Below are positions 1 through 64,000 of a stretch of DNA of 64,000 nucleotides, in pieces. The stretch is from an uncultured Chitinophaga sp. (GTDB taxonomy: Bacteria > Bacteroidota > Bacteroidia > UKL13-3). The stretch lies in assembly GCA_964355075.1 (NCBI GenBank), contig CAYHCF010000003.1:1861-65860 (forward strand). Reading direction: 5' to 3'. Position 1 is the first letter of the stretch. Each line of letters starts with the position of its first letter. The notes below the pieces were generated by a model. That model saw only the letters and a program-made list of their open reading frames with translations. It was not told where the DNA came from and did no database searches. Made by a program: the position numbers and the translations under genes.

Positions 1-1
1 T

Positions 2-613
2 GGCGTAAGTAAAACTTCGGGGAAGACCACAAACACGCTTGTAATAAGTACCATTGATGGAATGATATTGGATGTTCCCGTTAAAGAGGGGAGCAGTGTG
101 ATTGAAAGCAATACTTTTAATGAAGGAACAACCATTGCCATTGTGGCCGATATGGGTGAAATGATTTTTGAAGGTAAGGTGGATGAAAGTGAGGTGGGGA
201 AAATTAAAACCGGAATGGATTTAATCTTAACAGTTGGAGCCATTGATATCGAAAAATTCGCCGCGAATCTTGAATATATTTCCCCAAAAGGGATAAAGGA
301 AAATGGGGCAATTCAGTTTCAGATAAAGGCCAAAGTTGAATTGAAGAAAAACACTTTCCTTCGTGCAGGATATAGTGCCAATGCCGATATTGTCTTAGCC
401 AGAAAGGACAGTGTTCTGGGGCTATCTGAATCCGTCCTCCAGTTTGATAAAGACGGCACCTTTGTTGAAGTGGAAACTACTCCCCAAACTTTCGAAAAAC
501 GCTATATCAAAACCGGTTTAAGTGATGGGATTAATATTGAAATTTTAGAGGGAGTTACCTCTAAAGATAAAATCAAAGATCCGAATATTCCGATAGAGGA
601 GGGGAAGAAATAA
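2..613 (+). CDS. Efflux RND transporter periplasmic adaptor subunit (HlyD/MacA-like), C-terminal portion. The reading frame is open from the window edge, so the 5' end is truncated.
   Basis: No stop codon in frame 2 upstream of the Met at 62. The C-terminal beta-barrel/MP-proximal region resembles membrane-fusion-protein adaptors (..IDGMILDVPVKEGSSV.., ..RYIKTGLSDG..). Confidence 0.6.
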   Translation, partial: GVSKTSGKTTNTLVISTIDGMILDVPVKEGSSVIESNTFNEGTTIAIVADMGEMIFEGKVDESEVGKIKTGMDLILTVGAIDIEKFAANLEYISPKGIKENGAIQFQIKAKVELKKNTFLRAGYSANADIVLARKDSVLGLSESVLQFDKDGTFVEVETTPQTFEKRYIKTGLSDGINIEILEGVTSKDKIKDPNIPIEEGKK

Positions 614-628
614 ATTTTAGATAAAATA

Positions 629-668
629 AAGGCCGCTTAATCATGAGAGATTAAGCGGCCTTTATTTA
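629..668. terminator. Bidirectional intrinsic terminator between the convergent adaptor gene and paralog A.
   Basis: Perfect inverted repeat ggccgcttaat / attaagcggcc (631-660) with an 8-nt loop, flanked by A-run and T-run (aaataaa..tttattt). Confidence 0.7.
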
Positions 669-690
669 AAGAGCTATTAAAAACGCACAA

Positions 691-3600
691 TTAATTCACC
701 TGCAATTTCTTCATATATATTGCATCTCCGGTTTGAACCTTTAACAGGTAGAATCCTTTGGGTGAAGTTTGAAGATCAATTTCTTCTGTTTGTAAATTAT
801 TTTTACTGATGGTTTTATGCATCACTTCTTTGCCCAGCATATCCAAAATAAATAGCTGAACATCTTCCTTCTGAACATCCGCCAGACGAACATAAATCAA
901 ACCATTACTTGGATTAGGATATACACTCATTAGGTTCTCAATATTCATTATATCACTAATGCCAGAAGGGCCTTCTTTTAATACATTTATTCTTCTTACC
1001 GCCTCCTCAGATTCATTGCCCGACAAATCTTTTACCTTACACCTCACACTAAATATACCAACTCCATTACCAAATGGCTTAAAATTAGAATTCAGCGGCA
1101 AATTATTTGTGCATATAAGGAATGGACGCATTTCTAAATCTGTATTGTAATTGTCTGTCAACTGCACCGGAGGATCAATGTATTCCTTCCATCTTGGAAG
1201 ATTTATTTCGGTAATGTTCAACAGGTTAATAACAGGTTTGGTGGTATCCACCACTCTTATCTCCCTGCTCACCGAATCCTGGTTTCCGGATGGATCGGTG
1301 GCAATATACCAGATGGTGTAACTGCCCAGAACATTCATGTTTACTGCGCCTTTTTTAGTTACCACGATGGTATTGGTTGGCCAGTAATTATCGGATACCG
1401 TCACCCATGGATCTGCAAATCCACTGAATACCTCTGCGGTCATCGGACTGTTTCCATTCAGGTAAATATTGGGCACTTTTGTGTCTCTTACCCGCACTTC
1501 CACTGCTACCTCATAGCCAATATTTCCGCTTCCGTCCCTTAAATTATACAAGATCAAATAAGTGCCTACCTTGTTCACATCCACCGAACCCTGCCAGGTT
1601 AATACCAGGGCATTTGCTGACCAGAAATTATCGTTTTTTCCAACTACTTTTGCCAGGTCAATGGCCGAACCAACCTGCTGAATGTAAATGTTATTGAGCG
1701 GTGGAACAATAACAGGTCTGGTAGTATCTCCAACAACGATTGCCCTGCTTGCTGTTTTGAAGAAACCAAATGCATCTGTTATCACATAACCGATGCTGTA
1801 TGCACCCAGTTTTGAAGTATCCAGATTACTGCTTACTACTACCTGACTGCTGATATCCATTCCCTGATTGTCTTTGGCAACATAACCCGGTTCAGTATAT
1901 TTTTTGTAAACTTCAACATACATGCTTGCCGAACCATTCAGGGTCAGACTCGGGCCGGTTTGATTGAGTATCACATACACGGTTCTGTTCAGGGTATCAC
2001 TCACATTTCCATACAGATCTTTTACAATATAGCGCAGGTAATTGGGTCCCACTTTGCTGGTATCTACCGTCCCAATTGTTATATATTTACTGCTGATATC
2101 TCCCTCAATATTGTCCATGGATATTACGCCCGGATCTACAAAAGCTTTGTGAATTTCGGTAGTAAAGGATGAACTGCCATTCAATGAAATGCTTGGTTTT
2201 ACGGTATCCATTGGAAAGTTCACTATATAATCTCTGAATACACCCAAAAACAAGACACTCGGATTCAGTTGGGTACCGGCATAGCTTACACCTACTCTCA
2301 ATCGGGTGCCGCCTAATTGCTGGGTGCCGCTGATGGAAATCGTATCTGTTTTCTGCAAGATATTGCTGGCCATGTCGTTCATCACCAACTCATCAATGGT
2401 AAACAAACCATCCATGTTTCTGTCTAACCATGCTTTTCTGTCCATCGGACTGCTGATACCCGGACGGGCAATCTTTAAGACATGTTTCATGCCTCTGTAC
2501 ATATTAGCTGATTGGTTGCCCAATACCATCTGATAGCAAGGCGTAAATGAATTTACTGCGGTATCTAAACCACTTTGTAACTGAACCCGGCTAATCCCGA
2601 TACTGCCATCGGCCAGACCAATATCTGTTAAACACTGTGGCTGATCGTAAGCACCAATATTGATATAATCAACCTTGATCAGCGAATCGGTACCAAATTG
2701 ATTGGTTGCAACCAGTTTTACGGTGTATTTGGTTCTTTGGGTAAAGCGGATGATCGGATTGCGGCTGGTTACCACATTGCCCACTTTTACTGTTCCCATG
2801 ATGGCCTGATAATTTCCACCGGTAATGATCCAGTTCCATACACTCGGTCCAAACAAACTCTGATCGGTAAACCGGAAGGTATCGGTATTAAATCCCTGAA
2901 CTTTATCTACTGTAAATCTTACCAAAGGTTTTTGGTTGGTAGGCAGGAACAATACATTTTTACAACTGGTATCTGCACCCAAACAGTTATAGGTTACCAA
3001 ACATATTTTACGGTAAACGGGAGAGCTTACCACAAAGGTTCTGGTGGCAGTAGGTCCTGTGGAATCATAACCGTTTAAGCCATCGGTATCCCATGAGTAT
3101 TGCATGAGGGTTCCTGTTGAGGTATTTGAATACTGAACCGGCTGGTTATGATAAATGGTATCGGGCACCACAATATGAGATTGTGGAATGCCATAACTCG
3201 CTCCCTTAATAGCCCACCTGATCGAGAAGCCTGCTGAATCATATGGATTTGGTATGGTTCCGTTGCCGGTCATAAATCTTAAAAACAAGCGGTTGCCACC
3301 CCTGATTCCATTATTGATAATGGCTTGTGGCAATACCCCCACACTGGCAGCTCCCAGTTTTCCGATGATAGGTGCGCTTTGACTCGTTCCGTTATGGATA
3401 ACGAGTGTATCGGTTGGCAACATCTTAATGCGATCCACAAATAAAAAGATACTATCGGCGCAAGGATTTAGCAGAAAGCCCGGGCAGCCCGATACCTGCG
3501 ACCTTGTATAAGAGAAGGCCGGTCCACTCGGACCAAACACAAAGCCCTGATCCCAGCTACTACTGGTTGAGCCACTGCCACTGCACATATTTACACTATT

Positions 3601-4827
3601 GATAACCTCTATATAGTTTTGCTTGCATATCGTATCCCATCCCCGGGCATTCCATACCTGGAGGCAGATGGCATATTTACCCGGAAAGCCTCCAAACAAG
3701 AGTGGGTTCTGACCGAGTGGATTAGAGAAGAAATTGGCAAAATACGGATTGGGTACATTCGTTACATCCGGCACGATCGTCCAGTACCATTGGTTTGGGC
3801 CGTAGGAGCTTATATCCACCATGGAGGCATAATCGGCAATACCGATCTTGGTTCGGGCCGAAAAGAAATTAGGTACTGGTGCTCTGCTAGGTGTATCCAC
3901 CCAAATGTATTTTACGATGCTATCGCGCAGGGAATCTCTTTTGTAGGCATTGATAGAAAGCAGGCGAACCGGCCAGAAACCTCTTCTGCCAAAAGTATAT
4001 CTGAATTTTGAACTGTATTTAGCGGTATCAATATAGAGTTGTGAAGTAAAGCCCACATTGGTTCGGGCATAACCCGGGTTCAGAGTTGTTTCTCCGGGTA
4101 GATCCCAATAACTCCGGGTTGTACTGGTACTGGTAGCTACCAAATCAAACGGACTATTTATCCAAACAGTATCGGTGGGTATGGAGCTGGTGGTGGCCTG
4201 ACTTGGGAAAAAGTTAGCGATGGGTGGAAGTAAAACATTAGAACCAATAATGGTTACGTTATAATCTTCTGTTTCGGTCCAATCAACAATATTGCCACAA
4301 TTCTCGGATTGAACGAAGGGGCCTCCGGGAGCACCGCCTCTGTAATTCTGCCAATTTCCTCTAACTCTTAAACGAGTTACTCCTGGAGTTGCGGTTACGG
4401 GTATTGTAACAGTAGTTGCCCATAATTGTGCTGTTGGTAAAGTTCCATATGCACCCGGAGAAAAATAGACAAATTCTCCCGGATCATTGAAATCCATATC
4501 AATATTAAAGTCAATCCAAACTCCAAAGCCATTTGGTTTTGTTGAACTTCCCTGAACAGTCATATTATAAGTATTTCCGGGGAATACCGAAGTAGTTTGT
4601 GCCCATCGGGTATAATATGGAGCCGTTGCATTGCAACCTGAAGCCAGATTTGATAAAGTACTGAAAGTAAAATTATTGATATAATCATTTGTGCCACAAC
4701 CGGCATAGGTGGCACTTACCGTACAATAGGGGGCGGGATCTGTTGAAATTACCTGCCCTTTTACCTGATTAAATATTGATAAAACAACGAAAATCAAGAT
4801 TGAGTAATGTATATATTTTGATTTCAT
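691..4827 (-). CDS. T9SS cargo protein, paralog A (1378 aa). Signal peptide, GEVED-type N-terminal head, PKD-like modules, four DUF5011-like Ig repeats and a type-A Por_Secre_tail C-terminal domain.
   Basis: N-terminus MKSKYIHYSILIFVVLSIF is a signal peptide. The head has GEVED hallmarks (VWIDFNIDMDFNDPGEF, TRLRVR, WTETEDYNVTI). The C-terminus (..MSVYPNPSNGLIYVRLADVQKEDVQLFILDMLGKEV..KGFYLLKVQTGDAIYMKKLQVN) matches the T9SS sorting domain. Repeats of the pattern P-I-L-NG..V..G..Y.EPG..A.D..G-D-S..V......GsY...Y...D..GN fit the DUF5011 Ig-like fold. Confidence 0.85.
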   Translation of the reverse strand: MKSKYIHYSILIFVVLSIFNQVKGQVISTDPAPYCTVSATYAGCGTNDYINNFTFSTLSNLASGCNATAPYYTRWAQTTSVFPGNTYNMTVQGSSTKPNGFGVWIDFNIDMDFNDPGEFVYFSPGAYGTLPTAQLWATTVTIPVTATPGVTRLRVRGNWQNYRGGAPGGPFVQSENCGNIVDWTETEDYNVTIIGSNVLLPPIANFFPSQATTSSIPTDTVWINSPFDLVATSTSTTRSYWDLPGETTLNPGYARTNVGFTSQLYIDTAKYSSKFRYTFGRRGFWPVRLLSINAYKRDSLRDSIVKYIWVDTPSRAPVPNFFSARTKIGIADYASMVDISSYGPNQWYWTIVPDVTNVPNPYFANFFSNPLGQNPLLFGGFPGKYAICLQVWNARGWDTICKQNYIEVINSVNMCSGSGSTSSSWDQGFVFGPSGPAFSYTRSQVSGCPGFLLNPCADSIFLFVDRIKMLPTDTLVIHNGTSQSAPIIGKLGAASVGVLPQAIINNGIRGGNRLFLRFMTGNGTIPNPYDSAGFSIRWAIKGASYGIPQSHIVVPDTIYHNQPVQYSNTSTGTLMQYSWDTDGLNGYDSTGPTATRTFVVSSPVYRKICLVTYNCLGADTSCKNVLFLPTNQKPLVRFTVDKVQGFNTDTFRFTDQSLFGPSVWNWIITGGNYQAIMGTVKVGNVVTSRNPIIRFTQRTKYTVKLVATNQFGTDSLIKVDYINIGAYDQPQCLTDIGLADGSIGISRVQLQSGLDTAVNSFTPCYQMVLGNQSANMYRGMKHVLKIARPGISSPMDRKAWLDRNMDGLFTIDELVMNDMASNILQKTDTISISGTQQLGGTRLRVGVSYAGTQLNPSVLFLGVFRDYIVNFPMDTVKPSISLNGSSSFTTEIHKAFVDPGVISMDNIEGDISSKYITIGTVDTSKVGPNYLRYIVKDLYGNVSDTLNRTVYVILNQTGPSLTLNGSASMYVEVYKKYTEPGYVAKDNQGMDISSQVVVSSNLDTSKLGAYSIGYVITDAFGFFKTASRAIVVGDTTRPVIVPPLNNIYIQQVGSAIDLAKVVGKNDNFWSANALVLTWQGSVDVNKVGTYLILYNLRDGSGNIGYEVAVEVRVRDTKVPNIYLNGNSPMTAEVFSGFADPWVTVSDNYWPTNTIVVTKKGAVNMNVLGSYTIWYIATDPSGNQDSVSREIRVVDTTKPVINLLNITEINLPRWKEYIDPPVQLTDNYNTDLEMRPFLICTNNLPLNSNFKPFGNGVGIFSVRCKVKDLSGNESEEAVRRINVLKEGPSGISDIMNIENLMSVYPNPSNGLIYVRLADVQKEDVQLFILDMLGKEVMHKTISKNNLQTEEIDLQTSPKGFYLLKVQTGDAIYMKKLQVN

Positions 4828-4921
4828 AAAACTGAATTAGAATTCAATAATATGAAATAATACTCAAAGTTCTTTTTTAAAAATAAAGATATTCAAAAAT
4901 AAAAGATACGGTTGTTTGTTT

Positions 4922-4970
4922 TGAAAAAAATTGAAAAGATCAGCTAATTGAAAAATTAGCCGATCTTTTA
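4922..4970 (-). terminator. Intrinsic terminator downstream of paralog B.
   Basis: Hairpin aaaagatcagctaatt / aattagccgatctttt (one mismatch) with a 5-nt loop, followed on the minus strand by a T7 run. Confidence 0.65.
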
Positions 4971-4984
4971 CCATATGATTTAAA

Positions 4985-7900
4985 TTAGTTCACCTGCAAT
5001 TTTTTCATATAAACACGGTCTCCGGTTTGAACCTTTAACAGGTAGAATCCTTTTGGTGAAGTTTGAAGATCGATTTCTTCTGTTTGTAAATTATTTTTGC
5101 TGATCGTTTTATGCATCACTTCTTTTCCCAGCATATCCAAAACAAATAGCTGAACATCTTCCTTCTGAACATCGGCCAAACGAACGTGAATCATTCCATT
5201 GCTCGGGTTCGGATATACACTCATCAATTTGTCAATATTCATTATGTCTGTTAAACCGCTGGGTCCTACATATAAAGAACGAATAGCCTCATCAGATTCA
5301 TTGCCCGATAAATCCTTTACTTTATAGCGAACACTGTACAAACCAATATCATGTGCAAAGGGTTTTCCATTTTGCAATGGCAAACTATTTATTGCCACCA
5401 AATTTGCCCGCATCTGTGCATCGGTATTGTAATTATCTACCAACTGTACCGGAGCATCCACATATTCTGTCCACTGAGGAACGTTCACATCGGTAATGTT
5501 CAACAGGTTTACAACAGGTTTGGTGGTATCCACCACTCTTATCTCCCTGCTCACCGAATCCTGGTTTCCGGATGGATCGGTGGCAATATACCAGATGGTA
5601 TAGCTTCCCAAAACATTCATATTCACTGCGCCTTTTTTTGTTACCACGATGGTATTGGATGGCCAGTAATTATCGGATACCGTCACCCATGGATCTGCAA
5701 ATCCACTGAATACCTCTATGGTCATCGGGCTGCTTCCATTCAGGTAAATATTGGGCGATTTTGTGTCTCTTACCCGCACTTCTACTGCTACCTCATAGCC
5801 AATATTTCCGCTTCCGTCTCTTAAATTATACAAGATCAAATAAGTGCCTACCTTGTTTACATCTACCGAACCAATCCAGGTTAATACCAAGGTATTTGCT
5901 GACCAGAAATTATCGGTTTTTCCAACTACTTTTGCCAGATCAATGGCCGAACCCACCTGTTGAATGTAAATGTTATTTAGCGGTGGAACAATAACCGGTC
6001 TTGTGGTATCTCCAACAATGATTGCCCTGCTGGCAGATTTGTAGAATCCAAATGCATCTGTGATCACATAACTGATGCTGTATGAACCCAGCTTTGAAGT
6101 ATCCAGATTACTGCTTACTACTACCTGACTGCTGATATCCATTCCCTGATTGTCTTTGGCAACATAACCCGGTTCAGTATATTTTTTGTAAACTTCAACA
6201 TACATGCTTGCCGAACCATTCAGGGTCAGACTCGGGCCGGTTTGATTGAGTATCACATACACGGTTCTGTTCAGGGTATCACTCACATTTCCATACAGAT
6301 CTTTTACAATATAGCGCAGGTAATTGGGTCCCACTTTGCTGGTATCTACCGTCCCAATTGTTATATATTTACTGCTGATATCTCCCTCAATATTGTCCAT
6401 GGATATTACGCCCGGATCTACAAAAGCTTTGTGTACTTCGGTAGCATAGGCAGAGCTGCCATTCAATGAAATGCTTGGTTTTACGGTATCCATCGGGAAG
6501 TTCACTACATAATCTCTGAATACACCCAAAAACAAGACACTTGGATTCAGTTGGGTACCTGCATAGGTAACACCTACTCTCAATCGGGTGCCTCCTAATT
6601 GCTGGGTTCCACTGATGGAAATCGTATCTATTTTCTGCAAAATATTGCTGGCCATGTCGTTCATCACCAACTCATCATTGGTAAATAAACCATCCATGTT
6701 TCTGTCTAACCAGGCTTTTCTGTCCATAGGACTGCTGATACCCGGACGCGCAATCTTTAAGACATGTTTCATGCCTCTGTACATATTAGCTGATTGGTTG
6801 CCCAATACCATCTGATAGCAAGGCGTAAATGAATTTACTGCGGTATCTAAACCACTTTGTAACTGAACCCGGCTAATCCCGATACTGCCATCGGCCAGAC
6901 CAATATCTGTTAAACACTGTGGCTGATCGTAAGCACCAATATTGATATAATCAACCTTGATCAGCGAATCGGTACCAAATTGATTGGTTGCAACCAGTTT
7001 TACGGTGTATTTGGTTCTTTGGGTAAAGCGGATGATCGGATTGCGGCTGGTTACCACATTGCCCACTTTTACTGTTCCCATGATGGCCTGATAATTTCCA
7101 CCGGTAATGATCCAGTTCCATACACTCGGTCCAAACAAACTCTGATCGGTAAACCGGAAGGTATCGGTATTAAATCCCTGAACTTTATCTACTGTAAATC
7201 TTACCAAAGGTTTTTGGTTGGTAGGCAGGAACAATACATTTTTACAACTGGTATCTGCACCCAAACAGTTATAGGTTACCAAACATATTTTACGGTAAAC
7301 GGGAGAGCTTACCACAAAGGTTCTGGTGGCAGTAGGTCCTGTGGAATCATAACCGTTTAAGCCATCGGTATCCCATGAGTATTGCATGAGGGTTCCTGTT
7401 GAGGTATTTGAATACTGAACCGGCTGGTTATGATAAATGGTATCGGGCACCACAATATGAGATTGTGGAATGCCATAACTCGCTCCCTTAATAGCCCACC
7501 TGATCGAGAAGCCTGCTGAATCATATGGATTTGGTATGGTTCCGTTGCCGGTCATAAATCTTAAAAACAAGCGGTTGCCACCCCTGATTCCATTATTGAT
7601 AATGGCTTGTGGCAATACCCCCACACTGGCAGCTCCCAGTTTTCCGATGATAGGTGCGCTTTGACTCGTTCCGTTATGGATAACGAGTGTATCGGTTGGC
7701 AACATCTTAATGCGATCCACAAATAAAAAGATACTATCGGCGCAAGGATTTAGCAGAAAGCCCGGGCAGCCCGATACCTGCGACCTTGTATAAGAGAAGG
7801 CCGGTCCACTCGGACCAAACACAAAGCCCTGATCCCAGCTACTACTGGTTGAGCCACTGCCACTGCACATATTTACACTATTGATAACCTCTATATAGTT

Positions 7901-9124
7901 TTGCTTGCATATCGTATCCCATCCCCGGGCATTCCATACCTGGAGGCAGATGGCATATTTACCCGGAAAGCCTCCAAACAAGAGTGGGTTCTGACCGAGT
8001 GGATTAGAGAAGAAATTGGCAAAATACGGATTGGGTACATTCGTTACATCCGGCACGATCGTCCAGTACCATTGGTTTGGGCCGTAGGAGCTTATATCCA
8101 CCATGGAGGCATAATCGGCAATACCGATCTTGGTTCGGGCCGAAAAGAAATTAGGCACAGGCGCTCTGCTGGGTGTATCCACCCATATGTATTTTACGAT
8201 GCTGTCGCGCAAGGAATCTCGTTTGTAATCATTAACCGAAAGCAGGCGAACCGGCCAAAATCCTCTCCTTCCAAAAGTATATCTGAATTTTGAGCTGTAT
8301 TTAGCGGTATCAATATATTGTTGTGAAGTAAAGGCTACATTGGTTCTGGCATAACCAGGGTTCAGAGTTGTTTCTCCGGGTAAATCCCAGAAACTTCTGC
8401 TTGCATTGGTACTGGTAGCAACCAAATCAAAGGGACTATTTATCCAAACGGTATCGGTAGGTGTAGAGCTGGTAGTGGCCTGACTTGGGAAGAAGTTGGC
8501 GATGGGGGGTAAAGGAATACCACCAGGTCCGGTTAATGTTTCATCTATACCAAAATCAAAAACATTTGCATCCTGACCTGAGTATGTAAATGTACAGGAT
8601 GCTGCATTAATGTAAGATCTTCTGCCAGCACCTGATCCATTATTAATGGTAAGCATTGAAGTTGTCGTTGATGCACACTGCGAAACATCCACTATTAAAC
8701 TGAGTGAAGTATTATAGGCAAAAGGTGTAGTTAACGTAATGCCCATCCAGCCGTTGGCATCAGATGAACCACTATAAGAAGGGGATGAAAATGCTGTTGT
8801 AAAAGGTCCAGTATAAATACTGGTTGGAAGGGAAGTTATTGTTGACTGACCCAGCTTAATGGTTAAGGTAGTCCAGGTTCCCGATGTAGAAGGTGTGACC
8901 TTAAAATAAACTTTGGTAATAAACCCATTATAGGCACTAATAATTTCATTGGGAGCAATTAGGTATTGGGTTTCTTTCCCAGCTGCTGTAGCCCATGGAA
9001 AACTATTGCTTGGAGAGCCAGCATTACTGTTATAATACTGGGGAGTTTGAGAATTTACGTTTAAACAAATTATGAATTGAAATACAATAAATAAATATAT
9101 GTATCTTTTGTTTATGTTTTTCAT
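4985..9124 (-). CDS. T9SS cargo protein, paralog B (1379 aa). Unrecognised Ser/Thr-rich beta-type N-terminal head of about 200 aa on the shared body, with a T9SS C-terminal domain.
   Basis: Signal peptide MKNINKRYIYLFIVFQFIICLNVNSQ. The body from LPPIANFFPSQATTSS onward is near-identical in DNA sequence to paralogs A and C. The C-terminal domain is ..VYPNPSNGMIHVRLADVQKEDVQLFVLDMLGKEV..YMKKLQVN. Confidence 0.85.
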   Translation of the reverse strand: MKNINKRYIYLFIVFQFIICLNVNSQTPQYYNSNAGSPSNSFPWATAAGKETQYLIAPNEIISAYNGFITKVYFKVTPSTSGTWTTLTIKLGQSTITSLPTSIYTGPFTTAFSSPSYSGSSDANGWMGITLTTPFAYNTSLSLIVDVSQCASTTTSMLTINNGSGAGRRSYINAASCTFTYSGQDANVFDFGIDETLTGPGGIPLPPIANFFPSQATTSSTPTDTVWINSPFDLVATSTNASRSFWDLPGETTLNPGYARTNVAFTSQQYIDTAKYSSKFRYTFGRRGFWPVRLLSVNDYKRDSLRDSIVKYIWVDTPSRAPVPNFFSARTKIGIADYASMVDISSYGPNQWYWTIVPDVTNVPNPYFANFFSNPLGQNPLLFGGFPGKYAICLQVWNARGWDTICKQNYIEVINSVNMCSGSGSTSSSWDQGFVFGPSGPAFSYTRSQVSGCPGFLLNPCADSIFLFVDRIKMLPTDTLVIHNGTSQSAPIIGKLGAASVGVLPQAIINNGIRGGNRLFLRFMTGNGTIPNPYDSAGFSIRWAIKGASYGIPQSHIVVPDTIYHNQPVQYSNTSTGTLMQYSWDTDGLNGYDSTGPTATRTFVVSSPVYRKICLVTYNCLGADTSCKNVLFLPTNQKPLVRFTVDKVQGFNTDTFRFTDQSLFGPSVWNWIITGGNYQAIMGTVKVGNVVTSRNPIIRFTQRTKYTVKLVATNQFGTDSLIKVDYINIGAYDQPQCLTDIGLADGSIGISRVQLQSGLDTAVNSFTPCYQMVLGNQSANMYRGMKHVLKIARPGISSPMDRKAWLDRNMDGLFTNDELVMNDMASNILQKIDTISISGTQQLGGTRLRVGVTYAGTQLNPSVLFLGVFRDYVVNFPMDTVKPSISLNGSSAYATEVHKAFVDPGVISMDNIEGDISSKYITIGTVDTSKVGPNYLRYIVKDLYGNVSDTLNRTVYVILNQTGPSLTLNGSASMYVEVYKKYTEPGYVAKDNQGMDISSQVVVSSNLDTSKLGSYSISYVITDAFGFYKSASRAIIVGDTTRPVIVPPLNNIYIQQVGSAIDLAKVVGKTDNFWSANTLVLTWIGSVDVNKVGTYLILYNLRDGSGNIGYEVAVEVRVRDTKSPNIYLNGSSPMTIEVFSGFADPWVTVSDNYWPSNTIVVTKKGAVNMNVLGSYTIWYIATDPSGNQDSVSREIRVVDTTKPVVNLLNITDVNVPQWTEYVDAPVQLVDNYNTDAQMRANLVAINSLPLQNGKPFAHDIGLYSVRYKVKDLSGNESDEAIRSLYVGPSGLTDIMNIDKLMSVYPNPSNGMIHVRLADVQKEDVQLFVLDMLGKEVMHKTISKNNLQTEEIDLQTSPKGFYLLKVQTGDRVYMKKLQVN

Positions 9125-9240
9125 GATATTAAGTTTATTAAATTAATCCACTAAATTAATAATAACATCCTAAATGTCAATAGAAAAGGCAATAAAGTTA
9201 TAAACTTTAAACTTCCTGTTAAACCTCTGTTCTTTTGGGT

Positions 9241-9284
9241 TAAAATTAAAAGACAGGTCAATCCTTACGGATTAGCCTGTCTTT
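9241..9284 (-). terminator. Intrinsic terminator downstream of paralog C.
   Basis: Hairpin aagacaggtcaatcc / ggattagcctgtctt with a 4-nt loop. A T-rich tract follows on the minus strand. Confidence 0.55.
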
Positions 9285-9322
9285 GTAAAACTAATATATC
9301 AATAAATTGCTTCTAAATTCGA

Positions 9323-12300
9323 TTAGTTCACCTGCAATTTTTTCATATAAACGCGGTCTCCGGTTTGAACCTTTAACAGGTAAAATCCTTTTGGTGAAGT
9401 TTGAAGATCAATTTCTTCTGTTTGTAAATTATTTTTACTGATGATTTTATGCATCACTTCTTTGCCCAACATATCCAAAACAAATACCTGAATATCTTCC
9501 TTCTGAACATCCGCCAAACGAACATGAATCATTCCATTGCTTGGGTTCGGATATACACTCATCAATTTGTCAATATTCATAATGTCTGTTAAACCGCTGG
9601 GTCCTACATATAAAGAACGAATAGCCTCATCAGATTCATTGCCCGATAAATCCTTTACTTTATAGCGAACACTGTACAAACCAATATCATGTGCAAAGGG
9701 TTTTCCATTTTGCAATGGCAAACTATTTATTGCCACCAAATTTGCCCGCATCTGTGCATCGGTATTGTAATTATCTACCAACTGTACCGGAGCATCCACA
9801 TATTCTGTCCACTGAGGAACGTTCACATCGGTAATGTTCAACAGGTTTACAACAGGTTTGGTGGTATCCACCACTCTTATCTCCCTGCTCACCGAATCCT
9901 GGTTTCCGGATGGATCGGTGGCAATATACCAGATGGTATAGCTTCCCAAAACATTCATATTCACTGCGCCTTTTTTTGTTACCACGATGGTATTGGATGG
10001 CCAGTAATTATCGGATACCGTCACCCATGGATCTGCAAATCCACTGAATACCTCTATGGTCATCGGGCTGCTTCCATTCAGGTAAATATTGGGCGATTTT
10101 GTGTCTCTTACCCGCACTTCTACTGCTACCTCATAGCCAATATTTCCGCTTCCGTCTCTTAAATTATACAAGATCAAATAAGTGCCTACCTTGTTTACAT
10201 CTACCGAACCAATCCAGGTTAATACCAAGGCATTTGCTGACCAGAAATTATCGGTTTTCCCAACTATAGTGGCCAGATCAATGGCCGAACCCACCTGCTG
10301 AATGTAAATGTTATTGAACGGTGGAACAATAACCGGTCTGGTAGTATCTCCAACAACGATTGCCCTACTAGCTGTTTTGAAGTATCCAAAGGCATCTGTT
10401 ATCACATAACCGATACTGTAAGAGCCCAGTTTTGAAGTATCCAGATTACTGCTTACTACTACCTGACTGCTGATATCCATTCCCTGATTGTCTTTGGCAA
10501 CATAACCCGGTTCAGTATATTTTTTGTAAACTTCAACATACATGCTTGCCGAACCATTCAGGGTCAGACTCGGGCCGGTTTGATTGAGTATCACATACAC
10601 GGTTCTGTTCAGGGTATCACTCACATTTCCATACAGATCTTTTACAATATAGCGCAGGTAATTGGGTCCCACTTTGCTGGTATCTACCGTCCCAATTGTT
10701 ATATATTTACTGCTGATATCTCCCTCAATATTGTCCATGGATATTACGCCCGGATCTACAAAAGCTTTGTGTACTTCGGTAGCATAGGCAGAGCTGCCAT
10801 TCAATGAAATGCTTGGTTTTACGGTATCCATCGGGAAGTTCACTACATAATCTCTGAATACACCCAAAAACAAGACACTTGGATTCAGTTGGGTACCTGC
10901 ATAGGTAACACCTACTCTCAATCGGGTGCCTCCTAATTGCTGGGTTCCACTGATGGAAATCGTATCTATTTTCTGCAAAATATTGCTGGCCATGTCGTTC
11001 ATCACCAACTCATCATTGGTAAATAAACCATCCATGTTTCTGTCTAACCAGGCTTTTCTGTCCATAGGACTGCTGATACCCGGACGCGCAATCTTTAAGA
11101 CATGTTTCATGCCTCTGTACATATTAGCTGATTGGTTGCCCAATACCATCTGATAGCAAGGCGTAAATGAATTTACTGCGGTATCTAAACCACTTTGTAA
11201 CTGAACCCGGCTAATCCCGATACTGCCATCGGCCAGACCAATATCTGTTAAACACTGTGGCTGATCGTAAGCACCAATATTGATATAATCAACCTTGATC
11301 AGCGAATCGGTACCAAATTGATTGGTTGCAACCAGTTTTACGGTGTATTTGGTTCTTTGGGTAAAGCGGATGATCGGATTGCGGCTGGTTACCACATTGC
11401 CCACTTTTACTGTTCCCATGATGGCCTGATAATTTCCACCGGTAATGATCCAGTTCCATACACTCGGTCCAAACAAACTCTGATCGGTAAACCGGAAGGT
11501 ATCGGTATTAAATCCCTGAACTTTATCTACTGTAAATCTTACCAAAGGTTTTTGGTTGGTAGGCAGGAACAATACATTTTTACAACTGGTATCTGCACCC
11601 AAACAGTTATAGGTTACCAAACATATTTTACGGTAAACGGGAGAGCTTACCACAAAGGTTCTGGTGGCAGTAGGTCCTGTGGAATCATAACCGTTTAAGC
11701 CATCGGTATCCCATGAGTATTGCATGAGGGTTCCTGTTGAGGTATTTGAATACTGAACCGGCTGGTTATGATAAATGGTATCGGGCACCACAATATGAGA
11801 TTGTGGAATGCCATAACTCGCTCCCTTAATAGCCCACCTGATCGAGAAGCCTGCTGAATCATATGGATTTGGTATGGTTCCGTTGCCGGTCATAAATCTT
11901 AAAAACAAGCGGTTGCCACCCCTGATTCCATTATTGATAATGGCTTGTGGCAATACCCCCACACTGGCAGCTCCCAGTTTTCCGATGATAGGTGCGCTTT
12001 GACTCGTTCCGTTATGGATAACGAGTGTATCGGTTGGCAACATCTTAATGCGATCCACAAATAAAAAGATACTATCGGCGCAAGGATTTAGCAGAAAGCC
12101 CGGGCAGCCCGATACCTGCGACCTTGTATAAGAGAAGGCCGGTCCACTCGGACCAAACACAAAGCCCTGATCCCAGCTACTACTGGTTGAGCCACTGCCA
12201 CTGCACATATTTACACTATTGATAACCTCTATATAGTTTTGCTTGCATATCGTATCCCATCCCCGGGCATTCCATACCTGGAGGCAGATGGCATATTTAC

Positions 12301-13399
12301 CCGGAAAGCCTCCAAACAAGAGTGGGTTCTGACCGAGTGGATTAGAGAAGAAATTGGCAAAATACGGATTGGGTACATTCGTTACATCCGGATTGATCGT
12401 CCAGTACCATTGGTTGGGACCGTAAGAGCTGATATCCACCAAGGAGGCATAATCGGCAATACCGATCTTGGTTCGGGCCGAAAAGAAATTGGGCACCGGT
12501 GCTCTGGAGGGCGTATCTACCCAAATGTATTTTACGATGCTATCGCGCAGGGAATCTTTTTTGTAATCATTGATAGAAAGCAGTCGAACCGGCCAAAATC
12601 CTCTCCTTCCAAAAGTATATCTGAATTTAGAATAGTATTTAGCGGTATCAATATAGAGTTGTGAAGTAAAGCCCACATTGGTTCGGGCATAACCGGGATT
12701 TAAAGTTGTTTCTCCGGGCAAATCCCAGTAACTACGAGTCGTATTGGTACTGGTAGATACCAAATCAAACGGACTATTTATCCAAACAGTATCGGTGGGA
12801 ATAGTTGAAGTGGTTGCCTGACTTGGGAAAAAGTTGGCGATGGGCGGTAATGTTAAACCACCTCCTGGCGGAGGAGAAGAAAAGACTTCAATTTCCCTGA
12901 AATTCATATTGGAGCTTTGAGTTCCTCCAACAGTCATATCAATGAACCTGAACATAGAAGTTGATATCGCCGTAAAGTTTATATCCCAACTACAAACAGC
13001 CATATTTGTTTGCGTAAAAGTGGTATGCGTAATCCATGAACTTCCATCCCATCTTTGAAGAGTTCCGCCGTTCATAAAACGGTTGTTTTGTTCCGCATTA
13101 TGAATGGTAATCTTATTAAATGTTACAGTACCTGGCCAAGTAAATTGAATAAAAATTGTTGCTCCAGGATTGGATGCCGCGGAGGTAATCCACATGGATT
13201 GTGTGCCACAGGTTCCATAATTGAGATCATTTAAAGTGGTACAGGCGCCTGTATTGCAGGTACTGGCTGTTGGAGTTGCAAATGGGGCAATATTTGTTTG
13301 GGCATGACTGGAATTTAGAAAGGTTAACACCAATAAGGCTATGGGTAACAATTTTAATGCACCTCTTCCTGTAAAAGTCAGCGGTATTAGTTTACGCAT
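9323..13399 (-). CDS. T9SS cargo protein, paralog C (1358 aa). Discoidin/F5-8 type C-like N-terminal head on the shared body, with a T9SS C-terminal domain.
   Basis: Signal peptide ..LLPIALLVLTFLNSSHAQ. The head (..ATIFIQFTWPGTVTFNKITIHNAEQNNRFMNGGTLQRWDGSSWI..FREIEVF) resembles a galactose-binding-like F5/8 type C domain. The rest matches paralogs A and B, with an identical T9SS C-terminal domain. Confidence 0.85.
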   Translation of the reverse strand: MRKLIPLTFTGRGALKLLPIALLVLTFLNSSHAQTNIAPFATPTASTCNTGACTTLNDLNYGTCGTQSMWITSAASNPGATIFIQFTWPGTVTFNKITIHNAEQNNRFMNGGTLQRWDGSSWITHTTFTQTNMAVCSWDINFTAISTSMFRFIDMTVGGTQSSNMNFREIEVFSSPPPGGGLTLPPIANFFPSQATTSTIPTDTVWINSPFDLVSTSTNTTRSYWDLPGETTLNPGYARTNVGFTSQLYIDTAKYYSKFRYTFGRRGFWPVRLLSINDYKKDSLRDSIVKYIWVDTPSRAPVPNFFSARTKIGIADYASLVDISSYGPNQWYWTINPDVTNVPNPYFANFFSNPLGQNPLLFGGFPGKYAICLQVWNARGWDTICKQNYIEVINSVNMCSGSGSTSSSWDQGFVFGPSGPAFSYTRSQVSGCPGFLLNPCADSIFLFVDRIKMLPTDTLVIHNGTSQSAPIIGKLGAASVGVLPQAIINNGIRGGNRLFLRFMTGNGTIPNPYDSAGFSIRWAIKGASYGIPQSHIVVPDTIYHNQPVQYSNTSTGTLMQYSWDTDGLNGYDSTGPTATRTFVVSSPVYRKICLVTYNCLGADTSCKNVLFLPTNQKPLVRFTVDKVQGFNTDTFRFTDQSLFGPSVWNWIITGGNYQAIMGTVKVGNVVTSRNPIIRFTQRTKYTVKLVATNQFGTDSLIKVDYINIGAYDQPQCLTDIGLADGSIGISRVQLQSGLDTAVNSFTPCYQMVLGNQSANMYRGMKHVLKIARPGISSPMDRKAWLDRNMDGLFTNDELVMNDMASNILQKIDTISISGTQQLGGTRLRVGVTYAGTQLNPSVLFLGVFRDYVVNFPMDTVKPSISLNGSSAYATEVHKAFVDPGVISMDNIEGDISSKYITIGTVDTSKVGPNYLRYIVKDLYGNVSDTLNRTVYVILNQTGPSLTLNGSASMYVEVYKKYTEPGYVAKDNQGMDISSQVVVSSNLDTSKLGSYSIGYVITDAFGYFKTASRAIVVGDTTRPVIVPPFNNIYIQQVGSAIDLATIVGKTDNFWSANALVLTWIGSVDVNKVGTYLILYNLRDGSGNIGYEVAVEVRVRDTKSPNIYLNGSSPMTIEVFSGFADPWVTVSDNYWPSNTIVVTKKGAVNMNVLGSYTIWYIATDPSGNQDSVSREIRVVDTTKPVVNLLNITDVNVPQWTEYVDAPVQLVDNYNTDAQMRANLVAINSLPLQNGKPFAHDIGLYSVRYKVKDLSGNESDEAIRSLYVGPSGLTDIMNIDKLMSVYPNPSNGMIHVRLADVQKEDIQVFVLDMLGKEVMHKIISKNNLQTEEIDLQTSPKGFYLLKVQTGDRVYMKKLQVN

Positions 13400-13496
13400 A
13401 ATAGATAATATTTATTTATTATGCTAAGGTAATCTTTATTCATCTTGTTTTTCTTAATTTTTTCTTAATTTTTTGATTATCGGAGGACATCGAATA

Positions 13497-13535
13497 TAAA
13501 AGGCAGGTAAATCAATCAGATTTACCTGCCTTTTA
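13497..13535 (-). terminator. Candidate intrinsic terminator for scoA.
   Basis: Inverted repeat aggcaggtaaatc / gatttacctgcct with a 6-nt loop, 180 bp downstream of the scoA stop. The T-tract is imperfect. Confidence 0.45.
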
Positions 13536-13574
13536 ATATTACCTTAATGTTTCAATAATTATCCTAAATAATTA

Positions 13575-13600
13575 ATATCAATTCACCTGCAATTTCTATT
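13575..13600 (-). repeat. Orphan relic of the paralog gene 3' end (attcacctgcaatttct), in the same orientation as paralogs A-C.
   Basis: A 17-nt exact match to the reverse-complemented stop-proximal sequence (..KLQVN*) of the family, lying in intergenic DNA 175 bp upstream of paralog C's start codon. Confidence 0.6.
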
Positions 13601-13714
13601 AATAAAAAAATAAATTATAAATCCGATTTGCATGTAGAATATTGAAAAATAGCTTTCAAAAATATTCTAATTAAAATCCGTAAAGCTTATACCAAAAGCC
13701 TTGGGCTAACAGCC

Positions 13715-14413
13715 CTATTTCGCTCTTACTGTAACCTGCTCAATCCGCTTCTCGTAATAGGCGCCTTTAAAAATTCTGTTTACATAAATTCCGGGAGTAT
13801 GAATCATATCAGGGTCCAGCATTCCGGGTTCAACCAGTTCTTCAACCTCTGCTATGGTAATTTTACCTGCCATAGCCATCAAAGGATTAAAATTTCGTGA
13901 AGTAGCCCGAAAGATCAAATTCCCTTGCGTATCGCCTTTCCAGGCTTTTACAATGGCATAATCAGAATCAAAAGCATGTTCAAGTAAATAGGTTTTTCCA
14001 TTAAAATCACGTGTTTCTTTGCCGATGGCAACTTCTGTTCCAACCCCGGCTGGCGTATAAATCGCCGGCATTCCATATCCGCTCGCCATACAACGAGTGG
14101 CTAATGTTCCCTGTGGAATTAACTCAACTTCCAGTTCACCACTCAATAATTGTCTTTCAAATTCGGCATTTTCACCAACGTAAGAGGATATCATTTTTTT
14201 AACCTGTTTTGTTTGCAACAATAAACCGATTCCAAAATCATCCACTCCGGCATTATTGGAGATACAGGTTAAATTTTTTATACCTTTTTTAACCAATTCA
14301 TTAATACAATTTTCAGGGATTCCACATAAACCGAATCCACCTAACATGATCACTGCCCCATCCGGAATATCCTGAATGGCAGCTTTGGCATTTGCAACTA
14401 CTTTATTTAACAT
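13715..14413 (-). CDS. scoA: 3-oxoacid CoA-transferase subunit A (CoA transferase family I, alpha subunit).
   Basis: Full-length similarity to ScoA/AtoD ([10 protein letters not shown].., ..[16 protein letters not shown]-like region [17 protein letters not shown]). Confidence 0.85.
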
Positions 14414-14472
14414 TTAATTATAGAATTATAAGATTACAATAGTTCGACAGGTTCACTATGACAGCAATAGTT

Positions 14473-14491
14473 GTCATCCTGAGCTTGTCGA
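14473..14491 (+). repeat. REP-like dispersed repeat copy (gtcatcctgagcttgtcga).
   Basis: Same motif as the repeat cluster at 49138-49440. Lies in the scoA-clpS intergenic region. Confidence 0.6.
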
Positions 14492-14552
14492 TTAAAAACT
14501 AAATACCGTTCTCGACTCCGCTCGAACTGACAACCAATTACATTGTTTGTTA

Positions 14553-14831
14553 TTATTCCAAAACAGCTGATAAATCCCGGTCACACAATGCCTGGCAGAT
14601 TCCCTGCATATCTTCTAATTCTCCGGATTTAACATTTGCCTTCCCTTTGAAATGAACGATAACAGCACATTGTTCAGCCTGTACCGGATCATGTTCGCAC
14701 ACATCAACCAGACTTTCGATTACCCAATCGAAGGTATTATAATCGTCATTGTACAGAATCACCTTGTGCGAAGGAATATCTTCAACAAATTCTTCAATAT
14801 CTTCTTGCTTTTTAGTTATTTCTTTTGTCAT
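14553..14831 (-). CDS. clpS: ATP-dependent Clp protease adaptor ClpS.
   Basis: A 92-aa protein. The motif ..HKVILYNDDYNTFDWVIESLVDVCEH..AEQCAVIVHFKGKA.. is typical of ClpS. Confidence 0.9.
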   Translation of the reverse strand: MTKEITKKQEDIEEFVEDIPSHKVILYNDDYNTFDWVIESLVDVCEHDPVQAEQCAVIVHFKGKANVKSGELEDMQGICQALCDRDLSAVLE

Positions 14832-14890
14832 TTTTTTTCAAACGGTATAATAAAAAGGATATATTCTGTTCATATACTTTTCATTCATTA

Positions 14891-15544
14891 TCAAGAACTA
14901 CTTATCTCAGGTTTACTATTGAAGTTGAACTTGCTTTCGGAACCTAGCCATAATCTTTTTATATTGGTTCGGTGCGTATATACTGCCATGATTGCAACTA
15001 TTGCACAAAAATAAATAAAAAATTTATCATCCTGGCCATATCTGAACCAAACAAAAAATGGACTAAACAGGCACCCTAATATTGATCCCAGTGAAATATA
15101 TCTGGTAAGCAAAACGGTTAGCACAAAAACTACGACAAATAATACCGAAACTGGCCAACTGATACCCACCATTGAGCCCAAAAGTGTTGCAATGCCTTTC
15201 CCACCCTTAAACCCAACAAATATAGGATAAACATGCCCTAATATTGCAAAAATGGCGAGCAACATTTGTATGTTTCTGAAATCAGTAGTTCCGGGTTCTG
15301 AAGCATATTGAAAAAAGGCCATGGCAGTTGCAGAAAGTCCTTTTAAAAAATCAATTATAAGAACACTGATTCCGGCTTTTTTCCCAAGTACTCTTAAGGT
15401 ATTGGTTGCACCCGCATTTCCACTTCCATGCTTTCGTACATCCACACCATAAAAGGCCTTGCCAATCCATACTGAGGAAGGGATAGAGCCAAGAAGGTAG
15501 GCACCGGCTAATCCCGAGAGGGTATATAATAAGGATGGGTTCAT
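14891..15544 (-). CDS. plsY: Glycerol-3-phosphate acyltransferase PlsY.
   Basis: Polytopic membrane protein with the PlsY signature ..HGSGNAGATNTLRVLGKKAG.. and GFKGGKGIAT. Confidence 0.9.
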   Translation of the reverse strand: MNPSLLYTLSGLAGAYLLGSIPSSVWIGKAFYGVDVRKHGSGNAGATNTLRVLGKKAGISVLIIDFLKGLSATAMAFFQYASEPGTTDFRNIQMLLAIFAILGHVYPIFVGFKGGKGIATLLGSMVGISWPVSVLFVVVFVLTVLLTRYISLGSILGCLFSPFFVWFRYGQDDKFFIYFCAIVAIMAVYTHRTNIKRLWLGSESKFNFNSKPEISSS

Positions 15545-18500
15545 TCTTTTTTCTTCATTGCTTTTACAAACTTATTTCTATCGGATATATTGGCTGTGCG
15601 AATTTTATAATCATCTTTCTCCTTAGAAATTTTGTCAATATTAGTTTTTATAATTTCATTAAACAAGATATCGGAGCTAATCACAGCCATTACTCCTTTT
15701 TGGTATTTAAAATAGTACCAGCTACCCTGAGGCTGTTGTAAGTATATTACCATATCATCTCCTCCGCGGCGTTTGGTGATTTCTATCTTACCTTTTACTT
15801 TGCGTTCAATCTGATATTTTTCGATGCTTCGCAAGCCCATATCTCCAACACTAACATAGGACCGGGTGGGCTGCGACCAGGTCATCGTAAGGTCGCTGAA
15901 GAAAAATGTTTTTTGCAGATCCTCCATGTTTTTACTGCTTATTTCTTCCTCCATATTATCTGAAAGTTTTCGCAGTATTTTTTCATCAACCAATTCGGGC
16001 AGGCTGATTTTAAGAACTCTGGTGTCAAAGTAATCAGATGATGCCTGACTCGATTGTTCACTAATTGAATCGTACATCATTTTTGTTGCCTGAGCAGGAA
16101 GAAGCATATTGACAATCATACTTATTTTCATAATGAATGAAGTGTCCGACAATTTGTAATTTGCGTAACCGGCACTGTGAACAAAAAAACCTTCCGTTTC
16201 AAATCCCAGATTAAATTTGCCATCACCATAAATAAGTTTCTTTTCTTCACTCATGGCCATAAAATTCCCTCGTCCGCCAATACCATATACTTTTTGAAAA
16301 GGCCCTACTCTGAATTCATCAAATTTTTCGATATAGGAAAAAGTTCCTTCACATTTTAACAATTCAGGATCGCTTGTATTTCTCTTACGGGAGAAAAAGG
16401 CAGGATATACATGGGTGGAATCATTTGATACATAAAAACCATTGTACAGAACCTGTCTGTTTAAATTTGTTAATGGCGGAACAAAAGATATGTAAACAGA
16501 ATCAGGATTAATGGTTGCTGTTGCTCTGAACCAATCTGTTTTAGGCAGAAATTGCTGGTGCATGGCTTTGAAGAATCCATTGTATTCAAGATTTTTATCA
16601 AAACTGTGTAGTATCGCATTGCCTCTGAATCCAATTTTTGAACCCACATAAAAATTAATAGAATCAGGTATTAAAGTCTTTCCCTCCAGAAATTTTTTAG
16701 ACACCACATAGATCTGATCGAGATAAAATTTCTGGGGCTTTCTGTTCTTGTCATAATAAGTATAAGTACCGGCGCCTATACAATCTGTTCGTCCGTTTAT
16801 TTTGATAGTCACTTTATCAATGCCATGGTATTTATTTAAAGTATCCGCAATAATTCTTGCATTTAAGAAAATGTCCAAATCGGCATTTGTTCTGATAATC
16901 GCGTTACCGCCATCCGGAATAACACGGCTGTCGGCAATATTAATATAGGGGATTTTACTAACTTTCATCACATAATCACCCAGGGTAAGCAAGGCGCTGC
17001 CTGCAGAGAATCTCAGGCTGTCCTGTGAAGGTTTATTACTTAACAGGTAACTGCCTGCATCCATCTTTTCGGTATTAACCGGACCATTAAACTCAAGTGT
17101 TTTAGGTATCATATCCCATTTAAGTTTCTGAAAGGAACCGTAATAATTGTTCAATACAAAGTTATTATTGATACCGGGGAAATTATTATACGTAAAATCG
17201 GCATATTTCTTTTCCAGATTCACGTAGGCTTTTACCTTTCCGGTTGAAAAAGAAATTTGGGTGGTATCCTTTGGATTTCTTTGTCTGAAAATTGCATCAT
17301 CAGAAAGTAATTCAACCGGTTTCATTTCTATCAAATTGGCAATCAGCTCTCCACCTTCAATGTCCATTCTTCCTTTGGCTTTCATTGCTTTTGGTGTTAA
17401 AATAATGGTTCCGTAAAGTTTGGCTCCATCGTAAGCAATTTTCATAGGTTCACCTTTATTTGTAATAAACATGGTATCCTGCAGTGGAAGCCAATGGGTA
17501 AAAACATTAGGTGATCTGATGATCGTCGGGAATAATGAAGTCCGGTCGTTTTCAAACATATAACTATTTGAATTAACCGAATCAGGCATAAACTCAAACC
17601 GGTGTGAAGAAGTTCTGGAGGCAAGATAGGTTAATGTTCCTTCTCCGATTAAACCATCATTACTTAATCTCAAACTCATATTAGAACTCCCTTTCCCATC
17701 ATATAAACGGTACTTATAGGTTGAATCTCTCGGGATAAAAAAACCAAGAGATTTATCAGGTTGCAAATAGATTTCCTGCCGCATATCAGCCAGGATTCCT
17801 CCCGACACAAAATTTCCGGCAAGTGCCAATGAGTATAAATTCAAATCAGCTAAGCTGTCTAAAGTGAAGGGATCCACATCAAAGTAAAACTTTTCCCGAT
17901 TGTAAACTCCGTTTAGAGTGGTTGGGTAATCATAAAATACTTTTGATCCCACCTCGGAAGTAAAGATGGGATACGTAGGGTATTTTTTTCTGCCCGATTT
18001 ATTATAAGGATAGTCAATTTCAAGAGTACCATAAATATTCTGAATAACACTCTTTACATGTACCATCCTGCCCAGTGAATCATCAACATAAAGGAATTTC
18101 AGAGAGTCAACATTATTGAGCCTGACCTTAAAAGCATTATAATCAAAGGCGAAATTATTTCCGTAAAAATCTACCATCCCCGCTCTTAATTTTCCGCTGA
18201 AATCCATAGCACGGTTTTTCTTTACGGTGAGCATTTGTTCTCTGGGAAGAATATATACATTCTGGGAATCGCTGAAGAAAAATTTTGGCACACCCTGAAC
18301 CACCAGGTCGTTATTTATTAAACTAATATGCGCGTTTGGAATCGCACTGATTGTGGAGCTAAACGAAATGGCATCATAATCCGTTCTGCCATTATGGGCA
18401 TTCACATAATCAATTAATTTACGTTTAACATATACAATATTTTTAGGACCATCAAAGTTCACAAATCCCTTATCATTTAAATCAATCATCTGTATCCTGA

Positions 18501-19926
18501 TTTCACTGATATTGCTTTTAAAGGCTGCCGCATAAGCTTCAATAGTGAAGCTGTTTATTTTGTTGTCTTCACAGTATTTTTTTATACGTTGAAGTGGGTT
18601 ATAAGCTAAAACACCCCCAATCTTTTCATACATCACATCCCTGAAAAAATTATGAGATTCAAATTTTGCGGGCACATCCCCTGCAATATTATCCAATTCA
18701 ATTTTCGGGCTGTTTAAATCCCATTTTATTTCGTCCACGTAAAATTCCAGGTTATGATAATTATCCATGAACGGAGCAGAGGAGATTCCCATTTTATTAT
18801 CCCGGTATAATGAAATTTTCTCTTTATCTATCAGGTAGGTGAAAGCGAGCTGCGGATGATAAATCGAATCCTTATCTAAAAAGATGGTTACTTCGGCTTT
18901 TTCTACTGAAATTTTATTTTCACGGACAAAAAATTCGGGAGATTGGATGCGCAGAAAGGGTTTGTTTTTAAAGGTGAACCATAATTCTGCTTTCCGATCG
19001 GTATTACCTTTGCCAATAACAAGCGCTCCTCTCATTCCGAAACCGCCTTTAAATTTTGCCTTTCCATAAGTTACTCCGGTAAATGATGAAAAATATCCTT
19101 CAAATTGAGGATAGATAGAACGGTCGCCCTGCGACTTTCCCATGGGTTTGTCAATTACTTTACCCAGCATTGGTTTCGACTGAAGATCCAGGTTATAAAA
19201 GGTGCTGGAATCGGCAATCAGCATCCCATCATTTAAATCAATTTTGTAGTTTTTAATGAGGGCATAAACTTTACCCGAATCTAGTCCGACTCTTGTCCAA
19301 TCAATTCTTCCTCCTTGGCCAATCCATAAATTTTTTGAGGGGAAAAATTTGCCGGAAGTATTGTAAAGCTCAAAAGTATCACCGGGTGTATAACAAATTA
19401 AATTTAATTTTTTAAATAAAAACAAGGGCTCTTTCTCTATGATCAAATCGGCGTCGGCAGTTGTGCTGACCCAGGTATACCCTCCAAGTTGCAGTAATTT
19501 ATTCTCGGCAAAAACATTTTTTGATACCAAAACAAATTTTTGAAAACTTTCTTTTGATTGCTTTAAAGATGCTGAAACATTTTTATGCCAACCATCAAAC
19601 TTGCTCATATAATTATTGCTTATTAAAGCATTGATTGTTTTCAGGTAACCTTCAAAATCAGGGCTTACCTGGCAATTGGCCATTAACATTTCATTACATA
19701 AACGAATGATTTGATTTTTTTGTGGTGTGGTAAATTTCCCACTCGAATAATATCCGCTAAACTCCTCTGCCATATCGCGTACGTCTCGTTTGGATGAAGT
19801 AGAAATAAAGGATTCAAATTCGCCGAGAAATACAGTTTGATCGAAAGAAAAACTATTGGGTCGCTGGGCGAGGCCTGATCCCAATAAAACATAAAAACTA
19901 ATTATTATCGTCCAGATCTTTTTCAT
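15541..19926 (-). CDS. Large uncharacterised secreted or envelope protein (1461 aa).
   Basis: Uninterrupted 4.4 kb ORF with an N-terminal signal-like segment MKKIWTIIISFYVLLGSGLAQ. No domain I can name with confidence. Weakly reminiscent of large AsmA/TamB-like envelope proteins. Confidence 0.7.
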   Translation of the reverse strand: MKKIWTIIISFYVLLGSGLAQRPNSFSFDQTVFLGEFESFISTSSKRDVRDMAEEFSGYYSSGKFTTPQKNQIIRLCNEMLMANCQVSPDFEGYLKTINALISNNYMSKFDGWHKNVSASLKQSKESFQKFVLVSKNVFAENKLLQLGGYTWVSTTADADLIIEKEPLFLFKKLNLICYTPGDTFELYNTSGKFFPSKNLWIGQGGRIDWTRVGLDSGKVYALIKNYKIDLNDGMLIADSSTFYNLDLQSKPMLGKVIDKPMGKSQGDRSIYPQFEGYFSSFTGVTYGKAKFKGGFGMRGALVIGKGNTDRKAELWFTFKNKPFLRIQSPEFFVRENKISVEKAEVTIFLDKDSIYHPQLAFTYLIDKEKISLYRDNKMGISSAPFMDNYHNLEFYVDEIKWDLNSPKIELDNIAGDVPAKFESHNFFRDVMYEKIGGVLAYNPLQRIKKYCEDNKINSFTIEAYAAAFKSNISEIRIQMIDLNDKGFVNFDGPKNIVYVKRKLIDYVNAHNGRTDYDAISFSSTISAIPNAHISLINNDLVVQGVPKFFFSDSQNVYILPREQMLTVKKNRAMDFSGKLRAGMVDFYGNNFAFDYNAFKVRLNNVDSLKFLYVDDSLGRMVHVKSVIQNIYGTLEIDYPYNKSGRKKYPTYPIFTSEVGSKVFYDYPTTLNGVYNREKFYFDVDPFTLDSLADLNLYSLALAGNFVSGGILADMRQEIYLQPDKSLGFFIPRDSTYKYRLYDGKGSSNMSLRLSNDGLIGEGTLTYLASRTSSHRFEFMPDSVNSNSYMFENDRTSLFPTIIRSPNVFTHWLPLQDTMFITNKGEPMKIAYDGAKLYGTIILTPKAMKAKGRMDIEGGELIANLIEMKPVELLSDDAIFRQRNPKDTTQISFSTGKVKAYVNLEKKYADFTYNNFPGINNNFVLNNYYGSFQKLKWDMIPKTLEFNGPVNTEKMDAGSYLLSNKPSQDSLRFSAGSALLTLGDYVMKVSKIPYINIADSRVIPDGGNAIIRTNADLDIFLNARIIADTLNKYHGIDKVTIKINGRTDCIGAGTYTYYDKNRKPQKFYLDQIYVVSKKFLEGKTLIPDSINFYVGSKIGFRGNAILHSFDKNLEYNGFFKAMHQQFLPKTDWFRATATINPDSVYISFVPPLTNLNRQVLYNGFYVSNDSTHVYPAFFSRKRNTSDPELLKCEGTFSYIEKFDEFRVGPFQKVYGIGGRGNFMAMSEEKKLIYGDGKFNLGFETEGFFVHSAGYANYKLSDTSFIMKISMIVNMLLPAQATKMMYDSISEQSSQASSDYFDTRVLKISLPELVDEKILRKLSDNMEEEISSKNMEDLQKTFFFSDLTMTWSQPTRSYVSVGDMGLRSIEKYQIERKVKGKIEITKRRGGDDMVIYLQQPQGSWYYFKYQKGVMAVISSDILFNEIIKTNIDKISKEKDDYKIRTANISDRNKFVKAMKKKE

Positions 19927-20095
19927 TTTTTACTGATTTTTTTAACCTGTTTTCACAAAACCCAATGCTCAATAATAATATTTTGTTACTTATTATTAGT
20001 TATTTCAACGGGAAAAATACAAATGAATTGTGAATTCGAAAGTATGAAAATAACAAAAGAATAAAGAGTAGCCCCAATATCCTGTTAAATACGAA

Positions 20096-20127
20096 AGCCG
20101 GTTTTGAATTTTCAAAACCGGCTTTAA
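20096..20127 (-). terminator. Intrinsic terminator downstream of tpiA.
   Basis: Near-perfect palindrome aaagccggttttgaa / ttcaaaaccggcttt lying 16 bp past the tpiA stop. Confidence 0.6.
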
Positions 20128-20142
20128 AAATTTGGTTCAATA

Positions 20143-20907
20143 TTAAGCCATCGCTTTAATTATATCAACAAAACTTCTGCTTTGTAAAGCGGCTCCGCCC
20201 ACCAAAGCTCCGTCAATATCAGCTGATTGAAAAAGTTCAACGGCATTATCCGGCTTTACACTTCCGCCATACTGAATCGTGATATTTTGAGCAGTTGAAT
20301 CATTGAATTTAGCGGATAGCAATCCGCGGATAAAAGCATGAATTTCCTGTGCCTGAGCAGTACTGGCAGTTTTGCCGGTTCCGATGGCCCAAACCGGCTC
20401 GTAGGCAATTACTACCTGCATCATTTGTTCCTGACTCAAGTGAAATAAACCCTCGCTTATCTGGGTTTTCAAAACATCAAAATGAGCGTTGTTTTCACGT
20501 TCTTCCAGCGTTTCACCGCAGCAATAAATAGGTGTTAATCCGGCTTCTAAAACGGCATTTACCTTTTTAGCCAGCCAATCGTTGTATTCGCCAAAATACT
20601 GGCGGCGCTCGCTATGTCCAATGATCACATAGGTGGCTCCGCAACTTTTAAGCATATCAGCGCTTACTTCACCTGTATAGGCGCCACTTTTGTGGTTGCT
20701 GCAATTTTGAGCGCCACTTTTTAAACGGGGATTTTCGGCAATTAATTTGCTTACTGCATTAATATGGGTGAAGGGTGGAAAAAGCACCACTTCTGCACTT
20801 CCTTTATACTCGTCTTTCAGCATATTGCTGATTTCTGAAACCAAACCCATTCCTTCTTCAAGGGTTTTGTTCATCTTCCAGTTTCCGGCAATTATTTTCT
20901 TTCTCAT
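20143..20907 (-). CDS. tpiA: Triose-phosphate isomerase.
   Basis: Motifs AGNWKMN, IIGHSERR and AYEPVWAIGTGKTA are diagnostic of triose-phosphate isomerase. Confidence 0.95.
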   Translation of the reverse strand: MRKKIIAGNWKMNKTLEEGMGLVSEISNMLKDEYKGSAEVVLFPPFTHINAVSKLIAENPRLKSGAQNCSNHKSGAYTGEVSADMLKSCGATYVIIGHSERRQYFGEYNDWLAKKVNAVLEAGLTPIYCCGETLEERENNAHFDVLKTQISEGLFHLSQEQMMQVVIAYEPVWAIGTGKTASTAQAQEIHAFIRGLLSAKFNDSTAQNITIQYGGSVKPDNAVELFQSADIDGALVGGAALQSRSFVDIIKAMA

Positions 20908-21007
20908 GGTATTGTTTAGTTAATTATTTGATTTTTGTAATGCTTCAAATGTATAAAATTTGAATTAATATAAAGATGATATATGATTCAATGTCGACGT
21001 TAAGTAT

Positions 21008-21395
21008 TTCTCAGGCCTGAAAGGCTGCCATAAATAGCCCAGGGTGGAGCTCTGGGTAGTAAATGCCATATATTTTCCTGAGCGGCCTACATACATTTAA
21101 TGAGGAAGTACAAACTACCAGCCGCGCAAACGCAAGGTTTGGCGTTAGATAATACAGGTAACAAATGATATTGATGAAGAGCCTGGCCAGCCCTGAACTA
21201 TTGGAAGGGTCGAATTATAAGCAATAAATTTCGTGTTTGCACACGTATAATCTTCCGCTAATAATTCTGCACATTGCGCAGTTAGATAAATTTTCTTTCT
21301 AACAAAATATTGTGATACCGCGCGAGCTATCGCCACGATCCACCAGACCCAGGGCTCCACCCCGGGCTGATGCTCACAGCCTTTCAGGCCTAAAA
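21008..21395. mobile_element. GC-rich ~390 bp element bounded by ~50 bp imperfect terminal inverted repeats. Candidate MITE-like insertion or structured RNA.
   Basis: Left end tcaggcctgaaaggctg..cccagggtggagctctgggt and right end acccagggctccaccccggg..cagcctttcaggcct are reverse complements (about 80% over about 48 nt). GC content is clearly above the surrounding intergenic DNA. Only a spurious 71-codon ORF lies inside. Confidence 0.4.
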
Positions 21396-21462
21396 TAATT
21401 AACCTAATTTTTGTTTCAGTTTATGTGTTAAATATTTTAGTTGGGACACACTTGTAGTGCTG

Positions 21463-21618
21463 TTATGCACAGGGCTTAATCGTGTTTTCTGTCTTTCTCC
21501 GTTTAAAATACGCTATGATTTCTTCCCTGGTCATCTTTGATAACTTCGCACTTAAATTTTCGCGCTGTTCACGCATATACTTCACCGAATCAAATGTTTT
21601 CTCAATTGTTGTTTTCAT
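21463..21618 (-). CDS. Small hypothetical protein (51 aa, MKTTIEKTFDSVKYMREQRENLSAKLSKMTREEIIAYFKRRKTENTIKPCA). Absent from the supplied ORF track.
   Basis: Clean ATG-to-TAA ORF 53 bp downstream of the GlmU-like gene on the same strand. Charged, helical composition. Could be co-transcribed. Confidence 0.3.
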   Translation of the reverse strand: MKTTIEKTFDSVKYMREQRENLSAKLSKMTREEIIAYFKRRKTENTIKPCA

Positions 21619-21671
21619 AAATTATAAAACCACGGGGTGAACGAATGTCTTCCTGTTTTTATAGGGATTCT

Positions 21672-22886
21672 TCATACTTTATCCTTATTTTCTTCCCAAA
21701 ACCTATATTTTTTTGTTTGATTAAAGACTTCTCTTAAAATAGACTTATCTGCCTCCGTAAAAGGCACATCCCTTCTTTTATAGACCGCTTCAGCCGTTTT
21801 ATAAAATTTATTGATTACAAAGGTTTCAAATCCCTGCGGCCCGCCCCAACTGAAATCCGGAATAAAGTTTCTTGGATATCCCGAACCGAAAACATTGGCT
21901 CCTACACCCACCACCGTTCCGGTATTAAACATCGTATTGATCCCGCACTTGGCATGGTCGGCAATCATTAAGCCGCAAAAAGTCAGTCCTGTTTTTTCAA
22001 ATCTTTCGCTTCTGTAATTCCATAATTTCACTTCATCATAGGTGTTTTTCAGATTGGAGTTATTGGTATCGGCACCTATATTTACCCATTCGCCTATTAC
22101 CGCATTGCCCATAAAACCATCATGTCCTTTATTACTATATGCGTAAAAGACCGAATTGTTTACCTCTCCACCTACTTTGCAATAAGGTCCAACCGTGGTT
22201 GGGCCATATATTTTTGCACCCATTTTAAGTGCAGCATGTTCGCAAAGTGCAAAAGGTCCGCGTATTTTGCATCCTTCCATTATATCAGAATCTTTACCAA
22301 TATAAATAGGACCGGCGCTTGCGTTCAAAATGGAAAAATTTATTTGGGCACCTGCTTCAATAAAAATTCTTTCCGGGCAAATTACCCGGTTTCCATCAGG
22401 AATTGGCTGTGAGCTTCTGCCATGGGTTATGATGGCAAAATCTTCTTCTATCGCCTGTCCGTTTTTTGAAAAAATATCATAGCAATCATTTATTTGAATA
22501 AAATCGGTCTCCAGGGTTTGAATTTGTATATCGAAGGTTTGGTTTGGTTCAAAGGATAAAGCTTCTGCCTGATTCAGGCATACTGCTATAAGATGCGTTC
22601 CTGAAACCAAACTTTGGTTCGGCTTAAGCGCCTTTATTTCACGAACAAGACGGGCCGTTGGGCAGATACTTCCATTAATAAAAGTATTTTCTGTACCAAT
22701 TTTTTTTGGGAACTTTTCCGTTAAGTAATCTTCGGTTAAATATCCATAAGAATTGATATTCAAGTGCTTAGCCCATTTTTCGTCAATCGTTAAGATCCCT
22801 ATTCTTAAATTGGCAACGGGACGGGTAAAGGTAAATGGCAATAAATTGCTTCGTTGTGGTTCACTATCGTAAAAAATGTAGTTCAT
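21672..22886 (-). CDS. Putative sugar-phosphate nucleotidyltransferase with a C-terminal left-handed beta-helix (hexapeptide repeat) domain, GlmU-like.
   Basis: The C-terminal half is rich in hexapeptide-repeat pattern (..IGKDSDIMEGCKIRGP..IGEWVNIGADTNNSN..VVGVGANVFGSGY..). The N-terminal half resembles an NTP-transferase fold. Confidence 0.6.
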   Translation of the reverse strand: MNYIFYDSEPQRSNLLPFTFTRPVANLRIGILTIDEKWAKHLNINSYGYLTEDYLTEKFPKKIGTENTFINGSICPTARLVREIKALKPNQSLVSGTHLIAVCLNQAEALSFEPNQTFDIQIQTLETDFIQINDCYDIFSKNGQAIEEDFAIITHGRSSQPIPDGNRVICPERIFIEAGAQINFSILNASAGPIYIGKDSDIMEGCKIRGPFALCEHAALKMGAKIYGPTTVGPYCKVGGEVNNSVFYAYSNKGHDGFMGNAVIGEWVNIGADTNNSNLKNTYDEVKLWNYRSERFEKTGLTFCGLMIADHAKCGINTMFNTGTVVGVGANVFGSGYPRNFIPDFSWGGPQGFETFVINKFYKTAEAVYKRRDVPFTEADKSILREVFNQTKKYRFWEENKDKV

Positions 22887-22977
22887 AGATAAATCCTATT
22901 TTTGTTCAACAATGTGTTATAATTTTAAAATTTTAAACCGGTCAATCATTTGATAAATGTAAGGGTTTAATAAAATT

Positions 22978-23010
22978 AAAAAAAAAGCCTTCCAAATTGG
23001 AAGGCTTTAC
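22978..23010 (-). terminator. Intrinsic terminator downstream of rpmE.
   Basis: Hairpin agccttcc-aaat-tggaaggct followed on the minus strand by a T run of at least 9. Confidence 0.8.
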
Positions 23011-23026
23011 AATATTACAATTCAGA

Positions 23027-23275
23027 TTACTTTTTATCGTAACGTCTTTTAAATTTATCAATACGACCCGCCGTATCCACAAACATAGTTTGTCCGGTAA
23101 AAAACGGGTGCGATTTATAAGAAATATCCAGTTTAAACATCGGATAATCGTTCCCGTCTTCCCATTTTACCGTCTCTTTTGTTTCAACGGTGCTCTGACA
23201 CATGAACATAAATTCATTAGACATGTCTTTGAAAATCACTTTTCTATAGTTTTTTGGGTGAATGCCTTCTTTCAT
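23027..23275 (-). CDS. rpmE: 50S ribosomal protein L31, type B (no Zn ribbon).
   Basis: An 82-aa protein. The sequence MKEGIHPKNY..FTGQTMFVDTAGRIDKFKRRY is the L31 signature. A single Cys indicates the type B paralog. Confidence 0.9.
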   Translation of the reverse strand: MKEGIHPKNYRKVIFKDMSNEFMFMCQSTVETKETVKWEDGNDYPMFKLDISYKSHPFFTGQTMFVDTAGRIDKFKRRYDKK

Positions 23276-23427
23276 TTTCTTTCAAAATTTAGGACCGCGA
23301 AAGTAGGCAAAATAAATCAAAATCAAAATAAATGAAGAAATATTTTTCTCTGGTAATTTTCACTTAAATAATAGGGGTTTGGTTTAAATTCTTTTAAATT
23401 GCCGGACAAATATGTGCAAAAATAGTT

Positions 23428-23925
23428 ATGAAAACGGAAATTGTTGATCATTTACAGGTTCAAAAAATCATCAAAAGAATGGCATATCAAATTTATGAAC
23501 GCAATTTTGATGTAAAAGAATTGATTATTGCCTCCATTGATGGACAAGGAAATGATGTTGCATTATTAATTGGAGAAGAACTAAAAGGAATAGCCAAAAT
23601 AAAAATAAAATACATATCTATCAAACTCAATAAAGTGAATCCGGAAATGAATCACATTAAGGTTTCAGAACCTGATTTGAAATTGAATGAAAAAACTGTT
23701 TTATTGGTAGATGATGTTTTAAATACAGGAAGAACATTGGTTTACGGTTTAATGCCTTTTCTAAAGTCAAAAATCAGGTCCATTCAGGTGGCAGTGTTGG
23801 TTGACCGCAATCACAACAGTTTTCCGGTGTCGGCAGATTTTGTTGGCATTTCATTGCAAACTACTTTGCAGGAACATATAAGTGTGGTTGTAAAACAGAA
23901 AAAAATAAATATTTGTTTAGAATAG
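23428..23925 (+). CDS. Phosphoribosyltransferase family protein (PyrR-like).
   Basis: PRPP-binding motif VLLVDDVLNTGRT. Size and layout match PyrR/UPRTase-type type I PRTases. Confidence 0.7.
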   Translation: MKTEIVDHLQVQKIIKRMAYQIYERNFDVKELIIASIDGQGNDVALLIGEELKGIAKIKIKYISIKLNKVNPEMNHIKVSEPDLKLNEKTVLLVDDVLNTGRTLVYGLMPFLKSKIRSIQVAVLVDRNHNSFPVSADFVGISLQTTLQEHISVVVKQKKINICLE

Positions 23926-23950
23926 ATTTGCCTGAAAAGTCCATTAACAA

Positions 23951-23983
23951 AAAACCCATCCAGTCAGTAGACGGATGGGTTTT
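23951..23983. terminator. Bidirectional intrinsic terminator between the PyrR-like gene and hup.
   Basis: Hairpin aacccatcc..ggatgggtt with T/A runs on both sides (aaaaaa..tttttt). Confidence 0.8.
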
Positions 23984-24008
23984 TTGTTTTACAAACAAAG
24001 TAAAAATA

Positions 24009-24281
24009 CTATTTTATCTTAGCTTGTAAACCTGAACCTGCTTTGAATTTAACTACCTTTTTTGCAGGGATGTTAATTTCTTTTCCTGTTTGAGGATTGC
24101 GGCCTTTGCGGGCTGCGCGTTTTGTAACTGAGAAAGTACCAAAGCCTACTAAAATAACTTTGTCACCTTTTTTTAATGCACTTTGAGTTGATCCCATGAA
24201 TGCATCTAATGCAGCCTGAGCTTGAACTTTAGTAACACCGGCAGCTTTTGCCATTGAATCAATTAAATCTTGTTTGTTCAT
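24009..24281 (-). CDS. hup: HU family DNA-binding protein. Start trimmed to the internal Met (MNKQDLIDSMA..).
   Basis: Classic HU fold signature ..GFGTFSVTKRAARKGRNPQTGKEINIPA... The 24 upstream codons in the ORF-track call are unlikely to be translated. Confidence 0.85.
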   Translation of the reverse strand: MNKQDLIDSMAKAAGVTKVQAQAALDAFMGSTQSALKKGDKVILVGFGTFSVTKRAARKGRNPQTGKEINIPAKKVVKFKAGSGLQAKIK

Positions 24282-24422
24282 AATTATTATGTGTTTTAAG
24301 GGTTTTTGCTTAACAAACATAGTAAACACAATCAAAAAGTCAAGCCTTTTCAAGCGCTAACGCAAAAAATAATCTTTTTTTTCTTTAACAAGTTTTCAAC
24401 AAATTCCTTTTTTGCTTGAATT

Positions 24423-24962
24423 TTAGACTGATATATTTTCGGATTTAATAAGCTCAAGCACCTGAATATAAAGGGATTTGTAAGATTTTACTGGCAATAA
24501 AAAACTTGCTTTTGCCTGAGCAAAGACCGGACTTCTTTTGTAGTATAAATCGCAAATATTTTTTTCTAATTCTTCTTTATTTAGCGTTTTAAACAGAGGT
24601 CTTGAGGTTTTTGAGTCAAAAATGCGACTCATTAAAAGTGGAATTGGTGCATTCAAATAGATCGTTATACCATGATTATTCATCCAAATCATGTTGTTTT
24701 CATAAATTGGAGTACCTCCTCCACATGCTATTACTATTTGTTCTGATCTTTCAGTTTCAAACAGAATTCTTTTTTCAATTTCTCTAAAATAGGATTCGCC
24801 GTCTAAAGCAAAAATGTCTGAAATATTTTTCTTTTCCTGTTGTTCAATTAAATGATCCAGATCCGCAAAGTCCCAGTTAAGGTATTTTGCCAATTTTTTC
24901 CCTAGCGTACTTTTCCCGCATCCTGGCATACCAATTATATAGATCCGATTCTGAATATTCAA
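24423..24962 (-). CDS. aroK: Shikimate kinase.
   Basis: Walker A motif IIGMPGCGKST and the overall AroK fold (..DLD..IE..). Confidence 0.9.
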   Translation of the reverse strand: MNIQNRIYIIGMPGCGKSTLGKKLAKYLNWDFADLDHLIEQQEKKNISDIFALDGESYFREIEKRILFETERSEQIVIACGGGTPIYENNMIWMNNHGITIYLNAPIPLLMSRIFDSKTSRPLFKTLNKEELEKNICDLYYKRSPVFAQAKASFLLPVKSYKSLYIQVLELIKSENISV

Positions 24963-24974
24963 GTCAATAAAAAA

Positions 24975-26093
24975 TTATTGCTGCATGTATTTGAGCACGG
25001 TATTATAGGAAGGTAAATTAAAGGCTCCCCATTTTTTTATTACCTTATCTTTTTTCAATAGCAGTAATCCGGGATTTGAACGCACCATGGATTTGATAGG
25101 TGTTCCATCCATATTAAAATAATTAAAAGGCAATTCATTTTCTGCTTTATAAGCATTAGCTTCTGAAAGATTAGAAGCTGTTAACGCCCAGAATTCTAAA
25201 CCTTGTTTCATCCATTGATTGGATAATTCAGCGATTTGAAGCCCACTTCCTTTACGACTATCTTTTATATTAAGCTGAACAAAAATTAGTTTATAGGTAT
25301 CTTTCGCAAAGATGCTGTCTGTGTACTCAACACCTGCTTCATCATAAATTTTAAAATCATGAATGAGCGGTTTAAATGGTTCTTTGATAACTTTATCGAT
25401 CCGGTCAATAAATTTATACTGATCAATATCCTGTGGTAATGTTTTGACGGTAAATTCGAATTTCTCACCTGCTTTTTCATAAATAAACAGCATCTCATAT
25501 TCTCCTTTCGATTCCCCTTCAGGAATAATCATTAATTCCTGTAAATGGTTGCCAATTTTATAAGGAAGAAAATCAACAACAGGTAAAAACATATAAGTAT
25601 AAAAAGTGAAGAAAGTAGAAATCAGTAGAGATACCGATAATAAAATATTCATTAATACTTTATTGAATAATGGCCTGATATGTTTGATGCCGGAGAATAT
25701 GACTAAAATGAAGACCAATAAAACAACATCTTTCATAAAACTTCCAAAAGGCTTAAGCTTTATAGCATCACCAAAACATCCACAATCGGTCACCTTATGC
25801 GTAATGGCGCTGTATCCCGTTAACAGGGTAAAAAATACAATCAACAATAAGAGTAACCATGCATTTAATCTTGCATATATTCCTAATAATAACGCCACCC
25901 CCGAAACGATTTCGAAAATGCAGATAAGCATGGAAAATGCAACTGCATAAGGTGCAAAAAAAGAAAGATTAAACAGGTCAAAGTATTCAACCAATTTATA
26001 ACTAAAACCGATCGTATCATTTGCTTTTATTAATCCTGAAATAATAAAAAGTACACCTACAAAAATTCGACTAAACTGTGTGAGAAATTTCAT
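24975..26093 (-). CDS. BT_3928-family membrane protein: DoxX-like N-terminal domain plus a thioredoxin-like C-terminal domain. Start trimmed to MKFLTQF...
   Basis: Four TM helices with a DCGCFGD motif, followed by a soluble TlpA-like C-terminal half. The upstream Lys-rich extension in the ORF track is probably untranslated. Confidence 0.6.
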   Translation of the reverse strand: MKFLTQFSRIFVGVLFIISGLIKANDTIGFSYKLVEYFDLFNLSFFAPYAVAFSMLICIFEIVSGVALLLGIYARLNAWLLLLLIVFFTLLTGYSAITHKVTDCGCFGDAIKLKPFGSFMKDVVLLVFILVIFSGIKHIRPLFNKVLMNILLSVSLLISTFFTFYTYMFLPVVDFLPYKIGNHLQELMIIPEGESKGEYEMLFIYEKAGEKFEFTVKTLPQDIDQYKFIDRIDKVIKEPFKPLIHDFKIYDEAGVEYTDSIFAKDTYKLIFVQLNIKDSRKGSGLQIAELSNQWMKQGLEFWALTASNLSEANAYKAENELPFNYFNMDGTPIKSMVRSNPGLLLLKKDKVIKKWGAFNLPSYNTVLKYMQQ

Positions 26094-26365
26094 AATTTGA
26101 TAAATTAATTTATTAGTGAATATAAAAATATATTTATTGGGGAGCCCACCCTGTTTCTGCTTTTTTTTGTTTCTTTTCCATCCATCTGACCCGGGCAAAA
26201 ATACAATTAATTATCTTATCTATATATTCAGGTTCCATCCTTCATCAATATTCCGGCTCCCTTTTGTTACTAAATTTAGGATTCGGATGGTCTTGATGTA
26301 TATTTGATGCATAATTTAGGTTTTTATTTTCTGTTTTAAACGCGAAATTAAGGGAGGAGGTATAA

Positions 26366-27208
26366 TTGCAGGCATTATTAAGAAAAAATTTAATAAATTG
26401 TAAGGGAAAGATTCTCAACCTGGAGAAACCGGCCATTATGGGTATCCTGAATGTTACCCCTGATAGTTTTTATGCTTCTAGCAGAGTTCAGGATGACAAA
26501 AGCATATTGATGATGGCTGAAAATATGTTAAAAGAGGGAGCATCCATATTGGATGTGGGTGGGCAGTCAAGCAGACCGGGTGCTGAGTTATTGTCTGATG
26601 TGGAAGAACTAGAAAGAGTTATTCCGGCTATCGAGATCATAATTAATGAATTTCCTGACGCTATTATTTCAATTGATACTTTTTATGCAAGGGTAGCAAA
26701 AGCGGCAATTGGGGCAGGTGCGTCTATCATCAATGATATTTCAGCAGGTGATGATGATGACCAGATGCTGGAATCAGTTGCCTCCCTGAAAGTACCTTAT
26801 ATTATCATGCACAAAATGGGTTTGCCACAGGTTATGCAGGAAAATCCACATTATGAGGATGTAGTAGGGTCGGTATTAAATTATTTTACGCATAAGGTGA
26901 CTCAACTTCAACAATTGGGCGTACCGGATATCATTATTGATCCCGGATTTGGATTTGGCAAAACGCTGGAAAATAATTATCAATTGTTGACAGGTCTGGA
27001 TGCGTTAAAAATATTTGAACTTCCGGTATTGGTTGGAGTTTCACGAAAGTCAATGGTCCAAAAATTGTTGAATATTAATACCGACAATGCATTGAACGGG
27101 ACTACTGCCTTACATATGATAGCGCTCCAAAAGGGAGCAAGAATATTAAGAGTTCACGATGTGAAAGAAGCAATGGAATGCATAAAAATTGCAGATGCCA
27201 TTAAATAG
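26366..27208 (+). CDS. folP: Dihydropteroate synthase.
   Basis: Pterin-binding DHPS motifs: MGILNVTPDSF, ILDVGGQSSRPG, DPGFGFGKT. Confidence 0.9.
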   Translation: MQALLRKNLINCKGKILNLEKPAIMGILNVTPDSFYASSRVQDDKSILMMAENMLKEGASILDVGGQSSRPGAELLSDVEELERVIPAIEIIINEFPDAIISIDTFYARVAKAAIGAGASIINDISAGDDDDQMLESVASLKVPYIIMHKMGLPQVMQENPHYEDVVGSVLNYFTHKVTQLQQLGVPDIIIDPGFGFGKTLENNYQLLTGLDALKIFELPVLVGVSRKSMVQKLLNINTDNALNGTTALHMIALQKGARILRVHDVKEAMECIKIADAIK

Positions 27209-27313
27209 ATGGCTGTTTTGTTTGAGAAATAAATAAGGTGAGAAGAACGCATGTTTTTCTAAAAATACGGGGTTAAGTTGTCTTTTTTGCTTTTTTTTAT
27301 TTAGTATCGTAAC

Positions 27314-28138
27314 ATGTACAAGGGAAATTTTGAAATAGCCGATTATCATTTTACACTCATCAATATAATTGATTTATTGTTAGTGGTATTGCTATCATTT
27401 CAGCTTTTTAAATTGTTGAAAGGTAGTTTGGCTTTCAATATTTTAATTGGAATTATCACCATTTATATGTTTTGGCTTTTGGTACAATACTTCGAAATGC
27501 CACTGTTAGCCGGTATATTAGGAGAGTTTACTAAGGTTGGTATTATTGCTGTTTTGATCGTTTTTCAGCAGGAAATCCGAAAGTTTTTGTTGATTATTGG
27601 CAATAGCTCTTTACTTGGCGAAAATAAAAGGTGGTGGAATATCTTTCCCTGGAAATGGAAAATCAAAGATGCATTCAATACGCCATTTGATGAAATCGTA
27701 GAGGCCTGCAGAGAACTGGCAAATGATAAATCAGGTGCGATTTTGGTTTTTCCTATTACCTCAGAAATGAAGTTTATCGGAGCAAGTGGCGAAATGATTG
27801 ATGCCAATATTACCAAACGACTCTTATTAAGCATTTTTAATAAAACCAGTCCTTTACATGATGGAGCCGTAATTATAGCAAATGGTAAAATTAAAGCGGC
27901 AAATTGTGTTTTACCTATTAGCGAAAACCCGCTTGTTATCAATAAATATGGGTTACGACATCTTTCGGCGATCGGTATTACCGAGCAAACTGATGCGGTT
28001 TGTTTGGTTGTAAGTGAAGAAAAAGGAATTATCAGTTATGTAAAAGAAGGGAAAATTGAAGAAGGTTTATTAGCAGAAGAAATAATTGACCGGCTCAATG
28101 AACAATTCTCTAAACAAATGGTTACCATTGGGGAGTAG
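27314..28138 (+). CDS. cdaA: Diadenylate cyclase (c-di-AMP synthase), CdaA/DacA type.
   Basis: Three N-terminal TM helices followed by a DAC domain with the LHDGAVII and RHLSAIGITE motifs. Confidence 0.85.
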   Translation: MYKGNFEIADYHFTLINIIDLLLVVLLSFQLFKLLKGSLAFNILIGIITIYMFWLLVQYFEMPLLAGILGEFTKVGIIAVLIVFQQEIRKFLLIIGNSSLLGENKRWWNIFPWKWKIKDAFNTPFDEIVEACRELANDKSGAILVFPITSEMKFIGASGEMIDANITKRLLLSIFNKTSPLHDGAVIIANGKIKAANCVLPISENPLVINKYGLRHLSAIGITEQTDAVCLVVSEEKGIISYVKEGKIEEGLLAEEIIDRLNEQFSKQMVTIGE

Positions 28139-28204
28139 CTGAATTAATTAAATAAATACGGATTCTAAATATTGTCTCGGGTAACCATATTTACCGATTG
28201 GGGA

Positions 28205-28696
28205 TTAATTTCTAAAATTTTCAAACTGAAGCGGAACCTCAAAATCCGTTTGGCGGAGATTGGCCATCAGCTCCTGTAAATCATCTATTTTTTTCCCTGT
28301 TACCCTTACCTGATCCTCATGAATTGCTCCCTGAAGTTTATTGAAGGATGCCTTGATATATGCCACAATCTTTTTTGCAGTTTCCTTTTCAAGACCTTCT
28401 CTTATTTTCAAATCTTTTAAAATGAGCTTTCCACTGGGTCTGGATTCTGCACTTAAGTCAATTGTTCTCACATCAATACCTTGTTTGCTCAATTTCCCCA
28501 AAACAATATCAATCAAAGTTTTCATTGCCATCTCTTGCTTGGCTTCAAGCTTTAATAATTTTGTTTTCTTGTCTAATTCAATCGCACAGGATTCGTCTTT
28601 TAAATCATAACGATTCAACAATTCCTTCTTTGCTGTATTAATCGCATTGTCAATTTTTTGTAAATCTATTTTACTTACAATATCAAAACTTGGCAT
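28205..28696 (-). CDS. yajQ: YajQ family nucleotide (cyclic di-GMP)-binding protein.
   Basis: A 163-aa UPF0234/YajQ signature: MPSFDIVSKIDLQ..N at the N-terminus and Q..FEVPLQFENFR at the C-terminus. Confidence 0.85.
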   Translation of the reverse strand: MPSFDIVSKIDLQKIDNAINTAKKELLNRYDLKDESCAIELDKKTKLLKLEAKQEMAMKTLIDIVLGKLSKQGIDVRTIDLSAESRPSGKLILKDLKIREGLEKETAKKIVAYIKASFNKLQGAIHEDQVRVTGKKIDDLQELMANLRQTDFEVPLQFENFRN

Positions 28697-28994
28697 AATG
28701 TTTAATTAAATGATTAATAATAAGCCTTCCGGTACATTTAAATTTAATGGCAACTGCAAAGGTAAACATTCACCATATAAAATTGCATTCTCAAACAGTT
28801 TCTACCTTTTGCTTTAAAAATTTTATTAAAGGAGGCATGAACCAACTACTTAAAGAAAAAATTGATTCGGTCAACTCTTTACTTCTTTGCCTGATACTGA
28901 AATTGTTAATCTTTTTCACAATCTGAAAAATTATTGTTGTTTTTGACTTTTTTTTTTATCTTCGGAGAATAATAATTTGTAAAATATCTCAACT

Positions 28995-31900
28995 ATGAAA
29001 AAACATATACCAATTAAATCCTTTAGTGCCCTTATTATTTTCTTTTTTTGCTTTTCTAACCTCAAAGGGCAATCATCGTTCAATATGTGTTCATCCAACC
29101 CCGGAGCAATCTATTCTCTCACAGGGTCATTTTATGATTCTGGTGGCCCATCAGCTAGCTATTTAGACAATGAAAATTGTACAGTTTTATTTACCGCCCC
29201 TCCGGGAGGTACCATTAGCTTAACATTTAATTCCTTTGCCACCGAAGCTAGTTGGGATTATATGCAGGTTTATGATGGAAACAGCATTTTGGGTATTCCT
29301 CTGCACCCTACAACCGGGGGTTCCGGTTCCTCAGGTTATGGTCCCGGATTTAATGGAACCGTAACCGGCCCTTTTACGCTGGTTGCAACTACCGGTTATA
29401 TGTTTGTTCAGTATAGAAGTGATGCCTCAGTTACTTATGCCGGTTGGAACGCCAATTGGGTGATGACTACTCCTGGTTCAGGTCTAGCCTTACCCCCCAT
29501 CGCCAACTTTTTCCCAAGTCAGGCCACCACAAGCTCCATACCCACCGATACCGTTTGGATAAACAGCCCTTTTGATTTAGTGGCTACCAGTACCAGTTCG
29601 AGCAGAAGCTATTGGGATCTACCCGGAGAAACAACTCTGAACCCGGGTTATGCCCGAACCAATGTGGGCTTTACTTCACAACTCTATATTGATACCGCTA
29701 AATACAGTTCAAAATTCAGATATACTTTTGGCAGAAGAGGTTTCTGGCCGGTTCGCCTGCTTTCTATCAATGCCTACAAACGAGATTCCCTGCGCGATAG
29801 CATCGTGAAATACATTTGGGTGGATACGCCCAGCAGAGCGCCCGTTCCTAATTTCTTTTCGGCCCGAACCAAGATCGGTATTGCGGATTATGCCTCCTTG
29901 GTGGATATCAGCTCTTACGGTCCCAACCAATGGTACTGGACGATCAATCCGGATGTAACGAATGTACCCAATCCGTATTTTGCCAATTTCTTCTCTAATC
30001 CACTCGGTCAGAACCCACTCTTGTTTGGAGGCTTTCCGGGTAAATATGCCATCTGCCTCCAGGTATGGAATGCCCGGGGATGGGATACGATATGCAAGCA
30101 AAACTATATAGAGGTTATCAATAGTGTAAATATGTGCAGTGGCAGTGGCTCAACCAGTAGTAGCTGGGATCAGGGCTTTGTGTTTGGTCCGAGTGGACCG
30201 GCCTTCTCTTATACAAGGTCGCAGGTATCGGGCTGCCCGGGCTTTCTGCTAAATCCTTGCGCCGATAGTATCTTTTTATTTGTGGATCGCATTAAGATGT
30301 TGCCAACCGATACACTCGTTATCCATAACGGAACGAGTCAAAGCGCACCTATCATCGGAAAACTGGGAGCTGCCAGTGTGGGGGTATTGCCACAAGCCAT
30401 TATCAATAATGGAATCAGGGGTGGCAACCGCTTGTTTTTAAGATTTATGACCGGCAACGGAACCATACCAAATCCATATGATTCAGCAGGCTTCTCGATC
30501 AGGTGGGCTATTAAGGGAGCGAGTTATGGCATTCCACAATCTCATATTGTGGTGCCCGATACCATTTATCATAACCAGCCGGTTCAGTATTCAAATACCT
30601 CAACAGGAACCCTCATGCAATACTCATGGGATACCGATGGCTTAAACGGTTATGATTCCACAGGACCTACTGCCACCAGAACCTTTGTGGTAAGCTCTCC
30701 CGTTTACCGTAAAATATGTTTGGTAACCTATAACTGTTTGGGTGCAGATACCAGTTGTAAAAATGTATTGTTCCTGCCTACCAACCAAAAACCTTTGGTA
30801 AGATTTACAGTAGATAAAGTTCAGGGATTTAATACCGATACCTTCCGGTTTACCGATCAGAGTTTGTTTGGACCGAGTGTATGGAACTGGATCATTACCG
30901 GTGGAAATTATCAGGCCATCATGGGAACAGTAAAAGTGGGCAATGTGGTAACCAGCCGCAATCCGATCATCCGCTTTACCCAAAGAACCAAATACACCGT
31001 AAAACTGGTTGCAACCAATCAATTTGGTACCGATTCGCTGATCAAGGTTGATTATATCAATATTGGTGCTTACGATCAGCCACAGTGTTTAACAGATATT
31101 GGTCTGGCCGATGGCAGTATCGGGATTAGCCGGGTTCAGTTGCAAAGTGGTTTGGACACCGCGGTGAATTCATTTACGCCATGTTATCAGATGGTATTGG
31201 GCAATCAGGCGGCTAATATGTACAGAGGCATGAAACATGTCTTAAAGATTGCCCGTCCGGGTATTACCAGTCCAATGGACAGAAAAGCATGGTTAGACAG
31301 AAACATGGATGGTTTGTTTACCAATGATGAGTTGGTGATGAATGACATGGCCAGCAATATTTTGCAGAAAACAGATACGATTTCCATTAGTGGAACCCAG
31401 CAATTAGGGGGCACCCGATTGAGAGTAGGTGTATCCTATGCCGGTACCCAACTGAATCCGAGTGTCTTGTTTTTGGGGGTATTCAGAGATTATATAGTGA
31501 ACTTCCCGATGGATACCGTAAAACCAAGCATTTCATTGAATGGCAGTTCATCCTTTACTACCGAAATTCACAAAGCTTTTGTAGATCCGGGCGTAATATC
31601 CATGGACAATATTGAGGGAGATATCAGCAGTAAATATATAACAATTGGGACGGTAGATACCAGCAAAGTGGGACCCAATTACCTGCGCTATATTGTAAAA
31701 GATCTGTATGGAAATGTGAGTGATACCCTGAACAGAACGGTGTATGTGATACTCAATCAAACCGGACCAAGTATCGCCCTGAGTGGTTCAGCCAGCATGT
31801 ATGTTGAAGTTTATAAAAAATATACCGAACCGGGTTATGTTGCCAAAGATAATCAGGGAATGGATATCAGCAGTCAGGTAGTAGTAAGCAGTAATTTGGA

Positions 31901-33017
31901 TACTTCAAAACTGGGTTCATACAGCATAGGATATGTAATAATAGATGCCTTTGGTTTCAGTAAATCAGCCAGTAGAGCAGTAGCAGTTGGAGATACCACA
32001 AGACCGGTTATTGTTCCACCTACGGGTAATATTTACATTCAGCAGGTTGGATCGGCCATTGACCTGGCCACTATAGTTGGGAAAACCGATAATTTCTGGT
32101 CTACAAATGCCTTGGTATTAACCTGGCTGGGTTCGGTAGATGTAAACAAGGTAGGTAGCTATGTGATCTTGTATAATTTAAGAGACGGAAGCGGAAATAT
32201 TGGCTATGAGCTTGCAGTAGAAGTGCGGGTAAGAGACACAAAAGCGCCAAATATTTACCTGAATGGAAGCACTCCGATGACCATAGAGGTATTCAGTGGA
32301 TTTGCAGATCCATGGGTGACGGTATCCGATAATTACTGGCCATCCAATACCATCGTGGTAACAAAAAAAGGCGCAGTGAACATGAATGTTTTGGGTAGCT
32401 ATACCATCTGGTATATTGCCACCGATCCATCCGGAAACCAAGATTCGGTGAGCAGGGAGATAAGAGTTGTGGATACCACCAAACCTGTTGTAAACCTGTT
32501 GAACATTACCGAGGTAAATGTTCCACAGTGGACGGAATATGTGGATGCTCCGGTGCAGTTAACAGATAATTACAATACCGATGCACAGATGCGGGCAAAT
32601 TTGGTAGTAGTGAATAATTTGCCATTACAAAATGGAAAACCCTTCGCACATGATATTGGTTTGTACAGTGTTCGCTATAAAGTTAAGGATTTGTCGGGCA
32701 ATGAATCAAAAGAAGCTGTTCGTTCCTTGAATGTTGGAGCGAGTGGCTTAACAGACATCATGAATATTGACAAATTGATGAGCGTATATCCGAACCCGAG
32801 CAATGGTTTGATTCATGTTCGATTGGCGGATGTGCAGAAGGAAGATGTTCAGGTATTTGTTTTGGATATGTTGGGCAAAGAGCTGATGCATAAAACAATC
32901 AGTAAAAATAATTTACAAACAGAAGAAATCGATCTTCAAACTTCACCCAAAGGATTCTACCTGTTAAAGGTTCAAACCGGCGACCATATTTATATGAAGA
33001 AATTGCAATTGAATTAA
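28995..33017 (+). CDS. T9SS cargo protein, paralog D (1340 aa). CUB-like N-terminal head on the shared body, with a T9SS C-terminal domain.
   Basis: Signal peptide MKKHIPIKSFSALIIFFFCFSNLKGQ. The head (CSSNPGAIYSLTGSFYDSGGPSASYLDNENCTVLF..FNSFATEASWDYMQVYDGNS..YMFVQYRSDASVTYAGWNANW) fits the CUB pattern. The body is the reverse complement of paralogs A-C. The C-terminal domain ends ..YMKKLQLN. Confidence 0.85.
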   Translation: MKKHIPIKSFSALIIFFFCFSNLKGQSSFNMCSSNPGAIYSLTGSFYDSGGPSASYLDNENCTVLFTAPPGGTISLTFNSFATEASWDYMQVYDGNSILGIPLHPTTGGSGSSGYGPGFNGTVTGPFTLVATTGYMFVQYRSDASVTYAGWNANWVMTTPGSGLALPPIANFFPSQATTSSIPTDTVWINSPFDLVATSTSSSRSYWDLPGETTLNPGYARTNVGFTSQLYIDTAKYSSKFRYTFGRRGFWPVRLLSINAYKRDSLRDSIVKYIWVDTPSRAPVPNFFSARTKIGIADYASLVDISSYGPNQWYWTINPDVTNVPNPYFANFFSNPLGQNPLLFGGFPGKYAICLQVWNARGWDTICKQNYIEVINSVNMCSGSGSTSSSWDQGFVFGPSGPAFSYTRSQVSGCPGFLLNPCADSIFLFVDRIKMLPTDTLVIHNGTSQSAPIIGKLGAASVGVLPQAIINNGIRGGNRLFLRFMTGNGTIPNPYDSAGFSIRWAIKGASYGIPQSHIVVPDTIYHNQPVQYSNTSTGTLMQYSWDTDGLNGYDSTGPTATRTFVVSSPVYRKICLVTYNCLGADTSCKNVLFLPTNQKPLVRFTVDKVQGFNTDTFRFTDQSLFGPSVWNWIITGGNYQAIMGTVKVGNVVTSRNPIIRFTQRTKYTVKLVATNQFGTDSLIKVDYINIGAYDQPQCLTDIGLADGSIGISRVQLQSGLDTAVNSFTPCYQMVLGNQAANMYRGMKHVLKIARPGITSPMDRKAWLDRNMDGLFTNDELVMNDMASNILQKTDTISISGTQQLGGTRLRVGVSYAGTQLNPSVLFLGVFRDYIVNFPMDTVKPSISLNGSSSFTTEIHKAFVDPGVISMDNIEGDISSKYITIGTVDTSKVGPNYLRYIVKDLYGNVSDTLNRTVYVILNQTGPSIALSGSASMYVEVYKKYTEPGYVAKDNQGMDISSQVVVSSNLDTSKLGSYSIGYVIIDAFGFSKSASRAVAVGDTTRPVIVPPTGNIYIQQVGSAIDLATIVGKTDNFWSTNALVLTWLGSVDVNKVGSYVILYNLRDGSGNIGYELAVEVRVRDTKAPNIYLNGSTPMTIEVFSGFADPWVTVSDNYWPSNTIVVTKKGAVNMNVLGSYTIWYIATDPSGNQDSVSREIRVVDTTKPVVNLLNITEVNVPQWTEYVDAPVQLTDNYNTDAQMRANLVVVNNLPLQNGKPFAHDIGLYSVRYKVKDLSGNESKEAVRSLNVGASGLTDIMNIDKLMSVYPNPSNGLIHVRLADVQKEDVQVFVLDMLGKELMHKTISKNNLQTEEIDLQTSPKGFYLLKVQTGDHIYMKKLQLN

Positions 33018-33043
33018 CTGAAGAAATTGCTGGTGAGTCATCT
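33018..33043 (+). repeat. Degenerate duplicate of the paralog 3' end (ctgaagaaattgctggtgagtcatct) immediately after paralog D's stop codon.
   Basis: Compared with the canonical gene end atgaagaaattgcaggtgaattaa there are 17 matches over the first 20 nt. A tandem copy directly abuts the real end (..aagaaattgcaattgaattaa). Confidence 0.55.
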
Positions 33044-33057
33044 CACACTTTCATAAA

Positions 33058-33096
33058 ACAAAACCGACTACCTTTTCTGGTAGTCGGTTTTGTTGT
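33058..33096 (+). terminator. Intrinsic terminator downstream of paralog D.
   Basis: Perfect hairpin aaccgactacc-ttttct-ggtagtcggtt followed by ttgttg. Confidence 0.8.
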
Positions 33097-33290
33097 AAAA
33101 TGGATCAGTATCGACTCGGTTTTCTTAATTATTTATTAAAATTTTAGAAAGTTAATTTGCCTATAAGATTGTTTTTAAGATAGTTGAGTTTCATTTCGAT
33201 TCGAAATCAAGATTTGACTTTTGTAAGATTGTATTGATGTTTCAATTTGAAAAGTTTATATTTGAAATCCATTTGAGAAAATTAAAGATT

Positions 33291-36200
33291 ATGAAAAAAC
33301 AAATACAAACCGGTTTACTTTTATTATTGCTAATTTTTAGCTTAAGTTCCGGTAAACTTTATGCTCAATACTGTCTCACAACAGGTGCAACATCTTACTT
33401 TGATGATGAGATTGCAAGAGTTTATATTATAGGGGCGTTTGGAACCTCTATTAACAATCCAACAACTTGTTATACAACGGTACCGCAATATGTTGATTTT
33501 ACAAGTACCTTGGCCCCACTTTCATTAGTGCCGGGGCAAACCTATTCCATGACCATTGATTTAACTCAATGCAGCGGTTTTTTCTATTCCAATTCTTGTA
33601 ATATTTGGATTGATTTTAACAGGAATTTCACTTTTGATGCTACCGAATTGATTCAGAATGTTGTTGCGAATTCAACTTTCCCCTCTACCCATACTTTTAC
33701 TTTTACTGTTCCTACCACAGCAACTTTAGGGGCATCCCGCATGCGTTTGGTGGATGTTGAAGGAGGTACTTCGGCATCTATTACACCTTGTGTTACTTAC
33801 ACCTGGGGAGAAACTGAGGATTATGCAGTTAATCTGGTAAATTCTTCCGGCGGAGCAATTTTGCCGCCTATCGCAAACTTTTTCCCAAGTCAGGCCACTA
33901 CGAGCTCCATCCCCACTGATACCGTTTGGATAAATAGCCCCTTTGATTTAGTTTCTACGAGCACCAGTTCCAGTAGAAGTTATTGGGATCTACCCGGAGA
34001 AACAACTTTGAACCCGGGTTATGCCAGAACCAATGTAGCCTTTACTTCACAACAATATATTGATACGGCTAAATACAGCTCAAGATTTAGATATACTTTT
34101 GGCAGAAGAGGTTTCTGGCCGGTTCGCCTGCTTTCCATCAATGATTTCAAACGAGATTCCCTGCGTGATAGCATCGTAAAATACATTTGGGTGGATACAC
34201 CCAGCAGAGCACCTGTGCCTAATTTCTTTTCGGCCCGAACCAAGATCGGTATTGCGGATTATGCCTCCTTGGTGGATATCAGCTCTTACGGTCCCAACCA
34301 ATGGTACTGGACGATCAATCCGGATGTAACGAATGTACCCAATCCGTATTTTGCCAATTTCTTCTCTAATCCACTCGGTCAGAACCCACTCTTGTTTGGA
34401 GGCTTTCCGGGTAAATATGCCATCTGCCTCCAGGTATGGAATGCCCGGGGATGGGATACGATATGCAAGCAAAACTATATAGAGGTTATCAATAGTGTAA
34501 ATATGTGCAGTGGCAGTGGCTCAACCAGTAGTAGCTGGGATCAGGGCTTTGTGTTTGGTCCGAGTGGACCGGCCTTCTCTTATACAAGGTCGCAGGTATC
34601 GGGCTGCCCGGGCTTTCTGCTAAATCCTTGCGCCGATAGTATCTTTTTATTTGTGGATCGCATTAAGATGTTGCCAACCGATACACTCGTTATCCATAAC
34701 GGAACGAGTCAAAGCGCACCTATCATCGGAAAACTGGGAGCTGCCAGTGTGGGGGTATTGCCACAAGCCATTATCAATAATGGAATCAGGGGTGGCAACC
34801 GCTTGTTTTTAAGATTTATGACCGGCAACGGAACCATACCAAATCCATATGATTCAGCAGGCTTCTCGATCAGGTGGGCTATTAAGGGAGCGAGTTATGG
34901 CATTCCACAATCTCATATTGTGGTGCCCGATACCATTTATCATAACCAGCCGGTTCAGTATTCAAATACCTCAACAGGAACCCTCATGCAATACTCATGG
35001 GATACCGATGGCTTAAACGGTTATGATTCCACAGGACCTACTGCCACCAGAACCTTTGTGGTAAGCTCTCCCGTTTACCGTAAAATATGTTTGGTAACCT
35101 ATAACTGTTTGGGTGCAGATACCAGTTGTAAAAATGTATTGTTCCTGCCTACCAACCAAAAACCTTTGGTAAGATTTACAGTAGATAAAGTTCAGGGATT
35201 TAATACCGATACCTTCCGGTTTACCGATCAGAGTTTGTTTGGACCGAGTGTATGGAACTGGATCATTACCGGTGGAAATTATCAGGCCATCATGGGAACA
35301 GTAAAAGTGGGCAATGTGGTAACCAGCCGCAATCCGATCATCCGCTTTACCCAAAGAACCAAATACACCGTAAAACTGGTTGCAACCAATCAATTTGGTA
35401 CCGATTCGCTGATCAAGGTTGATTATATCAATATTGGTGCTTACGATCAGCCACAGTGTTTAACAGATATTGGTCTGGCCGATGGCAGTATCGGGATTAG
35501 CCGGGTTCAGTTGCAAAGTGGTTTGGACACCGCGGTGAATTCATTTACGCCATGTTATCAGATGGTATTGGGCAATCAGGCGGCTAATATGTACAGAGGC
35601 ATGAAACATGTCTTAAAGATTGCCCGTCCGGGTATTACCAGTCCAATGGACAGAAAAGCATGGTTAGACAGAAACATGGATGGTTTGTTTACCAATGATG
35701 AGTTGGTGATGAATGACATGGCCAGCAATATTTTGCAGAAAACAGATACGATTTCCATTAGTGGAACCCAGCAATTAGGGGGCACCCGATTGAGAGTAGG
35801 TGTATCCTATGCCGGTACCCAACTGAATCCGAGTGTCTTGTTTTTGGGTGTATTCAGAGATTATATAGTGAACTTTCCAATGGATACCGTAAAACCAAGC
35901 ATTTCATTGAATGGCAGTTCATCCTTTACTACCGAAATTCACAAAGCTTTTGTAGATCCGGGCGTAATATCCATGGACAATATTGAGGGAGATATCAGCA
36001 GTAAATATATAACAATTGGGACGGTAGATACCAGCAAAGTGGGACCCAATTACCTGCGCTATATTGTAAAAGATCTGTATGGAAATGTGAGTGATACCCT
36101 GAACAGAACGGTGTATGTGATACTCAATCAAACCGGACCAAGTATCGCCCTGAGTGGTTCAGCCAGCATGTATGTTGAAGTTTATAAAAAATATACCGAA

Positions 36201-37388
36201 CCGGGTTATGTTGCCAAAGACAATCAGGGCAATAATATCAGCAGTCAGGTAGTTGTAAGCAGTAATCTGGATACTTCAAAACTGGGTTCATATAGTATCG
36301 GTTATGTGATAACAGATGCGTTTGGATTCTTCAAATCTGCCAGCAGGGCAATTATTGTTGGAGACACCACCAGACCTGTTATTGTTCCACCGCTAAATAA
36401 CATCTACATTCAGCAGGTGGGTTCGGCCATTGACCTGGCCACTATAGTTGGAAAAACCGATAATTACTGGTCACCAAATACCCTGATATTTGCCTGGCTG
36501 GGTTCGGTAGATGTAAACAAAGTAGGCAGCTATGTGATCTTATATAATTTAAGAGATGGAAGCGGAAATATTGGCTATGAGGTAGCAGTGGAAGTGCGGG
36601 TAAGGGACACAAAATCGCCCAATATTTACCTGAACGGAAGCACTCCGATGACCGCAGAGGTATTCAGTGGATTTGCAGATCCGTGGGTAACGGTATCCGA
36701 TAATTACTGGCCTTCCAATACAATCGTGGTAACTAAAAAAGGCGCAGTAAACATGAATGTTCTGGGCAGTTACACCATCTGGTATATTGCCACCGATCCA
36801 TCCGGAAATCAGGATTCGGTGAGCAGAGAGATAAGAGTAGTGGATACCACAAAACCCATTGTAAACCTATTGAACATTAACGAGGTAAATGTTCCACAGT
36901 GGACGGAATATGTGGATGCTCCGGTGCAGTTAACAGATAATTACAATACCGATGCACAGATGCGGGCAAATTTGGTGGCAATAAATAGTTTGCCATTGCA
37001 AAATGGAAAACCCTTTGCACATGATATTGGCTTGTACAGTGTTCGCTATAAAGTTAAAGATTTGTCGGGCAATGAATCTGTGGAGGCAGTTCGTACCTTG
37101 AATGTTGGAGCGAGTGGTTTAACCGACATCATGAACATTGACAAATTGATGAGCGTATATCCGAACCCGAGCAATGGCTTGATTCACGTTCGATTGGCGG
37201 ATGTTCAGAAGGAAGATGTTCAGGTATTTATTTTGGATATGTTGGGTAAAGAAATGACGCATAAAACGATCAGTAAAAATAATTTACAAACAGAAGAAAT
37301 CGATCTTCAAACTTCACCAAAAGGATTCTACCTGTTAAAGGTTCAAACCGGCGATGCCATTTATATGAAGAAATTGCAGGTGAATTAA
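33291..37388 (+). CDS. T9SS cargo protein, paralog E (1365 aa from MKKQIQ. An in-frame upstream ATG at 33234 would give 1384 aa). A second GEVED-type N-terminal head on the shared body, with a T9SS C-terminal domain.
   Basis: Signal peptide MKKQIQTGLLLLLLIFSLSSGKLYAQ. The head has IWIDFNRNFTFD, SRMRLV and WGETEDYAVNLV (GEVED) motifs but is only distantly related to paralog A's head. The body and C-terminal domain match the family. Confidence 0.85.
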   Translation: MKKQIQTGLLLLLLIFSLSSGKLYAQYCLTTGATSYFDDEIARVYIIGAFGTSINNPTTCYTTVPQYVDFTSTLAPLSLVPGQTYSMTIDLTQCSGFFYSNSCNIWIDFNRNFTFDATELIQNVVANSTFPSTHTFTFTVPTTATLGASRMRLVDVEGGTSASITPCVTYTWGETEDYAVNLVNSSGGAILPPIANFFPSQATTSSIPTDTVWINSPFDLVSTSTSSSRSYWDLPGETTLNPGYARTNVAFTSQQYIDTAKYSSRFRYTFGRRGFWPVRLLSINDFKRDSLRDSIVKYIWVDTPSRAPVPNFFSARTKIGIADYASLVDISSYGPNQWYWTINPDVTNVPNPYFANFFSNPLGQNPLLFGGFPGKYAICLQVWNARGWDTICKQNYIEVINSVNMCSGSGSTSSSWDQGFVFGPSGPAFSYTRSQVSGCPGFLLNPCADSIFLFVDRIKMLPTDTLVIHNGTSQSAPIIGKLGAASVGVLPQAIINNGIRGGNRLFLRFMTGNGTIPNPYDSAGFSIRWAIKGASYGIPQSHIVVPDTIYHNQPVQYSNTSTGTLMQYSWDTDGLNGYDSTGPTATRTFVVSSPVYRKICLVTYNCLGADTSCKNVLFLPTNQKPLVRFTVDKVQGFNTDTFRFTDQSLFGPSVWNWIITGGNYQAIMGTVKVGNVVTSRNPIIRFTQRTKYTVKLVATNQFGTDSLIKVDYINIGAYDQPQCLTDIGLADGSIGISRVQLQSGLDTAVNSFTPCYQMVLGNQAANMYRGMKHVLKIARPGITSPMDRKAWLDRNMDGLFTNDELVMNDMASNILQKTDTISISGTQQLGGTRLRVGVSYAGTQLNPSVLFLGVFRDYIVNFPMDTVKPSISLNGSSSFTTEIHKAFVDPGVISMDNIEGDISSKYITIGTVDTSKVGPNYLRYIVKDLYGNVSDTLNRTVYVILNQTGPSIALSGSASMYVEVYKKYTEPGYVAKDNQGNNISSQVVVSSNLDTSKLGSYSIGYVITDAFGFFKSASRAIIVGDTTRPVIVPPLNNIYIQQVGSAIDLATIVGKTDNYWSPNTLIFAWLGSVDVNKVGSYVILYNLRDGSGNIGYEVAVEVRVRDTKSPNIYLNGSTPMTAEVFSGFADPWVTVSDNYWPSNTIVVTKKGAVNMNVLGSYTIWYIATDPSGNQDSVSREIRVVDTTKPIVNLLNINEVNVPQWTEYVDAPVQLTDNYNTDAQMRANLVAINSLPLQNGKPFAHDIGLYSVRYKVKDLSGNESVEAVRTLNVGASGLTDIMNIDKLMSVYPNPSNGLIHVRLADVQKEDVQVFILDMLGKEMTHKTISKNNLQTEEIDLQTSPKGFYLLKVQTGDAIYMKKLQVN

Positions 37389-37440
37389 ATAAATAGGAGA
37401 GCCTGGGCCTCTCCACTAATCATTAACCCAAAATAAAAAA

Positions 37441-37470
37441 GGCAGACAAACCAATCGGGTTAGTCTGCCT
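37441..37470. terminator. Bidirectional terminator shared by paralog E and tilS. It overlaps the last tilS codons.
   Basis: Hairpin ggcagac-(15 nt loop)-gtctgcc followed by ttttttattt. An A-run lies on the other side. Confidence 0.6.
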
Positions 37471-38809
37471 TTTTTATTTGAATCAGAAGTACTGACTGAT
37501 TATCCGGAGTAACTTTAAAAACTTCAGATATTTGAAAAGGGATTACAGCGCAAATCTCCTTTTCATTTTGAGTCAAAACCAGCGTTTTCTCTTTTTTGAA
37601 TCTATCCACTTTTTTATCTATTAAATAATCGGAAATTTTTTTACTGTTTTTCATTCCAAGAGGTTGAAAACGATCGCCGTGAATTATTTGCCGTAATTGA
37701 AGTGGAAACTGAATTTTATCTGCATTTAAATATAAACAGTCCTCGTTAAAAATTTGATCTTTAACCATATCAATGATCGAAAATTCTAATTCAAAATCTG
37801 GCAGGATAACATTGAATGGAAAAGCAGAAATTTCAATATGGATACTTTGATTGTTGAGATGCTCAATTAACAGTTCTTTCCGGTTTAAATTTGCCTGAAA
37901 ATGATCACTGAAAAAGAGTCCTCCTGTTTTATTGTTTTTATATCCTTTTATAATCTGCGAACACTGCAAAAAATTGAAGCCATATTTGTGAATAATTTCA
38001 AACAATAATTGAGTAGGGTAGGGCTCATCTAATAATTTTTCTAAATTTATGGTAGCATTTCCATCACGGGATTTTATGATATTCCGGATAACCGTATCAA
38101 TGCCTTTTTGGTAATAATGTGAACCTGCCAGCATAAGCTCACTAAAATGCAGACTATGCTCCACAAACGATGGATTAATTTTTACCAGGTGTGGTAATAT
38201 ATGGTGACGGATATAGTTTCTGGTATATAGGTCTTTTTCATTGGATGAGTCAATTCTAAATTCAATTTGATGCTTCGTTGCATACTGTAATAAATTATTT
38301 TTTGTTGCAAATAATAAGGGTCTCCTTTTATCGTCGTTCTTGCATTTTATGCCTGATAGGCCATTAATTCCGGTTCCTCTTACCAGATTAAATAAAATTG
38401 TTTCTGCCATATCATTTGCATGATGGGCGGTAAGTATAAAATCCAGCTTATTTAATGCAATTATTTCTATGAACCATTGATACCTTAATATACGTGCTGC
38501 TTCCTGTAATCCTAAGCCGCTGCTTTCAATAAAATTTCTGGTTTCAAATTCTTTTGAATGAAATGGAATATGATACTTGTGGCAAATCGTTTTTACCAGG
38601 GTTTCATCCTGATCACTTTCTGATTCTCTTAATTTGAAATTGGCATGAGCAACCTCAATTTTATAGCCTGTTTGAACCAATAAGTCAAGTAAAACCATCG
38701 AATCCAAACCTCCGCTTACAGCCACCAACAGCTTATCAGTGGGTCCAAAAAGCTGTTTATCTTCAATATATTGTTTAAATTCTTTTAAAAGATTCATTTT
38801 AGCAAACAA
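37460..38809 (-). CDS. tilS: tRNA(Ile)-lysidine synthetase.
   Basis: PP-loop motif VAVSGGLDSMVLL and the TilS domain architecture. Confidence 0.9.
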   Translation of the reverse strand: MFAKMNLLKEFKQYIEDKQLFGPTDKLLVAVSGGLDSMVLLDLLVQTGYKIEVAHANFKLRESESDQDETLVKTICHKYHIPFHSKEFETRNFIESSGLGLQEAARILRYQWFIEIIALNKLDFILTAHHANDMAETILFNLVRGTGINGLSGIKCKNDDKRRPLLFATKNNLLQYATKHQIEFRIDSSNEKDLYTRNYIRHHILPHLVKINPSFVEHSLHFSELMLAGSHYYQKGIDTVIRNIIKSRDGNATINLEKLLDEPYPTQLLFEIIHKYGFNFLQCSQIIKGYKNNKTGGLFFSDHFQANLNRKELLIEHLNNQSIHIEISAFPFNVILPDFELEFSIIDMVKDQIFNEDCLYLNADKIQFPLQLRQIIHGDRFQPLGMKNSKKISDYLIDKKVDRFKKEKTLVLTQNEKEICAVIPFQISEVFKVTPDNQSVLLIQIKKAD

Positions 38810-38834
38810 AAATATTTAGTTTTGGCATCAAAAC

Positions 38835-40349
38835 ATGGTAAAGTTATTCAAAAGTAGTTTTTTAGTTTGTTTCTTCGGGTTTTTATCGGCAACATCTTTG
38901 GCGCAATCAAAGAGTAAGGTAGAAATATTGAATGCGGGAAACTTCGAATACATTAAAGCTGACATTGGCCCCATTATTAAATTAATAGGAAATGTAAAAC
39001 TTAAACAGGTGAGTACTTTTATGGATTGTGACAGCGCATTGATTTATGAAAATGAGAATAAAGTGGAGGCTTATTCGAATGTTAAAATTAATCATAAGGA
39101 CAGCGTAACCATTTTTGGGAATTACTTATTGTATGATGGATTATCGAAAAAGGGCTATATCACAAAGGATGTTAAAATGATTGATAAAAACATGACCCTG
39201 ACTACAGACCAGCTGGATTATGATTTTACAAACCAGTTCGGGTATTACGGTAATGGTGGAACCATCATAAGTAAAAACAATAAACTTACCAGTGATGTGG
39301 GTTATTATTATGCGCGTCAAAAAGAGTTTTTTTTCAAAAAGAACGTGGTGTTAACCAATCCGGAGTATGTTATGACGAGCGATACTTTAATGTATAACAC
39401 TTTTTCAAAAATTGCCTATTTCTTTGGTCCAACAAAAATTATCGCAAAAGCAGATCAGATCTATTGCGAAAATGGCTGGTATGATACAGAAAATGATATT
39501 TCTCAATTCAGTAAAAATGCTGTTTTGTTCTCTGATCGCAAAATGCTTAAGGCAGATAGCCTTTACTATGACCGAAAAATTCAGTTGGGCAAGGCATTCC
39601 GTAATATCCATGTGTATGATTCTGCCCAAAAAATTCATTTGTTTGGCTATTATGGTCGATCCAACGGCTTAACAAAAATTACATTTGTAAATAAAGAGAG
39701 CTATGCCATTAAAATAATGGATCAGGGTGATAGTTTGTTTTTATTTTCCGATACCTTAATGATTTTGCAAAGAAACAAGAAACAAAAACAAATGTTGATC
39801 GCATACAATCAGGTGAAAATTTTCAAAAGTGACCTCCAGGCGGTGTGCGATAGCCTCGTTTATAACAACGATGATTCGTCCATGTTCATGTATCAGGCAC
39901 CGGTTATGTGGAGCGGGCATAATCAAATCACCTCAGATACCATTGTGTTTTTTATTAATAATGACAAATTGGATTCATTTAACCTGTTAAGCAACGCCTT
40001 GGTTATCAGCAAAGAAAAGGGAGCTCATTATAATCAAATAAAGGGAAAGGAAATGACGGGTATTCTGGATAGCAGTGCAATTAAGGTAATTAAGGTATTT
40101 GGTAATGGGCAAAGCATATATTATTCTAAAGAAGATAGTATCAGGTATATTGGTGTCAATAAAATTGATTGCAGCGAAATGATTTTTTATTTTAAGAAAG
40201 GAGAGCTCGAAAAAGCGGTATTTATTACTGACGCTGATGCAACTTTATATCCTTTAGATGAATTAAAACCGGAAGAATTGCGATTGAAAGGCTTCAAATG
40301 GCTTGAGAAAAGACGACCGCAAAAGCTTTATTATCAAAAGAAATATTAA
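38835..40349 (+). CDS. OstA-like (LptD N-terminal-like) periplasmic protein.
   Basis: Signal peptide followed by repeated beta-jellyroll segments of the type seen in Bacteroidota 'OstA-like' proteins. Assignment is by overall resemblance only. Confidence 0.5.
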   Translation: MVKLFKSSFLVCFFGFLSATSLAQSKSKVEILNAGNFEYIKADIGPIIKLIGNVKLKQVSTFMDCDSALIYENENKVEAYSNVKINHKDSVTIFGNYLLYDGLSKKGYITKDVKMIDKNMTLTTDQLDYDFTNQFGYYGNGGTIISKNNKLTSDVGYYYARQKEFFFKKNVVLTNPEYVMTSDTLMYNTFSKIAYFFGPTKIIAKADQIYCENGWYDTENDISQFSKNAVLFSDRKMLKADSLYYDRKIQLGKAFRNIHVYDSAQKIHLFGYYGRSNGLTKITFVNKESYAIKIMDQGDSLFLFSDTLMILQRNKKQKQMLIAYNQVKIFKSDLQAVCDSLVYNNDDSSMFMYQAPVMWSGHNQITSDTIVFFINNDKLDSFNLLSNALVISKEKGAHYNQIKGKEMTGILDSSAIKVIKVFGNGQSIYYSKEDSIRYIGVNKIDCSEMIFYFKKGELEKAVFITDADATLYPLDELKPEELRLKGFKWLEKRRPQKLYYQKKY

Positions 40350-40450
40350 TATTTTCTCAAAATTTTTAATTAATTGAATAAAAAACTTGTAAATAGTTCT
40401 GTTTTTATTAACTTTGGTTTTCGAGAGAAACAATTTTTTATCTATAACAT

Positions 40451-43400
40451 ATGAAATACAATTACAAACTACAGGTTGTTCGTTTCGTTTTTTTGCTGAG
40501 CCTGATTGGCTTGCTAACTATTGAAAACGCTAGATCACAAGGGCTATTAACAAACACTACTTACATTGTAAATGGTGCTAACGATTATGCGGCTCCTGTT
40601 GACACTTTTGCCAATTTAACCGGTTCTGCTACAGGTCCGGCTTATGGCGCAATTTCTTATCTGAATCTTAATGGAATGGCTGCCAGCCAAACTACTGTTG
40701 GGCCGGTTACTATTTTGTTGAGTGCGGGTTATAATTCGGTTGAACCCAGTACGATTAATATTGGAAACAGTACCGGAAATGGCGGTTGGCCAAATATGTA
40801 CTGGAATGCAAATAGCCCAATTGTATTGAAACCTGCCCCCGGACAGAATTTTACCATTTCCAGCTCAACAGTTGTTGGAGCCAATTTAGCATTGGTTAGA
40901 TTTAATGCTGCATGGTATTTTACCATTGATGGCTCAAATGACGGAACTCCCGGTCAAAGAAATTTGACTTTTAATATCGGTGCCAGTTCCAATCAGGGTT
41001 CTTCAAGGGTAATTGATATTATTCCAACAAGCGGACAAAGAATTCAGTCGGTTGGGGTGAAAAATTGTGTTCTGGTTGGTAACTCAACCGCAACAACTGC
41101 AAATACCTATGCCGGTGTGTATTTTGGAGGAATTGGCGCGGGTTCGTCGGTTGCATTGGCAAAAAATATTAACATTACAGTAACAGGTAATTTAATTATG
41201 GCCGTTCAATATGGTATTTACTTCCGCGGTTTAGCAAACGCCATAAATAATCAGGATAAAAACATTACCATCAGCGATAATATTATTGGTGATTATGTGA
41301 ATCCAATTAACCCGGCAAACACAGCCTTTATTGGGGGTGCGAATGCTGCAGGTATCTATGTGAACACAGTTGCAAATGCTGTAATTGATAATAATATAAT
41401 CAGAAATACAGTGGGTACTTGTCCTACTTTTATTGGAATATTTTTGAATAATCAGGGTGGCACTCCGGGCCTTGCATTAGACTCTAATATTCAGGTTACC
41501 CGCAACCGTATCTACAACTTAAATAATACCTCATCGGGTGGTATAACCGGTATTCGAATTAATTTGGGTTCTCACACCAACCATTTACGTTTATTGCTTG
41601 CCAATAATTCCATATCAAAATTATCTGCTATTAATGCTCAAAATGTATTGGCAGGATTTGCGTATCCAATTGGAATATTGGTTGAAGATGCTTCCACATT
41701 AGTAGGCTTAGAGGTGTTTTACAATTCTATTAATTTAACCGGAGCAACTTTGCCGGCCAATGCATTCTCTGCCTGTTTTGCAACTTCTGCCAGCACATTG
41801 GGCGGTATTATTATGATGAATAACTCCTTTGCGAATAGTATGAGCAGACTACCTAACAACACAATTGCCTATACCAATTATAATGTTCTGATTACAGGAA
41901 CCGTTAATCCTTTCAGATACACAGGTTTTAATAATTATTATACAACTACTTTTGGAGGTGGAAATGCGTATGTAGGTCGTGCTAAAAATTTAGATTATAC
42001 CTCTCTGAAAGGTTTAAATTTATTTACCAGTTCTGATACCGCTTCTTTAACCAATCTTCCTCCGTTCAAAAATGATTCAGATTTAACGGTTAATACAGGT
42101 TACAGTCATGCAACCTGGAACCGGGCAGCTAATCTGGAGCAGTTTTATATGTTCTATCCAAGTGTTTTTGACAGCATCCGTTTTAAAGTAAATTATGATA
42201 TTAACGGTACGATCAGAAATAATATGGGAAGATTTAGTGCTATGGGTTGTCATTTATGGGCAGGCGATTCTACCAATAATAATGTTGCATTAATTGCTCC
42301 AAGAACTTTTGCAATTAATGGTTATACCAGCAGGCCAACCGCATTAAACTTAAATGGTAGTTTTGCTACTTTAGCGGAAGCTATTGATTATGTGAATCAT
42401 TATGGAGTAGGTGGTTCCGGATTAGTAAACTTAGAATTACAGCCCGGCTATAATGGTGAAACTGCTTTCATGCCTGGATTTATTGATTATCCGGGAACAA
42501 ACATCGGACGACCGGTAAATATTACCGCACAAATCGGTTTTACCACAACCATATCAACGCCTAATGTTCCAGCTGTAAACAATAATTCAGTTATTCGGTT
42601 CATGGGTGCAAGTAATGTAATCATAGATGGAGGTTCTAACAACCGACTTACCATCGCAATGCCAGATACCAATACAAACAACATTTCACGAGTAATTGGT
42701 ATCACGCCGGTTGACACTTTTAGTTCAAATATTACAATCAAAAATTGTAATATTATTGGAAACTCAAAACCTATTGGAGCCAGTGTTACAAATCCGAATA
42801 CGGCCATGGGTATTTATGTTGGAAACCCAACAACTGCGGGTACTCCTTTGGTTGCTTTGAAAACTTTTATGAATAACCTTAGCTTTATAGGTAATAATAT
42901 TTTTGCAGTAAGAAGTGGTATCGTTATTATGGTTCCGGGCGCTTCTACAGCTACCGTGATAAAAAGTAATATCATTGGGGGGTCTATTCCTCCGGGAACA
43001 GCCCAGAGAACTACTTATATCGGAGGTGCCGCAAATCAAACCGGTATTCTTGTTAGGGGATTAAATAATTGTAATATTGACAGTAATGTAATCAGAAATT
43101 GTATCTCAACCACTGCCTTATCAAATGGCTTTGTTGGAATACAGATTGACGAAACCGGTCAACCTATCACAGGGATATTTGCGAGTGTTACCGCTTCGAG
43201 AAACTTTATTTATAATTTAGCAACCGATAATGGTACATTTTGTGCCGGTATTCGTGTTTACCTGACTGCCGCCGCTACTCCCCGGGATATTAATCTGATC
43301 AATAATTTTATCGGTAAAATAGTGGGTCAGGGTTCCGGATTAAACTTCAGCAATCAAAACCCCGTAGGAATACTATTAGATGCTGCCGGATTATTAACCA

Positions 43401-46400
43401 CTCCTGGAATATCCCTTGCACACAATACGATTAATTTAACCGGTTCCGGATTGTTGAATGGGGTAAGCTCTTCGGCTGCATTATTTGTAAATACAAATAT
43501 TCAGGGTGGTGTTGCCATTGATAATAATATTTTTGGTAATCGTTTGAGTCGCGCCAATGCCGCCGGAAACAGATACGCTGTACTGGTAGGCCACAACGCT
43601 TCTCCATTTACAGCCGCCAATAGTTTGCCTTTCGCAACCAATAACAATAATTATTTCTGCGAAGGTAATTTCTCAAATTTCGTTGGCGCTAATACTAACG
43701 GTACGGTAAACAGGGCAAATATCAATGACTGGAGATTATTTACCACAACCGCTCCGGGGCCTGCCGGCTCAGATGGAAACTCATTTAATTGGGTGAATAC
43801 TTTTAAAACAGATACAACGCCTGATGTCGATTTATTGTATGCAGGCCTGGTACCGGGTGGTGCTTCCATTGTAACCGGTATTTGTTTTGATATTTATGGG
43901 AATGCCCGTTTCTATTGCCCAGGAGGTTCAACAAGCGTTACCCGTTGGGTGGGTGCTGCCGAAGTAGGTTTCCCTTATCCTTCTTTACAGGGTAATGTAA
44001 CTTATGGGATTAATGGCATCAATAATCCTCCATCTCCTACTAATCCGGGATCGGGAACCTTTAAAACCGTTCGAAGTGCTGTAAAATATTTAAACTCACA
44101 AGGAGTAGATGATCCTTTCTTTGGTGGTTTAAGACCGATTCGTCTTGAAATTCAAGCCGGTTATGTTGGTGAAACAGATACTTTTATCGAGCCAATTACT
44201 GTTTTGGATTATCCAAGGCAACATCAAAACCGCCCTGTTGTTTTAACGCTTGCTACCGGAAGAACAGATACCCTCCGTATCGTTTCCACTATTAATCCGG
44301 GTATTATTGCCAATCAGAGTGTTTTCCGTTTCAGTGGTTGTAAATATTTCACCATTGATGGTTCTAATGGTTCAGGAAACCGCGATTTAACCGTTATGAC
44401 ACCATCGGCTTTTACCGCGGGGACCAATAAGGTTATTGACATAATAAGCGGGGTAAATACAATTACTTCAACGGTTCCTTCCACTACAAATAATACGGTT
44501 AAAAATTGTAATATTATAGGTACCTCCACCATTTCAACTAATTTAAATTTTGCAGGTGTTTATATGGGAGGTGTTACAACTCCATCAAATTCTTTACTTG
44601 GATTTAACAATAACAATTCAATCCAAAACAACTTTATAGGTGCCGTTCAGTATGGTGTTTATTTGAGAGGTGCAACTGCCCGCGCGGATATGGATAATAG
44701 CAGCTTTGTTTCCGGAAATACAATCGGAGGAAATAATGCACCGAATGTTTCAGGCGTTACCAACTATTTTGGTGGAATAAATAATGCAGCCGGCGTATTT
44801 TTGATGGGTCAGTCAAATGCTACTGTTACAGGTAATACGATAAAAAATAATATCAATACTTACTTAGCACCAAGAGGAATTGAGTTAGCTACAATCGCCG
44901 GACAATATACCGGTTTAGATAGTGTTGTAAGAATCAGCTCGAACATCATTGATAATATACGCACAGTTTCAACCGGTGGTGCTTATGGAATTTATGTAAA
45001 CTTTGGTGGAGATATTTCAAATGTTAACCGAGGTATCATTATTTCCAATAATATGATTTCAGGAATCTCCTCTCAGGGTAATACATCAACCGGAACCACT
45101 TTTGGTGCCAATCCTTATGGAGTTTATCTGGATGCAACCGTAAATATGGGAACCATAACCAATCAAACGGTTGGGGTATCGCTATTATTTAACTCAATAA
45201 ATCTGGGAGTAGGAACGAACCTTGCGGTTGGTAATTCATTGAGTGCTTGTTTCGGAATGCCGACATTTATTCGCAGCGGTGTTGTTTCCTATAATAATAT
45301 ATTTCAAAATCGTTTAGGGGGTACTGCCACTTCCACCGCTTACGCTGTTGCTGTAGGAGGTGCGGGGAATCCATTCGTATTGAGTGATAATAATGACTAT
45401 TATACTGCAGCTTCGGCACCAACTGTGGCAGCAAATTTCGGATCTAATGTGAGTACTACACCGGTTCTCTACAACCAGTGGTACGAAATTCTTTCTTTCA
45501 CAAAGCAGGATACTTTATCCATTACTTCTCAGGCTCCGTTTACCAGTGATAATAATTTATTTATTCCTGCTTCCACCAGCTCTAACCTATATCAAAGTGG
45601 AAAACCTTTGGCTGGATATGGGGTTGATATTACCGGTGCCGGTAGAAATGTATTTCAACCTACCATTGGGGCGCATGAGTTTTCAGGTTCCTATAATGAT
45701 AATATCCCTCCAAGAATATTTAATGTATCCGATGTGACGGCTTGCACAGCAGGTCCTATTTATATTTACTTTAATATTTACGATAAACAATTAATCGGAG
45801 ATTCGCTCTATTACAGAATCAATAGCGGAGCGGTTCAAAATGTTCAGGCTTCTTTCTCTTCGGGTACTTTTAGAAGATATACAATCCCTGCTCAGGCAAG
45901 TGGAACCCTTATCGAGTACCGTGTTACTGCCTACGATTATCCTACTCCTCCAAATACGGGAGTCTATCCAACCGGAAAAGTTTGGGATACCTTAAGTACG
46001 GGTATTACGGTTTATCCTTATACCAATAGCTTTGAAGGGGTGAATAATCCTATATGGAATACGCTGCCTTTATCGGGTAATGCTTTGTGGGAAATTGGTG
46101 CGATGGGATCTATTTCCAGTCCTCCTTTAGGTGCAAGAACCGGAATAAGAAATTGTTTATTCCGTTCGTCTACTATGCCTGTAGGAGCCTCCGCGCGTTT
46201 AGTTTCTCCTTGTTTGGATTTAACAAATATGATCAGTCCGACATTGCGTTTCTGGATTTCACAAAACAGCGATTTGCCTGCCAAAAAGGATTCTATCGCT
46301 GTTACGATTTCAGCGGGTGGAAACTATTGGACAAATCCATTAAGAATTGTACAAAGGGTTAATGATAACTTTAGTTTACCGGGTTGGGCAATGGTTGAAG

Positions 46401-48988
46401 TTTGTTTGTCTCAATACGCCACCAGTGGAATAAGAATCGGTATTGAAGGTTATTCTTCAGGTACGGGTCAGAATATTCTGATTGATGATATCCAGATCTA
46501 TGATGATGTTCAGGCACAGACTTTCACACCTAAAGTTTTTGCGGCCTGTTACAGTGATTCAGTAAGAGTTCTTATTACGAATTCTGATAATCGTTTTATG
46601 TACCGTGCTGCTGATTTAAGCAACTCCACATTGGCAACAAAAGCAGGGTCAAATACAAATATGAGTATCGGGTTCCCAAGCCCTAATATGGACACCCTGC
46701 GGTTCTTCATTGAAGCAATAAATTCAACTTCAATTTCTAAAAATACCGGCTTTGGCGGAGGTACTGTAACTTGCAGCAACATCATGCAAGATACCGTTAC
46801 TGCTTATATTAACAGGTACTATAATGGTCCGTTCATTACTGCCGGTACTCCGTTTAATGGCACCTATAATATTGGAACCACCAATAATCCTGATGGAGCA
46901 AAAGTAGGCGATACCATTACATATAGATTTGTTCCTCCTTCCATTTATTTGAATTCAAATTATGGATCTTTATGGTCGATTCCTACTATTACTGCTTATG
47001 TATTAACTACAGGTGTACCTTATACGAACTTTAGTTTTGTGGCTCCATCAGGTTTAAACTCAGGTTATATCAGGTTAATTGCCCCATCTAATATGTTTGA
47101 CAGTTCAATCGTATTCACCTTCAGATTAAGAATAAATGCTTCTTCCTGCGATACCGTATTCAACCGTGTATTGAGGGTTACCAATCCACCGATTGCGAAT
47201 TTCTCCTATACTCCGGCCACAAATTTGTGTGCAACCAATGATATCGTATTTAATGCATTGTCTTCCACCAAACCGGCCAATAACTATCCGTTCTTGTTTA
47301 CCTGGTTCTTTGGAGATGGTACGCAGGCATTTGTTGAAAATCCTACTAAACAATACGCAGCAGCCGGAACGTATACGGTAAGGTTTGTTTTAACCGACCG
47401 TTATGGATTATCCTCAGAAAAGGTTTCGGTAATTACCGTATTGCCTTCACCTGTTGTTAATTTCACTTATATCACACCATGCGCCACAGATTCAACTGTG
47501 TTTACACCAAACACACAGCCTGCAGGTTCAACATTCTTATGGAATATGCCAAAAAATACGACTCAAACCCGTCAAGTTGCCAAATACAATTTCCCTAAGT
47601 TTGATACTGCGTACAATGTTACTTTAACCGTTACCAACACGAGTGGCTGTTATGCTTCAATTACTAAAAATCTTTTTGTATTTGCAAAACCAAAAGCAGG
47701 ATTTACTACAGCTCCTCATTGTCTGGGATTGAATGTTCCTATTGTAGACACCAGTTCAATTCCTTCCGGTAATTTTGGAGTTTCCTGGGATTGGGGTAAT
47801 GGACAAATAAGTCTGGGCCTTCAGCCAACCTATAAATATCCTGCCAGTGGAACCTTTAATGCAAAAATAATCGTAACTTCAAGCTTTGGTTGTATTGATA
47901 CCATGGTAAAAACAGTTACGGTTTACGATCGGCCATTTGTTGGATATACGGTTGTTAATCCTTGCGTGGGCGATGGAGATATGACAACATTTACCAATAA
48001 TTCAACCTTCGTTGGTGGTGCGCTTAACCTTGATTATACATGGAATTTTGGCGACAATAGCGGTACCTTTACAACATTCAGTCCTTCACACTTGTATTCG
48101 GCTACTACCCCAAGGCAGGTAAGTTTATTGGCCGTTGACAAAGTACATGGTTGCCGCGATTCATTAACAAAAAATGTTAATTTATTCTATAAACCTTATG
48201 CGCAATTCTCTACCGCTCCCGGAACCAGTATATGTCAGAATAATGAGCTAAAGGTGGTAAATACTTCCTATACCATTGATGCAGGTATTTTTACCTGTGC
48301 ATGGAGTTGGGGTGATGGAAATTCGGATGTTGCCTGCAGTGTAAACCATACCTACACAGTTGCCGGCTCAAATAGTATCAAATTAACGATCACAACTGTT
48401 GATGGTTGTATGGATACCGCTACACAAGGAATGCAGGTTGTACAAGGTCCGGTTTTAACCATTGATACAACTTATATCAACATTCAAAATTATCCTTATG
48501 GTAAAAACAATATCAGATTTACTTCTTCCATTAAAGGGGGTACTTATATCTGGAATATGGGGGATATTAATAATACTAAATTGTACAAAGATGTAGTAGA
48601 ATTTGTCTTTAATCAAAAAGGCATCTATACAGTAACATTAACTGTATTGGATAGCAATGGATGTACAGTTGTTAAAACAATTACCGTTGATGTTTGTTGT
48701 TCAGTTGGTGTTCAGGAGCAATTGGCTAATCATTTTAACCTAACAGCTTATCCGAATCCATTTGCACATACTGCCAACGTTGGTTTTGAAATTGATAAAG
48801 CCTCACAGGTGAAAATCAGTGTATTGGATATGCTTGGCAGAGTGATTAAAGTTAATGACTTAGGTAAATTGCAAAGTGGTAAACAAACGTATCAACTGGA
48901 TGAAAACAACTTTGGAGCCTCGGGATCATATGTTGTGAAAGTTGAAATTGATGGCGTAAGCATTTACAAACCGTTGATCAGACAATAG
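40451..48988 (+). CDS. Giant T9SS-secreted surface protein (2845 aa). It has long right-handed beta-helix (pectate-lyase-like) repeat regions, a MAM-like domain, at least five PKD domains and a type-A T9SS C-terminal domain.
   Basis: Recurrent ..N..I.GN...G...-type beta-helix repeats. PKD signatures (..FTWFFGDGTQAFVENPTKQYAAAGTYTVRFVLTD.., ..WDWGNGQIS..YKYPASGTFNAKIIV..). A MAM-like segment (..WEIGAMGSIS..ILIDDIQIYD). C-terminus ..LTAYPNPFAHTANVGFEI..ISVLDMLGRVI..GSYVVKVEIDG... Confidence 0.8.
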   Translation: MKYNYKLQVVRFVFLLSLIGLLTIENARSQGLLTNTTYIVNGANDYAAPVDTFANLTGSATGPAYGAISYLNLNGMAASQTTVGPVTILLSAGYNSVEPSTINIGNSTGNGGWPNMYWNANSPIVLKPAPGQNFTISSSTVVGANLALVRFNAAWYFTIDGSNDGTPGQRNLTFNIGASSNQGSSRVIDIIPTSGQRIQSVGVKNCVLVGNSTATTANTYAGVYFGGIGAGSSVALAKNINITVTGNLIMAVQYGIYFRGLANAINNQDKNITISDNIIGDYVNPINPANTAFIGGANAAGIYVNTVANAVIDNNIIRNTVGTCPTFIGIFLNNQGGTPGLALDSNIQVTRNRIYNLNNTSSGGITGIRINLGSHTNHLRLLLANNSISKLSAINAQNVLAGFAYPIGILVEDASTLVGLEVFYNSINLTGATLPANAFSACFATSASTLGGIIMMNNSFANSMSRLPNNTIAYTNYNVLITGTVNPFRYTGFNNYYTTTFGGGNAYVGRAKNLDYTSLKGLNLFTSSDTASLTNLPPFKNDSDLTVNTGYSHATWNRAANLEQFYMFYPSVFDSIRFKVNYDINGTIRNNMGRFSAMGCHLWAGDSTNNNVALIAPRTFAINGYTSRPTALNLNGSFATLAEAIDYVNHYGVGGSGLVNLELQPGYNGETAFMPGFIDYPGTNIGRPVNITAQIGFTTTISTPNVPAVNNNSVIRFMGASNVIIDGGSNNRLTIAMPDTNTNNISRVIGITPVDTFSSNITIKNCNIIGNSKPIGASVTNPNTAMGIYVGNPTTAGTPLVALKTFMNNLSFIGNNIFAVRSGIVIMVPGASTATVIKSNIIGGSIPPGTAQRTTYIGGAANQTGILVRGLNNCNIDSNVIRNCISTTALSNGFVGIQIDETGQPITGIFASVTASRNFIYNLATDNGTFCAGIRVYLTAAATPRDINLINNFIGKIVGQGSGLNFSNQNPVGILLDAAGLLTTPGISLAHNTINLTGSGLLNGVSSSAALFVNTNIQGGVAIDNNIFGNRLSRANAAGNRYAVLVGHNASPFTAANSLPFATNNNNYFCEGNFSNFVGANTNGTVNRANINDWRLFTTTAPGPAGSDGNSFNWVNTFKTDTTPDVDLLYAGLVPGGASIVTGICFDIYGNARFYCPGGSTSVTRWVGAAEVGFPYPSLQGNVTYGINGINNPPSPTNPGSGTFKTVRSAVKYLNSQGVDDPFFGGLRPIRLEIQAGYVGETDTFIEPITVLDYPRQHQNRPVVLTLATGRTDTLRIVSTINPGIIANQSVFRFSGCKYFTIDGSNGSGNRDLTVMTPSAFTAGTNKVIDIISGVNTITSTVPSTTNNTVKNCNIIGTSTISTNLNFAGVYMGGVTTPSNSLLGFNNNNSIQNNFIGAVQYGVYLRGATARADMDNSSFVSGNTIGGNNAPNVSGVTNYFGGINNAAGVFLMGQSNATVTGNTIKNNINTYLAPRGIELATIAGQYTGLDSVVRISSNIIDNIRTVSTGGAYGIYVNFGGDISNVNRGIIISNNMISGISSQGNTSTGTTFGANPYGVYLDATVNMGTITNQTVGVSLLFNSINLGVGTNLAVGNSLSACFGMPTFIRSGVVSYNNIFQNRLGGTATSTAYAVAVGGAGNPFVLSDNNDYYTAASAPTVAANFGSNVSTTPVLYNQWYEILSFTKQDTLSITSQAPFTSDNNLFIPASTSSNLYQSGKPLAGYGVDITGAGRNVFQPTIGAHEFSGSYNDNIPPRIFNVSDVTACTAGPIYIYFNIYDKQLIGDSLYYRINSGAVQNVQASFSSGTFRRYTIPAQASGTLIEYRVTAYDYPTPPNTGVYPTGKVWDTLSTGITVYPYTNSFEGVNNPIWNTLPLSGNALWEIGAMGSISSPPLGARTGIRNCLFRSSTMPVGASARLVSPCLDLTNMISPTLRFWISQNSDLPAKKDSIAVTISAGGNYWTNPLRIVQRVNDNFSLPGWAMVEVCLSQYATSGIRIGIEGYSSGTGQNILIDDIQIYDDVQAQTFTPKVFAACYSDSVRVLITNSDNRFMYRAADLSNSTLATKAGSNTNMSIGFPSPNMDTLRFFIEAINSTSISKNTGFGGGTVTCSNIMQDTVTAYINRYYNGPFITAGTPFNGTYNIGTTNNPDGAKVGDTITYRFVPPSIYLNSNYGSLWSIPTITAYVLTTGVPYTNFSFVAPSGLNSGYIRLIAPSNMFDSSIVFTFRLRINASSCDTVFNRVLRVTNPPIANFSYTPATNLCATNDIVFNALSSTKPANNYPFLFTWFFGDGTQAFVENPTKQYAAAGTYTVRFVLTDRYGLSSEKVSVITVLPSPVVNFTYITPCATDSTVFTPNTQPAGSTFLWNMPKNTTQTRQVAKYNFPKFDTAYNVTLTVTNTSGCYASITKNLFVFAKPKAGFTTAPHCLGLNVPIVDTSSIPSGNFGVSWDWGNGQISLGLQPTYKYPASGTFNAKIIVTSSFGCIDTMVKTVTVYDRPFVGYTVVNPCVGDGDMTTFTNNSTFVGGALNLDYTWNFGDNSGTFTTFSPSHLYSATTPRQVSLLAVDKVHGCRDSLTKNVNLFYKPYAQFSTAPGTSICQNNELKVVNTSYTIDAGIFTCAWSWGDGNSDVACSVNHTYTVAGSNSIKLTITTVDGCMDTATQGMQVVQGPVLTIDTTYINIQNYPYGKNNIRFTSSIKGGTYIWNMGDINNTKLYKDVVEFVFNQKGIYTVTLTVLDSNGCTVVKTITVDVCCSVGVQEQLANHFNLTAYPNPFAHTANVGFEIDKASQVKISVLDMLGRVIKVNDLGKLQSGKQTYQLDENNFGASGSYVVKVEIDGVSIYKPLIRQ

Positions 48989-49010
48989 AAGGAATTTATT
49001 CTTCTTTATA

Positions 49011-49048
49011 AAAAGAGCCGCTCCTTTAAAAAGGGCGGCTCTTTTGTT
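49011..49048 (+). terminator. Intrinsic terminator after the giant T9SS protein gene.
   Basis: Hairpin agagccgctcc-tttaaaaa-gggcggctct followed by tttgtttg. Confidence 0.75.
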
Positions 49049-49137
49049 TGTAATGAATTTCCATTTAATATTCAATGTCGTTTAGTTAACGCTTTTGAGT
49101 AGGTAGTTAACCTTGGCAACACCATTTGAGGATCCTT

Positions 49138-49280
49138 CGGCAAGCTCAGGATGACACGCTAGCCAGTTATATTTGGTAATGATTTTGGCGAGAGAATTTT
49201 TTGCTATGCAAAAAATTCTCTCGCCAAAATCACTACTTCACATGAATTACGAGATGTCATCCTGAGCCTGTCGAAGGATA
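49138..49280. repeat. Nested palindromic REP-like element. Inverted copies of GTCATCCTGAGC flank a perfect 22-bp-arm hairpin.
   Basis: gctcaggatgac (49145-49156) and gtcatcctgagcctgtcgaagga (49256-49278) are inverted. Between them, ttttggcgagagaattttttgc-ta-gcaaaaaattctctcgccaaaa is a perfect palindrome. Confidence 0.7.
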
Positions 49281-49363
49281 GTGGTGAAAGCATATCCTGG
49301 TACGATTTTTTGTTAATTGCAATAAAAAAGCGATTCCCATTTGTTGTGTGTGTCAATCCCATC

Positions 49364-49384
49364 TCTCATTTCTCATTTCTCATT
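49364..49384. repeat. Heptamer microsatellite (tctcatt) x3 flanked by cccatc motifs.
   Basis: The sequence cccatc tctcatt tctcatt tctcatt tcccatct is read directly. Confidence 0.7.
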
Positions 49385-49396
49385 TCCCATCTATTT

Positions 49397-49436
49397 GTCA
49401 CCCTGAGCTTAGCTTGTCCTGAGCTTGTCGAAGGGA
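49397..49436 (+). repeat. Two tandem degenerate copies of the REP-like motif (gtcaccctgagcttagc + ttgtcctgagcttgtcgaaggga).
   Basis: Direct reading. Same family as the copies at 14473, 49145 and 49256. Confidence 0.65.
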
Positions 49437-49453
49437 AGGGTCACATCTCTCCT

Positions 49454-50848
49454 TTACAAGTTCCCAACCATATTCCCGGGAACAACCCATTGGTCAAATT
49501 GTTCGTTGGTAACTAAGCCCAATTCAATAGATGCTTCTCTTAAAGTTTTGTTTTCTTTATGCGCTTTCTTTGCAATTTTAGCGGCATTTTCGTAGCCAAT
49601 ATGTGTGTTTAGCGCCGTTACCAACATCAACGAATTTTCCAGGTGTCGTTTGATAATTTCATGGTTAGGTACGATCCCTATGGCACATTTGTCGTTAAAG
49701 GATACACATACGTCCCCGATTAACCTGGCACTTTGCAGCACATTGGCCGCAATTAAGGGTTTAAATACATTTAATTCAAAATGTCCGTTGGTTCCGCCAA
49801 TGCTCACCGCAACATCATTGCCAATAACCTGGGCAGCCACCATGGTCATAGCTTCCGGTTGTGTTGGATTAACTTTTCCCGGCATAATAGACGAACCGGG
49901 CTCATTATCCGGAATAACAATTTCTCCGATACCACTTCTGGGTCCGGATGAAAGCATACGGATATCATTGGCAATTTTCATCATGCTTACTGCCACACGT
50001 TTTAAGGCTCCACTTAATTCTACCATCGCATCATGTGCGGCAAGGGCTTCAAATTTGTTCGGGGCAGTTACAAAGGGTAATCCGGTAAAATGCGAAATTT
50101 TTTCGGCAACCAAAACATCATAGCCTTTTGGAGCATTTAATCCGGTACCAACAGCAGTACCACCCAAAGCCAGTTCGCCAACCATTTCCAAAGCGTTTTT
50201 TAATGCCCTGATTCCATTATCTAATTGTTGAACATATCCACTGAATTCCTGGCCAAGCGTTAAGGGAGTTGCATCCATAAAGTGAGTGCGACCCGTTTTA
50301 ACGATAGTTTTGAATTCTTCAACTTTCAAAGCCAATGTTGAACGCAGCTTCTGAATGCCCGGAATGGTATTTTCAACAACCAGTTTATATGCTGCTATGT
50401 GCATGGCTGTTGGATAAGTATCATTGCTGGATTGAGATTTGTTTACATCATCATTGGGATGAAGGATTTTCTTTTCATCTGCCAGGTTTCCTCCACTTAC
50501 CACATGAGCCCGGTAGGCAACCACTTCATTTACATTCATATTGCTTTGGGTTCCTGAACCGGTTTGCCAGATAACCAATGGAAATTCACTATCCAGCGTC
50601 CCTGTTAGAATTTCCTCACAAACTTTACTGATCAATTCGCATTTTTCTTTGGATAATACGCCTAAATCCATATTTGCATGTGCGGCTGCTTTTTTAAGAT
50701 AGGCAAATGCATAAATTATTTCTTTAGGCATGCTTCCTTCCGGGCCGATTTTGAAATTGTTTCTCGACCTTTCTGTCTGGGCTCCCCAATATCGGTCGGC
50801 GGGAACTTTTACCTCGCCCATGGTGTCATGTTCAATTCTGTATTGCAT
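49454..50848 (-). CDS. fumC: Class II fumarate hydratase. Start set at [13 protein letters not shown]. An ATG 21 nt upstream is an alternative.
   Basis: [19 protein letters not shown] is the fumarase/aspartase signature. Full-length FumC similarity. Confidence 0.9.
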
Positions 50849-51054
50849 AATTTTAAAATTAAGGGGCAAAAATAACAGAATACAATGGGCTTTATATAAA
50901 TTTTTAATTGATTTTAAGCAGTTTATGCCTGATGATTAAATTATTCTGAAAAAAACCGGTTAAACATGACTCAGACTTCACAATTTCAAAAATCTTTTAT
51001 TTTCAGTTAGTAATTTTATCAGCAATTAAATACCTTTATAAAAATTTTTAATTT

Positions 51055-51414
51055 ATGAGTACAGCGATAGCCCAAAACTTGCTTTTTACTGAACACATCT
51101 TATGGATAAAAAATCTTGATCAGGTAAAAATAGAGTTTAAAGAATTACAATCCCGGCTTGAAAAAGCCTTACCTAATTTTCAATCGCAGCCTATTTTGGC
51201 AAGGGTTGAACAGTTTCAAAATCGTTTTATCCGGCAACGGGAAGTGGTGGATGAACTGAGACATGAAATTAAACAACACGAGAATCACCTCGAACGATTG
51301 GATGAGCCTACTCATGTTTTATTAATGAACCACGTTACACTTAGAGCGCAATACAATCGTTTTTACGAATTGTTTATTGAAATGGAGCGGGATTTTGATG
51401 AGTTCCTGGCTTAG
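51055..51414 (+). CDS. Hypothetical small coiled-coil protein (119 aa).
   Basis: ATG-initiated ORF in an otherwise empty 560-bp gap. Heptad-like charged composition. No recognisable family. Confidence 0.35.
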   Translation: MSTAIAQNLLFTEHILWIKNLDQVKIEFKELQSRLEKALPNFQSQPILARVEQFQNRFIRQREVVDELRHEIKQHENHLERLDEPTHVLLMNHVTLRAQYNRFYELFIEMERDFDEFLA

Positions 51415-51431
51415 AAGCTGTCTAGAAATAA

Positions 51432-54400
51432 TCAATCCTGATCTTCAATTTGCGATTCAAAATCGCCCATTGAATTGACTTTGTTCGCATAATAATTTCT
51501 CGTAAAATTACACCAGACACAATCTTCTTTTTCACAGCCTTTGGTAAATTCTTTATTCATTATTTTGGTGTAAACGTTCCCTATTTGTTCTTTTACAATT
51601 AGAACATCCTCAGGTGTTATTTGAATTCTTTCTTTGTGAAAACCAGCAATCTCTTTCTGGTTTACATCCGATTTGATAATAGGTTCAATAAAATCAAATT
51701 CGCTGCTTTTCATTTCCCATTTTTTGGTTTGGTCATAATCCATCAGAATTTTATAGAATATCGCCTGACGCCAATAGTCTCCACCAAATTGATCCTCAAA
51801 TTTAGGATCTTTGCCTTCAGCAATTTGTTGTGAAACAGCTGATAAATCGGGTCTGTTGAATTTATTTTTGGCATTTTTATACTGCCCGGTTTTATAATCA
51901 ACCACATTTACATAGTTTCCATCAAATTCCATTTTATCGAGTTTGCCATTCAATGGAATTCCTTCCATTACCACATTTCTGTACGATTTTTCAATACTGG
52001 TAACTTTGTTCCATTCCAAAAAATAGCGTGTGTAATATTTGGGCAAAATGCTTTCCCCGTACTCTAATCTTCTTTTAAAGTCGGCTTCAACAAAACTTTC
52101 TTGGTTTCTTCTCATGTACCATTTAAAATCTTTTACGAACATTTCGGGCTCGGGAAATTGTTTATTTTCACTTGCGTTCATTTTCTTGAACAATTGCTCA
52201 AGAGCGTAATGTACCGCTGAACCAAAGGTCATGCCGGCACTTTTTGGAGATGGAACTTTAATGAAATTGTTAAAATAGAAGGCAATCGGACATTTTAAAT
52301 AGCTGTTTAAATGCGTTACACTCAGGGAATATCTTTCCAGCAGGCTATCGGTAAACGCATTGTCAATGAGTGGGTATGGAATGTTGCTTTCCTTATGGGT
52401 CCGGGTAGCCTTAAAAAAATCAATCAGGTCATTTTCATGAACAATTGCACTTTCGGTTTTAATGATTCCATCTTCACAAATTTCTGAAATAAAACGACTG
52501 GGCTCAAGCTCTTTTAAATTATTATCCTGTTTACAGTAGCTTATTTTTAAATAACGCTTTGCTCTGGTCATGGCAACGTAAAATAACCTTCTGGTTTCCT
52601 CGGTTTCATCTCCTGCTATTGAAAATAAGTTATCAGGTAATTTATAATCACGATTGGCTCTGGCTTTATCCCATTTATGGCTGTTGCAACCTATTATAAA
52701 TACGTATTCAAACTCTAAACCTTTTGCGGAATGGGTTGTTATGAAATTAACTCCCTGTTCACTGTATATGATTTTTTCAGCTGGTAAAGGAATATCATTT
52801 TCAAGCATCAGGATGAATAATTTTGTGAGACCTGACAGGTTGGTTTGTGGATTTTTACTGCATTCGCTTTTAATAAAGTCAAAAAAAGTATTCAACAATT
52901 CCATCTGCCAGAATTTATTATTTGAACTTAAGGCAGAAACTAAAAATCCACAACGGGTTAATATTGTTTGGAGTAATTCCTGTACGGTAATATTCGCAAC
53001 TTGTAGAATTAAAAATTCAATACAATTGCTAAAACGCATGAGTTCTTTTCCATAAGTGGCGTGTTCAAATAAATCAGATTGTTTTTTTTGCGCCATCAAC
53101 CTGATTTCTTCACGCCATGAGGTCTGCCTTTCGTTGAAATTCCTGCCAGATAAAAATACAGATAGTCTGGCTATTTCCAGTGTTGGAATGGAGAATTCAT
53201 CGTAATGTAAAATCTCGAACAGATAAGGTTCCCCGGAGTGTGGAATTTTCGATTCTGCATCCAGGTAATGCATCACATGAATGATTTTTTTTATAAGAGG
53301 TTCATTTAAAATGTCAACTCTTCTCCTCGAATTTACTTCAATATTTCTCGCTTTAAAATAAGAAATCATTTCCTCCGACTGGGCATGATTTTTATAAAGG
53401 ATAGCAATTTCATTCAATGGAACACCGGTTTTGTACAGGCGCTCTATTTCCTTTGCAATTGCGGTGGTTTCATGCGCAGTATTATAATATTCAACTATTT
53501 CAGGGAGGTTTATTAAATGGGCATTTAATGGATTACAGGCAATTAGTTTTTTATCGTTGGCCAACCTGATAAGATTGCGATCAATCAACTTCTTTGAGGC
53601 ATCTAAAATTTGCTGGGAGGAGCGATAATTATTCTCTAAGGTAATGATTCTGATTCGATCCTGAAACTGTTTCGTAAAGCGCTCAATGTTTTCAATATTG
53701 GCTCCCTGGAAGCGGTAGATAGATTGGTCATCGTCGCCAACAACAAATACATTTGGCTGATCCCAAAAACCAATCAATAACTGTAGTAAATCATTCTGAG
53801 AACCACTGGTATCCTGAAATTCATCAACCAGTAAATACAGAAACCGCTCCTGAAAATCCGATAATAAGCCTGCATTTTCCCGGAAGGCCTTTATCACCCA
53901 TAAAATCATATCACTGAAATCAAAACGATTGTTTAATTGAAGCTTTTGCCTGAAAGGTTCGAACAGATCAACTGCAGCAAGCAATTGTTCCATTCTTTTC
54001 AACTCATCAATTAGTTTTTCTTCATTTAAATCTCCTTTTGAATAGGTGCTTCCATCTTTTCTCTTTCCGCCACGCTTATAAATATATGCTTCTCTGGTTT
54101 TTATTTCTTCACAATAAAGTTTGGTTCTTTCTTTTAAATATTCTGCCGTCCAATCTTCTCTTTTCATGATCGAAAATAATGCAAGTAAGCGGTGAACCTC
54201 ATAATACACCTCTCCGGTATAGCGCTTTAAGATATGATTCTTTGGCAGATCATCAATGATATCTCTGAGTAATTGTATTTGTTCAAGGTCGCTCACCGGG
54301 TCTAAATTTCTGAACCCAAACACATCCAGGTTTTCTTGTATTACCATATTGCAAAAACCATGAAAGGTAGAAATGGAAACACGATAGGCATCAGGCCCGA

Positions 54401-54653
54401 TAAACTCAAGCAACCTTTTTCGCATGGCAATGGTTCCTGCATCGGTATAGGTTAAACACAGAATATTTTCGGGTGATGCATCGGTTTGCAGTAAAATATT
54501 TGCAATTCGGGCTGCGAGTATTTGCGTCTTGCCTGTACCGGGTCCGGCAATAACCATTACGGGTCCGTCAATTTGATCTACTGCCCGTTTCTGTTGCTCG
54601 TTCAGGCCATTATAAATTCCATTGTATTTTTGAAAGTACTGCTGGTTTGCCAT
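51432..54653 (-). CDS. UvrD/PcrA-family superfamily 1 helicase fused to a C-terminal PD-(D/E)XK (RecB/Cas4-like, Cys-cluster) nuclease domain. Start set at MANQQYF (an alternative ATG is at 54680).
   Basis: Walker A motif AGPGTGKTQIL, UvrD motifs (..LLVDEFQDTS.., ..TTHSAKGLEF..VFII..), and a C-terminal nuclease-like region with ..DYKTGQ.. and a four-Cys cluster (..C-X(n)-GCEKEDCVWC..). Confidence 0.8.
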   Translation of the reverse strand: MANQQYFQKYNGIYNGLNEQQKRAVDQIDGPVMVIAGPGTGKTQILAARIANILLQTDASPENILCLTYTDAGTIAMRKRLLEFIGPDAYRVSISTFHGFCNMVIQENLDVFGFRNLDPVSDLEQIQLLRDIIDDLPKNHILKRYTGEVYYEVHRLLALFSIMKREDWTAEYLKERTKLYCEEIKTREAYIYKRGGKRKDGSTYSKGDLNEEKLIDELKRMEQLLAAVDLFEPFRQKLQLNNRFDFSDMILWVIKAFRENAGLLSDFQERFLYLLVDEFQDTSGSQNDLLQLLIGFWDQPNVFVVGDDDQSIYRFQGANIENIERFTKQFQDRIRIITLENNYRSSQQILDASKKLIDRNLIRLANDKKLIACNPLNAHLINLPEIVEYYNTAHETTAIAKEIERLYKTGVPLNEIAILYKNHAQSEEMISYFKARNIEVNSRRRVDILNEPLIKKIIHVMHYLDAESKIPHSGEPYLFEILHYDEFSIPTLEIARLSVFLSGRNFNERQTSWREEIRLMAQKKQSDLFEHATYGKELMRFSNCIEFLILQVANITVQELLQTILTRCGFLVSALSSNNKFWQMELLNTFFDFIKSECSKNPQTNLSGLTKLFILMLENDIPLPAEKIIYSEQGVNFITTHSAKGLEFEYVFIIGCNSHKWDKARANRDYKLPDNLFSIAGDETEETRRLFYVAMTRAKRYLKISYCKQDNNLKELEPSRFISEICEDGIIKTESAIVHENDLIDFFKATRTHKESNIPYPLIDNAFTDSLLERYSLSVTHLNSYLKCPIAFYFNNFIKVPSPKSAGMTFGSAVHYALEQLFKKMNASENKQFPEPEMFVKDFKWYMRRNQESFVEADFKRRLEYGESILPKYYTRYFLEWNKVTSIEKSYRNVVMEGIPLNGKLDKMEFDGNYVNVVDYKTGQYKNAKNKFNRPDLSAVSQQIAEGKDPKFEDQFGGDYWRQAIFYKILMDYDQTKKWEMKSSEFDFIEPIIKSDVNQKEIAGFHKERIQITPEDVLIVKEQIGNVYTKIMNKEFTKGCEKEDCVWCNFTRNYYANKVNSMGDFESQIEDQD

Positions 54654-54751
54654 GAGGTAAAAGTAAAACTTTGAGGGCAAATAACCGTATTAATGAGAAG
54701 AACTTTCTTTGCACTTTAAATTAACAGAAAGAGAACCTGAAAAGGAGTTTT

Positions 54752-55228
54752 CTATATTTTTTCAAGCAATACCACAGCGTAAGCCGCAATGCCTTCCTCA
54801 CGGCCAATGAAGCCTAACTTTTCGTTGGTGGTAGCCTTAATTGAAATATCATCTGGGGTTATCATACCTATTTCGGCAATGCAGGCACGCATAGCATCAG
54901 CGTAGGGCATGATTTTTGGTTTCTCACAGACAACACTGCTGTCCATATTTACGATTCTAAATCCTTTTTCCGTCATCAACCCAATGCATTTTTTTAGGAT
55001 CAGTTTGCTATCTATTCCCTTTATATTTTGGTCAGTATCCGGAAAGTGTTTGCCAATATCTCCAAGGGCTAAAGCTCCCAGAATGGCATCACAAATTGCA
55101 TGTAATAAAACATCTGCATCGCTATGGCCAAGAATTCCTTTTTCGGCAGGAATTTTTATCCCTCCAAGCCAGAACTCTCTTTCTTCAGAAAGTTGGTGTA
55201 CATCATAGCCAAAGCCTATTCTGTTCAT
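54752..55228 (-). CDS. ispF: 2-C-methyl-D-erythritol 2,4-cyclodiphosphate synthase.
   Basis: Motifs IGFGYDVHQL and HSDADVLLHAICDAILGA. Confidence 0.95.
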   Translation of the reverse strand: MNRIGFGYDVHQLSEEREFWLGGIKIPAEKGILGHSDADVLLHAICDAILGALALGDIGKHFPDTDQNIKGIDSKLILKKCIGLMTEKGFRIVNMDSSVVCEKPKIMPYADAMRACIAEIGMITPDDISIKATTNEKLGFIGREEGIAAYAVVLLEKI

Positions 55229-56505
55229 TACTGGGATGGAGCTGTATTTCTCTCCTCTTTGTTTTGTGTAGCAAATGCATCCAGATCAAAAATCAGGCTG
55301 AAACGAAGGGTTCTTTCCAGCGGATTTCTTTGCTCGAAAGGTATGAGATAGGAAACATCTAAACCAAATACATTAAAGCGAAATCCGGCCCCAAAAGTTA
55401 AATATTTACGATTGCCTTTAGTGGGGTGCTCATAAAAATAACCGGCACGTAAAGCAAACTGTTTATCATACCAGTATTCGAGTCCGCCGGAAATATTAAT
55501 TTCATGAAGCTCTTCTTTCCAGCCACCCGGCGCGTCACTAAATGATTGCACCATACCCTGAACAACAGGTACATCCGGATCCCTTCCGGCATCAATAACA
55601 GGCTTGTTGTCTTGAATAACAATAACGCCGGCGCTGTCTCTTCTATAAACAGGACTTGTAGGAACCAATAATTTATTAAAATCTATCGCAAAAGCAATGG
55701 TATTGTATTTGTCAATTTCAATTTGGTCATAAACTCCGGCACGCATATTAATAGGTATAAAATTCTGATATTGCTTGCTGGTATATGAAATTTTTGAACC
55801 AATATTGGTAATGGCAAAACCTAACCCATAGTTCATATCATATTTTTTACCATCTAATTTTACTTTTCGGGTATTTTTATAATAAGCGGCAATATCACCG
55901 GCATAGGCGTTTCCGGCCTGAACCGGTGTTTGTGACTGGTTGAACCCTCCGGCCAAATCAGAACGGATATATCGCAAGGCAACTCCCAGAGAGAAATGCT
56001 CAGACAATTTGGAAGCATATCCTAAATCTATTGCCAATTCATTCGGGGTATAATTCCCGGTACTATTTCCAAACTGATCTGTAAACTGAATTTGACCCAA
56101 AGAAAAATATCTCAATGAACCGGCCACCACAGAGCGGTCGTTAATTTTTGCAAACCCCGACATATATCCCAAAGAGATATCGGGTACAAGATTTCTTAAC
56201 CAGGGTGTATAGGAAAGAGAAATAGCCCCTTTTTTATCGTTAAATGGATATTTGGCTATATTCCAATGCATGGCGTTTGGGTCGTTAGGGGTGGCAACGC
56301 CAACATCTCCCATGGCTCCACCGCGTGCTTCAGGGGTAATCATTAAAAAGGGAACGGCTGTAGTAATGGTGTTTCTTCTTCCGTCTAATCCGGTTCCGGA
56401 ATTATTTACTCCTCCTGTTACCTGGGCTTTTACATTAAAAAAAACACCAAATGATAGCAGGCATACAAGAGCCGTTTTTTTAATATATATATTTTTTATG
56501 TTCAT
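55228..56505 (-). CDS. porV: Type IX secretion system outer-membrane shuttle protein PorV (LptO).
   Basis: Signal peptide plus a beta-barrel. The N-terminal motif ..AVPFLMITPEARGGAMGDVGVAT.. is characteristic of PorV. Lies immediately downstream of porU, the usual porU-porV arrangement. Confidence 0.8.
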   Translation of the reverse strand: MNIKNIYIKKTALVCLLSFGVFFNVKAQVTGGVNNSGTGLDGRRNTITTAVPFLMITPEARGGAMGDVGVATPNDPNAMHWNIAKYPFNDKKGAISLSYTPWLRNLVPDISLGYMSGFAKINDRSVVAGSLRYFSLGQIQFTDQFGNSTGNYTPNELAIDLGYASKLSEHFSLGVALRYIRSDLAGGFNQSQTPVQAGNAYAGDIAAYYKNTRKVKLDGKKYDMNYGLGFAITNIGSKISYTSKQYQNFIPINMRAGVYDQIEIDKYNTIAFAIDFNKLLVPTSPVYRRDSAGVIVIQDNKPVIDAGRDPDVPVVQGMVQSFSDAPGGWKEELHEINISGGLEYWYDKQFALRAGYFYEHPTKGNRKYLTFGAGFRFNVFGLDVSYLIPFEQRNPLERTLRFSLIFDLDAFATQNKEERNTAPSQ

Positions 56506-56549
56506 AGAATTTCCGCGAACAAAAATAATTTTCTGTTCAAGTTTAGCAA

Positions 56550-59500
56550 TTAATTTAGAATAACCAATTTTTCGATTTTTTCAACAGCTTTATTTCCAGG
56601 CGATTTAAGTTTGAGTTTGTAAATATAAACTCCTTTTGCCAGACGGTCGCCGAATTCGTCTTTTGCATCCCAATTGAGTTGATCAAAATGATTCCCATCG
56701 GCAAATATATCAGTTTGTAAGGTCTTAATCATTTTTCCGCTTACCGTAAAAATCTGAATCATTACAGAAATGTTCTCTCCTGGCTGGTTGTGATCGAAAT
56801 GAAATGTGGTGTGATCATTAAAAGGATTTGGATAATTTAATAAATGGGTAATTTCCGGTTTAGCAGAATTTTTAACCTCAAAATCCAGGATAGCCTCCGA
56901 TAAATTATTGTAGACATCGTAAGCTTTAAATTTTATCTGGTGTTTTCCTGCCCTTAAATTCTTGTATTTATATTGAACTTCCCCACTTTGATAGCTGTTA
57001 ATAGTTGCCTGATAATAGTCGTTCATGATGATACTTTGCGTATAATTATTATTTAAGATCCCCGTTAAATCGCGTCCGATTCCTCTGCCTGTTGTGTTTA
57101 TTCCATTTTCATCATAGAGTTTGGCTATAAAAGTAGGACTTTCATTAGATAAACCGCCGTTCACAAATTTTTCGTCGTTCAGAAATAATTTAATTTCAGG
57201 TCCTTTTTTATCAATGGAAGCGCTATCACTGGTTCCACCAATTAATATTTTATTATCATACCCGTTGGCGTCGGCAATATCATTATTTGAATAATAACTT
57301 ATTTTGCCTTTTCCATATTCGTAGGCAATATCTTTTGGTACGATGAATGTAAATTTAAAGCTTCCGTTTTCAACACTCGATTTTCCCCGGTAAAGAACAT
57401 TATTCTGCATAATAAAAGGTACCGCAAGATTTGATGGGGCATCGTTTCCCAAAGTAGTATAGATGGCAAATTTGTCGTATACGGTTGGGAAAATAATGCC
57501 ATTGAAATTTTTCATGATATTCCCGCTTTTATCGGTAATAACCCCACTCATCTCAAATTTTTTTAAGGCCTTTAACGTATCCGAAAAAATAGAAGAGGCG
57601 ATACCGTTGATGAAAGTAGTTTTAACTTCATAATTGGGATAGGCCAAAGTTAACATGGGATCTCCCAAAAGCGTGAAGTTTCGGGTATTGGCAGAAACAG
57701 TGGCATTTTTTGTTTCCCGAATAATGTCACCTAAACGGGGAGGGTTCAGTTGCGATATGGAATCGAATCCGGCATGCTCATAGAACCGTTCATTTAAGAG
57801 TGCATTTTCCCCTGAATATACCAGGCGAACAGTTGTAAACAGGCCTATTCCTCCTCCATTTGGATTCAATAAAACCAGTTCTCCGGCCGCGTTTCTGGCG
57901 GGATCATCAAATCTGCTGAATTCGCAGGTAGCAGTTACAAACAAAGGCAACCTTACATTACCCGTAGAATTCAATCCGTTAGTCCAACTGTTAATATCAT
58001 CAATCCCCATTACCCGTTCGGCGGTTAAGCCCACCTCGCCTCCGTGTCCGGTATAGTTAAATACCAAACATCCTTTATCAACCGCGTTGTTAAAAGCAGT
58101 TTGTGCATCAGGATATCTCGAACCACCGGCTGTACTTTCTTTTTTGTAAGCATCTAAAAATATCTTCTCAACATTGTATTCCGGATATTTGTTTAAAATA
58201 ATATTAGCCAGATCATCTGACTGCTTTTGGTGCGTGTTACCATCTCCGTCATCAGCTGTAAAAACAAGTACATTTCGCCAATTTGCCAATGAATTATTTG
58301 AAGTATAGGAAATAATTTTGTTAACCAAAGAATTGGCTTCTTCATTGTTGGAAACAGGTAATCTGCCAATTCCAATATCCAATAATTCATTGCCGGCACC
58401 TAATTCCCATCGCCCCTCATTATCATCTAACAGGGCAATAAAGTCATCGCTGCAATAGGAACCCGTCGGATCAAATGATTCAATACTTTCGAAGGTAGGA
58501 ATGAAATTTGTATTGGGGTTTTGACGATACTTATAATCATAAGAAGCTCTTCCCATCAAAGTAACAAAGGCCGGAATTTCAGCGGGAACAGTTGCGCGTT
58601 TATAAAACATGCGTAAAAAATCGCGGGTTGCACATAAATCCGGAGCCCCGCCAGAAAACTCGTTATAAATATCCTGAATATTTACAACATGTACAGTCAT
58701 GCTGTCAAATTTTCTGTGGTGTTCGGCCAAACGTTTCGCCTCAGTCAGGAATAAAGGGTGCGTGATAATAAACCCATTCGCAAAAGGCAGTGCATGTAAA
58801 TTCTGATTGGCAACTTTCCCTGCATTGATTACCTGAAAAAAATTGCTTCCATCATATACGGCAAATAATTTTAAGCTATCAGTATTTGCAATAAAACTAT
58901 AGGTGCTTCCAGTGAGGGCGCCCTCAATAATAAATGGAGAAACAGGATCGCTTACATCTAAAATGGTAAGGTTGCGGTTTGCGGCAATATCAAACTGTGT
59001 TTTTTTTCCTGAACCGATATTTGCGGAACTTCTGAAGACAAAATTACCATTATAGTTTCTCAACTCGGCTTTTGCCTGAAGTTCAAAATAATCTAACCAA
59101 CCTATACTTCCGCTCGCAGGTTTGTTATAATAATAATCAAGCGTAAAATTAGAGGAGGCATTTGTAAATGTGGTGCTGCCAAATTGCAAACCACAAGTAA
59201 AGGGTTGCTCATAACCCGGTGAAATGGTGGAACAGGGATGTGTTAATATCGTGGTCCCGTTCAGTATTACTTTAAACTCACTGCTTACAAATGACCGTGC
59301 TGTAACAGATGAGTTGAGTAAGATCGGTTCAGTACTTATTAAAAAAGGTATGCTTACATTAAAACTCTGTTGCGTAACACGGTCAAATTCTTCGCCAACC
59401 CATACTTTACCGGATTTAATTAAATTCGACTTTTCGTTTTCATAACAATAAAGAAAATTATAACTATTCTGAACCGCATCCGGATTGGTTTGAATGGAAT

Positions 59501-60425
59501 TTTTTTGAATACGCTTCCCGGTCTGATTACCGATGGTCAGGAAATAATAAGTTGTATCGCAGTATAAATTTGAGAAATGAGAGAATTTTGAGCTTGCAGG
59601 ATCAAACTTCCATTGATTCAATTGAGATTCTCCATAAAACGCTATGTAATCGCCTGGGTTAAATTTCCCGTCACTTTCTCCCTGAACCGTTATTGAAATT
59701 TCGGCTAAATCATCAATTCTGTTTTTTGAATTTCCCTGCGGTAACATCCCGGCTCCATGTCCAAATAATTGAATTTTTCGGGGATCAATGGCATCTACAT
59801 CCATTCCGATATTTTTTAAAGTGGCATAATCAATCCGGTATATTCCATTGGTAACAGTCGCAAGTTTGAACCAATTTCCGCTTGACAGTACCGAACTTGA
59901 TGCATAAGGCTTTTTATTCCTAACCCATGAATTAGCTAATTTTGGCCTGCTCACAATCCGAATAGAAAATGAAATCAACTTTTGGATCATGCCCTGATTT
60001 AAGGCAAGAGGTATAAAACTCACAATAACGGTTGGTTTGCCTCTTTGAAAACCCAACTCATATTTAAGCTGAAAATTATCTTTCAAAAAATTATTTGATT
60101 GAACCCAATCCGGATTAATATTTTCAGATTTCGTAGAAATAATGGAAACATTTTCCAATATTTCATCATCAATCGGGAAAATTTCCTGAAAAAATGGAAG
60201 ATAATTTTTTTCTAAAAAATTATTTGCACCGTCAAAAGTCAGGTAGTTTGTGAAGGTTTTACCGCCAATTGAGTAATCATGATACAATTTCCAATTTAGG
60301 GTCCTATTTATAGTAAAAGTGCCTGCAAATAAAGCAGTTGGAAACAAAAGGAAGCTCGATAATATACAGCATAATGGTATCTTAAAATCTCTATTTTTAC
60401 GAAAAAATTGCATATTAAAATACAA
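56550..60425 (-). CDS. porU: Type IX secretion system sortase PorU (C25 gingipain-like peptidase that removes the C-terminal domain from cargo).
   Basis: C25 catalytic dyad contexts ..NYTGHGGEVG.. (His) and ..TATCEFSRFDDP.. (Cys). Its own C-terminal domain is ..LLNYPNPFNDHTTFHF..GVYIYKLKL... Adjacent to porV and gldJ as in other gliding Bacteroidota. Confidence 0.8.
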   Translation of the reverse strand: MYFNMQFFRKNRDFKIPLCCILSSFLLFPTALFAGTFTINRTLNWKLYHDYSIGGKTFTNYLTFDGANNFLEKNYLPFFQEIFPIDDEILENVSIISTKSENINPDWVQSNNFLKDNFQLKYELGFQRGKPTVIVSFIPLALNQGMIQKLISFSIRIVSRPKLANSWVRNKKPYASSSVLSSGNWFKLATVTNGIYRIDYATLKNIGMDVDAIDPRKIQLFGHGAGMLPQGNSKNRIDDLAEISITVQGESDGKFNPGDYIAFYGESQLNQWKFDPASSKFSHFSNLYCDTTYYFLTIGNQTGKRIQKNSIQTNPDAVQNSYNFLYCYENEKSNLIKSGKVWVGEEFDRVTQQSFNVSIPFLISTEPILLNSSVTARSFVSSEFKVILNGTTILTHPCSTISPGYEQPFTCGLQFGSTTFTNASSNFTLDYYYNKPASGSIGWLDYFELQAKAELRNYNGNFVFRSSANIGSGKKTQFDIAANRNLTILDVSDPVSPFIIEGALTGSTYSFIANTDSLKLFAVYDGSNFFQVINAGKVANQNLHALPFANGFIITHPLFLTEAKRLAEHHRKFDSMTVHVVNIQDIYNEFSGGAPDLCATRDFLRMFYKRATVPAEIPAFVTLMGRASYDYKYRQNPNTNFIPTFESIESFDPTGSYCSDDFIALLDDNEGRWELGAGNELLDIGIGRLPVSNNEEANSLVNKIISYTSNNSLANWRNVLVFTADDGDGNTHQKQSDDLANIILNKYPEYNVEKIFLDAYKKESTAGGSRYPDAQTAFNNAVDKGCLVFNYTGHGGEVGLTAERVMGIDDINSWTNGLNSTGNVRLPLFVTATCEFSRFDDPARNAAGELVLLNPNGGGIGLFTTVRLVYSGENALLNERFYEHAGFDSISQLNPPRLGDIIRETKNATVSANTRNFTLLGDPMLTLAYPNYEVKTTFINGIASSIFSDTLKALKKFEMSGVITDKSGNIMKNFNGIIFPTVYDKFAIYTTLGNDAPSNLAVPFIMQNNVLYRGKSSVENGSFKFTFIVPKDIAYEYGKGKISYYSNNDIADANGYDNKILIGGTSDSASIDKKGPEIKLFLNDEKFVNGGLSNESPTFIAKLYDENGINTTGRGIGRDLTGILNNNYTQSIIMNDYYQATINSYQSGEVQYKYKNLRAGKHQIKFKAYDVYNNLSEAILDFEVKNSAKPEITHLLNYPNPFNDHTTFHFDHNQPGENISVMIQIFTVSGKMIKTLQTDIFADGNHFDQLNWDAKDEFGDRLAKGVYIYKLKLKSPGNKAVEKIEKLVILN

Positions 60426-60561
60426 AATACTTATTATTGAAAGTTAATTAGGTAGCTTTTAAACGACAACAAATAAAAAGAAATTGTGTTATTCTATTAA
60501 ACTTTATTAAAAGTTTAACAGTACTATTGCAATAAATTACGTGTAGTATTCGAAATTTAAA

Positions 60562-61557
60562 ATGATCTTGAGAGAAGCCTTAACGCTTAAAGCATACATA
60601 TTAATTCTATTGTTTTTGACAGTAGAAATAGAAGCGTGGGCGCAGGATCCTCAGTTTTCTCAATTCTATGCAAATCCAATTTACACAAACCCTGCGTTCG
60701 CCGGCAGTTCTAAAGTCGGCAGGTTCGTTATAAATGCACGTAACCAATGGCCAAGCATTTCAGGGGCTTTCCGCACCGGTTCGTTTAGTTATGATGAACA
60801 TTTTGATAATATTAATGGAGGAATTGGGGTACAGGCAACTTATGATGAACAGGGAGTGGGAACCTTGCGAACAACCGGTATAACACTCATGTATTCCTAC
60901 CAAATTGCAATTAACCGGAGGCTTACGATGCGGGCTTCCGTACAGGCAGGTTATATGCAAAAAACGATCGACTTTAATAAATTACTTTGGTATGATCAAA
61001 TAGTTTTGACACAGGGTTTTATTCGTCCTACCAGTGAACCCAATGGAAATAATGCCGTTAATATCACAAATTTTGCTGCAGGGATTGTTACCTATACCAA
61101 GAATTTTTATGCTGGGATGGCTGTTCATAATATTTTTGAACCGGAGCAGGATTTTTATTCAGGCATAGGAAATAATATCCCGAGAAGGTACACAGCCAAT
61201 GTAGGATTGGTAATTCCGGTGGTTGAAAGCAGGCATGAGAGCCGGCAGGTAAATATTTATCCAAATGTGATTGTAAAGTCGCAGCGGCAATTCAATCAAT
61301 TAAATATAGGATTGTATGCAAGTAAAGGCAATTTCGTCGGAGGACTCTATTTCCGCCAAAATACAGTAAATGCAGATGCCTTTATTTTTCTTATTGGAAT
61401 TAGAGCCAAAGCCATAAAAGTGGGTTATTCTTATGATGCCACAGTTAGTACTGCGCGCACGGGTGCGGTAAATTCACATGAACTTTCCGTAGCCTTTGAA
61501 ATTAAGAAAAGAGTTCCAAAAGTGGTTATCAGAAAGTTGACTTGCCCGGATTATTAA
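60562..61557 (+). CDS. PorP/SprF-family T9SS outer-membrane protein, paralog 1.
   Basis: Signature N-terminus AQDPQFSQFYANPIYTNPAFAG after the signal peptide. Beta-barrel-like remainder. Confidence 0.85.
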   Translation: MILREALTLKAYILILLFLTVEIEAWAQDPQFSQFYANPIYTNPAFAGSSKVGRFVINARNQWPSISGAFRTGSFSYDEHFDNINGGIGVQATYDEQGVGTLRTTGITLMYSYQIAINRRLTMRASVQAGYMQKTIDFNKLLWYDQIVLTQGFIRPTSEPNGNNAVNITNFAAGIVTYTKNFYAGMAVHNIFEPEQDFYSGIGNNIPRRYTANVGLVIPVVESRHESRQVNIYPNVIVKSQRQFNQLNIGLYASKGNFVGGLYFRQNTVNADAFIFLIGIRAKAIKVGYSYDATVSTARTGAVNSHELSVAFEIKKRVPKVVIRKLTCPDY

Positions 61558-61591
61558 ATATTAAAATTAATTTTGTATATTGCGGTAACAT

Positions 61592-62593
61592 TTGAGTCAG
61601 ATGAAATCAATATTTAGCATATTTATCCTGCTTATAGTAACGCTTTCGGAGGTATTGGCTCAGGATCCTCAATTGAGCCAATATTATTCATCAGCCTTAT
61701 TTACCAATCCCGCCATGGCCGGAGCTTCCAGAAATATTCGGTTTGCTACTTCAGCAAGAAGCCAGTACACCAAATTGAATAATAATTACAAAACCGGTGT
61801 ATTTAGTGCAGATGCTTATATAGGTAAAGTAAAAAGTGGATTAGGGCTTGTTGGTATATATGATGTGGCCGGAGATGGCTTTTTGACTACTACTTCGATA
61901 AGTGCTATTTATTGTTATAACGCTGAAATTAGTCGTGAATGGGCTTTTAATGGTGCTTTACAGGGAGGAATCATTCAGAAAAAATATGATTTCAATAAGT
62001 TCATTTTTGAAGATATGATTGATCCGATTAGAGGTCCTGTTAATCCTACCGCTGAGAAGCTGGTAGTGGACCAGATTTCGATTCCAAATTTTTCTTCTGG
62101 GTTTATGCTTTATAACAGCAAAATGTTTTTTGGAACGGCCATTCATAACATGTTGGAACCCAATCAATCATTTTATACGCCGAATAAGGACAATTCTGAA
62201 TTGAAACTGCCGAGAAGGTATACTTTCCATGCCGGTATCAATATTGATATGAAAAAAACCCGTTACGAGGAAAATAGAGTTATTTTTTCTCCTAACCTGT
62301 TATTTATGCAGCAGAGAAGCTTCTACCAATTGAACTTAGGTTTTTACGTTAAACAAAAATCTTTAACCCTGGGAGCCTGGTTCCGGCAGACTTCAAATAA
62401 TGCTGATGCAGCAATATTTATGATTGGATTGCGTTTTCCTGGTTTAAAAGTGGGTTATAGCTATGATGCTGTGGTTTCAAAGGCCAGAACAGCTACTGTT
62501 GGGTCACATGAAATATCGTTAGTGTTTGAAATTCAGCCAAGAATAAAATCCGGAGTACGTTATAATAAACGTTTAAAATGTCCGCAACTTTAG
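61592..62593 (+). CDS. PorP/SprF-family T9SS outer-membrane protein, paralog 2.
   Basis: AQDPQLSQYYSSALFTNPAMAG signature. About 30% identical to paralog 1 by eye. Confidence 0.85.
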   Translation: MSQMKSIFSIFILLIVTLSEVLAQDPQLSQYYSSALFTNPAMAGASRNIRFATSARSQYTKLNNNYKTGVFSADAYIGKVKSGLGLVGIYDVAGDGFLTTTSISAIYCYNAEISREWAFNGALQGGIIQKKYDFNKFIFEDMIDPIRGPVNPTAEKLVVDQISIPNFSSGFMLYNSKMFFGTAIHNMLEPNQSFYTPNKDNSELKLPRRYTFHAGINIDMKKTRYEENRVIFSPNLLFMQQRSFYQLNLGFYVKQKSLTLGAWFRQTSNNADAAIFMIGLRFPGLKVGYSYDAVVSKARTATVGSHEISLVFEIQPRIKSGVRYNKRLKCPQL

Positions 62594-62698
62594 CTTATAG
62601 GTGCTTAAAACAGTGAGAACAGGCAATAAAATCAGGCAAAAAAAAATTTTTATTTGAAAAATCCGTTATATTTGAAAATTCCTAATCATATAATAGCA

Positions 62699-64000
62699 AT
62701 GAAAGTTGTGTCAAAAATTTTCTTCTTTTCGTTTTTGTGTGCAGTCGTTTTTTCAATGACTTCTTGCCATAAAGCGGGTAAATCGAGTACTACCGGATGG
62801 AAGTACAATGATCCAAAATGGGGTGGCTTCGAAAAGCATAAGTTTAAAGAACAAGAAACCGGCCCGGGCCTTGTTTTTATTGAAGGGGGTACCTTTACTA
62901 TGGGTGTAACAGAAACCGACTTAACCTACGACCATAATAATTTCAAGCGCAGGATTTCTGTGAGCAGTTTCTATATAGACGAAACTGAGGTAACTAATTT
63001 TCACTACCTCGAATACCTGCATTGGTTGATGCGGCAGTACTCCGACAATCCGATTATTTTCAAAAAAGCCCTTCCTGATACCTTGGTTTGGCGTGATAAA
63101 TTATCCTATAATGAGCCTTATGTGCTTTATTATTTACGTCATCCGGCCTACCGCGATTACCCGGTTGTTGGTGTTAGTTGGGTTCAATCCAGTGAGTATT
63201 GCAAATGGCGTACTGATCGCGTAAATGAAATGATTATGGTTCGTGAAGGTTTAATTCGCCTGGATATCCAGAAACAAACCGGAGATGTTAACTTTAATAC
63301 AGAAGCCTATTTACTCGGTTTGTATGACCCTACAGTGAAAAAGGAATTAAGAGATTACTCGCCGGGAGGAAAAACAAGAAAAGTAAGGATGGAAGATGGT
63401 ATTCTGCTTCCTAGCTATCGGCTTCCAACAGAATCAGAGTGGGAATATGCCGCAGCTGGTTTTAAATCAGCTGGTTACAACGAAAATGTGGATATTAAGC
63501 GTATATATCCATGGAATGGCTTAACCTTACGCAGGTCGGATACCGAAAAGACCCGTGGTAAAATGTATGCCAATTATCAACGTGGACGTGGGGATGGAGC
63601 AGGTATTGCAGGAAACTTGAATGATGGTGCACTCTATACTACGCATGTAAAAGACAAACAATTTTTACCGAACGATCTGGGTTTATACCATATGGCTGGT
63701 AATGTGAGCGAATGGACAAATGATGTTTTTCGCCCCCTATCTCTCGAAGATATGACCGGCTTTAACCCTTACCGTGGCAATAGCTATAAAAAATTTAAAA
63801 CCGATGCCGATGGTTACATTTCAGAGAAAGACAGTCTTGGGCGCTTAATTTATATTGATGTTACCGAAGAAGACAACGCAAAGCGCAGAAACTATAAACG
63901 TTCTGATAATATTGGCTACAAAGACGAGTTGCAATATATTGATATTGAGCAAAAATACGAATATGGAGCGACCACTTTAATTGATAATGCTGCCCGTGTT
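62699..64000 (+). CDS. gldJ: Gliding-motility lipoprotein GldJ (formylglycine-generating-enzyme/SUMF1-like fold). The 3' end runs off the window.
   Basis: Lipoprotein signal ..FSMTSC. FGE-sulfatase-like motifs (..GGTFTMG.., ..YRLPTESEWEYAAAG.., ..GLYHMAGNVSEWT..). No stop codon before position 64000, which is why it is absent from the ORF track. Confidence 0.8.
   Translation, partial: MKVVSKIFFFSFLCAVVFSMTSCHKAGKSSTTGWKYNDPKWGGFEKHKFKEQETGPGLVFIEGGTFTMGVTETDLTYDHNNFKRRISVSSFYIDETEVTNFHYLEYLHWLMRQYSDNPIIFKKALPDTLVWRDKLSYNEPYVLYYLRHPAYRDYPVVGVSWVQSSEYCKWRTDRVNEMIMVREGLIRLDIQKQTGDVNFNTEAYLLGLYDPTVKKELRDYSPGGKTRKVRMEDGILLPSYRLPTESEWEYAAAGFKSAGYNENVDIKRIYPWNGLTLRRSDTEKTRGKMYANYQRGRGDGAGIAGNLNDGALYTTHVKDKQFLPNDLGLYHMAGNVSEWTNDVFRPLSLEDMTGFNPYRGNSYKKFKTDADGYISEKDSLGRLIYIDVTEEDNAKRRNYKRSDNIGYKDELQYIDIEQKYEYGATTLIDNAARV

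Follow-up and report, generated by a model that had tools for sequence, protein, structure and literature searches.

Probable type A T9SS cargo family of freshwater Bacteroidota with old heads on a gene-converted stalk

In the window, a stretch of 64,000 nucleotides, five paralogous genes encode large proteins with unrelated N-terminal heads and one common body. We consider it probable that they belong to an unnamed family of T9SS type A cargo proteins, in which old ligand-binding heads are carried on a stalk subject to gene conversion.

Five paralogues with different heads and one common body

The five open reading frames proposed by the first-pass annotation were confirmed, both in coordinates and in strand. 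Paralogues A, B and C are on the minus strand. Paralogue A is composed of one head (4231..4827; residues 1–199), which contains the signal peptide and a GEVED domain of subtype 1 (Pfam), and one body (691..4230; residues 200–1378), which was defined by alignment, Pfam, NCBIfam and AlphaFold and ends in a type A C-terminal sorting domain (CTD, 697-924). The head of paralogue B (8513..9124; residues 1–204) is a β-sandwich without Pfam family; its body (4985..8512, CTD 4991-5218) is identical to the database protein P0003. Paralogue C has a DUF7402 head (12851..13399; residues 1–183), found by a Pfam scan of the head alone, and a body at 9323..12850 (CTD 9329-9556). Paralogues D and E are on the plus strand. 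The D head (28995..29489; residues 1–165) is a Pfam CUB domain, followed by a body (29490..33017, CTD 32784-33005) that is identical to P0004; the E head (33291..33860; residues 1–190) is a Pfam GEVED domain of subtype 2, followed by a body at 33861..37388 (CTD 37155-37382). Like the A body, the bodies of B–E were defined by alignment, Pfam and NCBIfam. The mechanical ORF list starts paralogue E at an upstream TTG (33234); the ATG at 33291 yields a normal signal peptide. Antisense ORFs within the bodies (5351-5824 and 9689-10162) were rejected as repeated chance ORFs. The genome has seven paralogues in total; F and G are located at a second locus and bear two further heads.

In the protein alignment, the N-terminal 165–204 residues of the five proteins are unalignable and are followed by a common body of 1,175–1,179 residues, with an identity of 82–100% per 100-residue window. 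At the DNA level, homology begins with the codon for Leu in LPPIANFF and runs as far as the stop codon, forming five 3.5-kb repeats of 92–100% identity, which is far beyond chance. All heads join the body at one identical residue, as stated in the earlier reading. The LPPIANFF junction fits the pattern P-x-A-x-F, which we take to be the typical opening of a PKD domain, and a similar motif recurs at the next body module as APVPNFF; the junction therefore looks like a domain boundary, not a recombination site.

As judged by inspection of the alignment, every paralogue has its own signal peptide, as had been annotated. All five N-termini are basic, continue into a hydrophobic stretch and reach a small residue followed by Gln; the putative cleavage sites are KGQ, NSQ, HAQ, KGQ and YAQ, respectively. 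The AlphaFold model of B predicts a helix at residues 4–20. Each of the five genes is followed by a terminator hairpin of its own. A scan for sigma-70 promoters gave no signal above the shuffled expectation, and neither Rfam nor tRNA scans of the window returned any match. One relic of a body 3′ end (13578..13598, minus strand) sits 180 nt upstream of C and is followed by a terminator hairpin; 19 of its 21 nt match the codons for ..KKLQVN and the stop. The search for such relics gave 6 matches, compared to 0.01 expected by chance.

Domain composition of the heads and the body

The GEVED domains of heads A and E score 66 and 99 bits in Pfam, respectively, and share 31% identity, in keeping with the annotation of E as a second, divergent GEVED. 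Head D, which had been described as CUB-like, matches CUB (PF00431) with 32.2 bits, above the gathering cut-off of 21.4. The discoidin/F5-8 type C assignment of head C had to be replaced; it gave no match to F5_F8_type_C (PF00754) at E ≤ 1, and matched DUF7402 with 28.9 bits (cut-off 27) when scanned alone, with a weak match to CBM96. Head B had been left unrecognised and indeed belongs to no family in Pfam; its fold model is a β-sandwich resembling PHR domains, CBMs and phage receptor-binding domains. To our knowledge, GEVED and DUF7402 are domains without established function. Pfam, NCBIfam and the fold models identified no catalytic domain, and an enzymatic function was rejected on this ground.

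The body layout proposed earlier was correct in its four DUF5011-like stretches (PF16403 in Pfam) and its type A sorting domain; however, it was incomplete. The body contains four PKD-like sandwiches, not two, and an internal GEVED domain, a CUB-like jelly-roll domain and a fifth, HYR-like Ig domain had been overlooked. The internal GEVED reaches 26–31 bits in B, C and D, compared to the PF20009 cut-off of 24.4. Scanned alone, the internal jelly-roll domain has no Pfam match, and BLASTP between it and the CUB head of D gave none; its family profile, searched against PDB sequences, found CUB1-CUB2 of PCPE-1 with E = 0.0012. This borderline value suggests a CUB-like domain, not a proven CUB. The AlphaFold model of residues 200–879 of A has a pLDDT of 88.

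At the extreme C-terminus, all five proteins match Por_Secre_tail (PF18962; 51–54 bits, cut-off 27) and TIGR04183 (45.8–48 bits, cut-off 23), which bears out the type A assignment; the final residues are ..KKLQVN or ..KKLQLN. The type A CTD is the only one found; the type B CTD (TIGR04131) was not detected in the five proteins. T9SS genes had been reported close by and are present in the window. PorV, which shuttles cargo that has a type A CTD (55228..56505, minus strand), scores 487 bits with NF033710 (cut-off 250), and PorU, the T9SS sortase (56550..60425, minus strand), scores 1,299 bits with NF033707 (cut-off 420). Two PorP/SprF family genes (60562-61557 and 61592-62593, plus strand) match PF11751 with 197 and 190 bits, as well as TIGR03519. 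GldJ (62663..64000, plus strand) is cut by the window end; its TIGR03524 score of 345 bits is under the cut-off because the protein is truncated. porK-N and sprA are absent from the window. The PorP/SprF genes are more than 23 kb away from the paralogues and adjoin none of them. These matches support the five proteins as predicted T9SS type A cargo.

Old heads and concerted evolution of the body

About 100 homologues of 1,340–1,410 residues with a conserved PPIA[NSG]F junction were found in uncultured freshwater Bacteroidota; the family members include a cyanobacterium-associated strain. The homologues carry about 13 head types, most of them without Pfam family. The head subtypes of the window recur, with the PPIA[NSG]F junction unchanged, in lineages whose bodies are 38–66% identical. 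Compared to the MAG B1(2017), heads A, E and C are 79, 65 and 78% identical, and the bodies 66%; the B1(2017) counterparts of A and E are P0017 (head 79% identical to A) and P0013 (head 65% identical to E). Since the same head subtypes occur with the same junction in distant lineages, these comparisons show the heads to be old, paralogue-specific modules.

The bodies behave differently. The first-pass annotation had suggested a comparison of head-body combinations in related genomes; there, bodies cluster by genome and not by head type, while the heads are mixed. Along the entire body, identity within a genome (82–100% in the window and 71–99% in B1) exceeds that between lineages (56–77%), and pairs matched by head have bodies no more alike than those of other pairs. 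A significantly long concordant run is present in each pair of paralogues, with partner switching along the gene (permutation P ≤ 0.0045). dS is 0.28–0.68 beside the junction, falls to about 0 in the core and is 0.06–0.38 in the 3′ part; dN/dS is 0.05–0.21 throughout the body. Taken together, these patterns show concerted evolution, in which gene conversion among the paralogues of a genome keeps their bodies alike. Conversion cannot enter the non-homologous heads and flanks, hence the razor-sharp boundaries. UKL13-3, whose genome was finished with PacBio (PMC5248499), shows the concerted evolution of the body independently: its two paralogues are 1.9 Mb apart and have unrelated heads, and their bodies share 96–100% DNA identity over about 2.6 kb. 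Body homogenisation is not universal; in the counter-case MAG SO_2016, the bodies of five paralogues are mostly about 50% identical in DNA. The statement that heads are more conserved than bodies, drawn from the best ortholog pairs, was dropped, as the reciprocal-best medians are 39% for heads and 45% for bodies.

The bodies could also be alike simply because they are young, if the genes were duplicated recently in each lineage and the heads were grafted at the junction by shuffling or horizontal transfer. The sharp boundary and the conserved junction motif fit such a history, and the resemblance of heads to the internal GEVED and CUB-like domains of the body is compatible with past domain shuffling. 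However, at least three head subtypes (A, E and C) are common to B1(2017) at 65–79% identity and with the same junction, and repeated acquisition of these heads by several lineages, each on its own, would be a far less parsimonious account. Between lineages, head identity never exceeds 80%, which gives no indication of a recent transfer; the identity values already point to heads older than the within-genome coalescence of the bodies. The mosaic with changing partners and the dS gradient are signatures of gene conversion. We therefore regard recent duplication with grafting as improbable.

The heads had been described as swapped, interchangeable cassettes. This description did not hold: the head subtypes are old, and the likeness of the bodies is secondary to concerted evolution. 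A programmed, shufflon-like form of variation, in which recombination between stalks, some of them inverted (A–C versus D–E), shuffles heads, tails and promoters, is highly improbable. The long near-identical repeats do lie in both orientations around a 15.6-kb segment, and the relic of a lost copy upstream of C indicates that rearrangements have occurred. But each copy is complete and has a signal peptide, an upstream region and a terminator of its own; promoterless cassettes are absent, housekeeping genes fill the segment from C to D, and the gene order is the same in two assemblies. Exchange inside the body would give essentially the same proteins. Among the annotated ORFs of the window, there is no silent cassette, recombinase, invertase or reverse transcriptase, and a DGR, shufflon or cassette mechanism was rejected on this basis.

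The identical core and the assembly

One core of 1,193 nt is 100% identical in the five copies (A 2579..3771, B 6861-8053 and C 11199-12391 on the minus strand; D 29949-31141 and E 34320-35512 on the plus strand). The core bears a haplotype specific to this assembly, so neither the perfect match between the copies nor the phasing of heads with tails across the core is fully trustworthy. When the window was compared to a second assembly over 24 kb, all 38 mismatches were located in the cores of D and E, 19 in each and at corresponding positions. All copies of a given assembly share one core haplotype; a third assembly mixes both. Many MAG contigs break inside these genes. The exact identity of the core is thus probably due to repeat collapse by the assembler, and, in a short-read-style assembly, part of the mosaic structure and of the head-to-tail phasing could reflect what the assembler chose.

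In a stronger form, the near-identity of the bodies or the multiplicity of heads would itself be produced by repeat collapse or chimeric joins in a short-read metagenome. This we consider very unlikely. Outside the core, the copies all differ from each other and the second assembly reproduces them identically, and every head is contiguous with a copy-specific 5′ segment of the body. Dozens of other genomes have the same architecture and head types, and the PacBio-finished genome contains two near-identical bodies with different heads (PMC5248499). Only the weak form, a collapsed core, is likely true. Such genes break or collapse in short-read assemblies, and per-copy MAG sequences are therefore not to be trusted.

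Proposed function

With gene conversion on the body and old heads as the preferred reading, a working model can be outlined. Each gene would form its own transcription unit. The product carries a Sec signal peptide, apparently cut before Gln, then one β-sandwich head of about 140–185 residues (GEVED, CUB, DUF7402, a PHR/CBM-like fold or others) and a short Gly/Ser/Pro linker. The following rod comprises about 11 β-sandwich domains, in the order two PKD-like, CUB-like, two PKD, GEVED, four PF16403 Ig-like and HYR-like, and is followed by the type A CTD. After Sec export and T9SS translocation, PorV would recognise the CTD and PorU would cleave it, and the protein would then be anchored at the surface or released. 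With sorting and anchoring at the C-terminus, the head at the other end would be placed at the far tip of the rod. As judged from the fold class, the head is most likely a ligand-binding module, probably glycan-binding, with seven specificities on one chassis. Most likely, the family would supply a set of binding proteins, at the surface or released, whose distal tip binds the ligand.

Cargo with a type A CTD uses PorV and is then either anchored at the surface or released (PMC12618676); as type A cargo may be released instead of anchored, the term adhesin could be wrong. The same molecules may have another role, either as RemA-like mobile gliding adhesins or as soluble proteins released for binding or scavenging. 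We regard this as rather unlikely. GldJ and PorP/SprF genes are present in the window, RemA is a lectin adhesin with a type A CTD, and type A cargo is releasable into the medium (PMC12618676); on the other side, Pfam and NCBIfam detected neither the SUEL-type lectin domain nor a type B CTD in the five proteins.

Comparison with known systems

The first-pass annotation did not recognise a described named family, and no name was found, either in the literature (GEVED plus T9SS included) or among database names. The kind of system is already known: the family is a variant of T9SS adhesin and paralogue families. RemA of Flavobacterium johnsoniae is also a large T9SS cargo protein that has a type A CTD, lacks a catalytic domain and bears its sugar-binding module on a β-rich, repetitive body (PMC12618676), in a host with gliding genes. 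The lectin domain type of RemA was not detected here, and sequence homology does not go beyond Ig, PKD and CTD modules of a generic kind; nor is RemA known to form a paralogue set with alternative heads on a homogenised body.

In Tannerella forsythia, two gene clusters encode six secreted proteins of T9SS type, the KLIKK proteases, which, like the present proteins, combine differing N-terminal functional domains with a nearly identical C-terminal region (PMC4404884). In KLIKK proteins, however, it is the protease catalytic domain that varies, and the common region is short, ending in -KLIKK, whereas the present family has a small binding-type variable domain, a 1,175-residue rod and the ending ..KKLQVN; no peptidase family was found in the five proteins by Pfam or NCBIfam. 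The gingipains RgpA and Kgp and the HagA protein of Porphyromonas gingivalis are type A cargo with identical adhesin-domain repeats across genes, which break short-read assemblies and show modular rearrangement (PMC5266723). There, the common modules are themselves adhesins and the catalytic N-termini differ; the five proteins have no Pfam match to cleaved-adhesin or DUF2436 at E ≤ 0.01. They also lack the TIGR04131 CTD and a PorP/SprF gene directly downstream, by which SprB-type gliding adhesins are recognised.

Intimin/invasin-type adhesins, like others with stalks of Ig repeats, have an N-terminal anchor and a C-terminal lectin-like tip, and use type V secretion. Like them, the present proteins would present a small binding domain on an Ig-like rod, away from the membrane anchor; the polarity is opposite, the secretion route is different and the two are not homologous. 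The structures that matched the body model best included those of the grappling-hook protein GhpA from Aureispira (PDB 9flw, 9flp and 9fly). Both are long Ig-like strings; GhpA is much larger, and with TM-scores of 0.12–0.13, the likeness is that of generic Ig-domain strings.

Significance

Homogenisation of the stalk may itself be under selection, if all paralogues must fit one lineage-specific partner in a dedicated surface organelle with one chassis and many sensors. We put this forward as a rather doubtful extension. If true, the partner could be, for example, an anchor or track at the surface that all paralogues use, or the stalks could pack side by side in a mixed fibre or coat, and freshwater Bacteroidota of the NS11-12/UKL13-3 type would possess an organelle that attaches to cyanobacteria, algae or particles via about 13 ancient tip specificities.

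The family, which has a fixed junction, heads of about 13 types and about 11 domains in its stalk, offers a clean natural example of a stalk that evolves in concert within each genome, while the small modules at its tip remain different from each other and are passed on across lineages. Its heads are ready candidates for novel domains that bind glycans or other ligands, and may help to explain attachment to particles or algae.

Organization of the five window paralogues

The window contains five genes for secreted T9SS cargo proteins. According to the ORF list, paralogues A (691–4827), B (4985–9124) and C (9323–13399) are on the minus strand and D (28995–33017) is on the plus strand. Paralogue E is also on the plus strand; it is listed with a TTG start at 33234, but the ATG at 33291, which yields a normal signal peptide, was taken as its start. 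The first-pass annotation described the five genes as different N-terminal heads on one common body, and protein alignment of the five agrees. The N-terminal 165–204 residues are unalignable, whereas the bodies (1,175–1,179 residues) are 82–100% identical per 100-residue window. The heads also meet the body at one identical point, as had been claimed: in all five genes the shared DNA starts precisely with the Leu codon of LPPIANFF and stops precisely with the stop codon. Linkers preceding this junction and the 3′ flanks are mutually unrelated, and each gene is followed by a G+C-rich hairpin and T-run of its own. All five signal peptides are basic, then hydrophobic, and end in a small residue followed by Gln.

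Pfam searches recovered the annotated GEVED heads of A (66 bits) and E (99 bits), which are only 31% identical to each other, and the CUB head of D (32.2 bits, cut-off 21.4). The C head had been assigned to the discoidin/F5-8 type C fold; however, F5_F8_type_C was not detected in it by domain search, and the head scanned alone matched DUF7402 instead (28.9 bits, cut-off 27). Pfam and NCBIfam searches found no family for the B head. Each of the five bodies contains four Ig-like PF16403 stretches, plus weak PKD and HYR matches, and ends in a type A sorting domain (PF18962, 51–54 bits versus a cut-off of 27; TIGR04183, 46–48 bits versus 23). The annotated DUF5011-like repeats and sorting domain are thus present, but the description of the body had left out an internal GEVED domain at about residues 800–875 (26–31 bits versus 24.4). 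This part of the first-pass interpretation stands: the proteins are T9SS cargo whose binding-type heads differ while the stalk stays constant.

Distribution of the family

One contig of ENA assembly ERZ4201063 is 99.84% identical to window positions 18995–43017. A second contig encodes two further paralogues, F (1,370 residues) and G (1,401 residues), whose bodies share 91–95% DNA identity with those of A–E and which bear two further heads. This contig has similar coverage, and the genome therefore contains at least seven family members, no two with the same head. The F/G locus (L002 5696–14206 and L003 10001–14113, from ERZ4201063 and ERZ4201064; same or near-identical organism) lies directly downstream of an OEP/ABC-transporter operon. 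The window itself begins, beside gene A, with an HlyD-like fragment (62–613).

Using the body as query, we retrieved 111 proteins, about 95 of which are full-body homologues; the complete ones are nearly all 1,330–1,430 residues in length. They belong to uncultured Bacteroidota and bear no annotation more specific than 'PKD repeat protein', 'DUF5011 domain-containing' or 'immunoglobulin-like domain-containing'. An exhaustive phmmer search with body residues 1–360 gave 49 cluster representatives at E ≤ 1e-30. In most of the nearest matches that seem complete, the body begins at about target residue 150–250, and the PKD plus jelly-roll unit was also found within larger proteins of 1,500–3,600 residues. 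The P-P-I-A-[NSG]-F junction is kept in nearly all homologues, even where the bodies are 35% identical. A PKD domain typically opens with a P-x-A-x-F pattern, which this motif fits; since the following body module also begins this way (APVPNFF), the junction resembles a boundary between structural domains.

The heads fall into 10–11 types, or 13 after loci of GTDB genomes were added, and most types have no Pfam family. A genome scan located the family in about 45 freshwater lake, pond and reservoir MAGs, where many contigs break off inside family genes, and in Bacteroidetes bacterium UKL13-3, which is present in an Aphanizomenon co-culture and has a complete genome. One MAG assigned to the GTDB family UKL13-3 is classified by its 16S as NS11-12 marine group (PMC13460031).

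Concerted evolution of the bodies

The bodies cluster by genome or lineage, and head types are mixed within the clusters. The A, E and C heads are 79, 65 and 78% identical to their head-matched counterparts in MAG B1(2017), compared to 66% for the bodies; between B and the database homologue P0087, identity is 66% for the heads and 38% for the bodies. Whole-body identity is higher within genomes (82–100% in the window, 71–99% in B1) than between lineages (56–77%), and the bodies of the head-matched pairs (A–P0017, E–P0013 and C–P0012) are no closer than those of unmatched pairs. As head-specific paralogues are older than the split of the compared lineages, homogenisation of the bodies must have come later, within each genome.

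Long concordant runs are significant in all ten window paralogue pairs, and the partner changes along the gene (permutation P ≤ 0.0045). Synonymous divergence starts at 0.28–0.68 in the 140 codons that follow the junction, falls to about 0 in the core (1,193 nt; 2579–3771 in A) and reaches 0.06–0.38 in the 3′ part, as expected when conversion declines towards homology edges. The runs with changing partners and this gradient are further signatures of gene conversion. dN/dS is 0.05–0.21 along the whole stalk, so selection on it is purifying rather than diversifying.

The UKL13-3 genome is a single contig that HGAP assembled from PacBio reads with a mean length of 7.7 kb and 112x coverage (PMC5248499). 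The two paralogues in it are 1.9 Mb apart and have unrelated heads, but their bodies are 96–100% DNA-identical over about 2.6 kb; this pair independently confirms homogenised bodies under different heads. Homogenisation is not universal: among the five paralogues at the two loci of MAG SO_2016_GW1_20 (L069, L070), DNA identity of the bodies is mostly about 50%, with the exception of two specific inter-locus pairs (80–97% and 60–82%). This lineage has largely escaped homogenisation and may preserve a near-ancestral state. The heads had been regarded as interchangeable cassettes. With shared head subtypes that predate the lineage split and bodies that group by genome, that description should be replaced, on these comparisons, by one of ancient head-specific paralogues with stalks evolving in concert.

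Assembly of the core

The core is identical across all five window copies. Compared over 24 kb, the window and the ENA contig differ at 38 positions, every one of them within the core; D and E have 19 each, at corresponding sites. This alternative haplotype is common to copies C, D, E, F and G of the ENA assembly; the first haplotype is common to A–E in the window's assembly and to an F copy recorded from NCBI, whose contig is not tied with certainty to that assembly. A third assembly has a mixture of both. Otherwise-identical strains would not each sweep a different 19-SNP haplotype through seven copies, so the likely cause of the perfect identity is that the assembler collapsed repeats or removed bubbles. 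The true copies probably differ at these sites, and the head-to-tail phasing may be unreliable across the core.

This caveat does not touch the existence of the heads. Every head runs without a break into a 5′ body segment specific to its copy, which the second assembly reproduces, and these head types recur in many genomes, which speaks against the differing N-termini being an assembly chimera, a possibility that the first-pass annotation had raised.

Genomic surroundings

Profile matches confirmed the T9SS genes reported nearby: PorV (55228–56505), PorU (56550–60425), two PorP/SprF genes (60562–62593) and GldJ (62663–64000), the last cut by the window end. The 15.6-kb interval between C and D contains housekeeping genes, including CoA transferase, plsY, TIM, folP, cdaA and shikimate kinase. 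Among the annotated window genes, none encodes a recombinase, integrase or reverse transcriptase. Another T9SS type A cargo protein, PKD-rich and 2,845 residues in length, is encoded at 40451–48988 (plus strand). Pfam gave five PKD stretches (best, residues 2246–2329) and a CTD (residues 2767–2840) in it, and NCBIfam gave no match.

Between plsY and TIM, a 1,461-residue ORF with a signal peptide (15541–19926, minus strand) is conserved in the second assembly and has zero Pfam or NCBIfam matches. Within the 760 nt that separate the TIM gene from the sugar-nucleotidyltransferase gene is a 45-nt inverted repeat (21013–21057/21347–21391; 82% complementary, arms 289 nt apart) without an Rfam match. 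A 1,082-residue UvrD/PcrA/AddA-like helicase (51432–54680, minus strand), whose C-terminal part weakly matches a Cas4-like nuclease, is a recombination-repair enzyme.

At 13578–13598 (minus strand), 21 nt match the 3′-terminal codons of a family body, stop codon included (19/21). This relic is 180 nt upstream of C, the usual inter-copy spacing, and is followed by a terminator-like hairpin (about 13470–13510). C was probably once preceded by another tandem copy that has been deleted. Right after the D stop codon, CTGAAGAAATTGCTGGTGAGT (33018–33040) duplicates the final ~20 nt of a body (GAAGAAATTGCAGGTGA), which looks like a small scar of imprecise recombination or duplication.

Proposed route and relation to known systems

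With the architecture, sorting signal, T9SS context and evolutionary pattern documented here, established T9SS biology (PMC12618676) predicts that the proteins would be exported by Sec and translocated, after which PorV would bind the type A CTD and PorU processing would lead to surface anchoring or release. Because the anchoring end is C-terminal, the head would be placed at the distal tip of a rod with about 12 domains. Judging from fold class, ligand binding is the putative role of the heads, with glycans as the probable targets. The proteins may act as static adhesins, as mobile adhesins like RemA or as binding proteins that are released.

RemA, a lectin adhesin with a type A CTD, is the closest functional analogue. 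In evolution and architecture, the closest analogues are the Tannerella KLIKK proteases, which join differing N-terminal domains to an almost identical C-terminal region (PMC4404884), and the P. gingivalis gingipain/HagA adhesin modules, whose identical inter-gene repeats defeated assemblers too (PMC5266723). Different from the former, the window proteins have neither a peptidase domain nor the KLIKK motif in domain searches and alignment; different from the latter, they lack cleaved-adhesin domains in domain searches. A type B CTD with adjacent SprF is also absent from them. Membership in these families was rejected, as the defining features of each are missing. We found no paper describing the present family and, as its homologues bear generic annotations only, the earlier view that it is not a described named family holds. 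Taken together, this unnamed family is a variant of a type of system that is already known, with stalks that evolve in concert under ancient heads.

Follow-up and report, generated by a model that had tools for sequence, protein, structure and literature searches.

Evidence for segmental concerted evolution of five paralogous genes for putative type IX secretion cargo in an uncultured Bacteroidia lineage

Five paralogous genes in two inverted clusters

The analysed window, a stretch of 64,000 nt, contains five full-length paralogous open reading frames (ORFs), with paralogs A, B and C located on the reverse strand and D and E on the forward strand; the window contains no sixth copy. Paralog A (691-4827, reverse strand; 1378 aa), as annotated from its ORF and its Pfam and NCBIfam matches, combines a GEVED-type head with the shared Ig/PKD/CUB-like stalk and a type A C-terminal sorting domain of the type IX secretion system (T9SS). 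The head of paralog B (4985-9124, reverse strand; 1379 aa) did not match any Pfam family and is weakly orthologous to ME1 (L004), L002 and L009, while paralog C (9323-13399, reverse strand; 1358 aa) carries a DUF7402-like head that scored below the Pfam cut-off and has ME2 as its head ortholog. Paralog D (28995-33017, forward strand; 1340 aa) has a CUB head, with L008, adjoining DUF520, as its positional and head ortholog. Paralog E (33234-37388, forward strand) possesses a GEVED head and adjoins TilS, as it likewise does in relatives; it comprises 1384 aa when read from a TTG start, though translation probably begins at the ATG at 33291 (MKKQIQ...). The inverted clusters A-B-C and D-E, whose copies lie 16-30 kb apart, are separated by a 15.6-kb housekeeping segment (13400-28994) that encodes a CoA-transferase, PlsY, a 1461-aa ORF, TIM, shikimate kinase, FolP, CdaA and DUF520, and whose DUF520 side is syntenic in relatives. 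The inverted repeats that flank this segment are the gene bodies themselves, each 3.1-3.5 kb long.

Homology among the paralogs starts inside the ORFs (at about residue 160-200) and ends at the stop codon. The upstream and intergenic DNA of the five genes was unrelated when aligned, with no common promoter or homology, and a sigma-70 scan of the upstream regions remained at or below shuffle expectation, using a model that is ill-suited to Bacteroidota. This confinement of homology to the ORFs fits old genes and not a fresh segmental duplication. A stalk of roughly 1,180 residues, built from beta-sandwich domains, is common to all five proteins, while their N-terminal heads are mutually unrelated. 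The five proteins also all matched the sorting domain models PF18962 (51-54 bits, cut-off 27) and TIGR04183 (46-48 bits, cut-off 23), and the N-termini of all five translations appeared hydrophobic by eye. T9SS machinery is encoded in the same window (PorV, 55228-56505; a PorU-like C25 peptidase that has its own sorting domain, 56550-60425; PorP/SprF, 60562-61557). Based on these sequence features, we regard the five proteins as putative cell-surface T9SS cargo with a type A C-terminal sorting domain.

An invariant block within mosaic flanks

Direct string comparison revealed that 1,193 bp are base-identical in all five paralogs (A, 2579-3771, reverse strand, corresponding to aa 353-749; B, 6861-8053, reverse strand; C, 11199-12391, reverse strand; D, 29949-31141, forward strand; E, 34320-35512, forward strand). 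The initial annotation had proposed a block of about 1.25-1.3 kb that was identical, or nearly so, in every copy. Such a block does exist and this wording was apt, but the strict core is shorter: the head-side edges had been placed correctly within 1-5 bp, whereas the tail-side edges lay some 70-100 bp too far out, where the additional bases agree among A, B and C and between D and E but not across these groups. Over the longer ranges, A, B and C are mutually identical for 1,292 bp and D and E for 1,261 bp, with 10 positions separating the former from the latter, all of them after base 1193. Because most of these 10 differences are synonymous, protein identity continues through FTPCYQMVLGNQ despite them. 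The edges of the core are sharp, with 8-11 fixed differences in the adjoining 50-70 bp, and they are out of register with the predicted domain borders. A further 170 bp show no variation among the five copies either (A, 1982-2151, reverse strand; B, 6264-6433; C, 10602-10771; D, 31569-31738; E, 35940-36109). The body alignment has 3,518 columns, 397 of them variable; were these placed uniformly, a gap of at least 1,193 would have a probability of 1.6e-69, and chance as a source of the identity is excluded. As had been claimed, synonymous divergence in the center is zero: for each of the ten pairs, the 270 synonymous sites of the block gave a dS of 0, compared to 0.28-0.60 upstream and 0.19-0.35 downstream, with dN/dS at about 0.05-0.2 wherever both could be measured. 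An AlphaFold model of the block (pLDDT 72.7) and a Foldseek search, whose matches were generic strings of Ig-like domains, indicated no specific function for it, and the block sequence had no match in the PDB.

Around the block, tracts identical between pairs of copies end at differing, nested points. The longest is shared by B and C (1,961 bp; B, 6093-8053, reverse strand; C, 10431-12391), followed by tracts common to D and E (1,631 bp; D, 29847-31477, forward strand; E, 34218-35848), to A and B (1,406 bp; A, 2468-3873, reverse strand; B, 6750-8155) and to C, D and E (1,256 bp); C matches D/E for just 63 bp of the left flank of the block. Several pairwise concordant tracts were significant, including one of 171 bp that is common to A (3940-4110, reverse strand) and D (29610-29780) and covers 31 positions at which the remaining copies vary. 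This A=D tract represents an exchange between the two inverted clusters. All ten possible two/three partitions of the copies were represented among the 152 informative sites, so the chequerboard described initially is real, and the mosaic extends, within the non-identical regions, to scales far below the length of the block. Compatible sites were clustered along the sequence (0.328 observed vs 0.445 permuted; none of 2,000 permutations was as extreme). The share of incompatible informative site pairs (44.5%) and the minimum number of recombination events from the four-gamete test (Hudson-Kaplan Rm = 48) are both inflated by multiple hits at synonymous sites (dS 0.3-0.6). Three substitutions that had been named as shared by different subsets of copies (QSANMY/QAANMY, SSPMD/TSPMD and LNGSAS/LSGSAS) did not behave in this way, as all of them split ABC from DE. 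The last Ig/HYR-like repeat of A (881-1210, reverse strand), previously estimated to be about 35% different from the others, differed from B-E by 30-34% at the amino acid and about 30% at the nucleotide level, with saturated dS values (1.7-2.7). The flanks are mosaic, and divergence along the gene is not uniform: for one and the same pair of paralogs, dS can be 0 in one segment and saturated in another.

Conserved heads and genome-specific bodies in related genomes

The heads have orthologs by position and sequence in other freshwater Bacteroidia genomes, D with L008 and E with L022 among them. The flanks of the locus are syntenic in relatives, with DUF520 on one side and a TilS-OstA-PKD protein series on the other, and the genes surrounding the copies are arranged colinearly with those of relatives. 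Over the first 200 residues, head orthologs shared 62% (D and L008), 68% (E and L022), 74% (L001 and L012) and 55% (L002 and L004) aa identity; the C head matched the ME2 head at 41% over 185 residues, and the E head matched those of L013/L015 at 35%. The head-to-body junction occupies the same position in all relatives. The block followed a different pattern. In comparisons between metagenome-assembled genomes (MAGs), in which binning errors are possible, the nucleotide identity of the block did not exceed 76% between the genome of the window (labelled WIN), Tobar, ME and C3, or 60% between MaH and any other genome, whereas within a genome it reached 100% (WIN), 85-93% (Tobar), 90-95% (ME), 84.5% (C3) and 71.5% (MaH). 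Counting against binning errors, one ME contig carries three copies, and the two Tobar contigs correspond to opposite syntenic ends of one array. Block dS ranged from 0 to 0.86 within genomes in four of the five lineages and from 1.6 to saturated between genomes, while between-genome pS was 0.66-0.77 in four of five comparisons and 0.51 for the nearest, partial relative (L018). The central region was also the most alike among the paralogs of the Tobar and ME genomes.

Paralogs of one genome are thus more alike than orthologs, while heads and positions are conserved, which argues that the genes are old and that their bodies were repeatedly homogenised. Heads that are orthologous between genomes, combined with a body that clusters by genome, correspond to the textbook definition of concerted evolution. 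The loci of the relatives stem from short-read MAGs, and the contig ended inside the gene in 12 of 19 cases, six of them inside the block, so near-identical repeats at this place are recurrent in the lineage. No closely related strain was found by exact-protein look-up, among GTDB representatives (best full-block aa identity 69-70%; 73% for one partial match), in metagenomes (two loci only, both at 68%) or in a protein database search (16 homologs only, mostly fragments).

Gene conversion, alternative explanations and known systems

We consider it very probable that the locus reflects segmental concerted evolution of old paralogs by interlocus gene conversion, including conversion between the inverted clusters. 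Paralogs exceed orthologs in likeness, divergence is heterogeneous with discrete tracts, and adjacent segments yield conflicting phylogenies. Repeated conversion had been favored over a single recent duplication in the initial annotation, and the span of dS from 0 to saturation, the differing tract ends, the clustering of sites and the cross-genome orthology of the heads bear this out. The shared stalk DNA would have been homogenised repeatedly by non-reciprocal homologous recombination, presumably RecA-dependent, that acts among tandem neighbours as well as across the two inverted clusters. A series of conversion tracts, overlapping but ending at different points, would recently have swept the central part of all five genes, with the 1,193-bp core as their intersection. 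The tracts would be barred from the heads because these have no mutual homology, and the C-terminal repeats would be converted more rarely, with the last repeat of A apparently having escaped homogenisation. We infer the recombination enzymes as well as the direction and number of events, and the homogeneity itself may be selected or neutral. Unequal crossing-over as the sole homogeniser was rejected, as the heads are unique and conserved across genomes and the tracts link opposite strands; the A=D and C=D=E tracts could not have been produced by it without inversion. An inversion crossover as the cause of the switch in affinity of C across the block was likewise rejected as unsupported, since C matches D/E for only 63 bp leftward.

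An alternative explanation is that the stalk was duplicated or shuffled recently and grafted onto pre-existing, unrelated heads, so that identity would simply reflect youth. The tandem arrangement favors such an origin, as do the unrelated heads and the abrupt start of homology inside the ORF. However, body divergence is far from uniform (dS from 0 to above 1.7), the intergenic DNA was not duplicated, and the head-to-body junction is constant in all relatives. Genomes whose synonymous sites are saturated relative to one another moreover retain the same head types at the same chromosomal positions, indicating that the fusions predate those genomes; this cross-genome orthology already largely refutes a recent duplication, which we regard as very improbable. 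Slightly less probable still is an assembly or polishing artefact, in which the centers of real copies were collapsed to one consensus by multi-mapped short reads or flanks were mis-joined across the repeat. Repeats of this kind do break or confuse assemblies, as seen in the contigs of relatives that end in the block and in similar trouble with hagA/rgpA/kgp (PMC5266723), and repeat polishing could slightly exaggerate exact identity. An artefact is nevertheless difficult to reconcile with the sharp edges of the block, the distinct and nested ends of the pairwise tracts, a mosaic in non-identical regions whose scale is far below the block length, and a gene order colinear with relatives; in addition, long reads readily cross a repeat of 1.2 kb, and an assembly from short reads would have been unable to link these five copies.

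Selection could also keep the block identical, either because the stalks have a common partner or co-assemble, or because the block serves as a crossover substrate for head-swapping or an inversion switch. The same central region being most alike in the Tobar and ME paralogs, the low dN/dS throughout and the inverted clusters around the 15.6-kb segment would all suit this explanation, which we nonetheless judge the least probable. Synonymous differences are not removable at the protein level, so conversion would be needed anyway, and the edges of the block do not match predicted domain borders. Selection at the nucleotide level as the source of identity was rejected because the synonymous sites of the block are saturated between genomes. 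As to a switch, the 63-bp left-flank match of C to D/E resembles a conversion tract and not a crossover, and no recombinase family was detected among the ORFs of at least 150 aa outside the paralogs (the ORFs at 54752-55228 and 61592-62593 excepted). A site-specific invertible shufflon was rejected on the same search, the inverted repeats here being 3.1-3.5-kb gene bodies.

Gene conversion as favored here has precedents in other surface-protein families. In pilE/pilS, vlsE and msp2, silent truncated cassettes pass variable segments into one expression site by non-reciprocal recombination between paralogous surface-protein sequences, a type of recombination that the array would share. Silent-cassette antigenic variation of the pilE/pilS type was nevertheless rejected for the array, which consists of five full-length ORFs with starts, hydrophobic leaders and unrelated upstream regions, and in which the conserved part is exchanged. 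A close parallel in process is found in Helicobacter pylori babA/babB and homA/homB, where RecA-dependent intragenomic gene conversion yields chimaeras and where, as in the array, one gene part is alike within a strain while another has diverged (PMC3960876). These genes occupy two or three dispersed loci with a homogenised 3' segment and a variable middle, and they encode autotransporter-like Hop/Hom porin-family proteins of a host-associated pathogen, whereas the array comprises five genes for putative T9SS cargo in two inverted clusters of a freshwater Bacteroidia lineage, with a homogenised center. Leptospira ligA/ligB are likewise tandem genes for Ig-like-repeat surface proteins with a shared near-identical stretch, about 2.1 kb long and followed by diverged sequence, for which gene conversion helped by the tandem arrangement was invoked (PMC7821625); however, there are two lig copies and not five, and their stretch takes in the promoter and 5' end (-266 to +1890), while that of the array is internal and its 5' ends and promoters are unrelated. 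The adhesin-domain repeats of Porphyromonas gingivalis rgpA/kgp/hagA also break short-read assemblies and undergo modular rearrangement (PMC5266723). Their loci are dispersed, their domains (cleaved adhesin and DUF2436) differ from those of the array (PKD, CUB-like, GEVED and Bact_surface_Ig-like), and the only sequence relationship is the C-terminal sorting domain. The process is thus already known from these three systems, and the array is a further example of it, not a new mechanism.

Two further readings of the array reach past neutral conversion. GC3 was 0.44 in the homogenised stalk, higher than in the unconverted heads (0.30) and in 19 genes nearby (0.28-0.40); the stalk excess was +0.08 in the closest relative and absent from more distant relatives with less homogenised paralogs. 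The stalk may carry a footprint of GC-biased conversion, or the inverted blocks may act as a RecA-dependent switch that flips the 15.6-kb segment and re-assorts heads and C-terminal stalks, although we hold it improbable that either applies. If one of them did, the array would be a natural reporter of recombination bias or dynamics in an uncultured freshwater Bacteroidia lineage. In practical terms, the homogenised repeats explain the near-constant fragmentation of the family in short-read metagenome bins, and the annotation of T9SS cargo in MAGs is affected. With five copies, a core free of differences, synonymously saturated flanks and orthologs attesting to the age of the genes, the array is an unusually clean bacterial case of segmental concerted evolution, and it offers a model for a secreted surface-protein family that retains a common stalk with differing, putatively binding tips.

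Gene layout and encoded proteins

The five paralogous genes A-E, each with its own N-terminal head and a shared body, are arranged in two clusters of opposite orientation, A-B-C on the minus strand (691-4827, 4985-9124 and 9323-13399) and D-E on the plus strand (28995-33017 and 33234-37388), held apart by a 15.6-kb segment of housekeeping genes. Their ORFs encode 1,340-1,384 aa. The first ~800 nt could not be aligned, and the other ~3.5 kb were 87-91% identical overall; homology sets in within the ORFs at about residue 160-200 and runs to the stop codon, give or take a few bases, and comparison of the upstream and intergenic DNA found these regions unrelated among copies. E is listed with a TTG start (33234-33293), over which an ATG at 33291 (MKKQIQTGLLLLLLIF...), yielding a typical signal-peptide-like N-terminus, is the more likely start. 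A strong terminator-like hairpin (4934-4969, minus strand; 16-bp stem, then a T run) directly downstream of B and upstream of A suggests that the tandem genes are separate transcription units. Opposite the 3' portions of B and C, on the antisense strand, are two 157-aa ORFs (5351-5824 and 9689-10162, plus strand); being part of the repeat they occur twice, and they are in all likelihood spurious.

A type A T9SS sorting domain (PF18962 and TIGR04183, above curated cut-offs) forms the C-terminus of all five proteins, whose common body includes PKD, GEVED, four Bact_surface_Ig-like and HYR-like domains. The heads of A and E are GEVED domains with only 32% identity, that of D is a CUB domain and that of C is DUF7402-like, while the Pfam search returned no family match for the head of B. 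A T9SS core cluster (55228-61557; PorV, a PorU-like C25 peptidase with its own sorting domain, and PorP/SprF) lies ~18 kb from E, and an AddA-like helicase-nuclease is encoded at 51432-54680. Outside the five-copy family, a 2,845-aa PKD-repeat protein (40451-48988, plus strand) also carries a T9SS sorting domain. Among the housekeeping genes, a 1,461-aa ORF (15541-19926, minus strand), which overlaps the start of a PlsY-like gene by 4 nt, had zero Pfam matches at E <= 0.001.

Identical block and mosaic flanks

Exact string matching placed a 1,193-bp block, base-identical in all five paralogs, at 2579-3771, 6861-8053 and 11199-12391 (minus strand) and at 29949-31141 and 34320-35512 (plus strand). 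The initial annotation had described an identical block of about 1.25-1.3 kb; the five-copy identity and the head-side edge were right, but the tail-side edge had been set 70-100 bp too far, in a stretch where A, B and C are identical, as are D and E, and the two groups differ at 10 positions, mostly synonymous. A second stretch, of 170 bp, is also invariant in all five. An invariant run of 1,193 bp has P = 1.6e-69 under uniform placement of the 397 variable columns among 3,518. Using the Nei-Gojobori method, we found no differences over 270 synonymous sites of the block in 10/10 pairs, so that the zero synonymous divergence claimed earlier holds for the exact block; along the gene divergence is non-uniform, dS rising to 0.28-0.60 across the 150 codons before the block and to 0.19-0.35 across the 142 codons after it (exceptions B/C, 0, and D/E, 0.03). 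The last Ig/HYR-like repeat of A differs from the others by 30-34% in amino acids, close to the ~35% first noted, and by a dS of 1.7-2.7. Wherever both were measurable, dN/dS was ~0.05-0.2.

The block is almost without Pfam match. Structure prediction (pLDDT 72.7) returned a string of beta-sandwich domains, for which Foldseek found generic Ig-domain strings only; its content reads as the end of one PKD-like domain, a domain called CUB-like from its motifs, and a further two of PKD type. Neither block edge coincides with a predicted domain boundary; each cuts through a domain, which fits a DNA-level process.

Among 152 informative 2-versus-3 sites, 10/10 possible partitions are present (BC 43, DE 42, AE 16, AB 14, BE 11, AD 9, AC 8, CE 4, CD 3, BD 2), and in 44.5% of informative site pairs the two sites cannot be fitted to one tree. 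Incompatibility between neighbouring sites was 0.328 compared to 0.445 when permuted, a greater compatibility than in any of 2,000 site-order permutations. The Hudson-Kaplan Rm was 48 for A-E, although some incompatibilities must be multiple hits, given dS of 0.3-0.6. The chequerboard noted earlier is thus real in the full site table, but the three substitutions named as examples all split ABC from DE and form none by themselves. Block-containing pairwise identical tracts have different ends (A=B 1,406 bp; A=C 1,304 bp; B=C 1,961 bp; D=E 1,631 bp; C=D and C=E 1,256 bp), and the pairs A-D, A-E, B-D and B-E have only the 1,193-bp core in common around the block. C switches affinity across it, from D/E directly left to A/B directly right. 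An A=D identical tract of 171 bp spans 31 positions at which the other copies vary; A and D are on opposite strands, 25 kb apart.

Paralogs in related genomes

The family was rare in the collections searched. Its nearest relatives, found in Bacteroidia MAGs (several from freshwater lakes, judged by sample names), have 64-71% protein identity in the block, one partial match reaching 75%, and the same architecture of head, block and ~625 further residues. Their arrays have DUF520 on one side, with CdaA, FolP, MauE and shikimate kinase ahead of it, and TilS, OstA and a PKD protein on the other. This is exactly the position of D and E in the window, and synteny is conserved. The 2,845-aa protein is kept beside TilS-OstA at 61-65% aa identity. 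Relatives have the array on the DUF520-TilS side only; the window's inverted A-B-C cluster adjoins a CoA-transferase. Comparison of the heads only (first 200 residues) picked out orthologs in other genomes: D paired with locus L008 (62% aa identity), E with L022 (68%) and L013/L015 (35%), and C and B with the ME-genome paralogs ME2 (41%) and ME1 (31%), respectively; L001 and L002 of the Tobar genome paired with L012 (74%) and L004 (55%) of ME. On one ME contig (L004, 8858-21151 of ME2018 MAG contig JBILVK010000018.1), three paralogs stand in tandem, each with a different head and with 66-96% identity among their bodies. They lie downstream of a D/E-type DUF520 neighbourhood, with a 363-aa ORF (7681-8772) between DUF520 and the first copy that is absent there in the window.

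The block, unlike the heads, sorts by genome. Its identity among a genome's own paralogs was 100% in the window, 85-93% in Tobar, 90-95% in ME, 84.5% in C3 and 71.5% in MaH, compared to 76% or less between the first four genomes and at most 60% between MaH copies and any other genome. L001 and L012 share a head and have 72% block identity, whereas L001 and L002 have unrelated heads and 85%. Block dS was 0-0.86 within genomes (MaH 2.2) and 1.6 to saturated between them, paralog divergence in MAGs being biased upward given contig ends at near-identical repeats. Such ends of short-read contigs, an expected effect of these repeats on assemblies, fall inside the gene in 12/19 relatives' loci (L002, L005, L007, L008, L012, L014, L016, L017, L018 and L019, also L006 and L011) and inside the block in 6 of those 12; L005 is a 1,496-nt contig, essentially the block alone. 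Among Tobar and ME paralogs, too, the central region is the most alike, and the C-terminal third is diverged to about the same degree within a genome (~70%) as between genomes. The exception is the AE, RE and EUL clade, where two orthologous groups persist across closely related genomes, so homogenisation is neither universal nor instantaneous.

Concerted evolution of the stalk

Judged from these comparisons, genes, heads and chromosomal position are older than the divergence of genomes whose synonymous sites have since become saturated. Old genes with a stalk identical or nearly so within this genome amount to concerted evolution, and gene conversion is the process suggested by tracts that are patchy and nested. 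Recent duplication with grafting of heads conflicts with the orthologs identified by head and by position, and with a dS that is not uniform. The original reading, repeated conversion over a single recent duplication, comes out strengthened. Unequal crossing-over as sole homogeniser is unlikely, since every head is unique and conserved across genomes and since it cannot account for tracts joining genes on opposite strands. An artefact of assembly or polishing is unlikely, being hard to reconcile with block edges this sharp (8-11 differences in the adjoining 50-70 bp), with tract ends that nest, and with a gene order common to window and relatives. Nucleotide-level selection on the block is excluded by between-genome saturation of its synonymous sites. 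Silent-cassette antigenic variation was rejected, as all copies are complete and the exchanged part is the conserved one, and so was a recombinase-driven shufflon, a scan of all but two of the ORFs of at least 150 aa outside the five paralogs having yielded no recombinase.

GC3 was 0.443 in the homogenised bodies (~691-4221, 4985-8503, 9323-12841, 29499-33017 and 33870-37388 for A-E), compared to 0.30 for the heads, which are unrelated, and 0.28-0.40 across 19 genes nearby, the rise starting at the homology onset. The body of L018, the closest relative, exceeds its neighbours by 0.084, while more distant relatives gave ~0 or negative values. The pattern is consistent with GC-biased gene conversion, though codon-usage selection or an origin in higher-GC DNA could also produce it, and the observation is perhaps worth follow-up. 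Inverted 1.2-kb identical tracts in C and D (9323-13399 and 28995-33017) border the housekeeping segment (13400-28994), making its RecA-mediated inversion plausible.

The process is already known: one segment evolves in concert and another diverges in H. pylori babA/babB and homA/homB (PMC3960876), the tandem Ig-repeat genes ligA/ligB of Leptospira match exactly over -266 to +1890, which was put down to gene conversion (PMC7821625), and the P. gingivalis T9SS cargo genes rgpA/kgp/hagA have identical adhesin repeats in common that break assemblies (PMC5266723). The array differs from these in protein family, copy number (five), a homogenised part in mid-gene with unrelated 5' ends, and a layout of two inverted clusters. 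In the simplest reading, A-E are surface proteins in which tips that differ, and that presumably serve in binding, are carried on one kind of stalk; they belong to a family that is systematically fragmented in metagenome bins and probably under-counted.

Follow-up and report, generated by a model that had tools for sequence, protein, structure and literature searches.

What does a set of long surface-protein genes gain, if anything, by standing in two opposed groups around a block of housekeeping genes? Such a locus lies within the 64,000 nt of an uncultured freshwater Chitinophaga sp. (Bacteroidota) analysed here (the window, taken at its full length). The original prediction was that recombination between the identical cores of an inward-facing pair of paralogs would invert the block and exchange the N-terminal heads of the genes between bodies that differ, working like a shufflon. 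Our reading is that the locus most likely holds a rearranged and expanded family of type IX secretion system (T9SS) surface proteins, evolving through gene conversion, and not a dedicated inversion switch.

Layout of the paralogs and the housekeeping block

The features on which the argument depends are as follows (window coordinates).

62-613, plus strand: HlyD-family gene (hlyD), 3' part in the window; marks the ancestral left boundary
627-663: bidirectional hairpin between the tail of paralog A and hlyD
691-4827, minus strand: paralog A, predicted T9SS cargo, 1378 aa, GEVED-type head
2579-3771 and 6861-8053, minus strand: exact core, A and B copies, 1193 nt
4934-4969, minus strand: terminator-like hairpin in the B-to-A spacer
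4985-9124, minus strand: paralog B, predicted T9SS cargo, 1379 aa, head without a Pfam match
9318-12859, minus strand: innermost inverted repeat, left arm, 3542 nt, 94% identical to the right arm
9323-13399, minus strand: paralog C, predicted T9SS cargo, 1358 aa, DUF7402-like head; left inner arm, head adjoining scoA
11199-12391, minus strand: exact core, C copy, 1193 nt, identical across all five copies
13400-28994: housekeeping block, 15,595 nt, 14 genes (11 on the minus and 3 on the plus strand)
28995-33017, plus strand: paralog D, predicted T9SS cargo, 1340 aa, CUB head; right inner arm, head adjoining yajQ
29481-33022, plus strand: innermost inverted repeat, right arm, 3542 nt, 94% (repeat search)
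29949-31141 and 34320-35512, plus strand: exact core, D and E copies, 1193 nt
33234-37388, plus strand: paralog E, predicted T9SS cargo, GEVED head; tail adjoining tilS, the ancestral array end
37460-40349: tilS (minus strand) and an lptD/OstA-like gene (plus strand), conserved right boundary of the ancestral array

The ORFs and the 94%-identical arms bear out the predicted inverted paralogs: there are five (1340-1384 aa), A-C on the minus strand and D-E on the plus strand, with the N-termini of C and D facing inward, toward the block. Comparable inverted pairs exist for each minus/plus combination of paralogs, far beyond chance. The list of genes said to lie between the arms, scoA to yajQ, was right and gains four more, the full set being scoA, clpS, plsY, a gene for a 1461-aa protein without a Pfam match, tpiA, NTP_transf_4, rpmE, PRTase, hup, aroK, MauE/DoxX, folP, cdaA and yajQ. 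The geometry is also as predicted, in that recombination of an inward-facing pair would invert this block and swap heads.

The homology that could support such an event is 3.5 kb of coding sequence, mosaic and graded (80-100% identity), rather than a set of short sites, and it sets in sharply at the LPPIANFF junction, which is the head/stalk boundary. Identical cores, as originally described, were recovered as the exact 1193 nt found in five copies (lengthening to an exact run of 1256 nt for C vs. D, and to ~2 kb of identity for B vs. C), but this perfection is partly assembly-dependent, as described below. The further claim that the C-terminal thirds differ holds in so far as 31 of the 51 differences between the C and D stalks fall in the last third, but the divergence is only mild; a strongly divergent tail patch (~300 nt) is found in A alone.

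Each of A-E is a complete ORF comprising a signal peptide, a distinct N-terminal head, a shared stalk of ~1175 aa with PKD/Ig-like domains, and a C-terminal sorting domain; two further copies at another locus, F and G, likewise complete, bring the genome total to seven. Hydrophobic N-termini ending in GQ, SQ or AQ, read by eye as putative signal peptides, occur in all five translations (for E the start is probably the ATG at 33291, where the signal peptide begins), and in each of the five proteins Pfam places Por_Secre_tail (PF18962) on the final ~75 residues, with E = 2e-14 to 2e-13. The same window encodes T9SS machinery at 55.2-62.6 kb, namely PorV, PorU (Peptidase_C25 plus CTD) and two PorP/SprF proteins. 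By these sequence signatures A-E are identified as type-A cargo proteins of the T9SS, and their heads (GEVED, CUB, DUF7402-like and others) look like binding modules. The terminal ORF of the window is, by eye, GldJ/PorK-like.

The spacers between copies measure 157-216 nt and carry terminator hairpins: in addition to the hairpin of the B-to-A spacer, similar ones lie in the C-to-B spacer, in the D-to-E spacer and downstream of scoA. A separate spacer thus precedes every copy, and the gene before it ends in a terminator, an arrangement that speaks against one promoter for all. With hairpins in the spacers, each copy looks like a transcription unit of its own. TAnnTTTG, the -7 motif of Bacteroidota, stands upstream of A, C and E only (at C, ~265 nt from the start); a motif scan of the upstream regions found none at B or D.

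Two other interpretations of parts of the window were discarded. Positions 1-690 have no nucleotide match to the HlyD/ABC locus that precedes F and G, and so were not taken to be copied from it. Nor did we retain a replication origin inside the block: DnaA boxes are neither clustered nor enriched in the window (22 matches vs. 24.6 expected), and GC skew follows the coding strand. The original point that a flip would turn the genes of the block around relative to replication is right in principle. The window also holds no tRNAs and no Rfam families at the gathering threshold.

Ancestral order and stalk homogenisation in related species

Relatives keep the family as a single tandem array, with all copies direct, bounded by yajQ(-MbnP-MauG) and tilS. 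Three to four copies in a single orientation were found in B1(2017), in a 2.88-Mb JGI contig, in a third species (23 contigs) and in contig L094, and the end of the array at tilS is visible in the first three of these. At the other side of the block, scoA directly adjoins hlyD, with no left arm, in at least seven related species, and the order and orientation of the block relative to hlyD and tilS are conserved. Because scoA abuts hlyD and the copies form one direct array in relatives, comparative sequence identifies the left arm A-B-C as a lineage-specific relocation across a block that keeps its ancestral orientation. In the synteny comparison proposed with the original prediction, the inverted layout is peculiar to this lineage, and the orientation of the block is conserved in those seven or more species. 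We rejected a recent inverted duplication of D-E as the source of the left arm: A and C carry distinct heads of ancient type that occur in the direct array of relatives, which marks A-C as relocated members of it.

Heads and stalks have different histories. Relatives have counterparts of heads A, C, D, E and F, in most cases with 49-77% identity (one C-type match has 38%), vs. 31% or less against the other heads of the same genome, as for head B with head G (31%). Stalk identity is 62-65% between species vs. 92-100% within the genome, and this excess of likeness within the genome indicates that the stalks undergo gene conversion, or concerted evolution; B1(2017) and L009 share the pattern. Core tracts that are 98-100% identical are found in relatives also, on Mb-scale contigs, making homogenised cores a trait of the family, and the head/stalk boundary is equally sharp in relatives with purely direct arrays. 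When JGI metagenomes were searched with the head-C peptide, four loci matched head C only and none matched the shared stalk.

The polymorphic sites of the five stalks point the same way. Each of the 10 possible 2-versus-3 site partitions occurs, with spatial clustering, giving tracts that are incompatible with a single tree, and sites are shared across the arms (AE 14, BE 11 and AD 9 sites); evidently, to judge by these patterns, sequence exchange between arms has occurred. Both signatures of concerted evolution, within-genome likeness and tree-incompatible tracts, are thus present, with some assignments varying by assembly: the ENA version of the contig and the NCBI version of equal length place stalk residues 556 and 667 in different copies, and fine-scale mosaic patterns are partly assembly-dependent.

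We infer that three members of the array (A, B and C) were moved across the conserved scoA-yajQ block and came to lie beyond it in inverted orientation. RecA-type homologous recombination among stalks would then account for their 92-100% identity in the genome, with heads staying distinct and orthologous between species, and the kb-scale inverted repeats would be a by-product of relocation and homogenisation. These repeats should nonetheless be competent substrates for homologous inversion of the 15.6-kb block, and occasional isomers would be expected. Since heads would merely gain new stalks ~4% different from their own by an inversion, and the 14 housekeeping genes would be reversed, the present orientation is probably the favoured and dominant one.

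Assembly effects and competing explanations

Between the window and three sister assemblies, unique DNA is identical, and every one of the between-assembly mismatches (26, 20 and 38) is inside the paralog cores. The core haplotype is uniform across all copies within each assembly and differs among three assemblies. The core SNP sites, roughly 20 in number, fall at gene positions 1152-2073 of C, and an arm-specific SNP block (ABC alleles vs. DE alleles) occupies positions 2202-2271. Because the haplotype changes with the assembly while unique DNA does not, the perfect 1193-nt core is probably in part the product of assembly collapse; true between-copy identity may be nearer 98%, and head-to-tail phasing through the collapsed stretch may be less than fully dependable.

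An artefact of wider scope can be proposed from the same observations, in which the SPAdes metagenome assembly mis-resolved copy number, order or head-tail links, perhaps even the placement of the left arm, leaving the geometry partly fictitious. The SPAdes-style contig names, the assembly-specific core haplotypes, the ~2 kb of B/C identity and the breaking of other assemblies precisely at the head/core boundary (four cases) are all in its favour. We consider it unlikely, however, because both novel junctions are in unique sequence: that of scoA with head C appears in four independent assemblies or contigs, and that of hlyD with tail A adjoins the uniquely divergent tail of A. Furthermore, the heads A-E are all distinct and so require at least five genes, and two independent assemblies (ERZ4201063 and ERZ4201064) agree on five head-to-tail and neighbour links. 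The certain minimum is a head-C gene pointing away from scoA and a head-D gene pointing away from yajQ, and these two genes place inverted repeats around the block regardless. The same arrangement is found, in part, in ERZ4201065 as well (three samples of one population), and core-spanning contigs of ERZ4201063 and ERZ4201064 contain no alternative arrangement, a result to be read as one from short-read assemblies, which are blind to minority isomers because inversion leaves local junctions unchanged and only sequence running across the 1.2-kb core is informative.

If so, might the geometry serve a purpose? An adaptive, high-frequency homologous inversion system, whose flips re-assort heads and stalks and diversify the surface as in Campylobacter fetus sap, has the following in its favour: paralogs in opposite orientations with a long conserved block in common, inverted repeats on the kb scale in which exact runs reach at least 1193 nt, sequence sharing across the arms, and possibly a path from the ancestral array to the present layout that ends in a C×D homologous inversion (see below). 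Against this, every copy is complete, with its own signal peptide, spacer and terminator, and no more than ~51 of 1175 stalk residues would be altered by a C×D exchange, which would silence or activate no gene and would reverse 14 housekeeping genes too; the copies of relatives are all direct, so that the family as a whole does not conserve the inverted layout, and assemblies of three samples have one arrangement. Taken together these points make such a system quite improbable. A true shufflon or invertase locus, using a site-specific recombinase at short sites on the head/stalk boundary, is hardly credible. Bacteroidota are rich in invertase-controlled surface loci, and homology does start sharply at the LPPIANFF junction, but none of the substantial ORFs of the 64 kb, all scanned against Pfam, has an integrase, invertase or resolvase domain, hence no dedicated tyrosine or serine recombinase at or near the locus. 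The repeats are kilobases of mosaic coding homology, not short inverted sites bounding divergent, exchangeable segments; in place of one expressed constant part with silent alternatives there are five complete ORFs; and the boundary is just as sharp where arrays are purely direct. The part of the original prediction that likened the locus to a shufflon is the part that fails: with all copies complete genes, no recombinase, and an exchange that alters no more than ~4% of stalk residues, shufflon-like function is not supported by the sequence.

Recombination-driven inversion as such is plausible alongside a family relocated and evolving by gene conversion, and one past event may have taken place. 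Two inversions would suffice to turn an ancestral direct array into the layout, and the second of them would be exactly a C×D homologous inversion. The ancestral order would then have been D-B-A-C-E; an illegitimate inversion, with breakpoints between hlyD and scoA and in the A-C spacer, would have come first, and a homologous inversion between the D and C stalks would have restored block orientation and swapped heads. The predicted intermediate is hlyD | A B D (inverted) | yajQ...scoA | C E | tilS. We see a slim chance that the locus is a record of homologous inversion across essential genes between its surface-protein paralogs, and that such inversion may still go on.

Known systems and implications

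In C. fetus, sapA homologues lie in opposite orientations, and nested DNA inversion takes place between their conserved 5' regions; one promoter lies on the invertible segment, a single homologue is expressed, and inversion changes the phenotype. The present locus resembles sap in its opposed surface-protein paralogs with a shared block, recombination at which inverts the intervening DNA in sap and re-pairs gene parts. It departs from sap, which has a conserved 5' end and variable body, in having a variable 5' head and bodies that are ~96% identical, in copies that look autonomously expressed, in an invertible segment made up of 15.6 kb of housekeeping genes, and in that no inversion is seen in available assemblies. 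The R64 Rci/sfx shufflons and the invertase-controlled surface loci of Bacteroides fragilis have a dedicated site-specific recombinase, short repeat sites, and one expressed constant part served by several silent alternatives; they share DNA inversion that re-assorts surface-protein gene parts, but these defining features are absent here.

A physical parallel is the chromosomal inversion of Staphylococcus aureus between paralogous inverted hsdMS loci, at near-perfect repeats of 1,748 bp, which reverses a large part of the chromosome, is itself reversible, yields small-colony variants, is reported to be unaffected by recA inactivation, and escapes standard Illumina data because the homology exceeds fragment length (PMC6778178). 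Both cases have near-perfect inverted repeats of more than 1 kb made by paralogs, possible hybrid alleles, and concealment from short reads; here, however, the span is 16.6 kb, with no documented isomer or phenotype. The adhesin-domain repeats of rgpA, kgp and hagA in Porphyromonas gingivalis are likewise combinatorially modular and likewise break or collapse short-read assemblies (PMC5266723). Those genes, unlike the present ones, are dispersed, with cleaved adhesin domains and DUF2436 as modules, and are not described as an inverted pair around a conserved gene block (PMC5266723).

The potential for repeat-mediated inversion and the concerted evolution of surface-protein families are already well known. 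The main practical value of the locus is cautionary: when repeats collapse in metagenome bins built from short reads, they can mimic perfect kb-scale repeats, and the collapse also leaves head-to-body phasing and block orientation ambiguous. Should isomers be found, the locus would be a natural example of how recombination of adhesin paralogs can flip a block of essential genes, and would also illustrate how conserved orthologous heads are combined with stalks homogenised by gene conversion in T9SS families. If minority isomers exist, concerted evolution of the stalks would have created a reversible chromosomal flip, held in check by selection on gene orientation.

Paralogs, housekeeping block and secretion context

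The region carries five near-identical surface-protein paralogs (A-E), each with its own N-terminal head on a shared stalk, on either side of a housekeeping block.

Features of the window (core, the stretch identical in all five paralogs)
691-4827, minus strand: paralog A, long ORF; core 2579-3771
4985-9124, minus strand: paralog B, long ORF; core 6861-8053
9323-13399, minus strand: paralog C, long ORF; core 11199-12391
13400-28994: housekeeping block between C and D, 15.6 kb
28995-33017, plus strand: paralog D, long ORF; core 29949-31141
33234-37388, plus strand: paralog E, long ORF; core 34320-35512
55228-56505: porV, within a T9SS/gliding machinery cluster (55228-64000)
56550-60425: porU, Peptidase_C25 plus CTD
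60562-62593: two porP/sprF genes of the same cluster

Domain search and translation gave A-E a common layout of hydrophobic signal peptide, head (165-209 aa), stalk and C-terminal Por_Secre_tail domain, which marks them as type IX secretion (T9SS) cargo proteins; T9SS machinery (porV, porU and two porP/sprF) is encoded at 55-63 kb. A lipoprotein ORF running from about 62630 off the window end is GldJ/PorK-like by eye. Head domains were GEVED in A and E, CUB in D and DUF7402-like in C, with no recognisable domain found in head B by domain search; the common stalk of ~1175 aa has an internal GEVED domain, PKD and HYR signals and four Bact_surface_Ig-like domains. Tandem copies are separated by spacers of 157-216 nt with strong terminator-like hairpins, from which they look like separate transcription units. 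Directly after lptD lies another T9SS cargo protein, of 2845 aa with PKD repeats (40451-48988, +), its position kept in the relatives B1(2017) and L009 (61-62% identity).

In the five-way alignment the 5' heads (~500-630 nt) were unrelated across A-E and were followed by ~400 nt of 84-99% identity and then by the 1193-nt all-five-identical core; the 3' half was a mosaic of 80-100% identity, with a single strongly divergent patch in A, and with B and C identical almost to the gene end. Repeat search found eight inverted-repeat pairs in the window, the innermost (9318-12859 vs. 29481-33022; 3542 nt, 94% identity) having its arms 16.6 kb apart, and C and D share an exact identity run of 1256 nt. 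B and C each contain the same 157-aa antisense ORF (5351-5824 and 9689-10162, +), most likely spurious and present twice because its host genes are repeats. Two further copies, F (1370 aa) and G (1401 aa), occupy a separate locus of the genome (L002, i.e. ERZ4201063 NODE_51, 5696-14206; also L003), on contigs of similar coverage, between an upstream OEP/ABC-transporter operon and DUF6642/radA. An F-type head gene lies within the main array, adjoining a C-type gene, in the relatives L094 and L095; in this lineage, therefore, the family has become spread over three sites.

The block comprises scoA, clpS, plsY, a 1461-aa protein, tpiA, an NTP_transf_4 protein, rpmE, a phosphoribosyltransferase, hup, aroK, a MauE/DoxX protein, folP, cdaA and yajQ. 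The 1461-aa ORF (15541-19926, −; 4-nt overlap with plsY) had no Pfam match and recurs between tpiA and plsY, at 49-80% identity, in >20 related Bacteroidota genomes: a large conserved protein of unassigned function in a housekeeping neighbourhood. The tpiA-NTP_transf_4 spacer (20908-21671) is 764 nt long vs. ~30 nt in several relatives (e.g. L011-L013, L018); comparatively GC-rich, with a 59-nt imperfect inverted repeat (20999-21057/21347-21403, 80%), a 51-aa ORF in the ENA annotation and no Rfam hit, the spacer possibly represents a small inserted element. No DnaA-box cluster was found in the window, where skew tracks the coding strand.

Core identity, assembly collapse and concerted evolution

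The original prediction described the sequence accurately, in that the paralogs, inverted arms and block genes were all found; the cores it called identical are so in the window's five copies, although this perfection is probably inflated by assembly collapse. The window's five proteins match NCBI entries on a 179,679-bp contig exactly. We compared the region in SPAdes-named ENA assemblies of three samples (ERZ4201064 NODE_25, likewise 179,679 bp, ERZ4201063 NODE_73 and ERZ4201065 NODE_3606), which were 100% identical to the window outside the paralogs, with all mismatches (26, 20 and 38) inside paralog cores. The core haplotype was uniform across copies within an assembly and differed from assembly to assembly: ERZ4201064 had S245L in A-E and F, and ERZ4201063 had S245L, T392I and A417S in C, D, E, F and G. 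The simplest reading would be that the assembler collapsed real inter-copy differences by picking one path per bubble; under such collapse the 'perfect' core is an upper bound on identity (the true value is perhaps ~98%) and phasing across the core carries no guarantee. Four other contigs (L003, L005, L006 and L007) stop exactly at the head/core boundary. Core haplotypes uniform per assembly are a warning for claims of 'perfect repeats' in metagenome bins.

Gross misassembly of the paralog layout itself fits poorly with these data: scoA-head C and hlyD-tail A, the two new junctions, both fall in unique sequence, the first of them was seen in four assemblies or contigs, and head-to-neighbour links were concordant in two independent assemblies. 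Copies on Mb-scale contigs of relatives also share 98-100% identical core tracts, so homogenisation is a genuine family trait.

Judged by their identities to relatives, the head types are old and orthologous across species (A-type 72-77%, two relatives; C-type 71% in B1(2017) and 38-50% in three other relatives; D-type 58-68%; E-type 62-65%; F-type 64%). Stalk identity was 92-100% within the genome vs. 62-65% between species, the signature of concerted evolution via gene conversion that halts at the head/stalk boundary (LPPIANFF). All 10 possible 2-versus-3 site partitions among the five copies were present, in clustered tracts (DE 41, BC 40, AB 14, AE 14, BE 11, AD 9, AC 8, CE 4, CD 3 and BD 2 sites, a few assignments varying with the assembly); no single tree fits, and exchange therefore involves both arms.

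Synteny in relatives and origin of the layout

Scanning GTDB species representatives with the central NTP_transf_4 protein of the block recovered dozens of uncultured freshwater Bacteroidota with an orthologous block, the closest of them at 74% identity; the representatives scanned therefore do not include the window's own species. Seven species had enough flank (L010-L013, L016, L017 and L040), and in these the yajQ ... scoA gene order was the same, scoA directly adjoined hlyD (the same gene as window 62-613) in 7/7, and the left arm, A-B-C, was absent. The yajQ side in relatives runs through MbnP and CCP_MauG, 3-4 same-strand paralogs, tilS, lptD and a large PKD protein, as seen in B1(2017), a 2.88-Mb JGI contig and a third species on 23 contigs. 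The MbnP and CCP_MauG (di-haem peroxidase) pair fills the gap between yajQ and the first paralog in L008 (1-1376) and L095 (3743-5604) and is absent from the window, where D directly follows yajQ (28697-28994). This synteny places the ancestral site of the array on the window's D-E-tilS side, shows the block still in its ancestral orientation relative to both flanks, and makes A-B-C, now between hlyD and scoA, a relocation specific to this lineage. The synteny check that the original prediction called for finds the block in the same orientation, without the left arm and with the paralogs in one direct array; the conserved orientation is compatible with selection, but these relatives have no inverted repeats anyway.

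The present layout could have arisen by two inversions, a path to which we give somewhat less than an even chance. Taking D-B-A-C-E as the original direct array, bounded by yajQ and tilS, the first step would be an illegitimate inversion of the stretch [scoA...yajQ, D, B, A] that broke at hlyD|scoA and within the A|C spacer. Both novel junctions (hlyD-tail A and scoA-head C) would arise in this step, and the block would end up flipped, flanked by D(−) and C(+). A second inversion, by homologous recombination of the C and D stalks, would then turn the block back and give exactly the window's order: hlyD, A B C(−), scoA...yajQ, D E(+), tilS. The A-type then C-type order in B1(2017) and L009 fits this path, as does a D-type head nearest to yajQ in L010 and L022. 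The alternative of a single cut-and-paste translocation in inverted orientation predicts the opposite A/C order.

Inversion, switching and known systems

The proposal of a shufflon-like inversion of the block, with head exchange by homologous recombination, is partly supported. Inversion and head exchange follow from the geometry, the repeats being long and identical enough as recombination substrates, and a recombination-mediated inversion is possible, perhaps as a historical event. The locus has none of the features that define a shufflon: domain search found no recombinase domain in any ORF across the 64-kb window, short sites are lacking, no copy looks silent (every one is complete and apparently a separate transcription unit), and the inverted layout is not conserved across the family. 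Exchange would moreover leave every head still expressed and on a near-identical stalk, the stalks of C and D differing at 51/1175 residues, 31 of them in the last third. No alternative isomer was present in public assemblies, every contig spanning a whole copy having the same links; this evidence for a single arrangement is weak, since all three samples belong to a single series and phasing across the core is beyond short reads. The assemblies and synteny compared gave no evidence of active or adaptive switching. An AddA/RexA-like helicase-nuclease gene (51432-54680, −; UvrD helicase and PD-(D/E)XK nuclease), of a kind that initiates recombination, lies ~14 kb from the array, probably by coincidence.

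In mechanism, the nearest analogue is the C. fetus sap locus, where inversion takes place within the regions conserved between surface-layer gene homologues of opposite orientation; the one single promoter carried on its invertible DNA is a sap feature that sets it apart from the window. The closest documented genomic analogue is in S. aureus, where paralogous hsdMS loci, inverted repeats of 1,748 bp, mediate an inversion that yields hybrid alleles and is invisible to Illumina sequencing (PMC6778178). Among T9SS cargo, comparison may be made with P. gingivalis rgpA/kgp/hagA, which show combinatorial modularity and whose identical adhesin repeats defeat short-read assembly (PMC5266723). The window locus is a further example of these known kinds, and not a new kind.
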